A DNA stretch of 64,000 bases from the NCBI RefSeq assembly GCF_964355755.1, contig NC_092670.1, forward strand, positions 4,764,201 to 4,828,200, in the 5' to 3' direction. Within the stretch, counting starts at the first letter, position 1, and each line of letters starts with the position of its first letter. A program made the position numbers and the translations under genes. Shown one piece after another: positions 1-64,000 of this stretch. The notes beneath the pieces are model-generated. The model was not told the origin of the DNA. It did not search any database and saw nothing but the letters and a program-made list of their open reading frames with translations. Origin of the DNA: Antedon mediterranea. Lineage: Eukaryota > Animalia > Echinodermata.

Positions 1-299
1 GAAACATTATTTGTGTTAACTGCCATAAAAAACAGACGGTAATAATACAGTAGTTATTAATTTGGTGTGTTTTCCTAAAAAAAAGAACATAATATGTATT
101 AAAACATGCGTCATAGTTGTATGTTTGCGTTATTCACACAATGTGATTTTGTAATAAAAGAATATTTAGATGACGCGTCACTACTTTGTATAACGCACAT
201 AACGCACATTGAAGAAGCGTTTTACCGGCAGCAGCAAAATTCGCCAGTTTAATAAAAAAAAATATTACGCGTGTTTTATATTAATTAAAGTAAATAAAA

Positions 300-3200
300 A
301 TGGATATAAAGCGAAAAGCTGTTGAGATGGCCATAGTACCATCAAAAAGAAGAAAAAATGAGATTGTTGCTGTTACTGATCAGCATAGACAGTTGATGGA
401 ATCGGTATGTTTATTATGAAAATATGCTAGGCCCCCTAGCCAGGCCTCTCTAAGGTAGGCTCTTTGGAAGGCCGATACGGATAACCACTCGGCTACGTCG
501 GCTGCTTATCGCCGGTGCGGCCCATGGCCTAGCTAGGCCTAGGCCCAATTAAGCTCCTTAGCCCTACTAATGGTTGTTTGCAGCCTATTTTTTTTTAATG
601 GAATAACCCACTAAGAAGGCCGGTACCTAAAGGCTAAAATGCCCGTGATCCGGCCTGGCTGGTTAGGGAAGAACCATATGTACTGCATGCTGTACTAAAT
701 ACTTTATGTAACAATGTAACATCTAAGTTAATAACATAAGACTAAAAGAGTAAAGTCCACTTAATCATTATGTAAAGTACCTTGAGATGCATGTTTATCA
801 TGGAAAGGGCGCTATAAAAATGAAAAATCACATACTCTCTAATTAATTGTGACCACCAAACTCATGTTGTTCTTTACTACACAGGGTCCACCAAGAACAT
901 CAAGCATGCTGGCTCCCATCATGTTACTTACTGGACACGAGGGAGAGGTGTACTCTGGAAAATTTCATCCGGACGGTCAGAGTATGGCTACTGCTGGCTT
1001 TGACAGGCTTATCTGTGAGTGTAAAGCCTGTTTTCCACTACTAGATTCTATTTTGACAAATCAAACATTTTTGCAGAAAAAAAAAAAAGAATGGGGATAA
1101 TGTTTTATTAATTGAAAGTCTGACAACTCTTGGTGAGTAGAGCAGTCAATCTTTCAACTCTGGAAATATTTTGGACCGCCATTCAACTAAAAAAGTTAGA
1201 AGGCGAGAAATACTTTTCAGCACAAATAGATAAATCGTCTAACATGGTATAAACTAGAGATCAATACAATTGTGACTAAAACATTATGAACACATGTTAA
1301 ACATTATAGTAGTGAAATAAATATATATTAAATAACTAATCTGAAATAATTTTTAATTGTTAAAATTGTAAATAAGTATGATTGTTTAATAATACTATAA
1401 TGGTTTTATAAAATAAGAATTAAAACTATTTTTATTTTGTAGATATGTGGAATGTATATGGAGAGTGTGACAATTATTCAGTGTTGAAAGGACACCAGGG
1501 AGCAATTATGGATCTCCAATATAATACAGATGGAAGGTAAAAAGCAACATGCAAAAAAAAAAGAATCATTTCTCTATACAGATTACTCTTTTTAATGAAA
1601 ATACAAACATTTAATTTTTACAATAAATTCCAACTGTTTTTTTAAGCTTGTAAAGTTTCTTTTAGTAAGATCAAATCAATAGTTGTTTATTGTTTTTATA
1701 GCAACATACTTACAGCATCGACAGACAATACAATTGCATTATGGGACAGTGAAACAGGTGCCAGAATTAAGAGGTTAAAAGGTCACACAGCATTTGTAAA
1801 TTCTTGCTACCCTGCCAGAAGAGGTCCACAGATGGTTGTCAGTGGTGGTGATGATGGAACTATAAGGGTGAGTATGTTTTTAACGAAATGTGATTTAATA
1901 ATAATAAAATCTTTATTTATCTAGACTGTAGTATACAGATATTGCCAGCTTATAAAAAAAAAAAATTTCCTGATAGAAAATATGCTTCTGAGACGTCGAA
2001 TGCCAAGTGTTTACACTGATAAAGAAAACATGTTTTATATAAATAACTCCTAAATAAATTCCTGTCATTTGATTGGAGGATTGTGGGTCACATGGGATCT
2101 TCATCGAGTTATTTTTAAACCTATTACTGTAGTCTCCATTTTCCAATAGAATGGCATATAGTCAGTCTGATGATGGTGTCAACTTATTATGTAATTATAC
2201 TTTTTTTTTCAGTTATGGGATAGTCGAAGGAAGGGAGCAGTACATACATTCCAGAACACATATCAAGTTTTGTCAGTAACGTTTAATGACACAAGTGATC
2301 AAATTATATCAGGAGGTATAGATAATGTACTTAAGGTAGGTACTATAATTTAATATTTTCACTTAAAAAAAGTAAAGTCAGATGTTGCCCTACTCGTAGT
2401 TTTAGTTGTACGGCTCTCTCTGTCGTAGCGTAATAATAAAATATTAAAATGGTAAAGATGAGAAAATCAACAGTCATCTCTTAACCAAGATTAGAAAACT
2501 ATGCCTGTGTATGTGCACTGTCATATTTCATACTGATTATTATTATTTATGTTATTTTTCATCTTCAGAACAGAAATAATATTTCAACAGCACCACCATA
2601 AGGTTTTAGTAATTCAATTAGTATTCTAATACTAATTAACTTATAATTTTTTTTATACTTTTCAGGTGTGGGATATTAGGAAGAATGATATAGTTTACAC
2701 ATTATCAGGTCATACAGACACTGTCACGAGTACGGTACTTAGCCCGGATGGATCGTATGTTCTCTCAAATTCTATGGATTGCACTGGTAGGTTTTTGTAT
2801 ACTTGAGGGTGTCCTTTTACATGAGGTATCAGTTTAAACCCATTGAGGTATTATATAGATAGAGAGTCAACTCTAAACACACATTACAGCTAAAAAAACA
2901 TTTTAGGGAAGGGTCTGGCCAATATGACAATACAATACTGTATTTCATCAAATCGATCAATAGGATACAGCAGTTAAAGGACCACTAGGCTATGTTAACC
3001 CCACTTGATGAAATAGTGTCTAGAATAGGGGTTCTCAACAGATTTCTATAGTATGGGGCTGATTGTAATATAGAAATCCACTTCATAATATTATGGGGTT
3101 TAAGAACTCTTTTTTATTGTTTTCATTTAACTAATGTAAAACTGAATTACCGATACATTAGTAGTACTATACCTATTTTATCTTGATAAAATAAATACAC

Positions 3201-6200
3201 TTTCTATTTTTTAAGTACGTATTTGGGATATTAGACCGTATGCTCCAAATGAACGATGCGTTAAAATCTTCCAGGGAGCACAACATAACTTTGAAAAGGT
3301 AAGTTATCATATATAGTCATAGTATCTTTATTTGTCAATTAAAACTGAAATTAACAGAAATTTGCTTTGAAAAACTGGAATATCATATAATAACACATCT
3401 GAGAATATTCTTACCATGGCATTTGATTGGTAATGATGTATCAAATGCTTTTCAGTATTAGTTCATCTAGCATTCAGCTTTTTGTGAAAAATCTTAAAGT
3501 TTTCTACCATGCGAGATTGTTGATGAAAAATAAGCGGTAGTGTGCGCCATCTATAAATTGTTTTGGCAATAGATTGGCCAAGTTTCTTTGCCTTTAGCAA
3601 TGATCCAAGAACCAGTACACTGGATTTATTAAATTAAAATTAACTTTAGAACAGTTTTTAATAGGTGCGTTATACAACAAATATCACTTTGTATCCATTT
3701 AATAGACAGAAAATTGTATTCATTAAAGATAATTTAATTTAACTCGGCTCCGCCGTGTTAATTAGGGATAATCAAACGTCCACTCATGAAATATTTTCTC
3801 TATTCAACAATATGTATAACAAATTACTATAATAATGAATGTAAATAATGAATTATAGTAGAATTATATTATTGTTAGTTCAATTTCCGAATTGACACAA
3901 GCATAAACACCGCCTTTTGGAGTAACGTTTATGCAGGATGATGATATGGTTAGACGTATGGCGTCATACACTGCAGAATGATGATGATATGGTTAGACGT
4001 ATGGCGTCATACACTGCAGAATGATGATGATATGGTTAGACGTATGGCGTCATACACTGCAGAATGATGATGATATGGTTAGACGTATGGCGTCATACAC
4101 TGCAGAATGATGATGATATGGTTAGACGTATGGCGTCATACACTGCAGAATGATGATGATATGGTTAGACGTATGGCGTCATACACTGCAGAATGATGAT
4201 GATATGGTTAGACGTATGGCGTCATACACTTCAGAATGATGATGATATGGTTAGACGTATGGCGTCATACACTGCAGAATGATGATGATATGGTTAGACG
4301 TATGGCGTCATACACTGCAGAATGATGATGATATGGTTAGACGTATGGCGTCATACACTGCAGAATGATGATGATATGGTTAGACGTATGGCGTCATACA
4401 CTGCAGAATGATGATGATATGGTTAGACGTATGGCGTCATACACTGCAGAATGATGATGATATGGTTAGACGTATGGCGTCATACACTGCAGAATGATGA
4501 TGATATGGTTAGACGTATGGCGTCATACACTGCAGAATGATGATGATATGGTTAGACGTATGGCGTCATACACTGCAGAATGATGATGATATGGTTAGAC
4601 GTATGGCGTCATACACTGCAGAATGATGATGATATGGTTAGACGTATGGCGTCATACACTGCAGAATGATGATGATATGGTTAGACGTATGGCGTCATAC
4701 ACTGCAGAATGATGATGATATGGTTAGACGTATGGCGTCATACACTGCAGAATGATATCGCAATGATTTGGTATTAATGTAGTATCATTTACAAACTGAA
4801 ATATCGATTTTTTTTAGTGGTTATTTTAGTGAAAATTTTAATAATACAGGTTATCACTAAAAGTCCAGCCTTAATACAGGGAATTTAAGGGCTAGGCTAC
4901 CAATGCTATGCCTATTATACAGTACATAGTCTGACCTAATGTTATGTCCACTTTGTTCATATTCTTGTACCAGTTAACTACAGTACCACCCATGTGGAAG
5001 TGATCAGAGTGCATATTCACTCAATTCCAAAAGTTCCTTTAGTACAGTAAACTTTGACCTCAAAAGTTGTAGAAAAATCAAACTATTGGATGTAAAAATT
5101 GGTCTAATAGAGATAACTTGACATTAAATCTGTATGTATTATTTATTAGTAGTGACAGAGTTTATTGTTGGGTTAGGAAATATTCAAATGCATTCATTAT
5201 TTATTTTACATATGAACCAGACCGGCAGAGAATCACTTTCGGGAAATGTCTGACATTTTTGTTAATTGTATACGGTTTTAACCCATTTTGCAAGCGATTT
5301 TCACAGTTGTTTTGTTTAAGAAAATGCTAAAATTTATTTTAACAGCTCCTCAAGTACAGACAAGAAAAAAAATGTTTCTTTTATTTCCAGATTAATTATT
5401 CATTGTTATGCATATTTTTCTCCCAATAGCTTAAATTAGGAGATGGGGTTATACAGTAATAGAAATGGGATTATACTTGGCTTCATATCAACTAACTTTC
5501 AAACCAAACATTCTTGCTTCCTAATCTGTTCAATGTGTTCTACAGATGTAACAAATACAGTATTGTAATATAAAAATAAACTGATTATACTTTAATTCTA
5601 TTCCACTAAAAAATTGTTATCTATATAATAATATATTCTTGTAAATCACAAGAATTGGCTCTGAACATGGAGTTTATTGGCGGAGCTGTAAAAAAAACAG
5701 AAATTTTCTATAGTAATAAATAGCCTGCTTTTCTTAGAAAGGTACAGAAAAAAGGCAGATTGTGAAATACATACCCCCACACTTTATTTCCACTGATGAT
5801 ACACTACTTGGGAAGTCTAGAAATAAAAATAACAGCACTATCTCAGATCTGTAATTACTGTAGTCAGAGTAGTGCTGTGGTTTATACACACAGGTGAAAT
5901 CAATTTTGTTGTTGAATACTGTAGTTCCAAATTACCTGGGTCAAGGTCAATATAATTTTTTAATATTGCATAAAATCTTCTTTAAAATAAGTTGATGACT
6001 ATGTACTTTTTCACATGTATGTACTTATTTACCTGTATGTACTTATTCACTTATATGTACTTATTCACCTATAGAGAGCTTTTAAGCAAATTAAGTCACA
6101 AAAACCTAATGGCTGTATTCATCAATCACACACATACACAAATTCTCTTATTTTGTAGTAAATAGCACTTAATATGAGAACTCCTTAAATATATTTTTGA

Positions 6201-8687
6201 CTTAAGTAAAATACTTCATACCTAAGGGGAATATCAATATGTATATTTGGTGGAATTACTTCAGTTGTTCAAAACAGTCAAACAGACTTCTAGATACTTC
6301 AATAGACTTTAACAGCATTTAGTTTAGCTACAGTATTCGTAAATATGGTTTATGTACGACTATTTATATTCATATGCAGTTTATATGGGGTGATTATAAT
6401 GATTTCATCAAATAACTTAAAGATGATGAAATTGGTTTTAAGATGAAATTCAAATGACATCATCATCTTTAGTATGAAGTTCTTGTAACAATTTCCTGGA
6501 ATATCAAACAAGTGTCCCTATGGAAGGCAATCGCCACCAAAAATACAAAAGTAAAACAAACAACGTACTTTCACAAACGAACGATCTTAACTAAAATAAA
6601 GAACGTACTTTCACAAACGAACAACCTACTTTCACAAACGAACAACCTTCTTTCACAAACGAACGAACTAATGTAAAACAAACAACGTACTTTTACAAAC
6701 GAACAACCTACTTTTACGCGAACAACGTATTTTTTACAAACGGACAACGTACATTGATAAACGAACAACCTGCTTTACCAAACGATGTAGATTGCCAAAT
6801 AAACTAGGGACTCGTCCATTTTTTTAAGTCGGGTATAAAAACACCACATGACCTGAGGAAAATAAAATGTTGTTAATAGTGAGCTCTCTATTTTGTGTCT
6901 AAGAATATAGAGTATACACTATATAACTACATACAGTGTAGCATAGGTAAAATTATGGGACCCGCCTTTTATTTCAATTTTTATCATGATGACGTCATCA
7001 AAATGAACACGAAGATAGCAATTTTGGAAGGAATTTATCTGAGCAACAACATATAAAACGTGTAGAAGAATTTGGATGCGTAGAATATAGATGCGCGCTA
7101 TTTTAAATGAACTATGACGCAAAAGATAAAAATACGACTTTTATAATTCAACTGGCCATATAATGATGTCACAACATCCGATACGCAACATTTTTACATG
7201 AATTCGTATCTAGAATTCAACATCTTCCAGAAAACGATTTCATGAGGGTCACTTTTCCTCCATTTGTCAGGATGAGTTTTGCTTACGCGCGCAAGATACA
7301 GGCTGCTCGCTTTGAGATCCCTCTAAGGCATATCCTTTTATCGGAACTTTTGCAAATTTTACCCGACTTAAAAAATGGACGAGTCCGGTGGCAGGGGGGG
7401 GGGGTATCACCACCCGAAAGGGGATATCACCACCCGAAAGGGGACATCACCACCCGAAAGGGGACAAATTGCCATCCAACTTTTCTGGACCAGAATTTTC
7501 CGTAGATTACGAATATGGAAGGTAATCGATCAGGATAGGAAGCGTTTTCGAGATATAAGGGGTCAAAGTTCATAATTTACCAATATAAAAACATGCTATA
7601 TCTCTGGAAATTCTGGACCTAGTGAGATAATTTTGGTCTCAAATTGTTCACAATGTATATGTTTATATTAGCTCTAACAGAACTTTCTTTGTAAAATTGA
7701 CCGGAAACCCCATTTTTAGCAATTTTGACCTTTGAGCTCTTTTTGCTATATCTAAGTAACGGCAGGTCAGAGAGAATTAAAAATATGAGCAAATTGTTCC
7801 CAAGATATACATTTATATTCAGTGTAACAGATGATATTGCTTGAAAATGAACTCTTTTGAGTTTTTTTGTTTTTCTTTTTCATCTTTTTATTATGTATTC
7901 TTACTGTTGTATTTCACAATGTTTTATGTTTGATGAATAAAGAATATTTGATTTTTGATTTTGATTTTTTTGAACAACAACAACCAAACAACAACAAATT
8001 GCAACTTATTTTATAGTCATTTCAAATTTGTTTGAAAGATAAATATGGATTTAGCTTTTTTAAACTGTCATCAAGTAACAACGTGTTTTAATTAGAAAGA
8101 TGTTGATATAAAGTGTGTGGTATACCACATAATATATAGTTCTGAAAAGATTTCGATCAATATGTATACCAAACATGGAATTTGTTTTTTCTATAGAATT
8201 TACTTCGTTGTTCCTGGGCACCTGATGGCAGCAAGGTGGCAGCCGGGTCATCTGATCGGTTTGTATATATCTGGGACACGACGACAAGAAGAATCTTATA
8301 TAAGCTACCAGGTCATTCAGGCTCTGTTAATGATGTTCACTTCCATCCACATGAACCCATCTGTAAGTAGCTCATGCAGTTTTTATGGTACTTGGTGTGA
8401 ATAAGTAAAACTCTCTTATAATTGTATGTTTGTTGTAAACAACAAATAATTAATGTAAATATTTGAATCCATGCAATCTACTATAATTTAGCCTAAATAG
8501 ACTTTTATTTAGATTCAGACACCACTCTTAATATCTTGTGACCTATACACAACTTTTGACAGACTTTATTGTCTAACCCAAATGATTATTCGTAAAATAC
8601 ACTTTTGTCAAATTTATACTGTATTTCTTTTTTTCAGTGCTATCTTGCTCAAGTGACAAATCAATCTTTCTTGGAGAGATAATGTGA
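300..8687 (+). CDS. SNRNP40: U5 snRNP 40 kDa WD40-repeat protein, 9 coding exons, 345 aa
   Basis: Exons 300-404, 885-1014, 1443-1536, 1702-1867, 2213-2335, 2666-2786, 3216-3298, 8197-8362, 8638-8687. All introns are GT-AG with compatible phases, total 1038 nt. Translation MDIKRK...GPPRTSSMLAPIMLLTGHEGEVY...WNVYGECDNY...HNFEKNLLRCSWAPDGSKVAAGSSDRFVYIWD...SSDKSIFLGEIM matches SNRNP40. Confidence 0.97.
770..826 (+). mobile_element. L2-type LINE/SINE 3' tail remnant in intron 1
   Basis: TGTAAAGTACCTTGAGATG...AAGGGCGCTATAAAAAT resembles the conserved L2 3' stem-loop tail. Confidence 0.45.
3935..4756. repeat. 43-bp minisatellite, about 19 near-identical copies, in SNRNP40 intron 7
   Basis: Unit ATGATGATGATATGGTTAGACGTATGGCGTCATACACTGCAGA; period 43 (4021 to 4451 is 10 units); one variant unit near 4230. 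Confidence 0.97.
6560..6785. repeat. Degenerate tandem repeat of about 22 bp
   Basis: Recurrent ACAAACGAACAACC/GTACTTTC units. Confidence 0.8.
7400..7850. mobile_element. DNA transposon subterminal fragment (Academ-like) with 3 x 20-bp repeat
   Basis: Three copies of ATCACCACCCGAAAGGGGAY. TGACCGGAAA, TTGGT(C/G)TCAAATT and TGACCTTTGA motifs are shared with the subterminal region of the 26196-30042 element. Confidence 0.45.
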
Positions 8688-9244
8688 AGATACAGAAGAA
8701 ATATTCTGGACTAATTGTAGCCTTAAACGTTGATAACATTGCATACGGATTACAGGGACTTTTGACAAGATGGTGAAAGCTGACAATAGGGGAAAATGGT
8801 GAACCGTAATAACATTCGCAAATTCAGCGAGTTGTGTATAGAATGTAAAGACAATCTTCATACAGTATGTTTTTGTATGTGGTAGATCACAAAACCAAAT
8901 AAAAACCTAAAAAAGAAAACCTCTGCCGAATTCAAATATCTTGTACACACTGGGCCTTGTTCTACACCGATTTTCCATTGTTTTTTATAAACATACAATC
9001 TGCCGTAGTAAGTAAATCTTTGGAAAATTATGCATTTGTTGTTATAATTATAACAACAGGTATTTAGAATATGATTGTATACCCATTTCAATTGTAGACA
9101 TTTGTGTTCATTACATGTAACTATGGAGAAACGTTTCTTTGAACCTAAGAACAAACAAATGATAATAATGTATTTGTATTGTGCAAATTCCATTAAAATA
9201 CAAATTTAACAGTAAAGTTAAAAAGACCAAGATTAAAATGTAAC

Positions 9245-9392
9245 TAAAGCTCATTCTACACTATCAAAATAGTGTGATGTGCCCAAATATGGTGGTGATA
9301 TGCCCAAATATGATAGTGATATGACATCATGTCCATATATGGGCACATCACATTTTTTGTCCCATAAATTTGATAGTGTAGAGAGAGCTTTA
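9245..9392. mobile_element. MITE (Harbinger-like); second copy at about 41830-41980
   Basis: TIRs TAAAGCTC..CTACACTATCAAA / TTTGATAGTGTAG..GAGCTTTA; internal GTGATGTGCCCAAATATGG repeats also present at 41870-41950. Confidence 0.75.
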
Positions 9393-9638
9393 TAACAGTG
9401 AAAAGTGACAATAAAAATTGTATTATAAAAAGCAAGAATATAAAAAAAGAGTTTTTAAAAGAGATTTAAAACCGTTAAAGGCTCTTGGCATTCCTACTGT
9501 GTACTGGAAGAGCATTCCAAGTTTAGTTTACTAAGACAGCAAATAACAAATATAGATGAAGAAAGTAATTCCTTAATGTTTTACAACAACATGTCTAAGG
9601 AGGAAACATTCAACCTATATAATTGTAATTTTAATTAC

Positions 9639-9791
9639 TAAAGCCTGTTTTCCTGTCGACGCTATCGTAGTTGATCGTTAACAGTTGAAATGATAACAAT
9701 AGCGAATACCTTTTCCTGTAAATCAAAGAATATTGTTGCCGATTATTGTTAACGATAGCATCGAATAACTTCCACAGGAAAACATGCTTAA
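9639..9791. mobile_element. MITE, short derivative of the 19327-20910 family
   Basis: Ends AAGCCTGTTTTCCTGTCGACG ... ACAGGAAAACATGCTT with TAA flanks. Confidence 0.8.
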
Positions 9792-10540
9792 AAGTTCATT
9801 TTGTGTGTGGCTTACAAAATTAGTAAATCAGTACTCAAGGAATTTCCCACACGACCCTACTAACCACTACAAATCCTACTGCCCCTACTTCCATAAAAAA
9901 TGTTTACATTGTAATTTTCAAAATTAAGCTGTAAATTGAACATAACTAAAATTGTACACTGCTGAATTCAAACTTAAAATGTATAGAAATAAGTAACCAA
10001 AAGGAAGTTTGTCAGTTGTTAAAGTATTTTAATATTTTAAAACAAAACATGAGGTTACAAAATAAAACGTTTCCATTTGTACAAAATGTAATGTTTTAAT
10101 TCGTGTCATGTTTTGTGTGAATGTTATGGCATCTATGCTTTGTCAACGCTTGGTAGATATTCGCATTGTGAAGGAAGGAGGAGTAGGCCTACCCCCATTT
10201 TCCTTATCAAATCACGACGGCAAAACCAGAACTGTGGTCATGTTACGAGAGTTGTCAAAGGTCTATAGATTTATGATAACACTCCTAGAAAGTAGCAAGC
10301 CTCACGTTATGAATTACACTTATGAACTTGTATATTGATGTCACCAGATACAGGCACCACAATCATACATATATGAGATGCTGTATTATTGGATTTTCCT
10401 GATGATACTGGGCAAATATTGTGGTATGTGGAGATAAAAGACTGACAATCGGGTAACTGCTAAGGTTTATATTCTCAAAATGTTCTCATCCCCAATCCCT
10501 AAATTCAACTGGAATTTCCAGCGGCTAATTCTTCCTTATT

Positions 10541-10589
10541 GTATGACCATGGAGAAATAAGTTAGGAACTTATTTCTCCATGGTATGAC
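10541..10589. mobile_element. P-element-like excision footprint (35-bp hairpin plus 7-bp TSD)
   Basis: GTATGAC-[CATGGAGAAATAAGTT AGG AACTTATTTCTCCATG]-GTATGAC. Confidence 0.75.
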
Positions 10590-10742
10590 TAATGCACACG
10601 AGCCATGTTTCTTTTGTGGCGTTTCATGCATGAGGGGTCCCGACGACCCAATCGAATCCGAGATCTCAAATTTCAATGGATACAGTCAGTGCATGTAGGC
10701 CTATTACGTATTTTCCACGATTTTATTAATAGTTATTCATTA

Positions 10743-10812
10743 CATAATAAAACATCCACGTGTAAACGTTGTACTCAGTTAATACTCTCTGGTATCGAAC
10801 TTAAAGGTAAGA
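10743..10812 (+). promoter_or_regulatory. Candidate core promoter and non-coding first exon of receptor copy 1
   Basis: CATAATAAAA about 30 nt before Inr-like TCAGTT (10775), then donor AAG|GTAAGA (GT at 10807). The acceptor TTTTGCAG ends at 12274, just before the ATG. Confidence 0.45.
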
Positions 10813-12282
10813 ATACACTAACTTTTAATGTCTATCTTGGTTCTTATTGAATTCCATGGCAATCGTTCTTGCCATCATTTCTAAATGTCTTGTTTTAAAC
10901 TATCTTCATGTAGAATACATTTTAGTATTTACCCGTTTGCCACTTAATTATTTTTTGGCCTAAACTTTTTTGGGGTAATTATTATTAGGTAGTATAAGAA
11001 TAATGCGCCAATTAGAAGATTCATTGTGGAGTTATTTGAAGTGTAAAACTGGCTTAATTGCTGGAAGTTTGTTGAAAATAAACTTTTATGTTCAATGAAG
11101 TTTGAGTTTACAACCGCTCGGAAATATAACTATATCTCCGTGTAATTTACGTACTCTCTAAATCCATCTATTATTATTTATTATTATAAATAAATTCCAC
11201 AACCTCCTATTCGGCGTATAACACGTATGTTTCGGAGCCGTTAAAAATATCAATATTATAACAACTTTTTTGTTATTTTGAAATGGAAAATGCTTTAGCT
11301 TTACTAACAATTTCTTGAGTTTCACTTTAAATTCTAAAGGAGATACCCCCATGCTCTTACGGTTCTTGTTTATTCAGTATCACTCAAAGCTAGCATTCAA
11401 CATTTCTTGTTTTAAACTTCTGATGAAAAAAGATCTATCCTTTCTTACTTCCCATACCGGGTACAATTCTCACAGACAATCTCCGGAATGATGATTATTA
11501 TAAGTATTTACTGAAATAGATTGGACAATTATTGAAATTTATATCCCTTAGCCTAAGCCAACCCACACATTATCCATTTCAAATAATATCCGCTTCCACT
11601 CACTGATTTCATTTTGCATTCAGACAAAATTCCGTTATAAGAGTCACCATTTTTTTTTCAAGATATATGTTTTTAAACGTTTTTAGTTATTTTACCACCG
11701 TAGTAGTAAACATATCACCATTCATTCACTCTTTTTTCTGTTCGCTCTCTTCCTTCCTTTTTTTAAATTCAAAACCTGGACTTTCGCCATTTCTCACTCG
11801 ATTCTCGGTATATCGGTATCACGCCTTGATTCCGACTCGACCGGTTACAACCGGTAATGTAGAAAACGCCAGCTATTGTCGGTTGTAGCGGCAACTTTAC
11901 TGTAGGCCTTCACATTATACAAAGTGCATTTAGACATCAAATCACAGAGAGAGATTCATAAGTTAAAAATTCACATACAGATTAAAAAATGTTAAAGCAT
12001 TAAAAATTAAAATTCATACTTATCCAAAATAATTTAGAAAAATGTTATAATTCAATAAAATATATAATAACTTTATTAAAGTATAAATATTATGAAACAT
12101 TTAAAAAAAAAAGGAACCATAACTAAATGTTGCTTGAAAATTAAATTATTTAATTGCTTCTCTTGTCAATGTATAAGCGGGACCAATGCTTACTGTTGGA
12201 CGTCGTGTTGGAAAACAAATTCAACAAATTTACTAGGGTGGATTTTTAACAATAATGTTTTTGTTGTTTTGCAGACTATACA

Positions 12283-12888
12283 ATGTTGCCGATAGGTGTA
12301 ATCTTAAGTATGCTATATATAGCAGTTGCGAACGGTATGCCACAGTATACTGCTGCCATCGGTTGTGAATTTAAACATAATTTTTCTTACAATGGAACAC
12401 TTGAGGAAATCATGTTGGACAAAAATAATTATAAACTAAATTGCTTATCAAAAGAAAACAATTGTTCTCTAACTCATCATGAAGGAATCATCGTTCTAAC
12501 GATTTATCCTGTGACAACCAAGACTGGAGGAGTTTACACATTACGGCGAAATACGTCTGTCGGCGCTGTAGAGGACATTGGTAAAAAGTTCACGATTAGT
12601 GTCAATAACAACATCGCAGGTTTGATTATGGAGCCTACAAGTCCACCACTAGGTATCCTGACTACCATACACAAAACTTTACCTGATACAACCATGGAAT
12701 CTTTACCTGATGCAACCATACCGGAATCGTTTCCTGGTACAACCTTGAAGGTGGAACCTAATTCATATCAAGGCAACTTTGATACTGTTAACAATATTGG
12801 CATAGGCCTAGCTGTAACTTCATGTACAATTTGGTGCTTAGTGCTTTGTATAGGCGTTGTTATTATTTGCAAGCTAAATAGATTATAG
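12283..12888 (+). CDS. Type I membrane protein with one atypical Ig-like domain (cluster copy 1), 201 aa
   Basis: Signal peptide MLPIGVILSMLYIAVANG; family motif YTAAIGC...LNCLSKENNCSLTHHEG...GGVYTL...FTISVNN; Thr/Pro-rich stalk; TM IGIGLAVTSCTIWCLVLCIGVVII; very short tail; splice acceptor immediately 5' of the ATG. Confidence 0.85.
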   Translation: MLPIGVILSMLYIAVANGMPQYTAAIGCEFKHNFSYNGTLEEIMLDKNNYKLNCLSKENNCSLTHHEGIIVLTIYPVTTKTGGVYTLRRNTSVGAVEDIGKKFTISVNNNIAGLIMEPTSPPLGILTTIHKTLPDTTMESLPDATIPESFPGTTLKVEPNSYQGNFDTVNNIGIGLAVTSCTIWCLVLCIGVVIICKLNRL

Positions 12889-13204
12889 ATGCAACTTGTT
12901 GATCTGCATACATCATCGACACATCTTGTGTATTCGTTCTCCAATTAACATTTTTTTTTTATATTGCTACTTTATTTTTTATATATATTTTTTTTAATTA
13001 ATTCATTTCCAAAAACACACTTAGTGCTTTGTATAGGCGTTGTTATTATTTGCAAGCTAAATAGATTATAGATGCAACTTGTTGATCTGCATACATCATC
13101 GACAAATCTTGTGTATTCGTTCTCCAATTAACATTTTTTTTTATATTGCTACTTTATGTTTTATATATTTATTTTTTTTAAATTAATTCATTTCCAAAAA
13201 CACA
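12837..13204 (+). repeat. Tandem duplication of about 183 bp covering the end of copy 1 and its 3' flank
   Basis: 12837-13019 is repeated near-identically at 13020-13204. Confidence 0.93.
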
Positions 13205-14050
13205 ACGCGCCACCAGCTGTGGCAACAAGACAAAAAGCAAACAAAAAAAGGTTCTAAACAAGAAAACAAACAAAAAACAATCAAGCAACAATTTATATAA
13301 ATCATGAGTAGTTTTGGCAGACTATATACTGCTAAATGTTTCCACTTTAGGTTATAGGCATGCATATTATCATTTTCAATAATTCTTTTAACAATGACTT
13401 TAAATTTTTTTAAATACAGTGGGTCTTCTGAAATGTTACAGTTGAATATAAATCTTTTAGCTATCAAAATTAGCCTTGTATTTGATGCATCTAAAAAATG
13501 ACATTTTCCGATACCAAAACATATATTAACATTGTTTAAAATTAAATCGTAGTCAATGTTTATTTTTTTACAAAGGTTTTAAAGGACTTACAGAACAATT
13601 GAACTTTTACACAAAATTAAAAAATAAATGTGTCAAGGTTTGAATTTCTTTGTTGCAAAAGTGACATGTAGGTGAATCTATTTTGTGTATTTTATAGAGG
13701 AAACTTTTTGTTGCTATTCTTCTATGAAGAAATTTGAACTGGAAATCCTTTAGTTTACAATTTATAGTACAACTATGCATCTCATGAATACAGTTTCCCA
13801 TTCAAATTGTTTTACATTCAACAATGTAAGTTTTCTTCCCATTTTTGCATAACTATAGGTATACCAATTTTCATTTCCCTTCTATGGTTTGTTTATACTT
13901 CGATTTGAAGTTCGCAATTTTTTTAATTTACTGTTTTCACGAGTATTATCATATGTATTTTGCTGTTCTATGTTTCTATTTTTTTAGGAATAGATATTAA
14001 CTGATACAAGACCTTATTTTAGATCATCCTCTGGTTCTCTTACTGCACTT
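13200..14050 (-). mobile_element. Degraded L1/Tx1-like LINE ORF2 3' end
   Basis: KLKDFQFKFLHRRIATKSFLYKIHKIDSPTCHFCNKEIQTLTHLFF is the zf-RVT-type CxxC..H motif; continues IAKRFIFNC...LKWK. Confidence 0.8.
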
Positions 14051-14639
14051 TTTGGCAAAACATTTTATGTCATTTTTATGACATGTGATATTTAGGGTCG
14101 AAAGTGTGATTGTAAACACCATAACAACAATTTGGACTCTTTCATAATGCAAAGAAGACAACGGTAAAAATGGATGTTTATTAATAGGGACCTATTGTTA
14201 TTTTTTTTACGATACGATTAATAAGGCTTTTCATTTCATTTATTTTGTCATATATAAGATAAAATTAATTACAGGAAAACAATATTAATAATAATATAAA
14301 AAAAGATTACTCTCGGCCTCCTCACAAAGGCCGACATGATCACCAAAAGCAAATACTTAACCGTATAGTGGCTCGCCGAGCCGTCATTAGGAGACAGAGA
14401 GGAAAAAGATAATAACATAAAAATCTTTGTTTAAATATGTAACTCTAGTATTAGACCTATAGATACAGCATAACAAATTAGTGTAATAAGTAAGAATTGT
14501 GTGAAAGCAAAGTTTAAAATCCAGTAATAAACACATATTAATTCATAATGCATATGAGTATACATGATGAAAAAACAACTACTGTATAACACGGTAGACA
14601 ATTAAGAGACTATAATAAATACTACTATAGGCCTACTCA

Positions 14640-14780
14640 TTACATTTGTGGTGATGTGTTTTTACAATTAGTTGTTTTCACATTTGTCGGTGATGCGTTT
14701 TCACATTTGTCGATGATGCGTTTTCACATTTGGTCGTGATGTATTTTCACATTTGGGCGTGATATATTTTCACATTTGCG
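14640..14780. repeat. 23-bp tandem repeat
   Basis: About 6 copies of TTTTCACATTTG(T/G)CGxTGAT. Confidence 0.8.
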
Positions 14781-15787
14781 GTTTTTTTTGTGTTGGTTCT
14801 CAGATCTCTCATAGGCCTACAAGTTTTAGATCAATTAATCATTCTTGCCCACAATTTCGTCACGTGAAAACCCATTAACACTTACGTGTAATGTGCAATG
14901 TGTCTATTCCCATTTGTCATTAGAACTGACATTTCAGTAGAGGAGAATATCATTTTTTCGACGGGAACGAATTAATGTTTCGACTGAAAAACAAATATTT
15001 TGAGGGAACGAACTAATATTTCGAGGAAATGAAACCTTATTCATCCACAAGTTGAAATGTCGACGTTCTGAACGTCTGACATAAAATGTTAAAACAAAAA
15101 CATAATTCTATTTCGTTCTCTGAAATAATGAATTTATTTTATTTTATTCATCTTTACGGGCTGAGCAAAAAACAAGAATGTTTCCTATTAATTAGGCTTA
15201 CGACGTACTACAGTATGCTGATGGAAATAGGCATAGGCCTATTACTATTACTCTCTGTACACAATAATTAGTAAATGTATTTTTGGATTTGGAAATTCCT
15301 ACGGTAGTGAAAAAAACTGTTTTGTAATCGATATTTTTGGAGTGGGTGTATTACCATGCGAATGCGATCATGTATTGCAGTACTATTATCATCCGTCGTC
15401 GGGAATATGGTGTATGATACCGCTCCTAGTAAAGTTATAATAAACAGCTCTTATTTTCAACCTCAACTACGTTTGACTAAATAATGTAAGTACAATCATG
15501 GATTCTCAGTCACAATCTATAGTATCAAAGTAGGCCTACATGATAAGCAACAATGCAACACACCCCTATGCTTTTGTATTGTTCATTGCTTTGGGTATGG
15601 AGGTAGAATTCCTTGAATATACTATACAATGCTTCGTATGTAAATTTAGTGATATCCGGTAATTATATTATTGTAAAGCACAATGTCCATACATGCTCTT
15701 TAAACACGTTTGCATTGTTGTGAAAGATTCATTATATAAACGTCATTAACAGCAATGTTTATTATAAATTCTTCAATTCATAGATAG

Positions 15788-18453
15788 TAGTCCAGTCAAA
15801 AATCACCCTCACCATGGTATAAGAACGTACCCTAATAAAATTTCATCCGTAGGTTCTACGTATATAGGTAATAACATTTCTTGATGTTGCGTCTTGCAAA
15901 ACTTGGGATTTTACGAGAAAATTAGACTTTTATACCCAATTTATAACCGCCTCATGTATTATTGTGTACAGCGAATGCGACGAAGCGTGACTGAAATTAC
16001 GAGACGCCGTTAGCGCCCGTTGAAAAATGCATTAACAAAGCTAAAAACCTACAAAACTAATAGTTTATACAATGATTTAAATATAGTTTACAATAAATTG
16101 TATAATAAAATACATAACATATAGAGAAAACTCAAATATAAACTAAAATATTTACAGATATGTGTTTAAAAATGTACAAATCAAAATGGCCTTCCATAAA
16201 ATAAAGTGCGCCCTCACGAGTCATACTTTTATCGGACTTGTATGGAATGGTTTTACAAGGCATTAATATACGAAACCCGATGCGATTTGTTAGTTATTGC
16301 CTCTGCAAGAGGCAGAATATTATATTTTCACAAATATATTTCTATTTTTTATCATGGAAAAAAGGATTGTATATATTTAAACACATTACAACCTCCAGTC
16401 TACCATCATGATGGATTAAGTGAATTGCGCCGTATTGTATATCTGCTAAAGCGTAATGATCTCCTAGTTAGGGCCTATCTACCTAGTTTTATTCTGGACA
16501 TTCTTTTTTTCACAGCATTACTTGCGTGGATATCACAATGCATTGTATATTCGCGATTATAGTCAATGTTAATTTGAGTGAGAATCATTTTTATATGACA
16601 GTCCATTTCGCGTATACGATTTAAATGAATAAAGTCGTCTGAAATATTTTCTTATTGGTTATCCGCAACAAAGTTAATCCTTGTGATTGTTAGTTTTGTT
16701 TAAGTTTCTTTGAATTGATTCATCCATATCGTATGATGTGTGAGACAATTTCGTCTTTTAGAAAATGTAATCCTGCCACCGAATATTCTTTATGTTTGAG
16801 ACGTCTGACGGATAACTTTGTTATTCTTTTATGTTTAATAACTAATCTTCATCTTCACTTTTTGGGACAATAGCCTACATCTTTTAAGTTTAAAACGTCA
16901 TTTATAAGCAATTGAATAAGCCAACAAATTAAACTACAGTGTTCTTCCAAGCTTTATAAATATTATTCAAATTCATTAAAATGCGTCGGACTCGGCGGAA
17001 AACAATATTTGAAATAAATGCATATAAAAAGTTTTTTGTGGACTTTACTTTCTCGTCCCAAGTTAGAACTTTCAGGTCAGGCCGTGGAGGTGAACCAATC
17101 GTTTATGACATGCTTTTGTGTATAAAATGTCCAATAATAATTATCATTGTAGGACTACTCTCCACCAAAAAAACTTTATAATGTATTTATTACGTCACGT
17201 CTTAAAAAAAGGAGAATTGGGTAATACAGTATGTTGTCGTTTCTCGCGAATCTTACATCACACTCCCACATCTCACTCTCTTTTATTTAGTGAAATGTGA
17301 ATGGTGGAAAAACGGGAAAATACGTTAACTTTAGAATACTTTGAATTCTGGAAGACGACTTCGAACTTAAAGAATCGTCATGAATGACGTTTATTGGCTC
17401 AAACTTCACACATCGGTACGATGTGGAGGCCAGACGGATTCAGAGAGGATCAAACCGGCAACTCCTCCTCATTGGCAGTGGGGGAAGTGGTTGGTGGTGG
17501 CGGGTGAAAAGGGAAAATGAAAAATGTTGATTTAGACGAATCCCGACCAGCCCCTTTGATACGCTCTAAATAATTGTAGGAAAGTGAAAGGCCTACTTGA
17601 GGTAGTATCTTCGTATAGGCCTACGCGTAATTGATTATCCTTAAATGATTGGTTCTTACTCTAATTAAGATTATAATCGCGAATGGCAGTTCAAAATATG
17701 CAATGCATTGTGATATCCACGCAAGGAATGCTGTGGAAACAAAAATGTCCAAAATAAAACCAGCAGAACTAGTAAATCATTACGCTCCAGCAGATATACA
17801 AATATACACTTTATCCATCATGATGGTATACTGGAGGTTGTAATGTGTTTAAATATATACAATCCTTTTTTCCATGATAAAAAATATAAATAAATTTGTG
17901 AAAATAAAATATTCTGCCTCTTGCGTAAAAAAAAGGCAATTACTAATAAACCGCATCGGGTTTCGTACATTTATGCCTTGTATAACCATTCATTATACAA
18001 GTCCGATAAAAGTATGACTCATGAGGGCGCACTTTATTTTATGGAAGGCCATTTTGATTTGTACATTTTTAAACACATATCTGTAAATATTTTAGTTTAT
18101 ATTTGAGTTTTCTCTATATGTTATGTATTTTATTATACAATTTATTGTAAACTATATTTAAATCATTGTATAAACTATTAGTTTTGTAGGTTTTTAGCTT
18201 TGTTAATGCATTTTTCAACGGGCGCTAACGGCGTCTCGTAATTTCAGTCACGCTTCGTCGCATTCGCTGTACACAATAATACGACATGAGGTGGTTATAA
18301 ATTAGGTATAAAAGTCTAATTTTCTCGTAAAATCCCAAGTTTTGCAAGACGCAACATCAAGAAATGTTATTACCTATATACATAGAACCTACGGGTGAAA
18401 TTTTATTAGGGTACGTTCTTATACCATGGTGAGGGTGATTTTTGACTGGACTA
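15788..18453. mobile_element. Non-autonomous DNA transposon with TIRs of about 630 bp (Academ-like)
   Basis: 15788-~16420 is the reverse complement of ~17805-18453. Ends are TAGTCCAGTC...GACTGGACTA with 3-bp TSD TAG on both sides. No transposase ORF. Confidence 0.85.
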
Positions 18454-19326
18454 TAGGCCTAAACATTTTATTTTGTATGTTAGTGTGTTGATTAGAGGAT
18501 GTTGTTATAGCAATAAGGCTCAACTCCACCTCTCAGTGGGCTAGAATAGAATATGAACCTGTGGGCCTATGCGCGTGGAGCAATGTACCCCCGAATGTAC
18601 CACAAACGATCTCAAGCTATAATAGGCCTACACATGCCGAGAATCTCGGAGATCATTGATCATGATTTTTTATTTTGGGATTTAATCTTATGGCAAAACA
18701 CAATGGCTATAAAAAAAACTTTACCTTACAATTTGTAGATTTATAACATTTTTAAATATTTTAAATTATAAAGCAGTAATTGATCTTGTCACCCACTACA
18801 TTGTCCACCCAACCAATTAATACCCCGTCCCTCTTACTACCTCTTGGGTATGTAGACCTACACAATGTTACGAAGTTTCTTAAATTAAGAGATAAAATGA
18901 TCAAAATTGCTTGTCATACCACCGGCCGATTTTATAGATGACTCATATTAATTCGCGCATCATCGAACAAGGATTACGAAATTTATTATTTATAGGCATA
19001 AAAAAACCCGCCGTAAATTCCAACTTACTATTTATTGTTACCCCATGCATTTTCTTTATAGTACATTTCTTCACGTAGGCCTACGGTACGTTATATTGGC
19101 CACAGTTCTAACATTGAGTTATTGATAAGTAATATTGAGGTAAGTATGTATTTGTTTCCTTATGCTAATATAGCTATGTAAGAGGTTTTTCAGTAAAACA
19201 GGTAGCACAAGTGCCTCATGTCTTGAAGTGTCTGCTGCACCTTCCCGTTTGGTTTGTATACAAGTGTAGGCCTACTCCTTCCTATAAACTTGTTCGTGTC
19301 GAACGTCGTAGGCCCACTCATACGCG

Positions 19327-20910
19327 TTAAGCCTGTTTTCCTGTCGACGTTATTCGACGCTATCGTTAACAAAAATCGGCGATCTTCTACGTAAACATTA
19401 ACATTTTAACGATTTACAGGAAAAGGTACTTTTTTAACTAACGACGACGATACAAAATGTCGGCGATTTACAGGAAAAGGTGTAATAATCGACGGTAACC
19501 GACGCTACAAGTCGCGATCGTTGACAATCGCAAGAGTTGAATCCAGTTCAACTCTAGCGATATCGCAACGCTAAAACGTAAGAACTGACCAATCATCATG
19601 GCGATACAGCAAATTGATGGCAAATTCTGCTTACTACATTTATTTTTGTTGCATCGCGGCGCGGTCAAAGCTATGCCTAGCCTTACCAAAGTTACTATAA
19701 AATGATGTTCCGGAAAGTAAGTGCGGGAATATTAGGTAGGTCAAGTCTTCAGCGTAGTCCAAAATTCTATTTGGACTAGGATAGGCCTACTGAGAACGAA
19801 GAACCATCAGTATAGAGATATTAGTATGCCTTAAGCCTGTTTTCCTGTCGACGTTAGTCGACGCTATCATCGTTAATCGTTAAAAGTTCAACGACGAACG
19901 TTTGAAAACGTCGACAGGAAAACAGGCTTAAACGATCGTCTTTATGCCTGTTTTCCTGTCGACGTTAGTAGACGCTATCGTCGTTGATCGTTAAAAGTTC
20001 AACGACGATCGTTTGAAACAATCAAGTTGAAATGATAACGATAGCGATTACCTTTTCCTGTAAATCGTTAACATGGTGTAATAATCGACGGTGATCGACG
20101 CTACAAGTCGCGATCGTTGACAATCGCAAGAGTTGAATCCAGATCAACTCTAGCGATATCGCAACGCTAAAACGTAAGAACTGACCAATCATCATGGCGA
20201 TACAGCACATGACGTCACATAATTGATGGCAACTTCTGCTGACTACATTTATTTTTGTTGCATCGCGGCGAGGTCAAAGCTAGGCCTAGCCTTAATACCA
20301 AAGTTACTATAAAATGATGTTCCGGAAAGTAGGCGCGGGGATATTAGGTAGGTCAAAGTCTTCAGCCTAGTCCAAAATGCTATTTGGACTAGGATAGGCC
20401 TACTGAAAACGAAGAACCATCAGTATAGAGATATTAGTATGCCTAGGCCCACGTGTCCTACACTGTGAGCCTACTGCTAGAGGCAGGGGAGTCCTCTATT
20501 CATTTTTGCGCGTTACGACGACGTCGAGAAAGAAGACCGGAGTTAGGCCTAGCTTTGACCGCGCCGCGATGCAACAAAAATAAAATGTAATCAGGAGAAT
20601 TTGCCCTCAATTATGTGACGTCATGTACTGTATCGCCATGATGATTGGTCAGTTCTTACGTTTTAGCGTTGCGATATCGCTAGAGTTGAACTGGATTCAA
20701 CTCTTGCGATTGTCAACGATCGCGACTTGCAGCGTCGATTACCGTCGATTATTACACCTTTTCCTGTAAATCGCCGACATTTTGTAGTGTCGTCGTTAGT
20801 TAAAAAAGTCCCTTTTCCTGTAAATCGTTAAAATGTCTATGTTTACGTTGAAGATCGCCGATTTTTGTTAACGATAGCGTCGAATAACGTCGACAGGAAA
20901 ACAGGCTTAA
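19327..20910. mobile_element. Harbinger-like palindromic element with nested copies of its own family
   Basis: Inverted arms of about 350 bp starting TTAAGCCTGTTTTCCTGTCGACG; mini-copy at 19831-19931; further start at 19942; internal duplication ~19480-19830 vs ~20080-20445. Confidence 0.85.
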
Positions 20911-21190
20911 CTTGTTCAACGTAGAATCTGTCCCGCTCCCGATTTTTCTTTTCGTACATTATTCTTACGTCACACCTTATGAATAATGAATATTCATGTT
21001 TATTTTGTGACGTTTCATGAAGGGTCTCCAACGAACTTATGTACGAAAAAAATATCGCGTCCCGCTCAGCCGCCCGTCCGCTCCGAATGGTCATAAGCAA
21101 TAACATAGACTCGATGTTTGTTTTCTGCTTATCGTTAACCGTTTCCTCCCGTCTGTATTGGCCTTAACAGTACCTCATTTTTTTGTAGTT

Positions 21191-21829
21191 ATGATGATAA
21201 TGATAGGAGCATTGATGTTTAGCTTTTTGTGCGTCACATCTGCAAGCAGCCCAATATCACAACACAATGCTACACTCGGATGTCCAATGAAACTGAATGT
21301 TTCCTACACTGGAATACTACAGCAGGGAGAAATGTTTATGGTTGATCAAAACAAAGTGAAAATATATTGCTCTGAAGAAGAACGCATTTGCAATCTAACC
21401 AAACATGAAGGAAAGATTTATATAACGTTTTTTACTGTGACGAACGACACCGAAGGAACGTACAACCTGATTTGTAGGGATACTACCGGGGTTGTGAATG
21501 AACAGTCATTCAAGATTGTTGTTAATAACATTAACAACGGCACATGTACGAATAGTAACGAGCAGAAGCTTTCACAAATACGCCACTTACTAGGCACAAC
21601 CACACAGCAATCTCTTTTGAGTACAACCATGAATGATTTTACCCCTAGTTTAGATCATCTAGTCAACTCGCAAACAGCAAACAATGTTGGTAAAATAGTT
21701 GTTACTGTGTGTGTAGGCCTAATTGTAATTATGTTATTCCTATTAATATTATTTTTAAAACGGGTTATTTACAAAAAGAAAACTGACTCATCTGATGATA
21801 AATACCGTTCATCATCGGTAAATGTCTAA
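21191..21829 (+). CDS. Type I membrane protein with one atypical Ig-like domain (cluster copy 2), 212 aa
   Basis: Acceptor TTTTGTAG ends 21188, ATG at 21191; signal peptide; HNATLGC...IYCSEEERICNLTKHEGK...EGTYNLIC...FKIVVNN; TM IVVTVCVGLIVIMLFLLILFL; basic tail ending SVNV. Confidence 0.88.
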   Translation: MMIMIGALMFSFLCVTSASSPISQHNATLGCPMKLNVSYTGILQQGEMFMVDQNKVKIYCSEEERICNLTKHEGKIYITFFTVTNDTEGTYNLICRDTTGVVNEQSFKIVVNNINNGTCTNSNEQKLSQIRHLLGTTTQQSLLSTTMNDFTPSLDHLVNSQTANNVGKIVVTVCVGLIVIMLFLLILFLKRVIYKKKTDSSDDKYRSSSVNV

Positions 21830-22781
21830 ATGTATATGTTTCTGCTGAAATATTACTTACATTATTTTTTGATTGTTATACAAGAAATGTCAATGAATGG
21901 ATATTACTGACTTGACTTATTGGGCCTATTAATATAGGCCTAGGTATTCACCTATTAAAAGCATCATCAAGTAACTATTGCTTCTTTTTCACGAAAGAGA
22001 AACTGGTTAGATATTGATGCTTTTGGTCTAGTCAAGTAATATAAACATACGTTTTTGTAATTTTATGAAAAATTAGCGGGATTGGAGAGTAGTTTACTCT
22101 TTAATATAATGCAAATTTTCATCTTACGCCAAAAAGTGAGAATTTCTTTTTCGTAACAATGATTTAAAATTCAAGTTATCCATAAAAAATGAGAAAATAA
22201 TCTAAAAAGGCCAGGCTTGGCTTCGAACTTTCTCTTTGACCTGTATATAGCAACCTACCACACGATTTTTAATACATTTTAATTGTTACACTGTACTAAA
22301 CTTTCTATAATAAAATTTGTACAATGCTTTTGATATAATAATGTATTGTAAACAAGCACACCATTTGTACTTTGTACTTCCAAGGGCTCCATAAATTTAA
22401 CTGTTGTGTACTATACGGTATACCAAATAATAATAAAAGTTGATATGATGTCATCTAACGTTTCTACCTAAAGATGTCATATAAGTTTCATCTAAAAACT
22501 AACTATACTCATCTCCAATTATGGGATGAGGTCATAATTGGCACCCCCACATATTCTGTAAGATAATATAATTAATAAGGGTCCCTTCTCCTCATTTAGG
22601 CAGTTTAACCAATTCATAAGCAAGCAACTACACACAACTTTGTAATGTATTCTGTGTGTAATGAAATGTTGTTATATTAGGCCTGTATGCGACTTTACTG
22701 CATCTTTTTTTCACTTGTAATAAAAATTGTACAGTTTAATTTTACATTCTTAGTTTGTTGTATTAAACAGGAGCAAAAGTG

Positions 22782-22974
22782 TAAAGGCCTGTTTACACAG
22801 ACAAGCGTTAACGGCAAGCGGAAAACCGCGTAACTTGTCCAACGTCGAATTTGTATCTCGGAAACCGCCCATCCGGTCCAATCCGCGTTGTGTACAAATG
22901 GCCATAAGTAATAACATAGGCCTATAAATTAATTTAAATTAACGTTAACGCTCGTCTGTGTAAAGTGGCCTTAA
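22782..22974. mobile_element. Harbinger-like MITE
   Basis: TAAAGGCCTGTTTACACAGACAAGCGTTAACG ... CGTTAACGCTCGTCTGTGTAAAGTGGCCTTAA. Confidence 0.8.
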
Positions 22975-23478
22975 GCCTCGTGACGCAAAATGTGGATTAT
23001 AAATATGTATAAATTGTGAATTAGTAAGTTCGAAGTCTTTATTATAACTATTTAAAAATAAATTGAATTCCTTAAAAAAGCAATGTGTGAAGCATTGATT
23101 ATTGGCGAATCATCTTGACCTATAAGTTAATGTTTGAAAAAGGTAAGGGAATTCATATACGGTGTCCTGTTCTATAATTTGCATTTAGTTCCATTGTTTC
23201 AATCTAGAAAGATTTAACATCGTGACAATATTCTTCGAATGGACGAATCTAATTAATGGCTTCGCTGCCTTGAGTACCGTTAGTAATTATACTGTATATT
23301 CACCGGTGGTATATTCTAAATCCTAACTCTAAACGGAGTGTCCATGAAATTGATTAAACGAGGCGAGTTGTATCATGTAGGAAAAAATAAATATTAATTT
23401 TTACTACATGGTTGATTCATAACATTTAATGTGCATGAAAGGGGCAGTTTAAAGAGCAGCAATATATATGCAAATGTT

Positions 23479-23515
23479 GGGGGATTTACCAGGCTGAGTC
23501 TAATGGGAAATTCCC
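23479..23515. promoter_or_regulatory. NF-kB-like site pair
   Basis: GGGGGATTTACC at 23479 and consensus GGGAAATTCCC at 23505. Confidence 0.4.
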
Positions 23516-25546
23516 GAAAACATGTGATTTACGTATTTAGAAACATCAAACATTGTAAAGAAGAGTGATAGGCCCAATTGTGTTCTTTTTTTCTTCGAAG
23601 ACGGACGCACTTTCTTACAATGTGTTATTTTGCAACTTTCAACTGCGTTTAGCGGTACGGTAAGTAGGCCTATAAATAATAGCAATGCCTACTATAATAT
23701 ATTTTTGTTATTTGAGGCTGTATTAGCCCTGGTTACAATATAGTAAGTGTTCTTGTTCGATGAGTGTTGTCGACATATTATAAGCCTAATTAACAACACC
23801 TTATAAATGCCTCCTTGGATTAACATATACACTCATTTGCATAATAGTAGTGTTGTATTTTGCAATTATTATTTAAGAGCTGATTTTCATATATTTAATG
23901 AAATTGATATTTAAATGGTGGTTTTTCATTTTATAAGCATTTTGTTTCTTGAATTTTTCTATTTTCTTTGTTTAAATCAGTTATTTCTAATTCGTTGTCA
24001 AGTTGTCATTTTCAGAGTAATATGGTGGGACCAAACCCACACAACTATTCACCCCCTTACTCTCCCCGATGCCTACTTAACTTGGAACATTCCTCCTGAG
24101 GTGGGTCTTCCAAGGAAAGTCAATTTAATTTAATCAGTCATCATCCTTCCTGTCCCCTTAATATAAATATATGTTTTGTAGTTAAGTTAGATAGTTTGGG
24201 TATTGATTCTCAAGACTATCAGTCAGAATCACTACATTTTCACATTGTTGTTATAATCTCACTGTTGATTGAATAAGTATTATATTTTGTACATTGAATA
24301 ATGTTGTGCCATCGTTATTGTCTTGGCCCTCGACACAACTACAGTTACATTGTCATATTAGGTCTATTAATGGTTTCTGATATTGGGCGAGTATATACTC
24401 GAACTAAATTGCCCAGAAGGAATTGAAATAATGTATTACACCGGCACCTTTTCAACTCAACAATGAAATTCAATATTTAACAAACAATGTTTTTTGACCA
24501 AAACGGGTTTTGACGGTATTAATTCATGCTACTACTTACTATAACACTGATTTGTGACCGTGGCTGCAATATTCATTATAATTTTCTCATAATTTTATTT
24601 GACAATGCTTAAGAATCATCTGAGCGTAAGAGATTAGCGAGGAATTTCATTATAGGAAATTCCTAATTCCTAATATAATACATATCAGGATCATGATGAT
24701 ACACCCCTGTCCGCTAAAACAAACAAACAAAGCAATGTATGCTTCCGTGGTTATTACATCATTATCATCATCATCGATATTTTGGGGAGAGTGGGTATTT
24801 TCCAAAGATTTATTTAAATTTTATAAAATGTAGGCAGGCTGCAGAGTTCTTTCGTTGTTCAAGCACTATACAAATTTAAGAAGCAACATGTTAGCTACGA
24901 TTTTATCTATGTTTTACTGACGTTGTAAGTACAATATAATTTATTAAAATACAACGCATTACCTGATGCTGATCGGGCATTGTGGTCGTTGCTGTATAAG
25001 TGATTGGCTCTAGGCCTATATTAAAACGTATTTCTGTTACTTCAGTTGGGCAAGCATTCTTGTTATAGTCTTCTATATAGTCACGTATCGTAACTAAGTA
25101 CTGGGTAACGTGAAGAGCACATCATGAATTACGATTGTATCTAACGGATTGCGAGATAGCTGTTATAGTTCTGTATTAACAAAGTCACAAAATAGAGCGT
25201 TCGAACCCCGTAAATGACATGCCATTTGTCTACACACAGTGTTCGACATTAGCCAATTGTCAATTCTTACCGCTCGTTATGTATGAGCTAATTATGTTCA
25301 GGTATAGAAGAAATATAGGCTAAATAATGAACAATTTATGTTTATGTTCTGCATCACTATGCGCTGTCATCGACAATGTATGTATACTCGGTACACTTTA
25401 GGAAATCTGTGAGAATGATTGTATATTAACAAATATTACGCCATCTTAATGGTTACGGCATGTTATCTTATTAAACGTCATTTTGCGGTTGCGATTATTA
25501 TTGACTTGGTAATACTTAGAACATGATTACAAAATGGAATGCTCAT

Positions 25547-26011
25547 TAAAGCTTGGTTCCCATTAGAACGTAACGCAAGGACGTAAACGCAACGCAAGCG
25601 TTTTAACCAATGACAAGCGAAGTTATAGACAGTTAAGCGTGGTTCCCACTAGTGACGCAACGCAAGGACGTAACGCAACGCAAATGAATTGACCAATCAC
25701 AAGCGATGGCTTATTCGCTTGTGATTGCTAACTGTCTATAACTTCGCTTGTCATTGGTTAACACACTTGCGTTGCGTTTACGTCCTTGCGTTGCGTTCTA
25801 GTGGGAATCAAGCTTTAGCACAAGCGAATAAGCCATCGCTTGTGATTGGTCAATTCACTTGCGTTGCCGTTACGTCCTTGTGTTGCGTCGCTAGTGGGAA
25901 CCACGCTTAAGCGTGGTTCCCACTAGCGACGCAACGTAACGCAATCTACGCAACGTAAGAAAATGCCATTCTAATAATTGTGTTTGCCCCGCTTTCGTGA
26001 AATCAAACCTG
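25547..26011. mobile_element. Self-nested Harbinger-like MITE cluster (duplicated at 30194-30764)
   Basis: TIRs AAGC(T/G)TGGTTCCCACTAG; an inverted copy is inserted at TTA (25633-25817) inside another copy; a third copy abuts at TTAA 25907. Confidence 0.85.
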
Positions 26012-26195
26012 CGATGTTTGGCTCTAGGCCTATATAAAAACATTAGCCAATTGTTAATTCTTACCGCTCGTTATGTATGAGCTAATTATGTTCAGGTATA
26101 GAAGAAATATAGGCTAAATAATGAACAATTTATGTTTATGTTCTGCATCACTATGCGCTGTCATCGACAATGTATGTATATACTCGGTACACTTT

Positions 26196-29100
26196 TAGAC
26201 TAGGCTATGAATGAGGTAGGTGCCACCCGGAGAGGTAGAAATTCTCATATAACTTTTCTAGACCAGTTTTTTCTGGGGAATCCAAATATATTGGGTAAAC
26301 GGGCTGTAACCTGAGAACTTTCGCGTGAGGGCGCTTTTTTCAAAATGGCTGCCAGTTACAGTAGACTATGATATCTTGGCAACCACTGGTCATAGAGAGT
26401 TGATTTTGGTGTCAAATTATTCGGAATGTACATGTTCCTATTTGATGTAATAGAACATTTTGTCAGAAAATGGCCGGAAATACCTCTATTGACCTTTGAC
26501 CCAATATCTAACAGATATCATATCTCCGTAACTACTGGACACAGAAAGTTGTAATTGGTGTCAAACTCTCCAAAATATAGATGTTTATATTCAAACTATT
26601 AGAACATTATCTGTAAAAATGACCGGAAATAACGTTACTGACCTTTGACCCAAAATGAAAGACATTTCTCCTATCTGATCACGTTAATCCTGTCAATTAA
26701 TTCATTTTGTGCCAATTGGAGGTTGACATTCTCATATTATTTTCTTGACCAGTTTTTCATGTGCAATCCGAGTAATATGAGATAAATAAGCCATAACAAG
26801 GCCAAGAATTTAATTCTTTTACTACATACATGCTTCCCTTTAGTGTTTCAGTCTGTATGTCGTGTATTAATCTTCAAGATCGCTCACATCACTGCAATCT
26901 GAAAAGTCTTCATATTCATTATGTGTAAACAGTTCCTGGACATCAGTGGGCATCACTGTCTCAATCCATTTAGGCTCCATTTGTTCGTTCCATCCATTGT
27001 GTGTACTGTTGTTGACAAAATCATTGACGTCTGCTGATTGCTATTCTTTAGTAATGAAGTTTGCTCTAAGTATATGAAACTCAAGGGTCTGCTGACATAG
27101 TGGCAGTAATGATATATCTGTAATCTTGTTGTGTCTGGAAAACTTTCTGTTGAAGATATCATATCTTGCTTGATTTACACTTTTCCCCTTCACTCCATAC
27201 AATGGTGAAACATACTCTTCAAGTTCCTCATACAACTCTTTTGATGGAACATCTGACACTCCAAGGTTGCAGAATGTGTCAACACATTTTGTTTGATTCC
27301 AGAAGCTTCCAGCAGGTACATTTTCCTTTCCGAACGAAAGCGGAGTTATACTTGTTACCTGTGAAAGCATGGAATCCAATAAGGGATGATTTCTGCGCTT
27401 TTGTTAAATCAATGTCACTCAATTTCAGTACATTTCGGTATTTCCCAGTGTTTGTATCAATAATTACCCTCTGCCCATCATCAATGAAATGAGATAGTGA
27501 AATGACTGGAATGTCAAAGTCTCCAGAATGGGAACGAATTATTGCTACGCCTTGATTGTTATTTGTTAAAGCATGCTTTGCATGCAGGATGACTTTCGTG
27601 TCGGCTTCTTCTTGACTACTATTAAGCTCCGGAACCAATACAACATCTCAGTTAGTAACGTAGATGCATTCTTTGTACGATGAAAAGTAGATAACATCAC
27701 TCCTCATATCTGTTAGAATGCTTTCTTTCTTTGACACTAGTACACAGCGAATAAGCTCAATCAATCTGGTCTTGTTTTTGCCGTTGGCAAGGAAATTGTT
27801 AAAATCACGGGGCAACTTTGATATTTTTGAGCTTACAATTACTTTTGGTGCAATACCGCGTCTGTTTCTCGCAGTGCTCGACCAGGATCCATAACATCAT
27901 CTCACTTTATTTTCGAATAGTGGGAAGAAACTCGAAATCAAGGCAAATGGGAAAGTAAGAGTAATATAAGCTAATCGGGATGTTTTAGGAAAGCTTCTTG
28001 CCACCTCAACAAAGCTTGGTAGAATAATTGACTTTAAGAAAGCCTTTGAGTATCCACTTACCCCTGTCCCGCTAAGCCTTGCTAATGCAGATGGGACAAG
28101 ACGAACAACTCAGAAAATTGTCCTAATGGAAATTCTCATCGAAAGTTCAACAGATGTTATAGATCCTGGTCGGGCACTGCCAGCAAAGGCTACTGTCATT
28201 GCCTATGTTGTTGACTTGATGGCATTAATCAGAACATTTACATCTTACCCTGATACGTACGAGGATCTTGTAGCAAAGGTTTTCAACAGCATCCCTAAAG
28301 GATACAAGCGTGTTGATATTGTTACCGATGCATACCTACCAAAAAGCATTAAGTCTGTTGAGAGAAACATACGCGGTATTGCACCAAAAGTAATTGTAAG
28401 CTCAACAATATCAAAGTTGGCCCGTGATTTCAACAATTTCCTTGCCAACGGCGAGAACAAGACCAGATTGATTGAGCTTATTCGCTGTGTACTAGTGTCA
28501 AAGAAAGAAAGCATTCTAACAGATATGAGGAGTGATGTTATCTACTTTTCATCGTACAAAGAATACATCTACGTTACTAACTAAGATGTTGTATTGGTTC
28601 CGGAGCTTAATAGTAGCCGGAAGAAGAAGCCTACACGAAAGTCATCCTGCATGCAAAGCATGCTTTAACAAATAACAATCAAGGCGTAGCAATAATTCGT
28701 TCCCATTCTGGAGACATTGATATTCCAGTCATTGCACTATCTAGTTTCATAGATGATGGGCAGAGGGTAATTATTGATACAAACACTGGGAAATACCGAA
28801 AGGTACTGAAATTGAGTGACATTGATTTAACAAAAGCGCAGAAATCATCCCTTATTGGATTCCATGCTTTCACAGGTAACGATTATAACTCCGCTTTCTT
28901 TCGGAAAGGAAAACGTACCTGCTGGAAGCTTCTGGAATCAAAAGCAAAATTTGTTGACACATTCTGCAACCTTGGAGTGTCAGATGTTCCATCAAAAGAG
29001 TTGTATGAGGAATTTGAAGAGTATGTTTCACTATTGTATGGAGTGAAGGGGAAAAGTGTAAATCAACCAAGATATGATATCTTCAACAGAAAGTTTTCCA

Positions 29101-30042
29101 GACACAACAAGATTACAGATATATAATTACTGCCACTATGTCAGCAGACCCTTGAGTTTCATATACTTAGAGCACACTTCATTACTAAAGAATGGCAATC
29201 AGCAGACGTCAATGATTTTGTCAACAACAGTACACACAATGGATGGAACGAACAAATGGAGCCTAAATGGATTGAGACAGTGATTCCCACTGATGTCCAG
29301 GAACTGTTTACACATAATGAATATGAAGACTTTTCAGATTGCAGTGATGTGAGCGATCTTGAAGATTAATACACGACATACAGTCTGAAACACTAAAGGG
29401 AAGCATGTATGTAGTAAAAGAATTAAATTCTTGGCCTTGTTATGGCTTATTTATCTCATATATTCGGATTGCACATGAAAAACTGGTCCAGAAAATAATA
29501 TGAGAATGTCAACCTCCAATTGGCACAAAATGAATTAATTGACAAGATTAACGTGATCAGATGGGAGAAATGTCTTGCATTTTGGGTCAAAGGTCAGTAA
29601 CGTTATTTCCGGTCATTTTTACAGATAATGTTCTATTAGTCTGAATATAAACATCTATATTCTGGAGAGTTTGACACCAATTACAACTTTCTGTGTCGAG
29701 TAGTTACGGAGATATGATATCTGTTAGATATTGGGTCAAAGGTCAATAGAGGTATTTCCGGCCATTTTCTGACAAAATGTTCTATTACATCAAATAGGAA
29801 CATGTACATTCCGAATAATTTGACACCAAAATCACCTCTCTATGACCAGTGGTTGCCAAGATATCATAGTCTACTGTAACTGGCAGCCATTTTTTAAAAA
29901 GCGCCCTCACGCGAAAGTTCTCAGGTTACAGCCCGTTTACCCAATATATTTGGATTCCCCAGAAAAAACTGGTCTAGAAAAGTCATATGAGAATTTCTAC
30001 CTCTCCGGGTGGCACCTACCTCATTCATAGCCTTATAGTCTA
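26196..30042. mobile_element. Palindromic Academ-derived element (two 3' ends head to head) with 3-bp TSD
   Basis: 26196-27870 is the reverse complement of 28362-30042. Ends are TAGACTA...TAGTCTA with TTT on both sides. The empty site GTACAC-TTT-AGGAAATCTG is present at 25391-25409. Confidence 0.9.
27900..29368 (+). pseudogene. Academ transposase C-terminal region (XPG/FEN1-like nuclease domain), disrupted
   Basis: YPLTPVPLSL, VDLMAL, DIVTDAY..SIKSVER, GENKTRL, EEAxTKVILHA, HAFTGNDYNSAFFRKGK motifs with stops and frameshifts; inverted copy at 26870-27870. Confidence 0.8.
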
Positions 30043-30992
30043 TTTAGGAAATCTGTGAGAATGATTGTATATTAATAACTATTACGCCATCTTAATGGTT
30101 ACGGCATGTTATCTTATTAAACGTCATTTTGCGGTTGCGATTATTATTGACCTGGTAATACTTAGAACATGATTACAAAATGGAATGCTCATTAAAGCTT
30201 GGTTCCAATTAGAACGTAACGCAAGGACGTAAACGCAACGCAAGCGTTTTAACCAATGACAAGCGAAGTTATAGACAGTTAAGCGTGGTTCCCACTAGCG
30301 ACGCAACGCAAGGACGTAACGCAACGCAAGTGGATTGACCAATCACAAGCGATGGCTTATTCGCTTGTGATTGCTAACTGTCTATAACTTCGCTTGTCAT
30401 TGGTTAACACACTTGCGTTGCGTTTACGTCCTTGCGTTGCGTTCTAGTGGGAACCAAGCTTTAGCACAAGCGAATAAGCCATCGCTTGTGATGGGTCAAT
30501 TCACTTGCGTTGCCGTTACGTCCTTGTGTTGCGTCGCTAGTGGGAACCACGCTTAAGCGTGGTTCCCACTAGCGACGCAACGTAACGCAATATACGCAAC
30601 GTAAGAAAATGCCATTCTAATAATTGTGTTTGCCCCGCTTTCGTGAAATCAAACCTGCAATGTTTGCCAGCACTGTTGCGTCGTCGGTTCTCACTTGTGA
30701 TTACGCGATACAGCACTTTGCGTCGATACGTCGCTGCGTTGCCTTCTAGTGGGAACCAAGCTTTACCGTAATATAACGGTACGTCGTTGTTATGACGTTT
30801 GTGGTATTTTATTGTGAACTATGGTTTAAAATTAATAATGGTTGGGCCGAGGATTTTGCCGATACCCACCCATGGGACTGTATCAGTTTCCCATTCGTTT
30901 CTATTCGCAATGCAACAAATTAGTAATTCATTCATTTATTCATGTTCTAAAAATGTTGTGAAATTATACTTGTCGTTTGTGTTTTGCAGGAC

Positions 30993-31880
30993 ATGATGAT
31001 GAAGCCAGTTCTATATTACATGTTCGTGTGCCAAAGCGTTTTTGTAGTTACCAAAGCTGAACATCATAGGGATAATTTTACTGCAGTGGTTGAAACACAT
31101 TTTGAAGCAAAACACAGCTTCGGTCATGTTCCTACAAATGAATTTAACACCTCAGTTATAAAAGACGGATATAGATATACTGACGGTGACTTAAAAATAT
31201 CTTTAACTGATACCAAAACATTGTTGTTAACATATACATTACCCCGAGTGAAGAACACCGACTATGGGGAGTATATGATTATCCTGCAGGGCCTCAATAA
31301 CCATTTTACATATGACTTCTTACTTAGTGTTGTTAAAGAGGCAAGAACACCCGAAAATAATCCACCACAATACAACGCTACGCTTAGATGTGACTTAAAA
31401 GTCGATTTTCTTTGCAATGGTATATCCGAGATCAATCTTGTTCGAGAAAGTAACGTAATCAATTGTGCGGTGTCAACAGCAAATTGTAATATCACTTATC
31501 ACGAAGGAAAGGCAGTTTTAATTTTTTTTAGCGTGGCAAATGAGACTGAAGGCAATTATTTACTCCGATGTGCTTCAAATAGCAGTGATTATTACTATTA
31601 TAAGTTTAAGATCGTGGTAAACAACAGCTCACCGTGTGATCAACTTAGGCCTACATTAACACGTTCACCACCGCCGCTCAGTACATATAAACAAGGAAAT
31701 CATTCAAGTAATCAGATCGATTCCCACATGTCAATTGCAAAGAATACTGATGTTATACTAGTTAGTGTTGTTGCCTTGTGTTGTCTACTCATCACATGCC
31801 TTATAGGGTTTATTATCATTTACAAAAAGCGAATGTGTAGGCCTAAACATACTAATGAGCCTACACCTGAACAAGTTTGA
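30993..31880 (+). CDS. Type I membrane protein with two Ig-like domains (cluster copy 3), 295 aa
   Basis: Acceptor TTTTGCAG ends 30989; signal peptide; Cys-free domain 1 with DYGEY; domain 2 YNATLRC..FLC..INCAVSTANC..HEGK..EGNYLLRC..FKIVVNNSSPC; TM VILVSVVALCCLLITCLIGFIIIY; tail ends TPEQV. Confidence 0.9.
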   Translation: MMMKPVLYYMFVCQSVFVVTKAEHHRDNFTAVVETHFEAKHSFGHVPTNEFNTSVIKDGYRYTDGDLKISLTDTKTLLLTYTLPRVKNTDYGEYMIILQGLNNHFTYDFLLSVVKEARTPENNPPQYNATLRCDLKVDFLCNGISEINLVRESNVINCAVSTANCNITYHEGKAVLIFFSVANETEGNYLLRCASNSSDYYYYKFKIVVNNSSPCDQLRPTLTRSPPPLSTYKQGNHSSNQIDSHMSIAKNTDVILVSVVALCCLLITCLIGFIIIYKKRMCRPKHTNEPTPEQV

Positions 31881-32637
31881 TTATTAACTCCAAACAATGT
31901 TTAGATTATTGCATGCTTTATCCCAAATGATTACACGATAAAGCAAAAACCCATGGGACAAGGGACGCATGTATTTAAAAGAATAACGGTTACCCAAAGA
32001 GTTATAACGTCACCACCATTCGACAATCCAGTATCGGTAAATAAAAAAACATAGGCCTAGAGCAATTACCAAGAAAGATTTGTATTGTCATACTTATTAT
32101 CCAAGGACAATACCTGAATGGAATAAATTGTGGGTGGATCAGAATCGGTCCGCGGAATTTTTTTTTTCTGAACGTCTGAGGTAGAAATAATAAATAACGC
32201 ATAAATGATGACAAAATTAGGACATTTTGGATGATATGCAGTTGGTTTTCTGCAAGCCAGCTCTGTGGCTAAATGGTACTGGGTTCAAAACCCTTCAAAA
32301 TTTACTACAGAATGTAAATAAAGTATAGTAGAGAGATTAGAGCATTAGCGCTTAGTTACGGAATTCTTTTTGAAACAAAAAAATAATTAATCTCATTTAA
32401 ATTCGCGACTACTGGGTCACAAAAACTTGACCAAACATTGCCAATTTAAAAGACAAATTAATGTTACGCTATTGGAAATAATGAGTGCATAAAAGCACAC
32501 TTCATTATTAATCAATCAATCAATTGGGCACTTCACACATGACGAAAGTACAATAGCAAACATTGGTGTTTGTACGTCAGATTATGTTTATAGTGTCGTC
32601 TGATCACATTCATTTTGACATTGTTGATAAAGAGCAG

Positions 32638-32821
32638 TGGCCGTATTCACCATTCGCACTTAGGTTAAGGGAAACACTTAAAATAAAAAAAAATCTCCTA
32701 TTTATACAATTTAAGGGAAATATAACCTATATACCAAATACTAAAATATTTATTGAGTTAAGTGAAATACTTAATATTCAAGGGAAATATCCCACTTAAG
32801 TGTGATTGGTGAATACGGCCA
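32638..32821. mobile_element. MITE with 3-bp CAG TSD (Harbinger-like)
   Basis: CAG-TGGCCGTATTCACCA...TGGTGAATACGGCCA-CAG; degenerate relative near 6110-6250. Confidence 0.8.
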
Positions 32822-33611
32822 CAGGATTCTAAAACCACTCGGGACAACCAATGAATGTATCACAGTCTTGTTCTTTTTTTTGTATATAAGTTTATAAAAG
32901 TTTTAAAACTTTTTTTTAACGTCATGTATACGAATATTGCTTCTATAATGATACAGAGCGATCACAGCAAACATCTTGACGTTTTACTACATTATTTTGC
33001 TAAGTTTACATTACCATACTTTTGTATATAATTATGCTAGTAAGTTTATGATTTGTACAGATCATTAGGAACATAGAAGGTGAGATTGTTTACCTCCACT
33101 ATTCAAAATAATACTAATGACTTCCAGGATGGTCGAAGTAGGCCTATATTAATCGAAAAATGTCCAGAAACTCAACAGTTCTTTTTTGTAGCCGACACGT
33201 TGTATATCGCAAACTTTATATCGACTTCCATTTTAGTATTAGATTTTAACAGACAAGAATGGTATTAGCTTACAAGAAGTAGACTTAATAGACTTAATTG
33301 ATCTGTTTTGAAGAGAGGTGGCTTTCCAGAATTCATTGTTTATCAGTGAGCAGGTAGGCGAAATTTCAAATACGTCTAACGGGTTATTTCCTAAAAAAGA
33401 GCTCAACCAGTGTTTTGTATTTTTTCTAATAAAAAAATAATTATATTTACAATGCTAACATTATGTTTACTGTTTATTTGGATATTTGAATTTACTACAG
33501 GGCGCGTAGTCGAATATATCAATATTTCGATATTTAACTTGTCTCCGGTAGAAAAATTGTAGCAAGTTAATAAAATGTAGTTGATAACACTTTATTATAA
33601 TAAAAACTCTA

Positions 33612-34080
33612 GATTAGTATGCGGCAATGGAAAAGAATCCTTGCTGGTTGATTTTTGTTCTTTGTGAACACGGTGGTAAAACGTTTTTCCAGAAGTGAAT
33701 GTACAATAGATTTTTGTTAAATATTTTCTATGAAATGTTATATAATTGCGGAATATATTATCATGATTGTATAAATGCCTGTTCTTTAGTCCATGATTTA
33801 ATCAAGTTTTCTTTAGTCTGTGTACCGTCCGATCGTGCATGATTAATATGCGGCTATGGAAAAGAATCCTTGCTGGTATAATAACGCATGGTTGATTTTT
33901 GTTCTTTGTGAACATGGTGGTAAAACGTTTTTCCAGAAGTGAATGTACAATAGATTTTTGTTAAATATTTTCTATGAAATGTTATATAATTGCGGAATAT
34001 ATTATCATGATTGTATAAATGCCTGTTCTTTAGTCCATGATTTAATCAAGTTTTCTTTAGTCTGTGTACATCCGATCGTG
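33612..34080 (+). repeat. Tandem duplication of about 230 bp
   Basis: 33612-33838 is repeated at 33841-34080 with a small indel. Confidence 0.92.
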
Positions 34081-34784
34081 TGAGGGGGATATCCATGATC
34101 TACGCTAACACATTTCCAATGCAAACATCGTATCGCGGATTAATCATTTAATATTCTGATTTATATTCTTTCATGTAACGAAATGCACTCGGAAAGGAGT
34201 TCAATAGAGTAGTTATTGGATATCATGTGACCCACAATCCTTCAATTGGACAATAATCTACTAAAGTGTGTTATAATAGAGTTATAACAGTAACGTGATA
34301 CCGTGTGATTTTTCAGATAGAATTCTTGTATTAAACGGAAAGAAAAATATTGTATTTTAACACCTTATTTTCTGAATTAAGTCAATCCTGTTTTTGATAA
34401 AAATAAAAATAAATTTTCTTTAATATTATTGTTTAATGTAAATAAATGTCATGTACAGTGATTTAATAAAGCACTATTTACATTATATTTTTGTTGCTTA
34501 TAATTAATTTAATTAGAAAGTCAATAGCTTATCCTTCCTAATAACATAACTTCGATATAAGAAAAGTAGAATATGTAAATAATTTCACGTCAAGTAATGT
34601 AAAATGAGTGCGGTACCCATGTAGTCCCCTCCCCCTCTTCATATCTTCCCTCGCTTACGGTACAGTAAACATATTGACTCAACATTTTTAAATTGTGTCT
34701 AAAAATACTTACAATGTACAATAGACACCCAAATAAGACCAAAAAGAGCGGGTGCTTGTCAATTTGGTTACCAATTGTCTTAAG

Positions 34785-36440
34785 GGGTAGTTGTGCTATG
34801 GGATAGTTGTACTAAAGGAAAATTGTACTATGAGATAGTTGTCCTAGGGTAATTGTTCTAGGGATTAGTTGCTTTAGGGGTAGTTATCCTAGGTGGTAAC
34901 TGTTCAGGTGGTAGTTATCCTATGGGGAATTATCCCGGGGGTAATTGTCTGGGTGGTAGTTATCCTTGGGGTAGCATGGGGGTAATTGTCCGGGTGGTAG
35001 TTATCCTAGTTGTAGTTATCTTGGGATAATTTTCCGGGTGGTAGTTACTCTAGGGGTAGCATGGGGGTAATTATCTGGGTGATAGTTATCCTGGGGTAAT
35101 GTTTTCCAGGGGTAGGCCTGTTATCATGAGGGTAATTTTCCGGGTGGTAGTTACGTAGGGGTAGTTATCCTGGAGGTAATTGTTTGGGTGGTAGTTATCC
35201 TGGGGGTAATTGTCCGGGTGGTAATTATCCTAGGGGTAGCATGGGGGTAATTTTCCGGGTGGTAGTTATCCTAGGGGTAGTTATCCCGGGGGTAATTGTC
35301 TGGGTGGTAGTTATCCTTGGGGTAGCATGGGGGTAATTGTCCGGGTGGTAGTTATCCTAGTTGTAGTTATCTTGGGATAATTTTCCGGGTGGTAGTTACT
35401 CTAGGGGTAGCATGGGGGTAATTATCTGGGTGATAGTTATCCTGGGGTAATGTTTTCCAGGGGTAGGCCTGTTATCATGAGGGTAATTTTCCGGGTGGTA
35501 GTTACGTAGGGGTAGTTATCCTGGAGGTAATTGTCCGGGTGGTAGTTATCCTTGGGGTAATTGTCCGGGTGGTAGTTATCCCGGGGGTAATTGTCCGGGT
35601 GGTAGTTATCCTTGGGGTAGCATGGAGGTAATTGTCCGGGTGGTAGTTCTCCTAGTTATCTTGGGGTAATTTTCCGGGTGGTAGTTATCCTAGGGGTAAT
35701 TGTCTGGGTGGTAGTTATCCTGGGGTAATTTCTGGGTGAGTTTTCCAGTGGTAGGCCTAGTTATCCTGAGGGTAATTGTCCGGGTGGTAGTTACGTAGGG
35801 GTAGTTATCCTGGAAGTAATTGTCCGGGTGGTAGTTGTCCGGGTGGTAGTTATCCTGGGGCTATTGTCCGGGTGGTAGTTGTCCGGGTGGTAGTTATCCT
35901 TAGGGTAATTGTCCGGTTGGTAATTGTCCGGGTGATAGTTATCCTGGGGGTAGTTGTCCGGGTGGTAGTTATCCTGGGGGTAATTGTCCGGGTGGTAGTT
36001 ATCCTAGGGGTAGCATGGGGTAATTTTCCGGGTGGTAGTTATCCTAGTTGTAGTTATCTTGGGATAATTTTCCGGGTGGCAGTTATCCTAGGGGTAGCAT
36101 GGGGGTAATTATCTGGGTGGTAGTTATCCTGGGGTAATGTTTTCCTGGAGGTAATTGTACGGTGGTAGCTGTCCGGGTGGTAGCTGTCCGGGTGGTAGTT
36201 ATCCTGGGACTATTGTCCGGGTGGTAGTTGTCCGGGTGGTAGTTATCCTTGGGGTAATTGTCCGGTTGGTAGTTGTCCGGCTGGTAGTTATCCTTTGGGG
36301 GTAATTGTCCGGGTGGTAGTTGTCTGGCTGAAGTTATCCTGTGATTAATCGTCCGGGTGGTAGTTGTCCGGGTGGTAGTTGTCCGGGTGGTAGTTATCCT
36401 GGGGGTAATTGTCCGGGTGAGTTTTCCAGTGTTAGTTGTC
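34785..36440. repeat. G-rich 15/30-bp satellite with a higher-order duplication of about 350 bp
   Basis: Core GGGTGGTAGTTATCC / TGGGGGTAATTGTCC; the block at 34942 recurs at 35292. Confidence 0.93.
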
Positions 36441-36462
36441 CAGATACTGGAAAATTCAGATG

Positions 36463-36502
36463 ATGTAACCATGGAGGAAATATATTTCCTCCATGATGTA
36501 AC
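36463..36502. mobile_element. P-element-like excision footprint (26-bp palindrome plus 7-bp TSD)
   Basis: ATGTAAC-[CATGGAGGAAATATATTTCCTCCATG]-ATGTAAC. Confidence 0.75.
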
Positions 36503-38229
36503 ATATAAAGCCTATTGGAATTTAAAACAGCTATTTATAAAGTTTTATAAAATTTCCCGTAGATAATATATAAGCATATATCTAATTAGTCTGGTATATT
36601 TTCTGAAGAAGAACTTGATATCAACGTCAATGTTTTCTCAGCATCAGAGTGATTCTCGTTTACAGCGACTGTTAAATTTACCGATACCGTAATTCATTAT
36701 GTGAGTACAATCATCATGTGTAATTAACTTCCTATTTAAAACTACACTAAGGGTTAAGCATAATGCAGAGCAATTAGGCCACAGAGCACCGACATAATGA
36801 AACGGAAAAATATCGTTTGGGGGTGGGGGGGGGGGGGGGGAGGAGGTTAGATCCATAGTTTGGTCATGGAAGTATACAATTAATTGTATATCTTCATGGT
36901 TTGGTTGAGTTGGCACGCTTCTTTTTCAACTTAACCAGCATGACTAACCAAAACATCTCGAAAACTATAGGCATTTACTATAATTATATGCTCATAATTT
37001 GAATATAAAGTCTAATTAGTAATAATTCAGCTAATCACCTAGCATGCTAGTAATAAACACAATTATATTAGGCCTACCTGTGAACAATCAGAGGTAGTTT
37101 TTAACTCAGACGTTTCGTTGTTTCAACTAAACAATACAAAACACATTATTAAATATTACAATCGTTTAAAGTCCCTTAACCTAACCCTTTTGTGTGAACA
37201 AAATTCCGAGGTCAATGTAAACAATCAATAGACCTAAACCATTTATATCTGGCCTACACTGTAGTACAAACATTGTAATTGTGCAGTAAATCAGGAGACA
37301 TTTGTCTAAAGTTGTTAATAATATAAGGTATCAATTGGTAAAAACAATTTAGTCTTGTTCTACTTTATGATTATATGAATGATTATTCAACAATGACCTT
37401 GTCTTAATGAAAATTGTGATGATTTTTATAATGGTAAATTCCATTACATCATCATGGAATTTACCATTATTAATAATGCTATTATCGACAAAAGGCCGAC
37501 ACGACAAAAATAACATTTTATTTTCTTATCTAGGTTGGGTTTTTTGTATGTATTGTGGGGAAGGGGTGTGGGAGCTTGGGGTTCATTGGAGATATTGTAT
37601 GAATCGTTCTTTATAGTCAATATGCCAAAATATGACTATTTGTACTTAATACCAAGGCAATCAAACAACAGGGCGCGATATTTCCTTTCGTACATAAGGG
37701 GACCCCTCGTGAAACGTCACAAAATAAATATGAATATTCATTAGTCATATCCATAAGGTGTGACGTAAGAATTGAGCTAACTACAATTCGGTAATGCAAA
37801 CGATTTCTGTCGAGCCGTCGTCTCGTCTGTGTAGTCGAGTGTATTATTAGTATGGACTGTACATGTCGATGTATGGAGTTCGACTCCCATGAGCTACTTC
37901 TTTTACTTTATAGTGATTATTTAGAGGGTTAGGTTTAGTCATATTTAGGAAGTACTTCGGCTACCTTTCACATGGGGTCCCCAACTTATGTACGAATAAA
38001 AAATTTGCCAAGATGGAAATTGTTAAATGGCATAGACAAAATATTTCAGATTTAATTGTTATTTTATAATAAATATTCATATGATGCTGGGCAAATATTG
38101 TATTGTTTTTACTTGTGTTAATTTGCTAAATACTATTATTTGTTTTTTTAGATCCGCACCTCTGTGCCATACAATCATACTATTTTATTATTATTATAAG
38201 TCTTATTCACTTATTTTTCAGTAGCGAGG

Positions 38230-38688
38230 ATGTTGCCAATAGGCCTATATATGATACTGTTGCAGATAATATATATTATAATATTCTCAGACGCAAGATT
38301 GATTAAAAATGTCACTGAAGGGACTAACAGCAGAGATGTATTAAACACACACTCACCCACACGCTCTGTACAGGCACATTATCAAGCTACGATTGGATGT
38401 GAATTTAAACTTTATTTTTCCTGCACTGGAACACATGAGGATGTATTTCTGGTTCGGGTTCTAGATGATACAAAAATAAATTGTTCATTAGCAACAAACA
38501 ATTGTATTCAGACTAATCATAAAGGCAACACGGTGATAACGTTTCTGAATGTGACACTTGAAAACGCAGGCAATTTTACTTTTCGATGCCACGGAGCAAG
38601 TTCACCTCATCATTACATTTCAACCTTTGAGGTATTTGTTGGTGAGGGCAAATGTAGTGATCATCATGACAATTACAAAGTACTATAA
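38230..38688 (+). CDS. Ig-like receptor cluster copy 4; premature stop before the TM (secreted form or pseudogene), 152 aa
   Basis: Signal peptide; YQATIGC..FSC..INCSLATNNC..HKG..AGNFTFRC..FEVFVGEGKC. TAA at 38686 is followed in frame by AQNDATTKSNSIITSAAIFLIALAVTIGHP* (to 38781). Confidence 0.8.
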   Translation: MLPIGLYMILLQIIYIIIFSDARLIKNVTEGTNSRDVLNTHSPTRSVQAHYQATIGCEFKLYFSCTGTHEDVFLVRVLDDTKINCSLATNNCIQTNHKGNTVITFLNVTLENAGNFTFRCHGASSPHHYISTFEVFVGEGKCSDHHDNYKVL

Positions 38689-38779
38689 GCCCAAAACGAC
38701 GCTACAACTAAATCAAACAGCATCATTACTTCTGCAGCTATATTTCTTATTGCACTAGCTGTTACGATAGGTCATCCAT

Positions 38780-38868
38780 AAACAACAAGGCATAATACAT
38801 TGCTGCAATCGCGTGCTGAAGTTAGGGTTTACCGACCAACCGACCGACCGACATAGTGAGCTGTAGAA
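38780..38868. mobile_element. Short interspersed-repeat fragment with (CCGA)n, Helentron/HINE-like
   Basis: AACAACAAGG...ACCGACCAACCGACCGACCGACATAGTGAGCTGTAGA directly after the TM-coding region of copy 4. Confidence 0.4.
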
Positions 38869-39649
38869 ACAGCAACCAAAGCAATTTTAACAACCAGTGC
38901 CGCTGATGTTCTTAACTATAATATTATGTAGAAGATGAAACAAGCGCCGCATCAATGTATGTATGTAAACGCCGTAGGCTTAAAGTGGCTACAAAAATGA
39001 ATAGTGCTAGCTGCATGGATTTTGGCTGCTGAGTACCCACTGGTGCTTTTCATATGTCCCGCCAAAAGCTAAAAAACGAAGATATTAAAAAAAATAAACA
39101 AAACAATAATTTCAAAAGCGTTAATATCCTCCACAAAGGCCCAATGCCGAATCACATCATTTATTATTTAGACATTCACTATATAGAACATTGTTGAAAA
39201 GCCATGGATACACAAGACCAACACACGAAAATTATGATTATCAAATGTATGTATTAACATTTAACATGCCCTTATATACGTACCATTATTATAGAAAGTG
39301 GTTATATCTATCAAAGTCAGGGCCATAATAGGCCTAACTGTGGAACGAAACGTTTTACAAAAGTTTACAAAGCGACCAGGCGTTTATTTGATCATTTCTT
39401 GATAGCAATGTACATTTTTCTGCATATTTTGTATTATCTTTTTAGCCACGTAGACAAGGTACCACAGCCAAGCAGATCTAAATTATACAATTTGTGGCTT
39501 AAGTTGGCAAACTTTTAAAGTTCTTAAAGTGTAATATTGCAGTTATATCCATACCATAGATTTTGTGTAACAGCTTTATAATTTGTATGTAGAACTTTAC
39601 TGATATCGTTTTTCTCTTTAAGTTAATCAATTCTAATATAATTAATACT

Positions 39650-40138
39650 GACAATTTATTTAATATTCGTAATCCACAACGTGTTACTCGTAGCTCTTCT
39701 TCTGTTGGTACTCTTTTTGATATTCGTCGCTGCATGCAGGACTGAATCTTCTTTTCAATCATATATCCCACGTGTTACCAGAATTTGGAATAACTTTCCC
39801 GGTGAAATACGCAACTTAGATATTTCTATCTTAGATATTAATTCTTTTAAAACCAAATTATTAAATTATCTCAATATTTATTTTTTAAATCATTTTGATA
39901 TTGAAAATGTGTGTAGTTGGTCGCTTTCTTGTAGATGCTTTAATTGTAGAACGTAATAGGCCTATTATTTATGTATTTATCTCTTTCTTTCTGTGCTCTG
40001 TATGTTCTGGGTTGACCAACTATAGCATAGGTGTTTAGCACCTGTTTGGTCTTTTCTTGCTCCCTTTATAATTGTTTTGTTGTCTTCTTTGTATTGTATA
40101 TGACAGAAAATTGAATAAATAAAAAAATAAAAAATAAA
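39650..40138 (+). mobile_element. CR1/L2-type LINE 3' fragment
   Basis: RTESSFQSYIPRVTRIWNNFP...SFKTKL C-terminal motif; A-rich tail AATAAATAAAAAAATAAAAAATAAA. Confidence 0.7.
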
Positions 40139-42004
40139 TTAAGTACAACTATCGATCTCTTTAAAACTATAGAGAGATTACCAGTAAAATCTTGATATTT
40201 TTACTACAACATTTTACTTATTTAGTATATGTAAATTAGATCAGGAAAATTAATACCAATGCATGGTAAATATTTTAAAATTGATAATCAAAATCTGTGA
40301 GTGATTACTTTTTCGTAATTACGAATCTTAGTAGGCTACTGGACGAATAGAATGTGTTGTGATTTATGCAAACAGAGTCGTACACGAAGCAACAACCACA
40401 AATTTAAAATAAAAGATCTTAACAAATAACTAAAATTAAATAATAATAAAGAGCTTAACTAATTGTTCATCTTTTATTTATTTTTATTTTATATTTATTA
40501 TGATTATCAATTTTATATATATAATTTCATTATCGTTAGTAATTTATATTTTTCTGAAAATTAAGGTATTGTATTTCTCTTAAAAGCATAATTTGTTTGT
40601 ACATAATCATTTAATTCATTAATTTATTAACAGAAAAAGAACTTTAAAAGATGGCAGGCCAACAACTAAGTCAGTCACATGTTATAGTTTTCATGTTTGA
40701 AAGTGTGAATAATAGACAACAGAACAAGAAGAATTGAACTGGAAATCTCCAAATTTGAGAGGATCTGGGAAAAAATCTATGCATACTAGTTAGTAAAAGA
40801 AAACAAATCGTAGCTGATGTCATTGTGAAATACCTTAGGTCTGTAAGTCTTTATTAATAAATGTTAAACTTTTATAGTCATTTGTTTGTGTACTCTTTAT
40901 ATAACTTAATAGTAATTTAATTACAACTTAAACGTTTGTTGTTATTTTTCATTTTGTCTGAGTCGTCAGTTTTTTTACTTTTATTCACTTTTATTATGTT
41001 TAAACAATCAATATAACACGCTGTAGACGATTGCATTTTATATACATCTAGTTAAATCCATGTCATTTGACGATTGCAGGTCACATGGTGTGCAATAGTA
41101 TATAAATAATGAATGATACGAGTGTAATGGTATAAAATAATGACATGAGGTGAATGATGAAAGGTTATATTTCAACGAGGCCACTCACTAACTCACGAAA
41201 AATATTAAACTTTGTGTAATGTTATTATCAAACTGTAATTGGTGCCTTGCACGGTTGGTTGTAAGATTCAAGCATAAAAACAGAATAAACAAGAAATATT
41301 TCTTACAAAAAACGCCGCGTAACTTTCTGACTGGACAGTTGTAAGAACAGTCTTCATTAATTTAATATAATAGGTCGGCCAATCAAAACGCAAGTGAACA
41401 ATTGGGACTTTACTTGTGATTTATGTCATTGGCCTGTCAGCACAGTCGTTTCTTTCTAGAATTAAACGCACAAACTTGTATTGGGAATAATTTATGTTTA
41501 TGTGGTTATTACTATCGCATTTAGGTATTGATAATAATAATAATATGGCTTTTGAATATATAATTACTGTCTGTAGAATAACATTTATACATTTTCGGTT
41601 CGCGATGAAAAGTTATATGAATGGGTATTTATAATAATAGTATGGGTTGTATTATTGCTAAGCTATCACCAAATCGCGTTATACCATTATTTCTCAGGGT
41701 TTTTTGCACCATTGATCAATACCAAACGCTTATCGGTATTATAGTTTTTAATGAATCATTACATTAATAAAAATACCCAATTAAATCAATCGCGTCAGTC
41801 CAATTCCGACTTATGTTTCGATCACATAGTTCTGTGTCTACACTGTCCCAACTAGTTTAACAAAAAAAGTGTGATGTGCCCAAATATGGTAGTGATATGC
41901 CCGAATATCGTAGTGGACATCGTCATGTCTATATAATATGGGCACATCATATTTAGTTTGATAGTATAGACAGAGCTTAAGGATTATATTTAAAAAATGT
42001 TTTC

Positions 42005-43110
42005 TTACATTTTGAAAAAAAGTATTTATTTGTTTATAAGCCCAATTTTCCAGTCTTAATTTTACATTTTGAAAAAAAAGTATGTTATTTGTTGATAAGC
42101 CCAATTGTGCAGTCTTATTTTACATTTTGAATGAAAGTATTTATTTGTTGATAAGCCCAATTTTGCAGTCTTATTTTACATTTTAAACGAAAGTATTTAT
42201 TTGTTGATAAGCCGAATTTCCAGTTTAATAATAATGACCCCTTCCACAGTGCTTATACCATATACATTTTACATGATATTGACCGTGGGTTCTTTACGCC
42301 TCTGATGCATTTGTTTTTATTGTACCTTTTTTTTAATAAATTATTATATGTTTAGGCCTAATCACACCCAATTTAATGAAACGGTCAGATTCCGATTTCA
42401 ATTGAACGAAAGTAGTACTGTATTTAATATTCATTGATAAGAAGCCAAGGGTCCCATGGCGTTAGCCGATATCTTGAGCATTTGACTCATGTGTCAACCT
42501 GTAACACAAATCATTCTTCAAAATCTAAAGAAAGAACCTCACACGTCTTTTTTGTGAGTGATACACTATGGATATGCTCACGGAAATAATATGTGGACAT
42601 TGCAAACAATCATAGGCCTACAGTAACAAACATAACATGGCTAATAAGCATAACATTCAGACTTGTTTGTTTTCTAGTGGATTTTTATTTACTTTAGCAT
42701 GTAGAATAAAACTAGTAACAGTGGCTATATTAATAATTATTATACTGATTATTCTTGATGTTATCGCGTCTAATAATAAAATATTTTGTTGTTGATAAGC
42801 CCAATTTTTCAGCCTTGATTTTAGATTTTGAACGAAAGTATTTATTTGTTGATAAGCCCAATTTTGCAGTCTTAATAATGACTCTTCCACAGTGCATTTT
42901 ACATGATATTGACCGAGGGTTTTTACGCCTCTATAGCCACTTATATATACCACAATTAATGTACTTTTTAAAATGAATATTGAAATGTTTCAACATACCC
43001 AATTTAAAAAAACGGTCCGTTTTCGAGTTCAATCTTTTGATTAGAGAGGTTGGAGTTTCATTTTGAACGAAAGTATTTATTTGATTGATAAGCCAAATTT
43101 CTAGTCCTAA
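42005..43110. repeat. Tandem repeat family of about 59 bp with local duplication
   Basis: TATTTGTTGATAAGCCCAATTTTGCAGTCTT units at 42020-42230, 42785-42880 and 43070-43110; flanks 42230-42400 resemble 42875-43030. Confidence 0.8.
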
Positions 43111-43386
43111 TGATTTGAGATTCAACGGGTTTTGCTTTCAATTGTATAATAATATAATTATATATATATATATAAATATAATATTAAGTATAATTATGAA
43201 TTCACCAACACTTTCAGGCCCAATAACAATGATCCCGGGCCCGAGTTTTTGTAGACCGGACTTCCATGCACAGCCACATGTTAAGGAATATGAATCTCTT
43301 TATGATTTTAATATGGTTCGAAATGATATTACACAACAACGATTAGACAGCAACTGTGCAAGAGTCCAACTAATAAAATCGGAATG

Positions 43387-43713
43387 ATCAATACACTAGG
43401 ACGATAACGATCGACGATAAATAGACAAATGTGCATTTTTAATACATAAACCAAAAGAAATATAAACACGTCCAATCAAATAACGTCATGATTAGTAAGA
43501 CCAATAATATCGTGACAATACAGCGATTTTATTTTTTTAATTTATCATGACGTCATTTGATTGGAATTTGAAAAACATTATTTTTATCAAAGACAGCATA
43601 AATGATTATCCTATAGGTCTAGAACGAAAACCTTTCTAATTTCTTTTGGTTTATGTAAAAAAAATGCATGCTATATATTTATCGTCCGTCGTTATCGTCA
43701 TAGTGTAATTGAT
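43387..43713. mobile_element. Degenerate MITE with inverted arms of about 75 bp
   Basis: ATCAATACACTAGGACGATAACGA..CGATAAATA...CATAAACCAAAAGAAAT has its reverse complement at 43639-43713. Confidence 0.7.
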
Positions 43714-44784
43714 TACGAAGTTACATGTCATTTTCACCTATCACCAAAAAACTAACCTTTTCAACACTAATTAATTGTTACGAAGCCAATTTATATTATA
43801 TATTTCATTAAAATTGAACTTTACGGTAAATGAAGAGTAAGTATCAGTTAATATGAATAATATAACTAGTAGGTCTATGAACTTGCGTCCAGACACAGAA
43901 CTGTGACATTACTATCATAAATGTTGAAACCACTTATAAAACCTTTTTTTAAAGAAAATATAATTGTGTTAGGAGAAGGCTAATAAACAAAATTATAGAT
44001 AATGTACAAACCTTTTTCTGGATTAATTAATGGAGCAGGCGTTCCTAATAATCTGTTGCTGCTACCTAGACTGATTGTTCACCTTCTGACGATAATTGAT
44101 TGGCCCCCCCCCCCCCCCCCACGGCATCTGATAACCAAACAAAATTTACCAGGACTGTTTCAATGATTTAATATCTGACGGCGTATTATTATAACATTGG
44201 CCTAGATTGACAGTCAAAAGAAGTCATTCTAAATACCTCCCTTTATGTTGACAGAGCCAAAATAAAGTTTTGACCATTATCGAATGATTGTTTGACAGTG
44301 ACTTATTATAATACCGGCCTGGTTGACAGCAAAAACGAAGAAGATTTTACAGATTTCCGTCTACATCTCAATAATAATGTATTATCAGCAAAGGCTTTCA
44401 TATAGACTCTCTTCTCCCAGACGTTTTTTGGGTCCAGCAGCTACCTATAAATTATAGTCGAGTTTCCAAATTCACAAAACTGTCAGCCTTAGATACTAAA
44501 GCTACCGCTATGAAACAGCTTATTAATGAATGTGTCCTCCTGGGACATAGCTGGCTAGAGCCGCGGCGCGAAAACAACCATGAGTAGTTTTAGTCACGTT
44601 TAAAGATGAATTAATACTGTAAGTGCCAAATCCAAGTTAGGTATACTGTGCTTGTGTTCACTGAAGGGTGTCAAGTGAACAGGTGACCAACCATATGGGT
44701 TATGCTAATGAGGGCATAGCTTGCTTGGGCTGTGGCTGGCAGTTGGATAGTAAGGCTTGTTGGGTAAGGACCTAGCAAGCACAA

Positions 44785-44920
44785 AAGGCTTACTTAGAAG
44801 CCTATAGAAGTGGTAGATGTACCAAGGCTTACTTAGAAGCATATAGAAGTGGTAGATGTACCAAGGCTTACTTAGAAGCCTATAGAAGTGGTAGATGTAC
44901 CAAGGCTTACTTAGAAGCCT
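44785..44920. repeat. 39-bp tandem repeat, about 3.5 copies
   Basis: AAGGCTTACTTAGAAGCCTATAGAAGTGGTAGATGTACC. Confidence 0.92.
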
Positions 44921-45408
44921 AAAGCTGTAATACAGTAGTAATTGATATAGTGTATAGCTATAGCTGCACATGTTATCCAGGCATATCTTTGGTAAGCAAT
45001 TGAGACTTATCTTATTATTATTATTATTATAGTTGTAATTATTTTAAACCAAGAATTATTTATATTGTATTGTTTTATCTATGACTTATTTAGATACTTA
45101 TGTAAGGTCTATTATTATTGTATAGAATTATTTATGTTGTACTGTATGATAGATACCGTATATATTATTTGTAATCATTATTTATGTGTTATAGTAAATC
45201 GGATCAAGTCGGAGAACAATTAAATTCCGCATTTGCAAGAAACTTGTTTGTGCAGTTATAAATACTTAATTTTTAAAAAATGTTTCACGTTCTGTTCCCC
45301 ACCCCCCTGTAAAAAAAGAATAGCACGGGCGATACCATTTTGACTAGGTAACTGCAGTGACAATTCCGAAATTCTGCCCTCTATTATCCTTCACAAAAAA
45401 TATTGATT

Positions 45409-46866
45409 GGAAAATCCCAATATCATAATTATAGTAGGCACTGAGGTGCCATTAAACGGATAGGCTACTCTCATTATTGGCTGCAATGTATACAACAAGG
45501 GAGGTTTACCCGCTCAACAATAACTGTGTGGACGTCCGCAGGTAAGTAATATTATTTTTAGGCCTACAAACCCAAATTCCAACGGAGTGTATAGGCTAAG
45601 CAGGCACATTACCGTACATAACTAAGCCTAACAGTCCCGCTAACAGTACATCTCGATCAAACAGTGGTGACATCGAAGCGTGGAAAGGGCTATGCTCCAC
45701 ATTGTTTTTCTTATTATCTTTTCCCGGTGGATTTTAGGAGATCAAAAACATTTTTTTTAATCATACATTTTTACAGTAAAACTTGTTCTCATACGACTCT
45801 CCGTTTAGGAGTTACGATTTTGTAATTAACATGGTGTCCGGAAATACTACAAACGCTATAAGATTTTGTTTTATTTAACGCTTGGCTGGTCCAAAAATAA
45901 ATACGCAATGACCCAAATACCCCCCCCCCCCTCCACCCCTCTTTGACAGATCCTGGCTACGGCCCTCGGGTCCTACTAGGCGCATAGGCGATCGCGAATA
46001 TAGGGTATAATATGGGGAATTCCCTAATATCGATCGGAGTCGGTGGTGCATGAAACGAAAAACAAACAATGGAATTTCCATATTATTTGTCATCGACATT
46101 GGATCGGTAATGGGTATTTTCCATTGCATATTAATAACTTGGTAAGTTAGTTATGTCGATCTTCATGGACCTCCAAGATTACTACAACCTGTTAATTTGC
46201 GATTTTAACTGCATTTGAAGACAATAAGTACAAAGTAACTAAATGATTATTCAACTACATAATTCGAATAAATCTGCAGCATGCATACAGTTCATGCTTT
46301 GCTGCTGTAATTTTTTTTAGGCGGATCTAAGATGATGTGGAGGGTGTGGCATGGGTTCCAAGAGCAAACCCGGCCCAGGGGTTTCAAGGGCCCATGTGGT
46401 GTGGGGGTCATTTCAATCAGTTTACTGGCACATAGGCCTAAATCTGATCAATTTCCGTTTGATTAGATAGTAGGGTATTATAAGTTTTAGGTCTTACTTT
46501 ACTTAATTAATACTATATCATAATTATTATTTATGAACAACTATTGAAGAAACTATATTAGAGATTGGGTGTTGTTGGACCTGGACCCGCCCCTGACGAA
46601 TTAAACAAACATATCTCAACTGTGAACAAATTCCTTGGGATTAATGATACGATTTTCTCTAGAATAATTAATATTGGTAGCAGTTTACATTACTCTGATT
46701 TCTACTGACAAATGTTCACGAAGATTGTTCAGAATATAATTATAATTGCTTAATATTGATCAGAGTTAGTGATGCGTGAAACAAAACAAAAAAACATTAA
46801 ACCAAAGGGAATTTCCATATTTTCTATTATTGTCATTGGTATTTTTTGGGTACAGTGGGATTTTCC
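45409..46866. promoter_or_regulatory. Cluster of NF-kB-like sites upstream of copy 5
   Basis: GGAAAATCCC 45409, GGGGAATTCCC 46014, TGGAATTTCC 46070, GGGTATTTTCC 46112, GGGAATTTCC 46807, GGGATTTTCC 46857; IRF-like GAAACGAAA 46052. Confidence 0.5.
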
Positions 46867-47407
46867 ATTACATTAGGCCTATTTACTTTTAATAGTAATG
46901 ATATGGTGAAGTTATCTCAATCTTCATGGACATTCATTACAGCAACCTGTGATTTTGCGATTTAAACTGAAGTTGTAAGAACAATAAGTAATAGTCATAG
47001 AACATAATGCAAAGAAAATTGATCTTGCTTCGAGAGTGCATACTTGATGCTCAGTATTTAGCCTCGTACTGGTGGTAATTATCTCTGTTGTTGAGTAAAA
47101 TATGCTTTTCGCGCCGCAGCTTTAGCCAGCTATGTCCCAAGAGGACACGCTCATTCAGAAGCTATATCAAGCGGTAGCTATAGTTCTAGAGGCTGACGTT
47201 TTTGATAATTTGTAAACTAGGACGGGTCATGATCAAATTACAAACCCCCAATATATCTTTAAAACTCAACAAGCGAGCGGCGTTTTTTTGTAAGAAATAT
47301 TTCTTGTTTAAATACATTAATATTCATTATGCACATTCAATAAAATATGAACACAGACGTTTTATTTTTATTTTTTTAATACGTTTGTTTTCTTGCAGCA
47401 CCAAGAC

Positions 47408-48319
47408 ATGATGTCAATAAGAATATATATTATGTTGGTGTGCCAATGCGTTTTTTTGACCCAAGCTGATAATTTTACTGCAGTAGTTGGAACTGTTTTT
47501 GAAGTAAGAACTAGCTTCAATGATACACTTATGGTTAACAACTATACCACCAGAGTTATAAGAAACAATAAATACACTGATGGTGACTTAGATATAACTT
47601 TAAATCATAACAATACTTGTTTAAAATACACATTACGCCAAGTGAAGAAAACCAACGATGGGAGATATAAGATCATCCTGAAAGACTTCAAAACTCATTT
47701 AAAATTTGAATTTTCACTCTCTGTCGAAGAGGCAAGAACTGACAATACCTCGGCTATCGAGTTGAAATCTACAAACACTTTTTCCACACATAACGCTGCT
47801 CTCAGATGTGAATTAAAAATCAATTTTCTTTGCAAGGAAATATCTGGTAAAGCAATCCTTGTTCGCGAAAATGACATAATAGACTGTGCTTTAACAACTA
47901 ATAATTGTAATATTACTTATTACGAAGAGAAAGCAGTGTTAACGTTTGTTAGTGTGACAAACGAGACTCAAGGCAAGTATTTACTCAAATGTGGTTCAAA
48001 TGGCGATACTTATAATTATCTTTATAAATTTAAGATCGTTGTCAACAACAGCTCGCCGTGTAGTTACCAACATACAGTAGGCCTACCCAATTCGTCACTG
48101 GAAATTGGTACAAACCAAACGGACAATTATTCAAGTAAGGATTTCGACTACTCCGACTCGCCTATTCAAAAGAATACGGTTATTATAATCGTATTCTTAG
48201 CTTTATGTTGTGTTGTCCTACTGGCTTTTATTATAGCAGCGGCTATTTACATTAAACGACGTAGGCATGACAAGCGCACTAATGATGTGCCTAAAAATGA
48301 AACTGGTACACAACTCTAG
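47408..48319 (+). CDS. Type I membrane protein with two Ig-like domains (cluster copy 5), 303 aa; closest paralog of copy 3
   Basis: Acceptor TTCTTGCAG ends 47398. Shares DNFTAVV, YTDGDL, EART, LRC.LK..FLC, NCNITY, YKFKIVVNNSSPC and ALCC with copy 3. TM present; tail ends GTQL; AATAAA at 48341. Confidence 0.9.
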   Translation: MMSIRIYIMLVCQCVFLTQADNFTAVVGTVFEVRTSFNDTLMVNNYTTRVIRNNKYTDGDLDITLNHNNTCLKYTLRQVKKTNDGRYKIILKDFKTHLKFEFSLSVEEARTDNTSAIELKSTNTFSTHNAALRCELKINFLCKEISGKAILVRENDIIDCALTTNNCNITYYEEKAVLTFVSVTNETQGKYLLKCGSNGDTYNYLYKFKIVVNNSSPCSYQHTVGLPNSSLEIGTNQTDNYSSKDFDYSDSPIQKNTVIIIVFLALCCVVLLAFIIAAAIYIKRRRHDKRTNDVPKNETGTQL

Positions 48320-50656
48320 TGTATTGTATTACTTGATCTAAATAAAACGCATTTCCACGATATCCTAATGGACAGATGAAACCTGTGTGGAGTTGTCTGA
48401 TGACGCTGTTCACGCTTGTTGATCATAATTTGACAGTAGGCCTACATACGTCCGCCACCAACATCTGTGTTACAACCAAGAAGAACAATTACCCAATCCA
48501 GGTACACAACGCGAAATAATATTGATAAAATGCACCTGTACCAGTATGCGTCACAGATAACGTAGACCACAGATCACATGTGGAACAGCCAGTGCTGCTG
48601 CTGTTGGTGGTAGAAGCGTCCGATTCCGAGTGCTGTACGTATCTCCACATATGACAACAATATTTTGTCAAGTTTCATATAATCAAAATTCGTGATATCT
48701 GTTTCTTTTAGTGCTAATATAATATATTTAAGCGGCTTTCACATCGCGGCCGGATTCGGTACGACACCGAGGAAAATATCGTGAGGGTTGAGAGAGTGCT
48801 TTCAGATCGAGCACGAATTAGGTTATCCAGTGTCAAACGAGGTCATTCATGCTCACAAAAAATGAATCGTAAAATTTCAGCAAATATATGGCCTCTTTAA
48901 TCCATCGCTCAGATTTCCGAATCGGATTCACGATCCTATGCTTTACCACTGAACCTATTTTCCAACAATATTTTTCTTATTTTTCTCATTTTTCTCTTCC
49001 GAATCCGTTGGGATCCAATAACCAAACTTCCAACATTGTATCACCTTGTCAACTAATGTTGATGAATGGAATATAAATGCTAAAACTAAAATTTACGAAT
49101 ATATCAAAATAAAATAGGATACTTAGATAATTAGTGTTGTTTCAGTGCTAGAACCTTTTTTCAGTGGTTAGGGAATTTTAAGCCTCCTATTTTTGCTCAA
49201 AATATACATATTTCTTTTCTGTAGCCTTATACAGTATACACATTCCTTGTCATTATTCCAACATTTGTTATACTGGACATTTGTCCTTTTGTTTTTTGTC
49301 TGGTTGTACAATATTTATTCCATGGATGTCTCTCTGGTTTTCACTCGGGCTCAACTTTAATAGAAAACAAACTCCCTAGCTACTGTAAATGTTGCTATTT
49401 GAAAATTGGACCAGAACCAATTTGCCAGTAAAAATTAGATAATTTCATGAAAAAATGCCATTATAAATGTAAATATTGGTAAATTGTATAAGATTAGCTA
49501 TTCTTTTCTATGTTGTTTATTGTATAGTAAAGTAAAGTTGGTCCACACACAAAACGGCCTATCCTTTACCATTGTGTAATTTGATAATACCACCAATTAC
49601 CTATAGCTGGCAAAGTTTGACAGCCTTGTTCTTGCATTGGGCATTCACATTCATTTTGCCAATTACAATTTCTACCTCTCATAAGACAATATTACAAGTA
49701 AAAGATGAGAAATGTTATTCCCGGAGCCCACCTTTAAGTTGTAAAATTAGAGGATACGATACAGATGATACTGGGCAATAATTTATTCACGTAGTTATTA
49801 ACAGGACCACAGTGGAATAATTAGAATAAGCGTCCCTCTTGATTAGGTGTTATCGTATATAGTATTAAAATATATATTTCCCCACGTTTTTTTCACGAGA
49901 AAGTGTCCCTTAATAGGGTTTTCTCTGAGTAGTAATAAATAATAATATAATAATAATCTCACTATTCTCACATTACACATTAAGCGAGTTATATTAATTA
50001 AATTAAACTTATAAACCTTAAATATGAAGTTTGATCTTCATGTATGAATAATAATTGAGATTAAGCGACAATAAGAGAATCGGACCTGAAAGATTAAACA
50101 TAGGTCTAGACTAAATTAGTATTATCACGGAGCTTGGCAGTTTCCAGTTTCGTGATTACAAAAACCACAACCAGACCAACGAGTTGGTTCTTATCATAGT
50201 TATCTGATTACCTGAAATAATTATTTGGCCTATGTTTGTTTACTGTACATTATATTATCGCTTCTTGAAATTAATTGATCTTATGGGTTTATTATAAAAT
50301 CCGTTTATGTCAGATTTATGCCCATTTTTACGCACCGATCTAAAACGTTTTAAAAACAAAATTTAGCATTATTTGTTTGGTAAAAATCGTAACATATTAC
50401 CGTATGCCCACTGTGTATTTACTTTATAGCATTTTTGCTCACTGATTTGATGTTATGTTTTGAAACTGTTTTTATCGAACGTCAAGTAACCACAACTGAT
50501 CGCTATATGAAATAGAGATCATAGCTAAATCTTGACGTTTGTTAATTCATTACAAATTGTAATAATGTATATATGCTAAATTAGTTTTATAATTATGAAC
50601 ATGGAATACTTTAAGATTAGACAGTATTTTACCTGAGACTATTCAAAATAATACTA

Positions 50657-50818
50657 AAGCCGATCTTCCACTAGGCGAATTTGTTCGCGCGAATCGAAAG
50701 CGTCAGCTTATACGCAAGCGTAGATAGGGATTTTGGAAGATGGAAACATGAATACGCATGCGTATAAGCTGACGCTTTCGATTCGCGCAAACAAATTCGC
50801 CTAGTGAAAAATCAGCTT
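50657..50818. mobile_element. Harbinger-like MITE (near-perfect hairpin)
   Basis: CACTAGGCGAATTTGTTCGCGCGAATCGAAAGCGTCAGCTTATACGCA and its reverse complement; absent at the paralogous site near 33116. Confidence 0.85.
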
Positions 50819-50952
50819 GGTGACTGATTTTTTAATTGATACATATAAATAAATAGTAGTAATACTAATACAGTAGTTGTCACTATGGAATCGAAATATG
50901 AAATAATTAGTATCTTACGAATAGAGCCGTTTCAAATGATTATCGTACATAC

Positions 50953-51135
50953 TTAAGCTTTGTTCCAATTTTCTTGGACGCAATGGAAAGACGTAAGCGA
51001 GACGCAAGTACTTTGATCACTTATCACGACCCAATGGATCGTCCAAAATTTGTTTGTGATTGATCTACTCACTTGCGTTGTGCTCCCGATTGTACCTACG
51101 TAAATGCGTTGCGTCCAAGTAGGGGCCAAGCTTAA
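50953..51135. mobile_element. Degenerate MITE
   Basis: TTAAGCTTTG..CTTGGACGCAA ... TTGCGTCCAAG..CCAAGCTTAA. Confidence 0.65.
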
Positions 51136-51309
51136 GAAGTGTGAGAAATGAAGTAATTCCTCCTCAAATAATCAGAAACAGTGTTTTTACATTAAGTGAT
51201 ATGATTATAAAAATAGTATTAGTCAAGTTAGAAATAGTATAGTAATAACATTATATATATAGTTATAACATTAAATAGGCCTACATTATTATTAGTAACA
51301 GTCATGTAT

Positions 51310-51495
51310 TCACACCTGTTCCGGCACGGTTCCGGTCCGGCGAATCGAAAATCAATGTTTCTTTTTAATAACGCTCCACGCGGCTATGCGCTAATCAATA
51401 TACGCGTAGACGCGTGAAAACGAAACATTGACGTTCGATTTGATTTTATGGCGCCGGACCGGAACCGTATCGGAACAGGTGTGACAGACCCTTTA
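51310..51495. mobile_element. MITE inside one copy of a local duplication (51200-51600 vs 51620-51828)
   Basis: TCACACCTGTTCCGGCACGGTTCCGGTCCGGCG ... CGCCGGACCGGAACCGTATCGGAACAGGTGTGA. Confidence 0.8.
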
Positions 51496-52242
51496 CAAAA
51501 GTGAATAGAGACAGAACATGAATAATGGGATTTAAAAAAAATAGAGGATCTGAAAAACCGTATATAGTCTTTATAATAATGTTAATTAAGAGTAGTCATT
51601 TAATAAAAAGTTAAAATTGTATGATTATAAAACATAGTTTTTGTCAAGTTGTTATAAATAGTATAGTTGTAATATTAGTAGGCCTACCTTATTATTAGTA
51701 ACAGTATTGTGTTCATGTTTTAAAAGTGTAAATAGATACAGAACATGAATAATAGGATTTACAAAACATAGAGGATCTGAAAAACCATATATAGTCTTTA
51801 TAATAATGTTAGTTAAGAGTAGTCATTATTGGTGCACTGGTTAATTTTAAGTACAAGAAAATATTAGCCTAGTTTCGATTTGGGGTCATACGACCTCACA
51901 AGAACTAGCAGTTTTCATTTGAATTTCTTTCCTAAATTTCTTGAATTGTTTACAGTAATTTTTTATTTAATTTTTTATGATTTGTCAGTTTAAAATAATA
52001 GAATGTCTTCCTTTCATCTTCGTTTCTTCCTCCTCGGTTAGGTCATGTCAACATTATGCTAACACAGTTACTGCAGTAACTTCAATAACGTGCGCTTTGA
52101 GTTTGTTTCTTTGTATATGTTACCGTATTTAATAAACAGTGTGTTATGATTATTCCCCATAAAAAGTTTGTTTAATAAAACACAACAGGCAAACAGTGAA
52201 ACAAATATATTGCAGTGGAATAATGTTGACATGATCCATTAA

Positions 52243-52573
52243 AGATGTATTTTCCCCCTGAAAAAATAATTCTTAACAAAATTTTGATTGAAAATGCCAT
52301 TTTAATGTAACATAATAGTTATTCACTTTGACCAACAATTTGATCGAAAAAAATGTATTTACCTGAAAAATCTGTAATTTAAAGTAAAAAATGGTCAAAT
52401 TGGCTGCCAGTCAATGTTTTTTTTTTTAAATTTAACCACTTATTTTGTCATTTTATTAGTGAAAACTTTTTTTTTCAGGAAGTGATTAACTTGATTAACA
52501 CTACAAAATAACATATTAAAAGTTTGATTTAATTAATCTTCATTTTTTCATATTTTTAGGGGACAATACATCT
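52243..52573. mobile_element. Kolobok-like MITE with TTAA TSD
   Basis: TTAA-AGATGTATTTTCCCC...GGGGACAATACATCT-TTAA. Confidence 0.75.
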
Positions 52574-53344
52574 TTAAACAACCCATACAGTACACCTGAA
52601 GCCTACACATAATGTTAATTTGGTTATTGTTTAGTGTAGGCCTTTAGCATGCAAATACTATTTAAACCGTTCTAGAATAATTTGTATTGAGTGGATGCTT
52701 ATTGACAGTGCTTTTAATAAAGAACCAATGTATGATGACAATGGCATTACAGTATTTTCTAAATTGTCAACAACAGTTAAATATTTGCTCAGGTAACACA
52801 GTTATACACGGGCACATGGGCTACTAAAAGACCGATCATCATCCACGCAAATTTCCTCCTGCAAACATTCCTGTATTAAAATAAGCATAATGACTATAAT
52901 AACCATTGTGAATCTAAGAGGTTGAACACAGGTATGTTAATACTTTATTAAAATGGGTTTTCCCATCTACGCTTTTGCACCGTTTTTGAAGTGGCGACGC
53001 GGACATTGACAACTGCCAACCAGCGAGTCATCCTATCATGCTACAGTATCGCGGATTGCTCATTACTACATGAGTTATATTCTTTGATATAACAAAAGAG
53101 TTCAATAGAGTTATAGTTACTGAATATCATGACTGTGACCCACAATCCTCCAATCTAATGACAATAATCTACTAAGGTTTGTTATAATATTTCATTATAA
53201 CAGTAGGCCTAACAGTTATATATCGTGATATTTTCAGATAGGATTCTTATATTATACGGACACAGGACCATATTTATTTTAACACCTTATTATCTGAATT
53301 ATATCTATCCCGTATAGGCCTACATTTTTTTGGATAAAATATAA

Positions 53345-53560
53345 TAGTTTATTTATTTATTATTTACTTATTACTATTTTTTTTATACTCGATAGCCTTT
53401 TCAGTCAAAGACTGGTCTCCCAGTGGGCCCAGTTATTATCAGTGGCTGTGATGTACTAATACACCGGGGTAACCCCCTACTCGTCTTGAAAGATGTACTA
53501 GGTTCTTTAAAGTGCACATGAGCTATGTGTACACTGGACCTACGGTTTATAGTCCTTATA
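53345..53560 (-). mobile_element. SINE fragment (Nin-domain-like core)
   Basis: CCCTACTCGTCTTGAAAGATG..GGTTCTTTAAAGTGCAC..GGACCTACGGTTTATAGTCCTT resembles the reverse strand of Nin-type SINE cores; adjacent (TTTA)n tail. Confidence 0.5.
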
Positions 53561-54544
53561 GTACGGGTTATTATGTCTTCCAGCTCGATATTTGTGCCAA
53601 AATAGATTTTTTTTAGCTAATTGTGTTATTCTTGAGATGCTGAATCCAAAAAAGTTAGGTGCCATTTTTTTAACCACTCCTTCAGCCGCCATTTTGTATT
53701 TCAAAATGGCCAACGTTCCACACTAAAGTTGGTCATCCATGGTATCATTGGAAAGGGAATGTAATATATCAATAAACGCATAGTTATAGTTACATAGTAT
53801 TGCGCAATAAAACAAATCACGTGACCAATAAAAGTCAAAAGGTCAACATGCAATTTCAACCAAATACTGTACTGTTTGGTATTGTTGGATAGATTTTTTT
53901 ATTCTGAATTAAAGTTTATAAATGTTTGCTTGATTTTCTTTCTGCTTTGTCATTGTCCGTTTATATGTTTTATATTATATAACATAATAATTATCTTAAT
54001 ACTGAATAAGTACGGTACTGGATTACACTTAACTTCAATGTCAAGTTTCCGAGTTATTTAAAATCAAAATAACTATAGTCCGTGAACAAAGGTGAAATAA
54101 AGTGGTGTCAAATGACATCTTTGTTTTGTTTTGTTGGATAGCTTTTTAAATTCTGAATCTATTTTATTGTAATTGAACGAATTACGGTGTTTTTAACGTC
54201 TAAAAATTCCCTTTGATTTTTACGTATTGTTTGTGATTATCGCAATATAAATCCTAACTATACATTGTTATTATTAAAAGTCACATAGAATAATTAATCA
54301 AACTATACTTGTTTGTGGTAACTTAATTTTAAGAACTTATCGGAAAGAAGGGAAGCAATATCCGCATTCCAGCAATATTCAAAATAGTTTGAGAAAAAAA
54401 GAAATCTTCAGACACCTTATAAATGACATGTAACGATTTCAGTTATTGAATTCCATTTTATAAATTTGTATTTTGATTTTGTTACTTTTAGTGCGACCGG
54501 CTTTGACCAAACACCGGTAGGGAATGAAATCGGCTTTTATGTAT

Positions 54545-56807
54545 TACTAGCAATTATACCCGCCCCAGGGCGGGTTTCAAAATTAGTTTACAGCCTTCTC
54601 AGTACATAACAACCGACGGCAGTATCTGTCTATACTCTCACCAACCTCCACCCCTCTTCAATAACACCCCATACTCTCTCTTAAAAACAAATTCTTCCCA
54701 GTGATGGACAAATTCAATTCAACCTAAGCTTCGAATTGAGAGGAGTATGCATAGTAGTCTGGGCTCCAGACGGAGTTTGTTTCTTAATATTAGTAAAAAT
54801 ATAAACATTTTTGCACATATGGCGTTTCATACGTGTATTACTTGAGTTTGGATACTCCGTCTGGGGAAACACGCAAAAGTCACGTGGTTTGACACCAAGA
54901 ATTCTTGGTGCATAGATTATCCGGTTGACTAGTTTCAGCTGCATGCGATTGGCTACTCACTCGTACACTGTTTTAATATTCATATTTCAGAATTTCAAAG
55001 ACTCAACAACTAAGATGGTACGCATGCGCTATGTTACGTTTAGACAATGTACTTTGGTACATTGATCGGGACATTGATGAAAGTTTCTGAAGGCTAGAAA
55101 TGATTTTATATGCCTAGTAGTAGTCTGGTAATCATTTGATGGGATTTTCCCCAAGAACATGAAAACTCGTCTTGCTTCTCCGCGAATCAAACATTGAATG
55201 GATCATTTAATATTACGCGGAGATAATTTGATTTAAATCCCACCTAGACCCTGTCCTGTTATGTGTAGTGGTGTCGTAGCCCTGTCTGTTGTGTGTGAAT
55301 CCTGTTGTGTGCCGGTGGTGGTATGTAGGCCTACCTCTTATTGGCGTTTTATTTGGCAGATCATACTTGCGAGGCCTAGGCTAAGGACTAAACAATTAAT
55401 AAACAAAACAACTTGGCAACACAATTTCATTATTTCAACAGTCTCGATCGTACATTCAGCACTGTACGTACTCGATCTTTTTCATTTTGAAACAAAATGA
55501 TCATTGGTTGATTCGAAATCCATATTTACATACCGCCCGCCCCATATAGCAAAATTGCGGTCTGCAAATCGATTTCTATACGTGTTTCACAAGTCTGTAT
55601 TTTCAGACAAAAATCGCGGTCGAAATAAAAACAAATAAATTATTTAAAAAAAACAATACAGACTTGGAGCAAGTCTATGCATAGCTACGATGGGTCTAAT
55701 AATGGTTGAAGTACGTTGTTAACCTTAACTCCTCCCCTGGACAGTTCAAATTTAGTAACTTTTCCTATTACAATTCCAATCATATAGGCTACTTCATTAC
55801 GCCAGCATTTTCGGTCCTCCTCCTCCCACTTCAAACACACCCCAGATACTGGGTAACGTGTTTAAGAAGGTTTCAATAAAAATTATTTTAGCCATCTCCC
55901 AACCCATAATCCCTCAGTGGCAGTTTTCATAAGTAGTTTAAAACATTCCCAATACAGTTTCGGTCTTGGTGATAGGCCTACATCCCCACCCCATCCCATG
56001 GATAATTAAAATACTTTAACATTTTGATACCCCATGGTTACATGCAGAAACAGAAATTTGTAAAACGAACAAACATCGAAAGTGCGCCATTTTGACCATG
56101 CATTGTGGCCCCTAACTTGGATCCTAGATGGCGGATGATGTTCAAATATAGTAGTTGAACACAGTAACAGTAAACAACATGTGTATGTTCACACAGGTAT
56201 GGATGTCTGTAATGAGACAACCCAAGAGACCGATACATAGCTGGATATGGTTAAAGTACTTTGCTAAATGTGTAAATGAATAGGTGTCATATTGGTTAAT
56301 GATTAAAATATGTATATCTATATCTATATTTCCCCAAAAGCCTTCCTGAGGATAATTCAAATACTGTAAAACATTTGCAGTATAATTTTACAATTCGATA
56401 GCCTACAACCCCGAGCCCAAGCAAAAATGACATCACAAACCACCCCACCCCCCTCCCAACCCTCCCACAAAAAACCCCAGGACTCGGGGAATTGTTGTAA
56501 TGTAGTTTAAAACCTTCCCGGTACAATTGCGATCATTTTGATACCCCATATGTATGGTTACATGCAGAAACAGAAATTTGTATAACGAACAAACATCGAA
56601 AGTGGGGGTTTTGACCACATTTTGGGCCCTAACTTGGATCCTAGGTGGCGGATGATGTTGAAATATAGCTTAGAACATTCCCGGTACAATTGCGGTCATT
56701 TTGATACCCCATATGTAAGATTATGTGCAGTAACAAAAATGTGTATAACGAACAAACAAACAGACAGACAAACAGACAGACAAACTCTCTCACTTATAAT
56801 ATAGATT
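54545..56807 (+). mobile_element. Helitron/Helentron-associated non-autonomous element
   Basis: Starts TACTAGCAATTATACCCGCCCCAGGGCGGGT (hairpin); ends with (ACAG/ACAA)n then CACTTATAATATAGAT; internal repeats 56020-56150 vs 56535-56670. Confidence 0.55.
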
Positions 56808-57045
56808 ATTATTATTATTAGTGGTGTTATTATTATTATTATTTTATTGTTCTCGGGCATGATCCCATTGTATCCGTTTGTTGTTCGTATTTGTATTCTT
56901 ATGAGTATGAGCATATGCCACCGATTTAATTGTATATTCAATAAATTATGTTATCATCTGAAACGGTGGAAGATTATTCGACTAATTATAGCCTACACAG
57001 TATAGATGAGCTGTTTTCTATCCTGCCTTCATGGTCACCATGAAA

Positions 57046-57170
57046 GCCCCAGTGGTCTAATGGTTAGGACATCTGCATATCAAGCAGGCGGGCCGAGTTC
57101 GACTTTTTCTCATTCTCATAGATTTCCTCATCTTTATCGTTTCAAATTATTTATTTATTTATTTATTTTT
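57046..57170 (+). mobile_element. tRNA-derived SINE fragment
   Basis: A-box TGGTCTAATGG and B-box-like GAGTTCGACT; no 3' acceptor stem; followed by (TTTA)n. Confidence 0.6.
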
Positions 57171-60100
57171 TCCAATTTTTAATTGTTACATAGGACATCA
57201 CATTTTAAAGCTTTGTTTATAGTGATGCCCGATTCAATCAATCAATCAATATATAACTTTTGCTTAAAACCATGTTCAACTGTAGGCCGTTGCCAATATA
57301 CAGTAATCTCCCTAAACAATGCTACTTTTAATACTTACGATATTATATGTTTTCATCTTTTCCATTGATTGTAAACCTCTAACTAAACTTTCCAGTATTT
57401 TATTATTCAACTTCTGTTTCCAATAATAGTCAATATAAACAATTAATTTTTATTTTTATCATTACTGTAAATAATCATTGTATATATTTGATAATTTATA
57501 TTTATATTGGTCTTGTTTTTTTTGTTTGTAAAAATCTACTGTAATATTATACCTTATTGTGGTTACCATTATAACAAATGTACGATTGATTGAATAAAGT
57601 TCACATATAGTATTTCAAATTAATTAATTAAATTTTAGTATATCACCGGGCGGTTTAGAATTAATGTTCTTTGCCTAATGTGTTTATATAAATATGTAAT
57701 TTGAATTTGTGTATCCTTTCATTAGTTTTGTTTACAAAATATTTATTTTGATCAAACAATCAACTTATTTTAATGTTTTGATTTATTTTTTCCTATTTGT
57801 CAATTTAAATTTACTTCTTCCAATCATTTTCTCCTCTTACTTCACTTTGTTCCAATCGACATACTTAAAAGACTACCAAGTTTTACATTTTAATTATTAT
57901 TCTTATGTTATTGTTACAAATGTACACCCATTACCCATTACATTTATCTTAGTATTGGAGGAATTTTCATTTGGTGGGTTTGAAAGTAGGGAACAAGGCA
58001 CCAAATGTCATTACAACATTTTGCAATTGTAATGAAAATAATAAATATATATTTGAGTTGACAGTTTAATATTTGGTTTAGTTTGATACTGTTTTTATGT
58101 GGATATCTACTTATTTAAACATTACGATACAAAGTGATACATATTATTTAGTGTAGGTCTACATAAACAATGTCAGTACACCATGGAAGCCTTTAATATA
58201 CTGATGTTAGGCCTAACTACGAAGAAATTAATATTGAGATTCTATTTAATTATTAATCATTATTATAATATTTAACGATTATAAAGAAGGTCCTATCGCA
58301 CGAACACGTAAATTAATAATTCTCTATATAATTTGACAAATCATGTTACAAAAACAAGAACAGAACGCGTACCATTATTATACTTGTGTTATGTTTGCAT
58401 ATATCGTAATCCGTTTTTACCACAACCAAAGCCATGTATAATTTGTAATTGTGTGAACGCATGTTAAACGTTATATAAGTAGGTGATAATGTTCTCTCTC
58501 AGGTAACACGTAAATCAATACAAATTAACTATAAGAATACTCTGTAAATGACAATAACCCAAATCTGGTAATACGTAAACACTCTAGATTCTAGAAGATA
58601 TAAACTATAATTCGTTAAAATTAGAAAATCGGAAATTCCAATGGGAATAAGTACTAGTCTATACATAGATAATCTTATTTATTTATTGGGGGAATGGATT
58701 TTCCACAATATTGTTCCTGTTACTAGTAGGCCTAGTACTTATTTTTGTCCAGATTGTCACGAACTAACCATTATTTGCTTTTTTCTGACCAATGTAAGTA
58801 CAATCTATTTATAAACATTGACAATATATAGGCCTACAAATGCCAGTCTTCGAGTACGTGATTCGATTATGTAGGCAATGTAGAGATAGGGGAAAGCAAA
58901 TGTTAGGCAATGGCAAAATAACTGGGCCGAATAAGTTCGTTTCCTGCTTCACCTTAAGGGGCCTAATTCCGTCGTGTCAGAGCTCAGCCACCAAACGGCG
59001 TTCATGATTTCTTTTCAATACATTCATTGTTTGCATTGTTTCTTTTATAATACTTAGCTTTGGTATGTTTATCTTATGTTAAATACGTATCGAAGTACTG
59101 CCAAAACGACAGCTTACTATTATATTTATTTATCTATTTTCAAGATGCGATCCCTCACTCTTCATTTCCCGACTAATTTGACAGCTCCACTTCACATATT
59201 ATGAATATGAATAGGCCTAAACCATTTATCCATTATAACGATTTGAACTTACACCTTTTTATCGGCGGTACTCAATGACAATTGGTTCGTGTAAACAAAA
59301 CAAAATACACACACACAATACACCTTGAAATAAATGTATACAAATATACTATATTTGGATAATTTAATTTTTAACGCATTTTCGGCCGCGTATATTGAGT
59401 GTTGTGTGTCATATTTATAGTCACAGTAGTCAAATTACCTTCCCTGATAAAAAAATTATGATTGTAAAACCTGTATGGGACGGATGTGTCTGGTCTCTTC
59501 ATGTGGAAATGGAGAAATTGAAGATACTAAAGATTTTTTTTATATTAAAATTGTAACACTAAATGAAAGAATTACTGTAACCATCTTGCAAAATGATCTT
59601 ACACCCTGCAAAAATGATATATTTATGGATTCCCCATATTAGCAAAATGCTGAGTGATAATAGATAAATGGATATTCTGTTGCAATGAGGAATATCTCAT
59701 CATTTGTGTAAACGTTGCTTGGGAGAAAAACGATCAGAGCTAAAAATCAATTTTTATTGTCTTTCTATTGCCAGTTATTTATATTTTCATTCATTTTATC
59801 TTAACAATTTTAAATGAGCGGCAAACGTTGTTTTGATATCGAAACCAATCATCTTATGTAAGCATAATGATTGTAACTACCGTACTTTACACTGAATGGC
59901 GAACTCTATATTCAACTAATGCAAAACATTTAACATATTTATACAGGATTATACACAATCAAGTAGAAATATACCTGTTTTGCATTGTGGTCCTGTCGAC
60001 AAAAACGGATACAAATTTAAATACAATACAAATACAGTTAATAAAAATAGCAATAAAAAAAAAACAAACAAAAAAACATTATTTGCTTTATAACATGTAG

Positions 60101-60354
60101 GCCTATGTCAAAAGCGGAATAACTCTCTTCAGCCTAGTCTATACTAAACAGAGGATAGTGATACGAAAAAGTCGCTGTTTTGCCAATAATTTTACTTCTT
60201 GTATCCGAAAATGTGGAAAGGAAAGTTACTGTAGATTTACCAATTTTCTAAGCCTTTTGTAGATTAGCGCAATCATCGTATTGGGATTTTGCAAAATCCA
60301 TATCGAAATACTGAATATAATATTTATAAATTACTAATTTTTTTTAGTAGCGAG

Positions 60355-61019
60355 ATGTTGTCAGTAGGCTTATTTAAGAAGATATGCCAACAGGTACCAG
60401 TTATAGTGTGCCGAACTATTTTGCTATTCACATTCACAGACACTAAGCATATTGAAGATGTCACTGCACAAGCTCAATATCACGCTACAATTGGATGTGG
60501 ATTAACAATTGATCCGTTTCCCTGTACTGGAACATCTGGGGATGCATTTCTGGTTCGGGATGGAACAAAAATAGATTGTTCATTAACAAAAAACAAGTGT
60601 GCACTGACTAATCATGAAGGGAAAACGATGCTAACGTTTCTTACTTTGACACGCGAAAACGAAGGGAATTATACGTTTCGATGCAGTACGGATGACGCTA
60701 TTTACCCTTTTAAATTTGAGATATTTGTCGATAATGGACAGTGTATTGAGCATGCGACAACACGTACATGGCCGGTATTTGGTACAAAAAAGCAAGACAA
60801 CAAAGTGGTACAACACAAAGACAACACTACAGTCAAAACAAGCATTATTATTATTCATTCACTCATTCATTCATTCAATCTTTTATTTCTTCTGTTATAT
60901 GTCTTATTGTACTAACAGTGGGATATTATATCTATAAAAAAAGGACAGAAAGGCAAAGACAGAATACATCTCCTTCAATCGACACGGTAACATCAACACC
61001 GTTAACGGTATCCCAATAA
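60355..61019 (+). CDS. Ig-like receptor cluster copy 6; a 32-nt insertion frameshifts the TM (altered anchor or pseudogene)
   Basis: Acceptor/ATG context TTAG|TAGCGAGATG as in copy 4; YHATIGC..FPC..IDCSLTKNKC..HEGK..EGNYTFRC..FEIFVDNGQC. The reading frame stops at 60915. The ancestral TM and tail SSVICLIVLTVGYYIYKKR...VSQ* lie in another frame to 61019. Confidence 0.8.
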
Positions 61020-61020
61020 A

Positions 61021-61598
61021 AGAAATGAATACATTTAAATATCTAGGAAGTCACATCGAATCGTCATCAAAAGATGTTGAAATAAGAATAGCTAAAGCCT
61101 GGACTGCCCTCAACTCACTGATGGTTATTTGGAAATCTTCTCTAACACAGGATATCAAAAGAAAATTCTTTCAAGCCACAGTTGAATCGGTGCTGCTATA
61201 TGGATCCTCTACCTGGACACTAACGAAAGCTTTAGAAGCGAAACTTGATGGTACATACACTCGTATGCTAAAAGCAGTTTTGGACATATCTTGGAGAGAT
61301 CATCCAACCAAACCACAGTTATATGGAAATATGCCTCCAATCTCCTCCACAATCAGACAACGGCGTCTTCGCTTTGCTGGACATTGTTGGAGATCGAAAA
61401 GAGAACTTGTTAGCTATACACTTCTATGGAATCCAAGACATGGTCGTCAGAAGGTTGGACGTCCCCACAAAACCTACATAGATCAACTATGCGAGGACAC
61501 AGAGTGCAATCCGGATGAACTGTCTGCTGCCATGGAAGACCAGAAAGGGTGGCGTATCCGAGTCAAAGAAGCCCGAGAAAGCTCGACATGATGATGAG
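61021..61598 (+). mobile_element. 5'-truncated RTE-clade LINE
   Basis: FKYLGS..DVEIRIAKAW..VESVLLYGSSTWTL..IRQRRLRFAGHCWR; ends with (TGA)n tail. Confidence 0.88.
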
Positions 61599-61731
61599 AA
61601 AAAGTGGTTGTAGAATGAAAGAATTATCTTAACTTAAAAACAACGAGCACAATATCAATGAATCAACGAGGAAGAGAGAATATATAGGCCTACACTGGGT
61701 ATATTCCTCCATGATCGAAAAGCGTCGCATT

Positions 61732-64000
61732 TACACTTACACTTACACTTACACTTAATGTTTGATGGAAATAGTTTAGGCTAGTGCCTATTAGATTCCA
61801 TTTCTAGCCGAAAATAGTTGTCAAGTCTAGACTTAAAGATGTTCACTGAAGAGGCTTGTATTACATATTCAGGCAGAGAATTCCAGTGATGTATGACTCT
61901 GATGGTAAAAAAGTTGGCCCTGCACATAAGATTTCCTCTAAGTTTTGGACGATATAGTTTTAAGCTGTGTCCCCTGGTTCTGATGTTGTGAGACAATTTA
62001 AATAAATCTTTTGGGTCAATATCCTCAAAGCCTTTCAAAATTTTGAAAGCTTCAATCAAATCTCCTCGTAGTCTTCTCGTCTCTAATGGTTGAAGATCAA
62101 GATATTCTAACCTTTTTTCATATGGTAGATCACTTATTGACTTGACCATCTTTGTAGCTCTTCTCTGCACCTTCTCCAAGATTTCTTTGTCTTTGTTATA
62201 GTAAGGAGACCAGGACTGTATACAGTATTCCATATGTGGACGGATGTATGCCTTGTACATGACCTGAAAACTTTCTTTGTCAATATTTTTGAATGTTCTT
62301 TTGACAGTTCTCATACTATTCGTCGCTCTAGCTGCTGCTGCAGCACACTGTCGGCTTGGCTTGCAGTCGCTAGTGAAGATAACACCAAGGTCTTTTTCTT
62401 CGTTTACTGCCAATAACGTTTCTCCATTTAGACAATATTCTGATTTCTCTGTCTTTCTACCAGCATGGAGCACTTCGCATTTCTTGGTATTGAATTTTAG
62501 CAGCCAGTCCTCTGACCATTCCTGAGCCCTATCAAGATCAATTTGAAGTTTTCTTGAAATCCGATTTTTCTTTGATGGTCTTTATAATCTTTGCATCATC
62601 TGCAAACATGTTAAAGTCTGCGCTGATAATTTTATCTGGAAGATCGTTTATGAAGAGGATGAATAGGATTGGGCCAAGGACTGATCCTTGTGGGACTCCA
62701 CTCACTACATCTACCGGCTTGGATGTTGTATTTCTTACAATTACTTTCTGTGTTCTTCCTGCCAGAAACTCAGCTATCCAATTTATAGTCTTACCAGATA
62801 TTCCATAGCCTATCAGCTTGTGAATTAGTCTTCGATGTGGAACACTATCGAACGCCTTCATATAATCAAGGTATACGATATCCACATCTTCACCACTATC
62901 TAGAGCTTCAGTGACTGTTTCGAATGTTTGTAGCAAATTTGTTAGACAAGACCTACCACTTAGGAATCCATGTTGACACCTAGACAGCATTCTACTTCCT
63001 TTAACAAAGCCAAGCACATTGTCTTTGATGATTGATTCAAAAACTTTACATGGTATTGATGTTAGGCTGATGGGCCGATAATTTTCAGCTTTCTTCTTGG
63101 ATCCTTTCTTGAAAATTGGTGTGACATTTGCAGTCTTCCAATCTTTTGGTAATTTACCTGTCTCAAGTGAGAGCTTGAAAATGATAGTAAGTGGATGAGC
63201 TAGAGAACTGGCACATTGGTTCAGAACCATAGGATGGACACCATCTGGACCAGGAGCTTTGTTTGGTTGCTGTTGATTTAATTTTTTTTGAACATCTTCT
63301 ACCGAAAATACAATATTTTCAAGAATGTTGTCGCTGTTCCTGCTATCAAACTGGGGTAGGTCACCATCTGGTTCATGGGTATATACAGATTGAAAAAAAT
63401 TTGCTCAACATTTCAACTGCTTCCTGGTCATTTTCGGTCAAACTTCCATCTTCTTTTACAAGATTAGTTATACCTTCTTTTACTTTTTGTTGTTCCCTAA
63501 TGTACTTGTATACTGGCTTAGGATTTTTCTTAAAGTTCTTCATTAACTTTTGCTCATGTTCTATACGTGCCTTTCTCACGTTTGCACTTGCGACATTCCT
63601 CTGTTTCTTGTACTCAAGGTAGTCCTTGTACTGGTTTGTCTGTCTGTACTTTTTGTATAATTTGTGTTTCTTCTTTATACTCTTCTTTATTCTAGCTTTC
63701 AGCCATACAGGTTTCATGTTCTTTCTCATTGACCTCTTAGGTATATATTTTTCAGTTTCTGCATTGTAGATTTCCATAAATGTTTCCCATGCCTGGTTAC
63801 AACTTTTATCATCAAGCAGAGCATCCCAATTTAATTTCCCAAATGAATCATTTAGTCTCTCATAATCACCTTTTGCGTAATTCTTTTGTTTTTTCTCATC
63901 ACTTCCAATAGGATTTCTTGAACAGGTATACTAAAAAAACAATACATCATGATCACTTTTCCCAAGTGGGCTACAATGTTGTATCTCTTCAACTGCACTT
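61732..64000 (-). mobile_element. CR1-clade LINE, ORF2 (RT) frameshifted, continues beyond the window
   Basis: PGPDGVHP, NYRPISLTS, QHGF, YLDYMKAFDSVPH, SGVPQGSVLGP, FADD, EKDLGV, LEKVQRRATK, RVIHHWNSLP; (TAAGTG)n tail at 61732-61757. Confidence 0.95.

Follow-up and report, generated by a model that had tools for sequence, protein, structure and literature searches.

A tandem cluster of predicted single-coding-exon Ig-like genes in a feather star as a candidate recognition receptor family

The 64-kb stretch of DNA analysed here (the window) contains six plus-strand open reading frames, A to F, which, judging from their sequences, form a real, undescribed family of immunoglobulin superfamily (IgSF) proteins in crinoids. 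We propose with moderate confidence that A to F are candidate receptors of an undescribed, fast-turning recognition family that is probably immune. The start positions in the ORF list of the window reproduced exactly those given in a preliminary description of the same sequence (Table 1). All six genes are oriented head-to-tail and are true paralogs, with 28-61% identity across their common domain; 15/15 pairs matched each other by tblastn (E 1e-6 to 1e-65). The pairing tree was (A,B),(C,E),(D,F), supported at 95-99 for DNA and 90-96 for protein, making B the sister of A, E the two-domain sister of C and F the sister of D. No additional family copy was found by tblastn within the window; sequencing runs revealed a seventh, D-like copy outside it, present in 4/4 runs and showing 50 differences from D over about 454 nt.

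Table 1 Features of the cluster and its surroundings (positions in the window)
Feature	Position	Strand	Description
SNRNP40 (U5 snRNP 40 kDa)	300..8687	+	conserved multi-exon gene flanking the cluster
Gene A	12283..12888	+	signal peptide, one Ig domain, Pro/Thr stalk, TM, 5-residue tail; 201 aa
Gene B	21191..21829	+	signal peptide, one Ig domain, stalk, TM, tail with terminal Val; 212 aa
Gene C	30993..31880	+	signal peptide, two domains, stalk, TM, tail with terminal Val; 295 aa
Non-coding block between C and D	34130..34391	+	74% like 53046-53313
Gene D	38230..38688	+	signal peptide, one Ig domain, early stop; 152 aa
In-frame remnant after the D stop	38689..38781	+	short stalk, hydrophobic C-terminus without cytoplasmic tail
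Gene E	47408..48319	+	two domains, TM, tail ending T-Q-L; 303 aa
Copy of the C-D non-coding block, between E and F	53046..53313	+	74% like 34130-34391
Gene F	60355..60915	+	one Ig domain, frame lost at TM; 186 aa
(TCAT)n-rich insert in F, 35 nt	60850..60884	+	shifts the frame at the start of the TM
Original TM of F with basic, Ser/Thr-rich tail	60885..61019	+	now out of frame

The tested exon of SNRNP40 was identical to the Antedon mediterranea protein, which likely places the window in feather stars; TAGGCCTA is an echinoderm marker. Only A, B, C and E encode intact type I membrane proteins. The signal peptide, stalk, TM and tail previously ascribed to all six products were found complete in these four and not in D (stop) or F (frameshift), and the two domains attributed to each protein occur only in C and E. 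In gene C, a Cys-free N-terminal domain lies ahead of the common Ig domain; C carries 9 N-glycosylation sequons and E 13. The two similar non-coding blocks are candidates for shared regulatory or untranslated-exon sequence and for a trace of a block duplication from C+D to E+F. An Rfam scan of the window returned nothing at the gathering score; three matches to miRNA models lay in inverted repeats, far under the cut-off, and were discarded.

In A, B, C and E the open reading frame had no break between the signal peptide and the tail, and an AG dinucleotide was found 2-9 nt ahead of every ATG (8, 2, 3, 8 or 5, 9 or 2, and 7 or 4 nt for A to F, respectively). The predicted acceptors are at 12274, 21188, 30989, 38221 or 38224, 47398, and 60347 or 60350. 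These observations agree with the earlier proposal of a single coding exon with a predicted splice acceptor just ahead of the ATG, and we infer that the whole protein lies on this one exon. A pyrimidine-tract acceptor rule, set after the sequences were seen, held for 5/6 family ATGs and for 16/1363 other plus-strand ATGs (Fisher p 3e-9). The exon upstream of each coding exon is probably untranslated, since the AG-to-ATG distance varies between genes and is unequal by one base even within the closely related pair D/F. Given the signal-like N-termini and an acceptor phase that is not kept, further coding exons upstream, and with them a longer spliced product, were regarded as unlikely. A donor scan, CpG content and pairwise alignment within the window gave first-exon candidates at 10807, 19140 and 45542, and no convincing first exon common to the paralogs. 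Because none was found, the six coding exons may, in a bolder variant, be alternative last exons of one common untranslated first exon. Sequencing run X1, first guessed to be RNA, was treated as DNA since its reads span 30/30 bins, repeats included.

The common domain of A to F is predicted to adopt an I-set-type Ig fold. The preliminary description had placed it in the IgSF and had proposed AlphaFold modelling with a structural search as a check; the AlphaFold2 model of E (pLDDT 64-84 for residues 121-220, moderate confidence) gave eight strands over residues 121-216 with the beta-sandwich set A', B, C, C', D, E, F and G, and matched I/V-set chains at Z 11.1. These chains belong to NKp44, TLT-1 and obscurin-like-1 (rmsd 1.9-2.9 over 90-93 residues). 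In agreement with this prediction, 21/21 matches of the domain profile to PDB sequences at E<=10 were IgSF proteins, and alignment with titin recovered I-set marks: the A'-B turn Gly in 4/6 copies, G-x-Y in 5/6 (G-x-F in D) and the E-strand hydrophobic position. The motif proposed earlier retained 8 invariant columns and was looser than written: the Cys that follows Y-x-L-x is missing in A, and L is replaced by F in both D and F. A low-confidence stalk of 35-60 residues follows the Ig domain. Pfam found no family above the cut-off in the six whole proteins; its TMEM154, Orf78 and Vps36 matches were set aside as TM or chance matches.

The same titin alignment indicated that the core of the domain is altered. 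Opposite the titin Cys of strand B, Trp of strand C and Cys of strand F, the domain profile has F, L and L, and the canonical Cys, Trp and Cys are replaced in the family by Phe/Val, Leu/Met and Leu/Phe. By this alignment, both the canonical B-F disulfide and the C-strand Trp (the pin) are absent, and no Trp occurs in any Ig domain of A to F. Two shifted cysteines are both present in C, D, E and F and both missing in A; the core disulfide is likely displaced by two residues. Replacement of the Cys-Trp-Cys core by hydrophobic residues, with non-canonical disulfides, is also described for Hydractinia Alr proteins, which are still classed as IgSF; the authors of that work state that they were aware of no further V- or I-set domains without both the disulfide and the tryptophan (PMC9546547). 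The feather star family appears to be a second case of core loss beside Alr, in a deuterostome and repaired otherwise, by a shifted disulfide.

The N-terminal domain of C and E was less tractable. Its pLDDT was under 50, a second fold (the C ectodomain with E) also left it unfolded, and it had no PDB or profile-profile match; a clitocypin match of its profile (E about 1) was rejected as chance. Its sole tie to Ig was a match to the Ig domains of the feather star protein XP_033124072.1 (10.7 bits; shuffles <=5.9), and the N-terminal domain of gene C is a putative Ig domain.

The top structural matches to the E model came from the vertebrate TREM/CD300/NKp44 and CEACAM clusters (Z 9.6-11.1), which comprise small clustered Ig receptors with membrane and soluble forms. 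These matches share 10-14% identity with the cluster, tie with titin-type I-set domains and, unlike the cluster, keep the canonical Ig core; the vertebrate receptors signal through ITIMs or charged-TM adaptors. Foldseek scored viral Ig proteins (best 1e-6) slightly better than PDB chains (5e-5), and gene B weakly matched Pfam Adeno_E3_CR1 over its length (E 0.051; 13.8 bits against a cut-off of 26). Together with the one-exon, heavily glycosylated layout of signal peptide, Ig, stalk and TM, this would suit captured viral Ig glycoprotein genes (similar to RL11, adenovirus E3 CR1 or EEHV vIgFam) that were given a host untranslated exon and then amplified. We regard such a capture as very improbable: viral Ig identities were only 7-19% with large whole-chain rmsd, CR1 matches ordinary titin-like proteins more strongly, B alone matched it and did so below the cut-off, no viral gene was seen among the 145 longest other frames scanned in the window, and the GC content (35-38%) is host-like. 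Phage tblastn, viral contigs and metagenome contigs yielded no relative of the family, whose nearest relative is a feather star protein.

This restriction to one lineage, proposed earlier, was borne out by large protein searches. Word-index searches that took C or the six-way alignment as query, covering products up to 531 aa, found nothing among 5.8 billion proteins, and none of the six products occurs in a 15-billion-protein collection that does contain the neighbouring SNRNP40 protein. The domain profile had 29 matches among 1.84 billion representatives, of which 12/29 were Pfam-scanned and 10/29 checked by name. The best single-domain match, and the sole near-full-length one, was the uncharacterised Anneissia japonica protein XP_033124072.1 (LOC117122568; P0058), at 21.4 bits against 15.0 for the runner-up and at most 11.2 for shuffles; the other representatives checked were multi-repeat Ig or bacterial proteins whose scores sum partial stretches. 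The Anneissia protein has a signal peptide, two tandem I-set-type domains, a stalk and a TM, and gives the top match for each of the cluster's two domain types, at only 21-27% identity. Like the cluster, it keeps the G-C turn and is missing the C-strand Trp and F-strand Cys; unlike it, it keeps the B-strand Cys, has neither the C-x6-C loop nor the shifted Cys pair, and carries a longer, repetitive tail. It looks like an intermediate state. An Atlas search with it returned generic I-set/V-set clusters at 0.90-0.92. Literature searches retrieved no paper on such a family.

The four intact tails (A, B, C and E) contain no Y-x-x-L/I/V/M/F, hence no ITAM and no ITIM, and the best TM windows contain no charged residue; one of these features would be expected of receptors of the Alr, FcoR or NITR type. 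All four end in Val or Leu and might dock on PDZ scaffolds instead of signalling via tyrosines. Since ITAM, ITIM and charged TM residues are missing, we propose that the products would engage ligands and serve as partners in adhesion, as co-receptors or as decoys. The tail ends and missing tyrosine motifs suit adhesion molecules equally well.

JAM/CTX, Dpr/DIP and ZIG proteins are Ig proteins that pair mutually to sort cells or neurites. A cell-adhesion or wiring code of this kind, made of small one- or two-Ig proteins (membrane, GPI-like or secreted), is possible but doubtful here. The I-set fold, the presence of NEGR1, JAM-A, Sidekick, DIP and ZIG-8 among the fold and profile matches, the tails just described and purifying selection (below) speak for it. 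A developmental code would, however, be evolving fast to have no close relative among annotated feather star database proteins, and it sits poorly with 2/6 copies (D and F) broken in this haplotype and with two different disabling variants in D.

The first of these variants is the D stop, a TAA at 38686-38688 in this allele, ahead of the anchor. Position 38686 was read as C (Gln codon) in 4/4 runs and as the TAA stop in none; a 2-nt deletion at 38246, a frameshift allele, occurred in 2/4 runs. The in-frame remnant beyond the stop may represent an anchor or a GPI-signal-like sequence. In F, the borders of the insert that disrupts the frame were drawn by comparison with D. Broken D and F, possibly soluble copies, variant D alleles and the extra D-like copy all fit the turnover suggested earlier, and on this sequence evidence the family is under birth-and-death evolution. 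That A to F are mostly silent, decaying copies is scarcely credible: D and F are broken and the products are absent from the 15-billion-protein collection, but four ORFs of 201-303 codons remain intact in spite of dS 0.75-0.84, the predicted splice acceptors are kept and C/E pN/pS is below 1.

The C/E comparison (pN/pS 0.42, 95% 0.29-0.61) indicated purifying selection, with the membrane-distal domain less constrained (0.86) than the membrane-proximal domain (0.28; Fisher p 0.044). Pairwise dN/dS of all 15 A-F pairs was 0.23-0.70, none above 1, and the selection intervals for D/F and A/B include 1. No excess of amino-acid change was found in C alleles (pN/pS 0.54 from 6 replacement against 3 silent changes; not distinct from neutral, p 0.41) or in D against the D-like paralog (18 replacement and 7 silent among the matches listed; 0.74). 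A single-coding-exon structure fits retroposed, germ-line expressed genes, and fast divergence with lineage restriction would suit gamete-surface recognition proteins of a broadcast spawner that diverge fast between species. We consider this gamete role unlikely in view of the lack of any dN/dS above 1 and of the many paralogs with segregating null-like alleles.

Allele comparison, made in two samples and reaching alleles of at least 85-88% identity only, showed that C alleles differ by ~1%, no more than flanking DNA, and that E contigs differ from the window at 0-1 sites (both among the matches listed). One sample had half-depth contigs over E-F, a weak hint of divergent haplotypes, contig depth being no copy number. 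The cluster had been compared with allorecognition loci; that it encodes allorecognition determinants as Hydractinia Alr or Botryllus fester/FcoR do, C+D and E+F being gene pairs that arose by duplication, is improbable on these data. Compared by features, not sequence, the sections cited describe Alr as IgSF genes for single-pass proteins that lie in a cluster, include pseudogenes and may yield secreted forms, and the loss of the whole Ig core is a further likeness (PMC9546547). Alr differs in having one exon per domain or TM where A, B, C and E have an unbroken ORF, domains of V-set and I-set type followed by an Fn3-like region with six invariant cysteines where the cluster has only a stalk, ITAM/ITIM tails and demonstrated allorecognition roles (PMC9546547). 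The fester/FcoR genes, in the parts of the source used, likewise form IgSF clusters bounded by framework genes, with birth and death and gene-pair duplication, recalling the conserved gene that adjoins A to F and their possible pairwise duplication; they are multi-exon, arranged in head-to-head pairs, with ITIM/hemITAM tails and many alleles (PMC12582321). The half-depth contigs would favour such a locus, and rare divergent alleles are possible; the ~1% separation of C alleles and the tails and TMs free of ITAM, ITIM and charged residues argue against it.

The preferred reading, a recognition family that is probably immune, has an echinoderm precedent in the TLR arrays of sea urchins. These immune receptors, as far as the cited portion describes them, are single-exon, tandem and rich in pseudogenes, and are LRR-TIR proteins that contain a signalling domain rather than Ig domains (PMC3367398). 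The Biomphalaria PTC1/GRC and PTC2 clusters are also lineage-specific single-pass membrane gene clusters, with copy-number variation and a proposed role in parasite matching; unlike ours they have Fn3, lectin or disordered ectodomains and a genetic link to resistance, according to the cited excerpts (PMC13712769). Ig domains are over-represented in multi-exon genes of the mouse; it is uncommon for an entire Ig receptor to lie on a single coding exon, and such genes are easily overlooked in annotation.

Collectively, we propose that an untranslated first exon would be spliced onto each coding exon, and that a disulfide displaced by two residues on strands B and F would make up for the lost core, for which a C-x6-C loop bond and a bond from the A'B turn to the stalk could also stand in. 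Such a one-exon cassette would permit easy whole-gene duplication, loss and switches from membrane to soluble forms. A larger proposal, unlikely as it stands, is a crinoid-specific self/non-self receptor complex assembled from one-exon cassettes that carry a second pin-less Ig domain of independent origin, with one- and two-domain genes duplicating as pairs and haplotypes differing in gene content and membrane or soluble state. Next to nothing has been described of the immune and recognition genes of crinoids, and the cluster supplies candidates for recognition assays that are small and simple to clone, in the echinoderm class that branched off first. If the self/non-self complex were true, it would provide the first molecular handle on feather star allorecognition or parasite matching.

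The preliminary description had placed six plus-strand ORFs, here A to F, in tandem with starts from 12283 to 60355, and they were found exactly there. All 15 pairs matched each other by tblastn (E 1e-6 to 1e-65). Their shared 100-residue domain was 28-61% identical between pairs, with 8 invariant columns in the alignment, and a search of 2115 six-frame pieces of the window with the domain profile found no seventh copy. Paralogy of all six was upheld, but not a uniform layout with both domains and a transmembrane segment (TM): this allele of D lacks a TM, the frame of F is shifted, and two domains are present in C and E only. Pfam named no family for any of the six products.

Genes, candidate exon and repeats in the window
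Feature	Position	Strand	Remarks
SNRNP40	300-8687	+	complete multi-exon gene, left end of window
Satellite in SNRNP40 intron	3937-4756		43-bp unit, 19 near-identical copies
Gene A	12283-12888	+	201 aa
Duplicated 3' end of A	12837-13204		183-bp tandem duplication, stop codon included
Fold-back element, and a group of short nested inverted-repeat elements, 5' of B	15788-18453, 19321-20911		850-bp inverted arms (89%) in the fold-back element
Gene B	21191-21829	+	212 aa
Mobile-element-like unit just 5' of C	25246-30666		~5.4 kb; 1.7-kb inverted arms 97%, 624-bp direct copies 98%
Broken ORFs in this unit	27970-29123		no Pfam match
Gene C	30993-31880	+	295 aa
G-rich, strand-skewed tandem array between C and D	34836-36440		15-bp unit, ~104 copies
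Gene D	38230-38688	+	152 aa
Candidate untranslated first exon	45400-45550		strong donor at 45542, preceded by CCAAT-like boxes; 1.9 kb 5' of E
Gene E	47408-48319	+	303 aa
Gene F	60355-60915	+	186 aa
LINE-type remnant directly 3' of F	60938-61588	+	
LINE-type remnant directly 3' of F	61781-63930	-	matches RVT_1

The proposal that each ATG sits a few bases behind a splice acceptor fits the sequence: an AG lies 2-9 nt before the ATG in all six ORFs, and a pyrimidine-tract rule, set post hoc on sequences already inspected, was satisfied by 5/6 of them versus 16/1363 other ATGs (p 3e-9). The AG-to-ATG spacing is not the same in the sisters D and F (one base apart), and a D-like paralog has ~4 additional bases there, which makes it probable that the exon upstream is untranslated. 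The mobile-element-like unit preceding C would sit in the 5' intron of this gene.

Structural analyses agreed with an Ig-like domain. The domain profile matched 21 PDB sequences with E no higher than 10 (best 6e-4), every one of them an IgSF protein. An AlphaFold2 model of E, built on the six-row alignment, had moderate confidence across residues 121-220 and in the TM, and low confidence in the rest. Foldseek matched it to adhesion and titin-type Ig domains, and comparison with obscurin-like-1, NKp44 and TLT-1 gave a Z of 11.1 (rmsd 1.9-2.9, 90-93 residues), V-set and I-set rows being tied. The N-terminal domain of C and E is Cys-free; fold prediction gave no folded domain and no structure matched it. 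It is nevertheless likely also Ig, because its best match among 29 representative proteins (see below) was the Ig domain of an Anneissia protein (10.7 bits versus 3.3; 1450 of 2000 shuffles scored, maximum 5.9).

The canonical residues of the Ig core are replaced. After addition of the N-terminal domains and of the Anneissia relative, the profile aligned along a titin I-set domain, with Phe opposite the B-strand Cys, Leu opposite the C-strand Trp and Leu opposite the F-strand Cys; Trp is absent from the Ig domains of all six proteins. A shifted disulfide is likely in C, D, E and F, since in each a new Cys follows the canonical position by two residues in strand B and another does so in strand F; both are gone in protein A, and protein B retains one. 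The same core loss was described by Huene et al. in Hydractinia Alr proteins, and the authors were aware of no further V- or I-set domains without both features (PMC9546547). An Alr-type allorecognition locus would share this loss, clustering and fast turnover with A-F, but the defining features of Alr were absent where tested and we consider this reading quite improbable.

Neither C nor the six-way alignment retrieved a relative in word-index searches of 5.8 billion proteins, and a collection of 15 billion lacked the six products in all nine start variants examined. A full HMMER scan of 1.84 billion representative proteins gave 29 matches. The top single-domain score (21.4 bits versus 15.0; 1696 of 2000 shuffles scored, maximum 11.2) and the only near-full-length match belonged to XP_033124072.1, an uncharacterised protein of Anneissia japonica with a signal peptide, two I-set-type domains, a stalk and a TM. 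It looks like an intermediate state, because the B-strand Cys is retained, along with the G-C turn, and the Trp and F-strand Cys are absent. That the top match comes from a second feather star argues for a crinoid family, though identity to the cluster proteins is only 21-27%.

Capture of viral genes was suggested by the layout and by a weak structural likeness to RL11/CR1/vIgFam proteins (7-19% identity; PMC3234252), but the genomic context gives no support and we regard it as very improbable. Among the 145 longest other frames of the window, scores were obtained for WD40 and reverse-transcriptase families only, none for viral genes. The remainder of the window consists of repeats and retroelement remnants. 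A 55-residue SNRNP40 exon was 100% identical to the Antedon mediterranea RefSeq protein and 67-74% to vertebrate, amphioxus and brachiopod proteins; Anneissia japonica SNRNP40, of the same protein cluster, fitted the window less well than the Antedon protein. The window therefore likely belongs to Antedon or a near relative among the feather stars. As a whole it contains 51 copies of the palindrome TAGGCCTA versus 0.7 expected, a word with no mention in the literature searched, and its CpG observed/expected is 0.88.

Trees grouped (A,B), (C,E) and (D,F). Given this pairing, the gene order and one non-coding block common to the C-D and E-F gaps (74% identity), C+D likely duplicated into E+F. 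Pairwise dN/dS was 0.23-0.70 in all 15 pairs, several near saturation, so that no pair of A-F had dN above dS. Bootstrap pN/pS was 0.42 (0.29-0.61) for C/E, 0.76 (0.52-1.22) for D/F and 0.77 (0.53-1.15) for A/B; within C/E, the outer domain gave 0.86 and the inner 0.28 (p 0.044). These ratios indicate that selection holds the genes and that parts drift or diversify fast. Gamete recognition seems improbable as the role of these proteins, and that the genes are silent relics is scarcely credible.

Birth-and-death turnover, as previously proposed, was borne out by alleles and broken copies. The region was present in five runs of two samples, four of which were compared as contigs. All four read C at the D stop (38686), giving Gln and read-through into a hydrophobic end without a tail; the stop is therefore an allele or assembly error and not a fixed loss. 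D also carries a 2-nt deletion at 38246, upstream of a second in-frame ATG, in two of the four runs (one per sample), and a D-like gene absent from the window was present in 4/4 runs (~454 nt compared, with 50 differences and 10 gap positions). In F, the reading frame is disrupted by a (TCAT)n-rich insert of 35 nt, which we take to resemble a LINE 3' tail; the TM and tail of F persist out of frame, and its copy in one run had two replacements within a 30-nt loose end. Among the best 40 of 346 variant rows, C had nine sites (6 replacement, 3 silent; ~1%, similar to flanking DNA) and E contigs 0-1. In one sample, contig depth over E and F was about half that over C and D, which hints weakly at alleles that are divergent or missing.

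The four intact tails, of 5-27 residues, have no tyrosine motifs and the TMs no charged residue, so that there is no support for signalling through ITAM/ITIM or adaptors. The last residue is Val or Leu in every one of these tails, and E ends in T-Q-L. Tail ends of this kind would fit PDZ docking. An adhesion or wiring code is a possible but unlikely function.

In its workings the cluster would resemble other groups of clustered IgSF or single-pass genes that turn over fast (Hydractinia Alr; Botryllus FF/FcoR, PMC12582321; Biomphalaria PTC, PMC13712769), but it lacks the features that define them where these were tested. Tandem arrays of single-exon receptors are known in echinoderms for TLRs (PMC3367398), whereas in the mouse multi-exon genes are enriched for Ig domains (PMC8302217). 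In the literature searched, nothing was found on a crinoid family of this kind, although subscription papers and crinoid-genome supplements may list these genes. The family is real and apparently undescribed. Our preferred reading, held with even confidence, is that it supplies variable surface recognition molecules, which may act as binding partners, co-receptors or soluble decoys, and whose repertoire would be renewed as one-exon cassettes are duplicated and lost.
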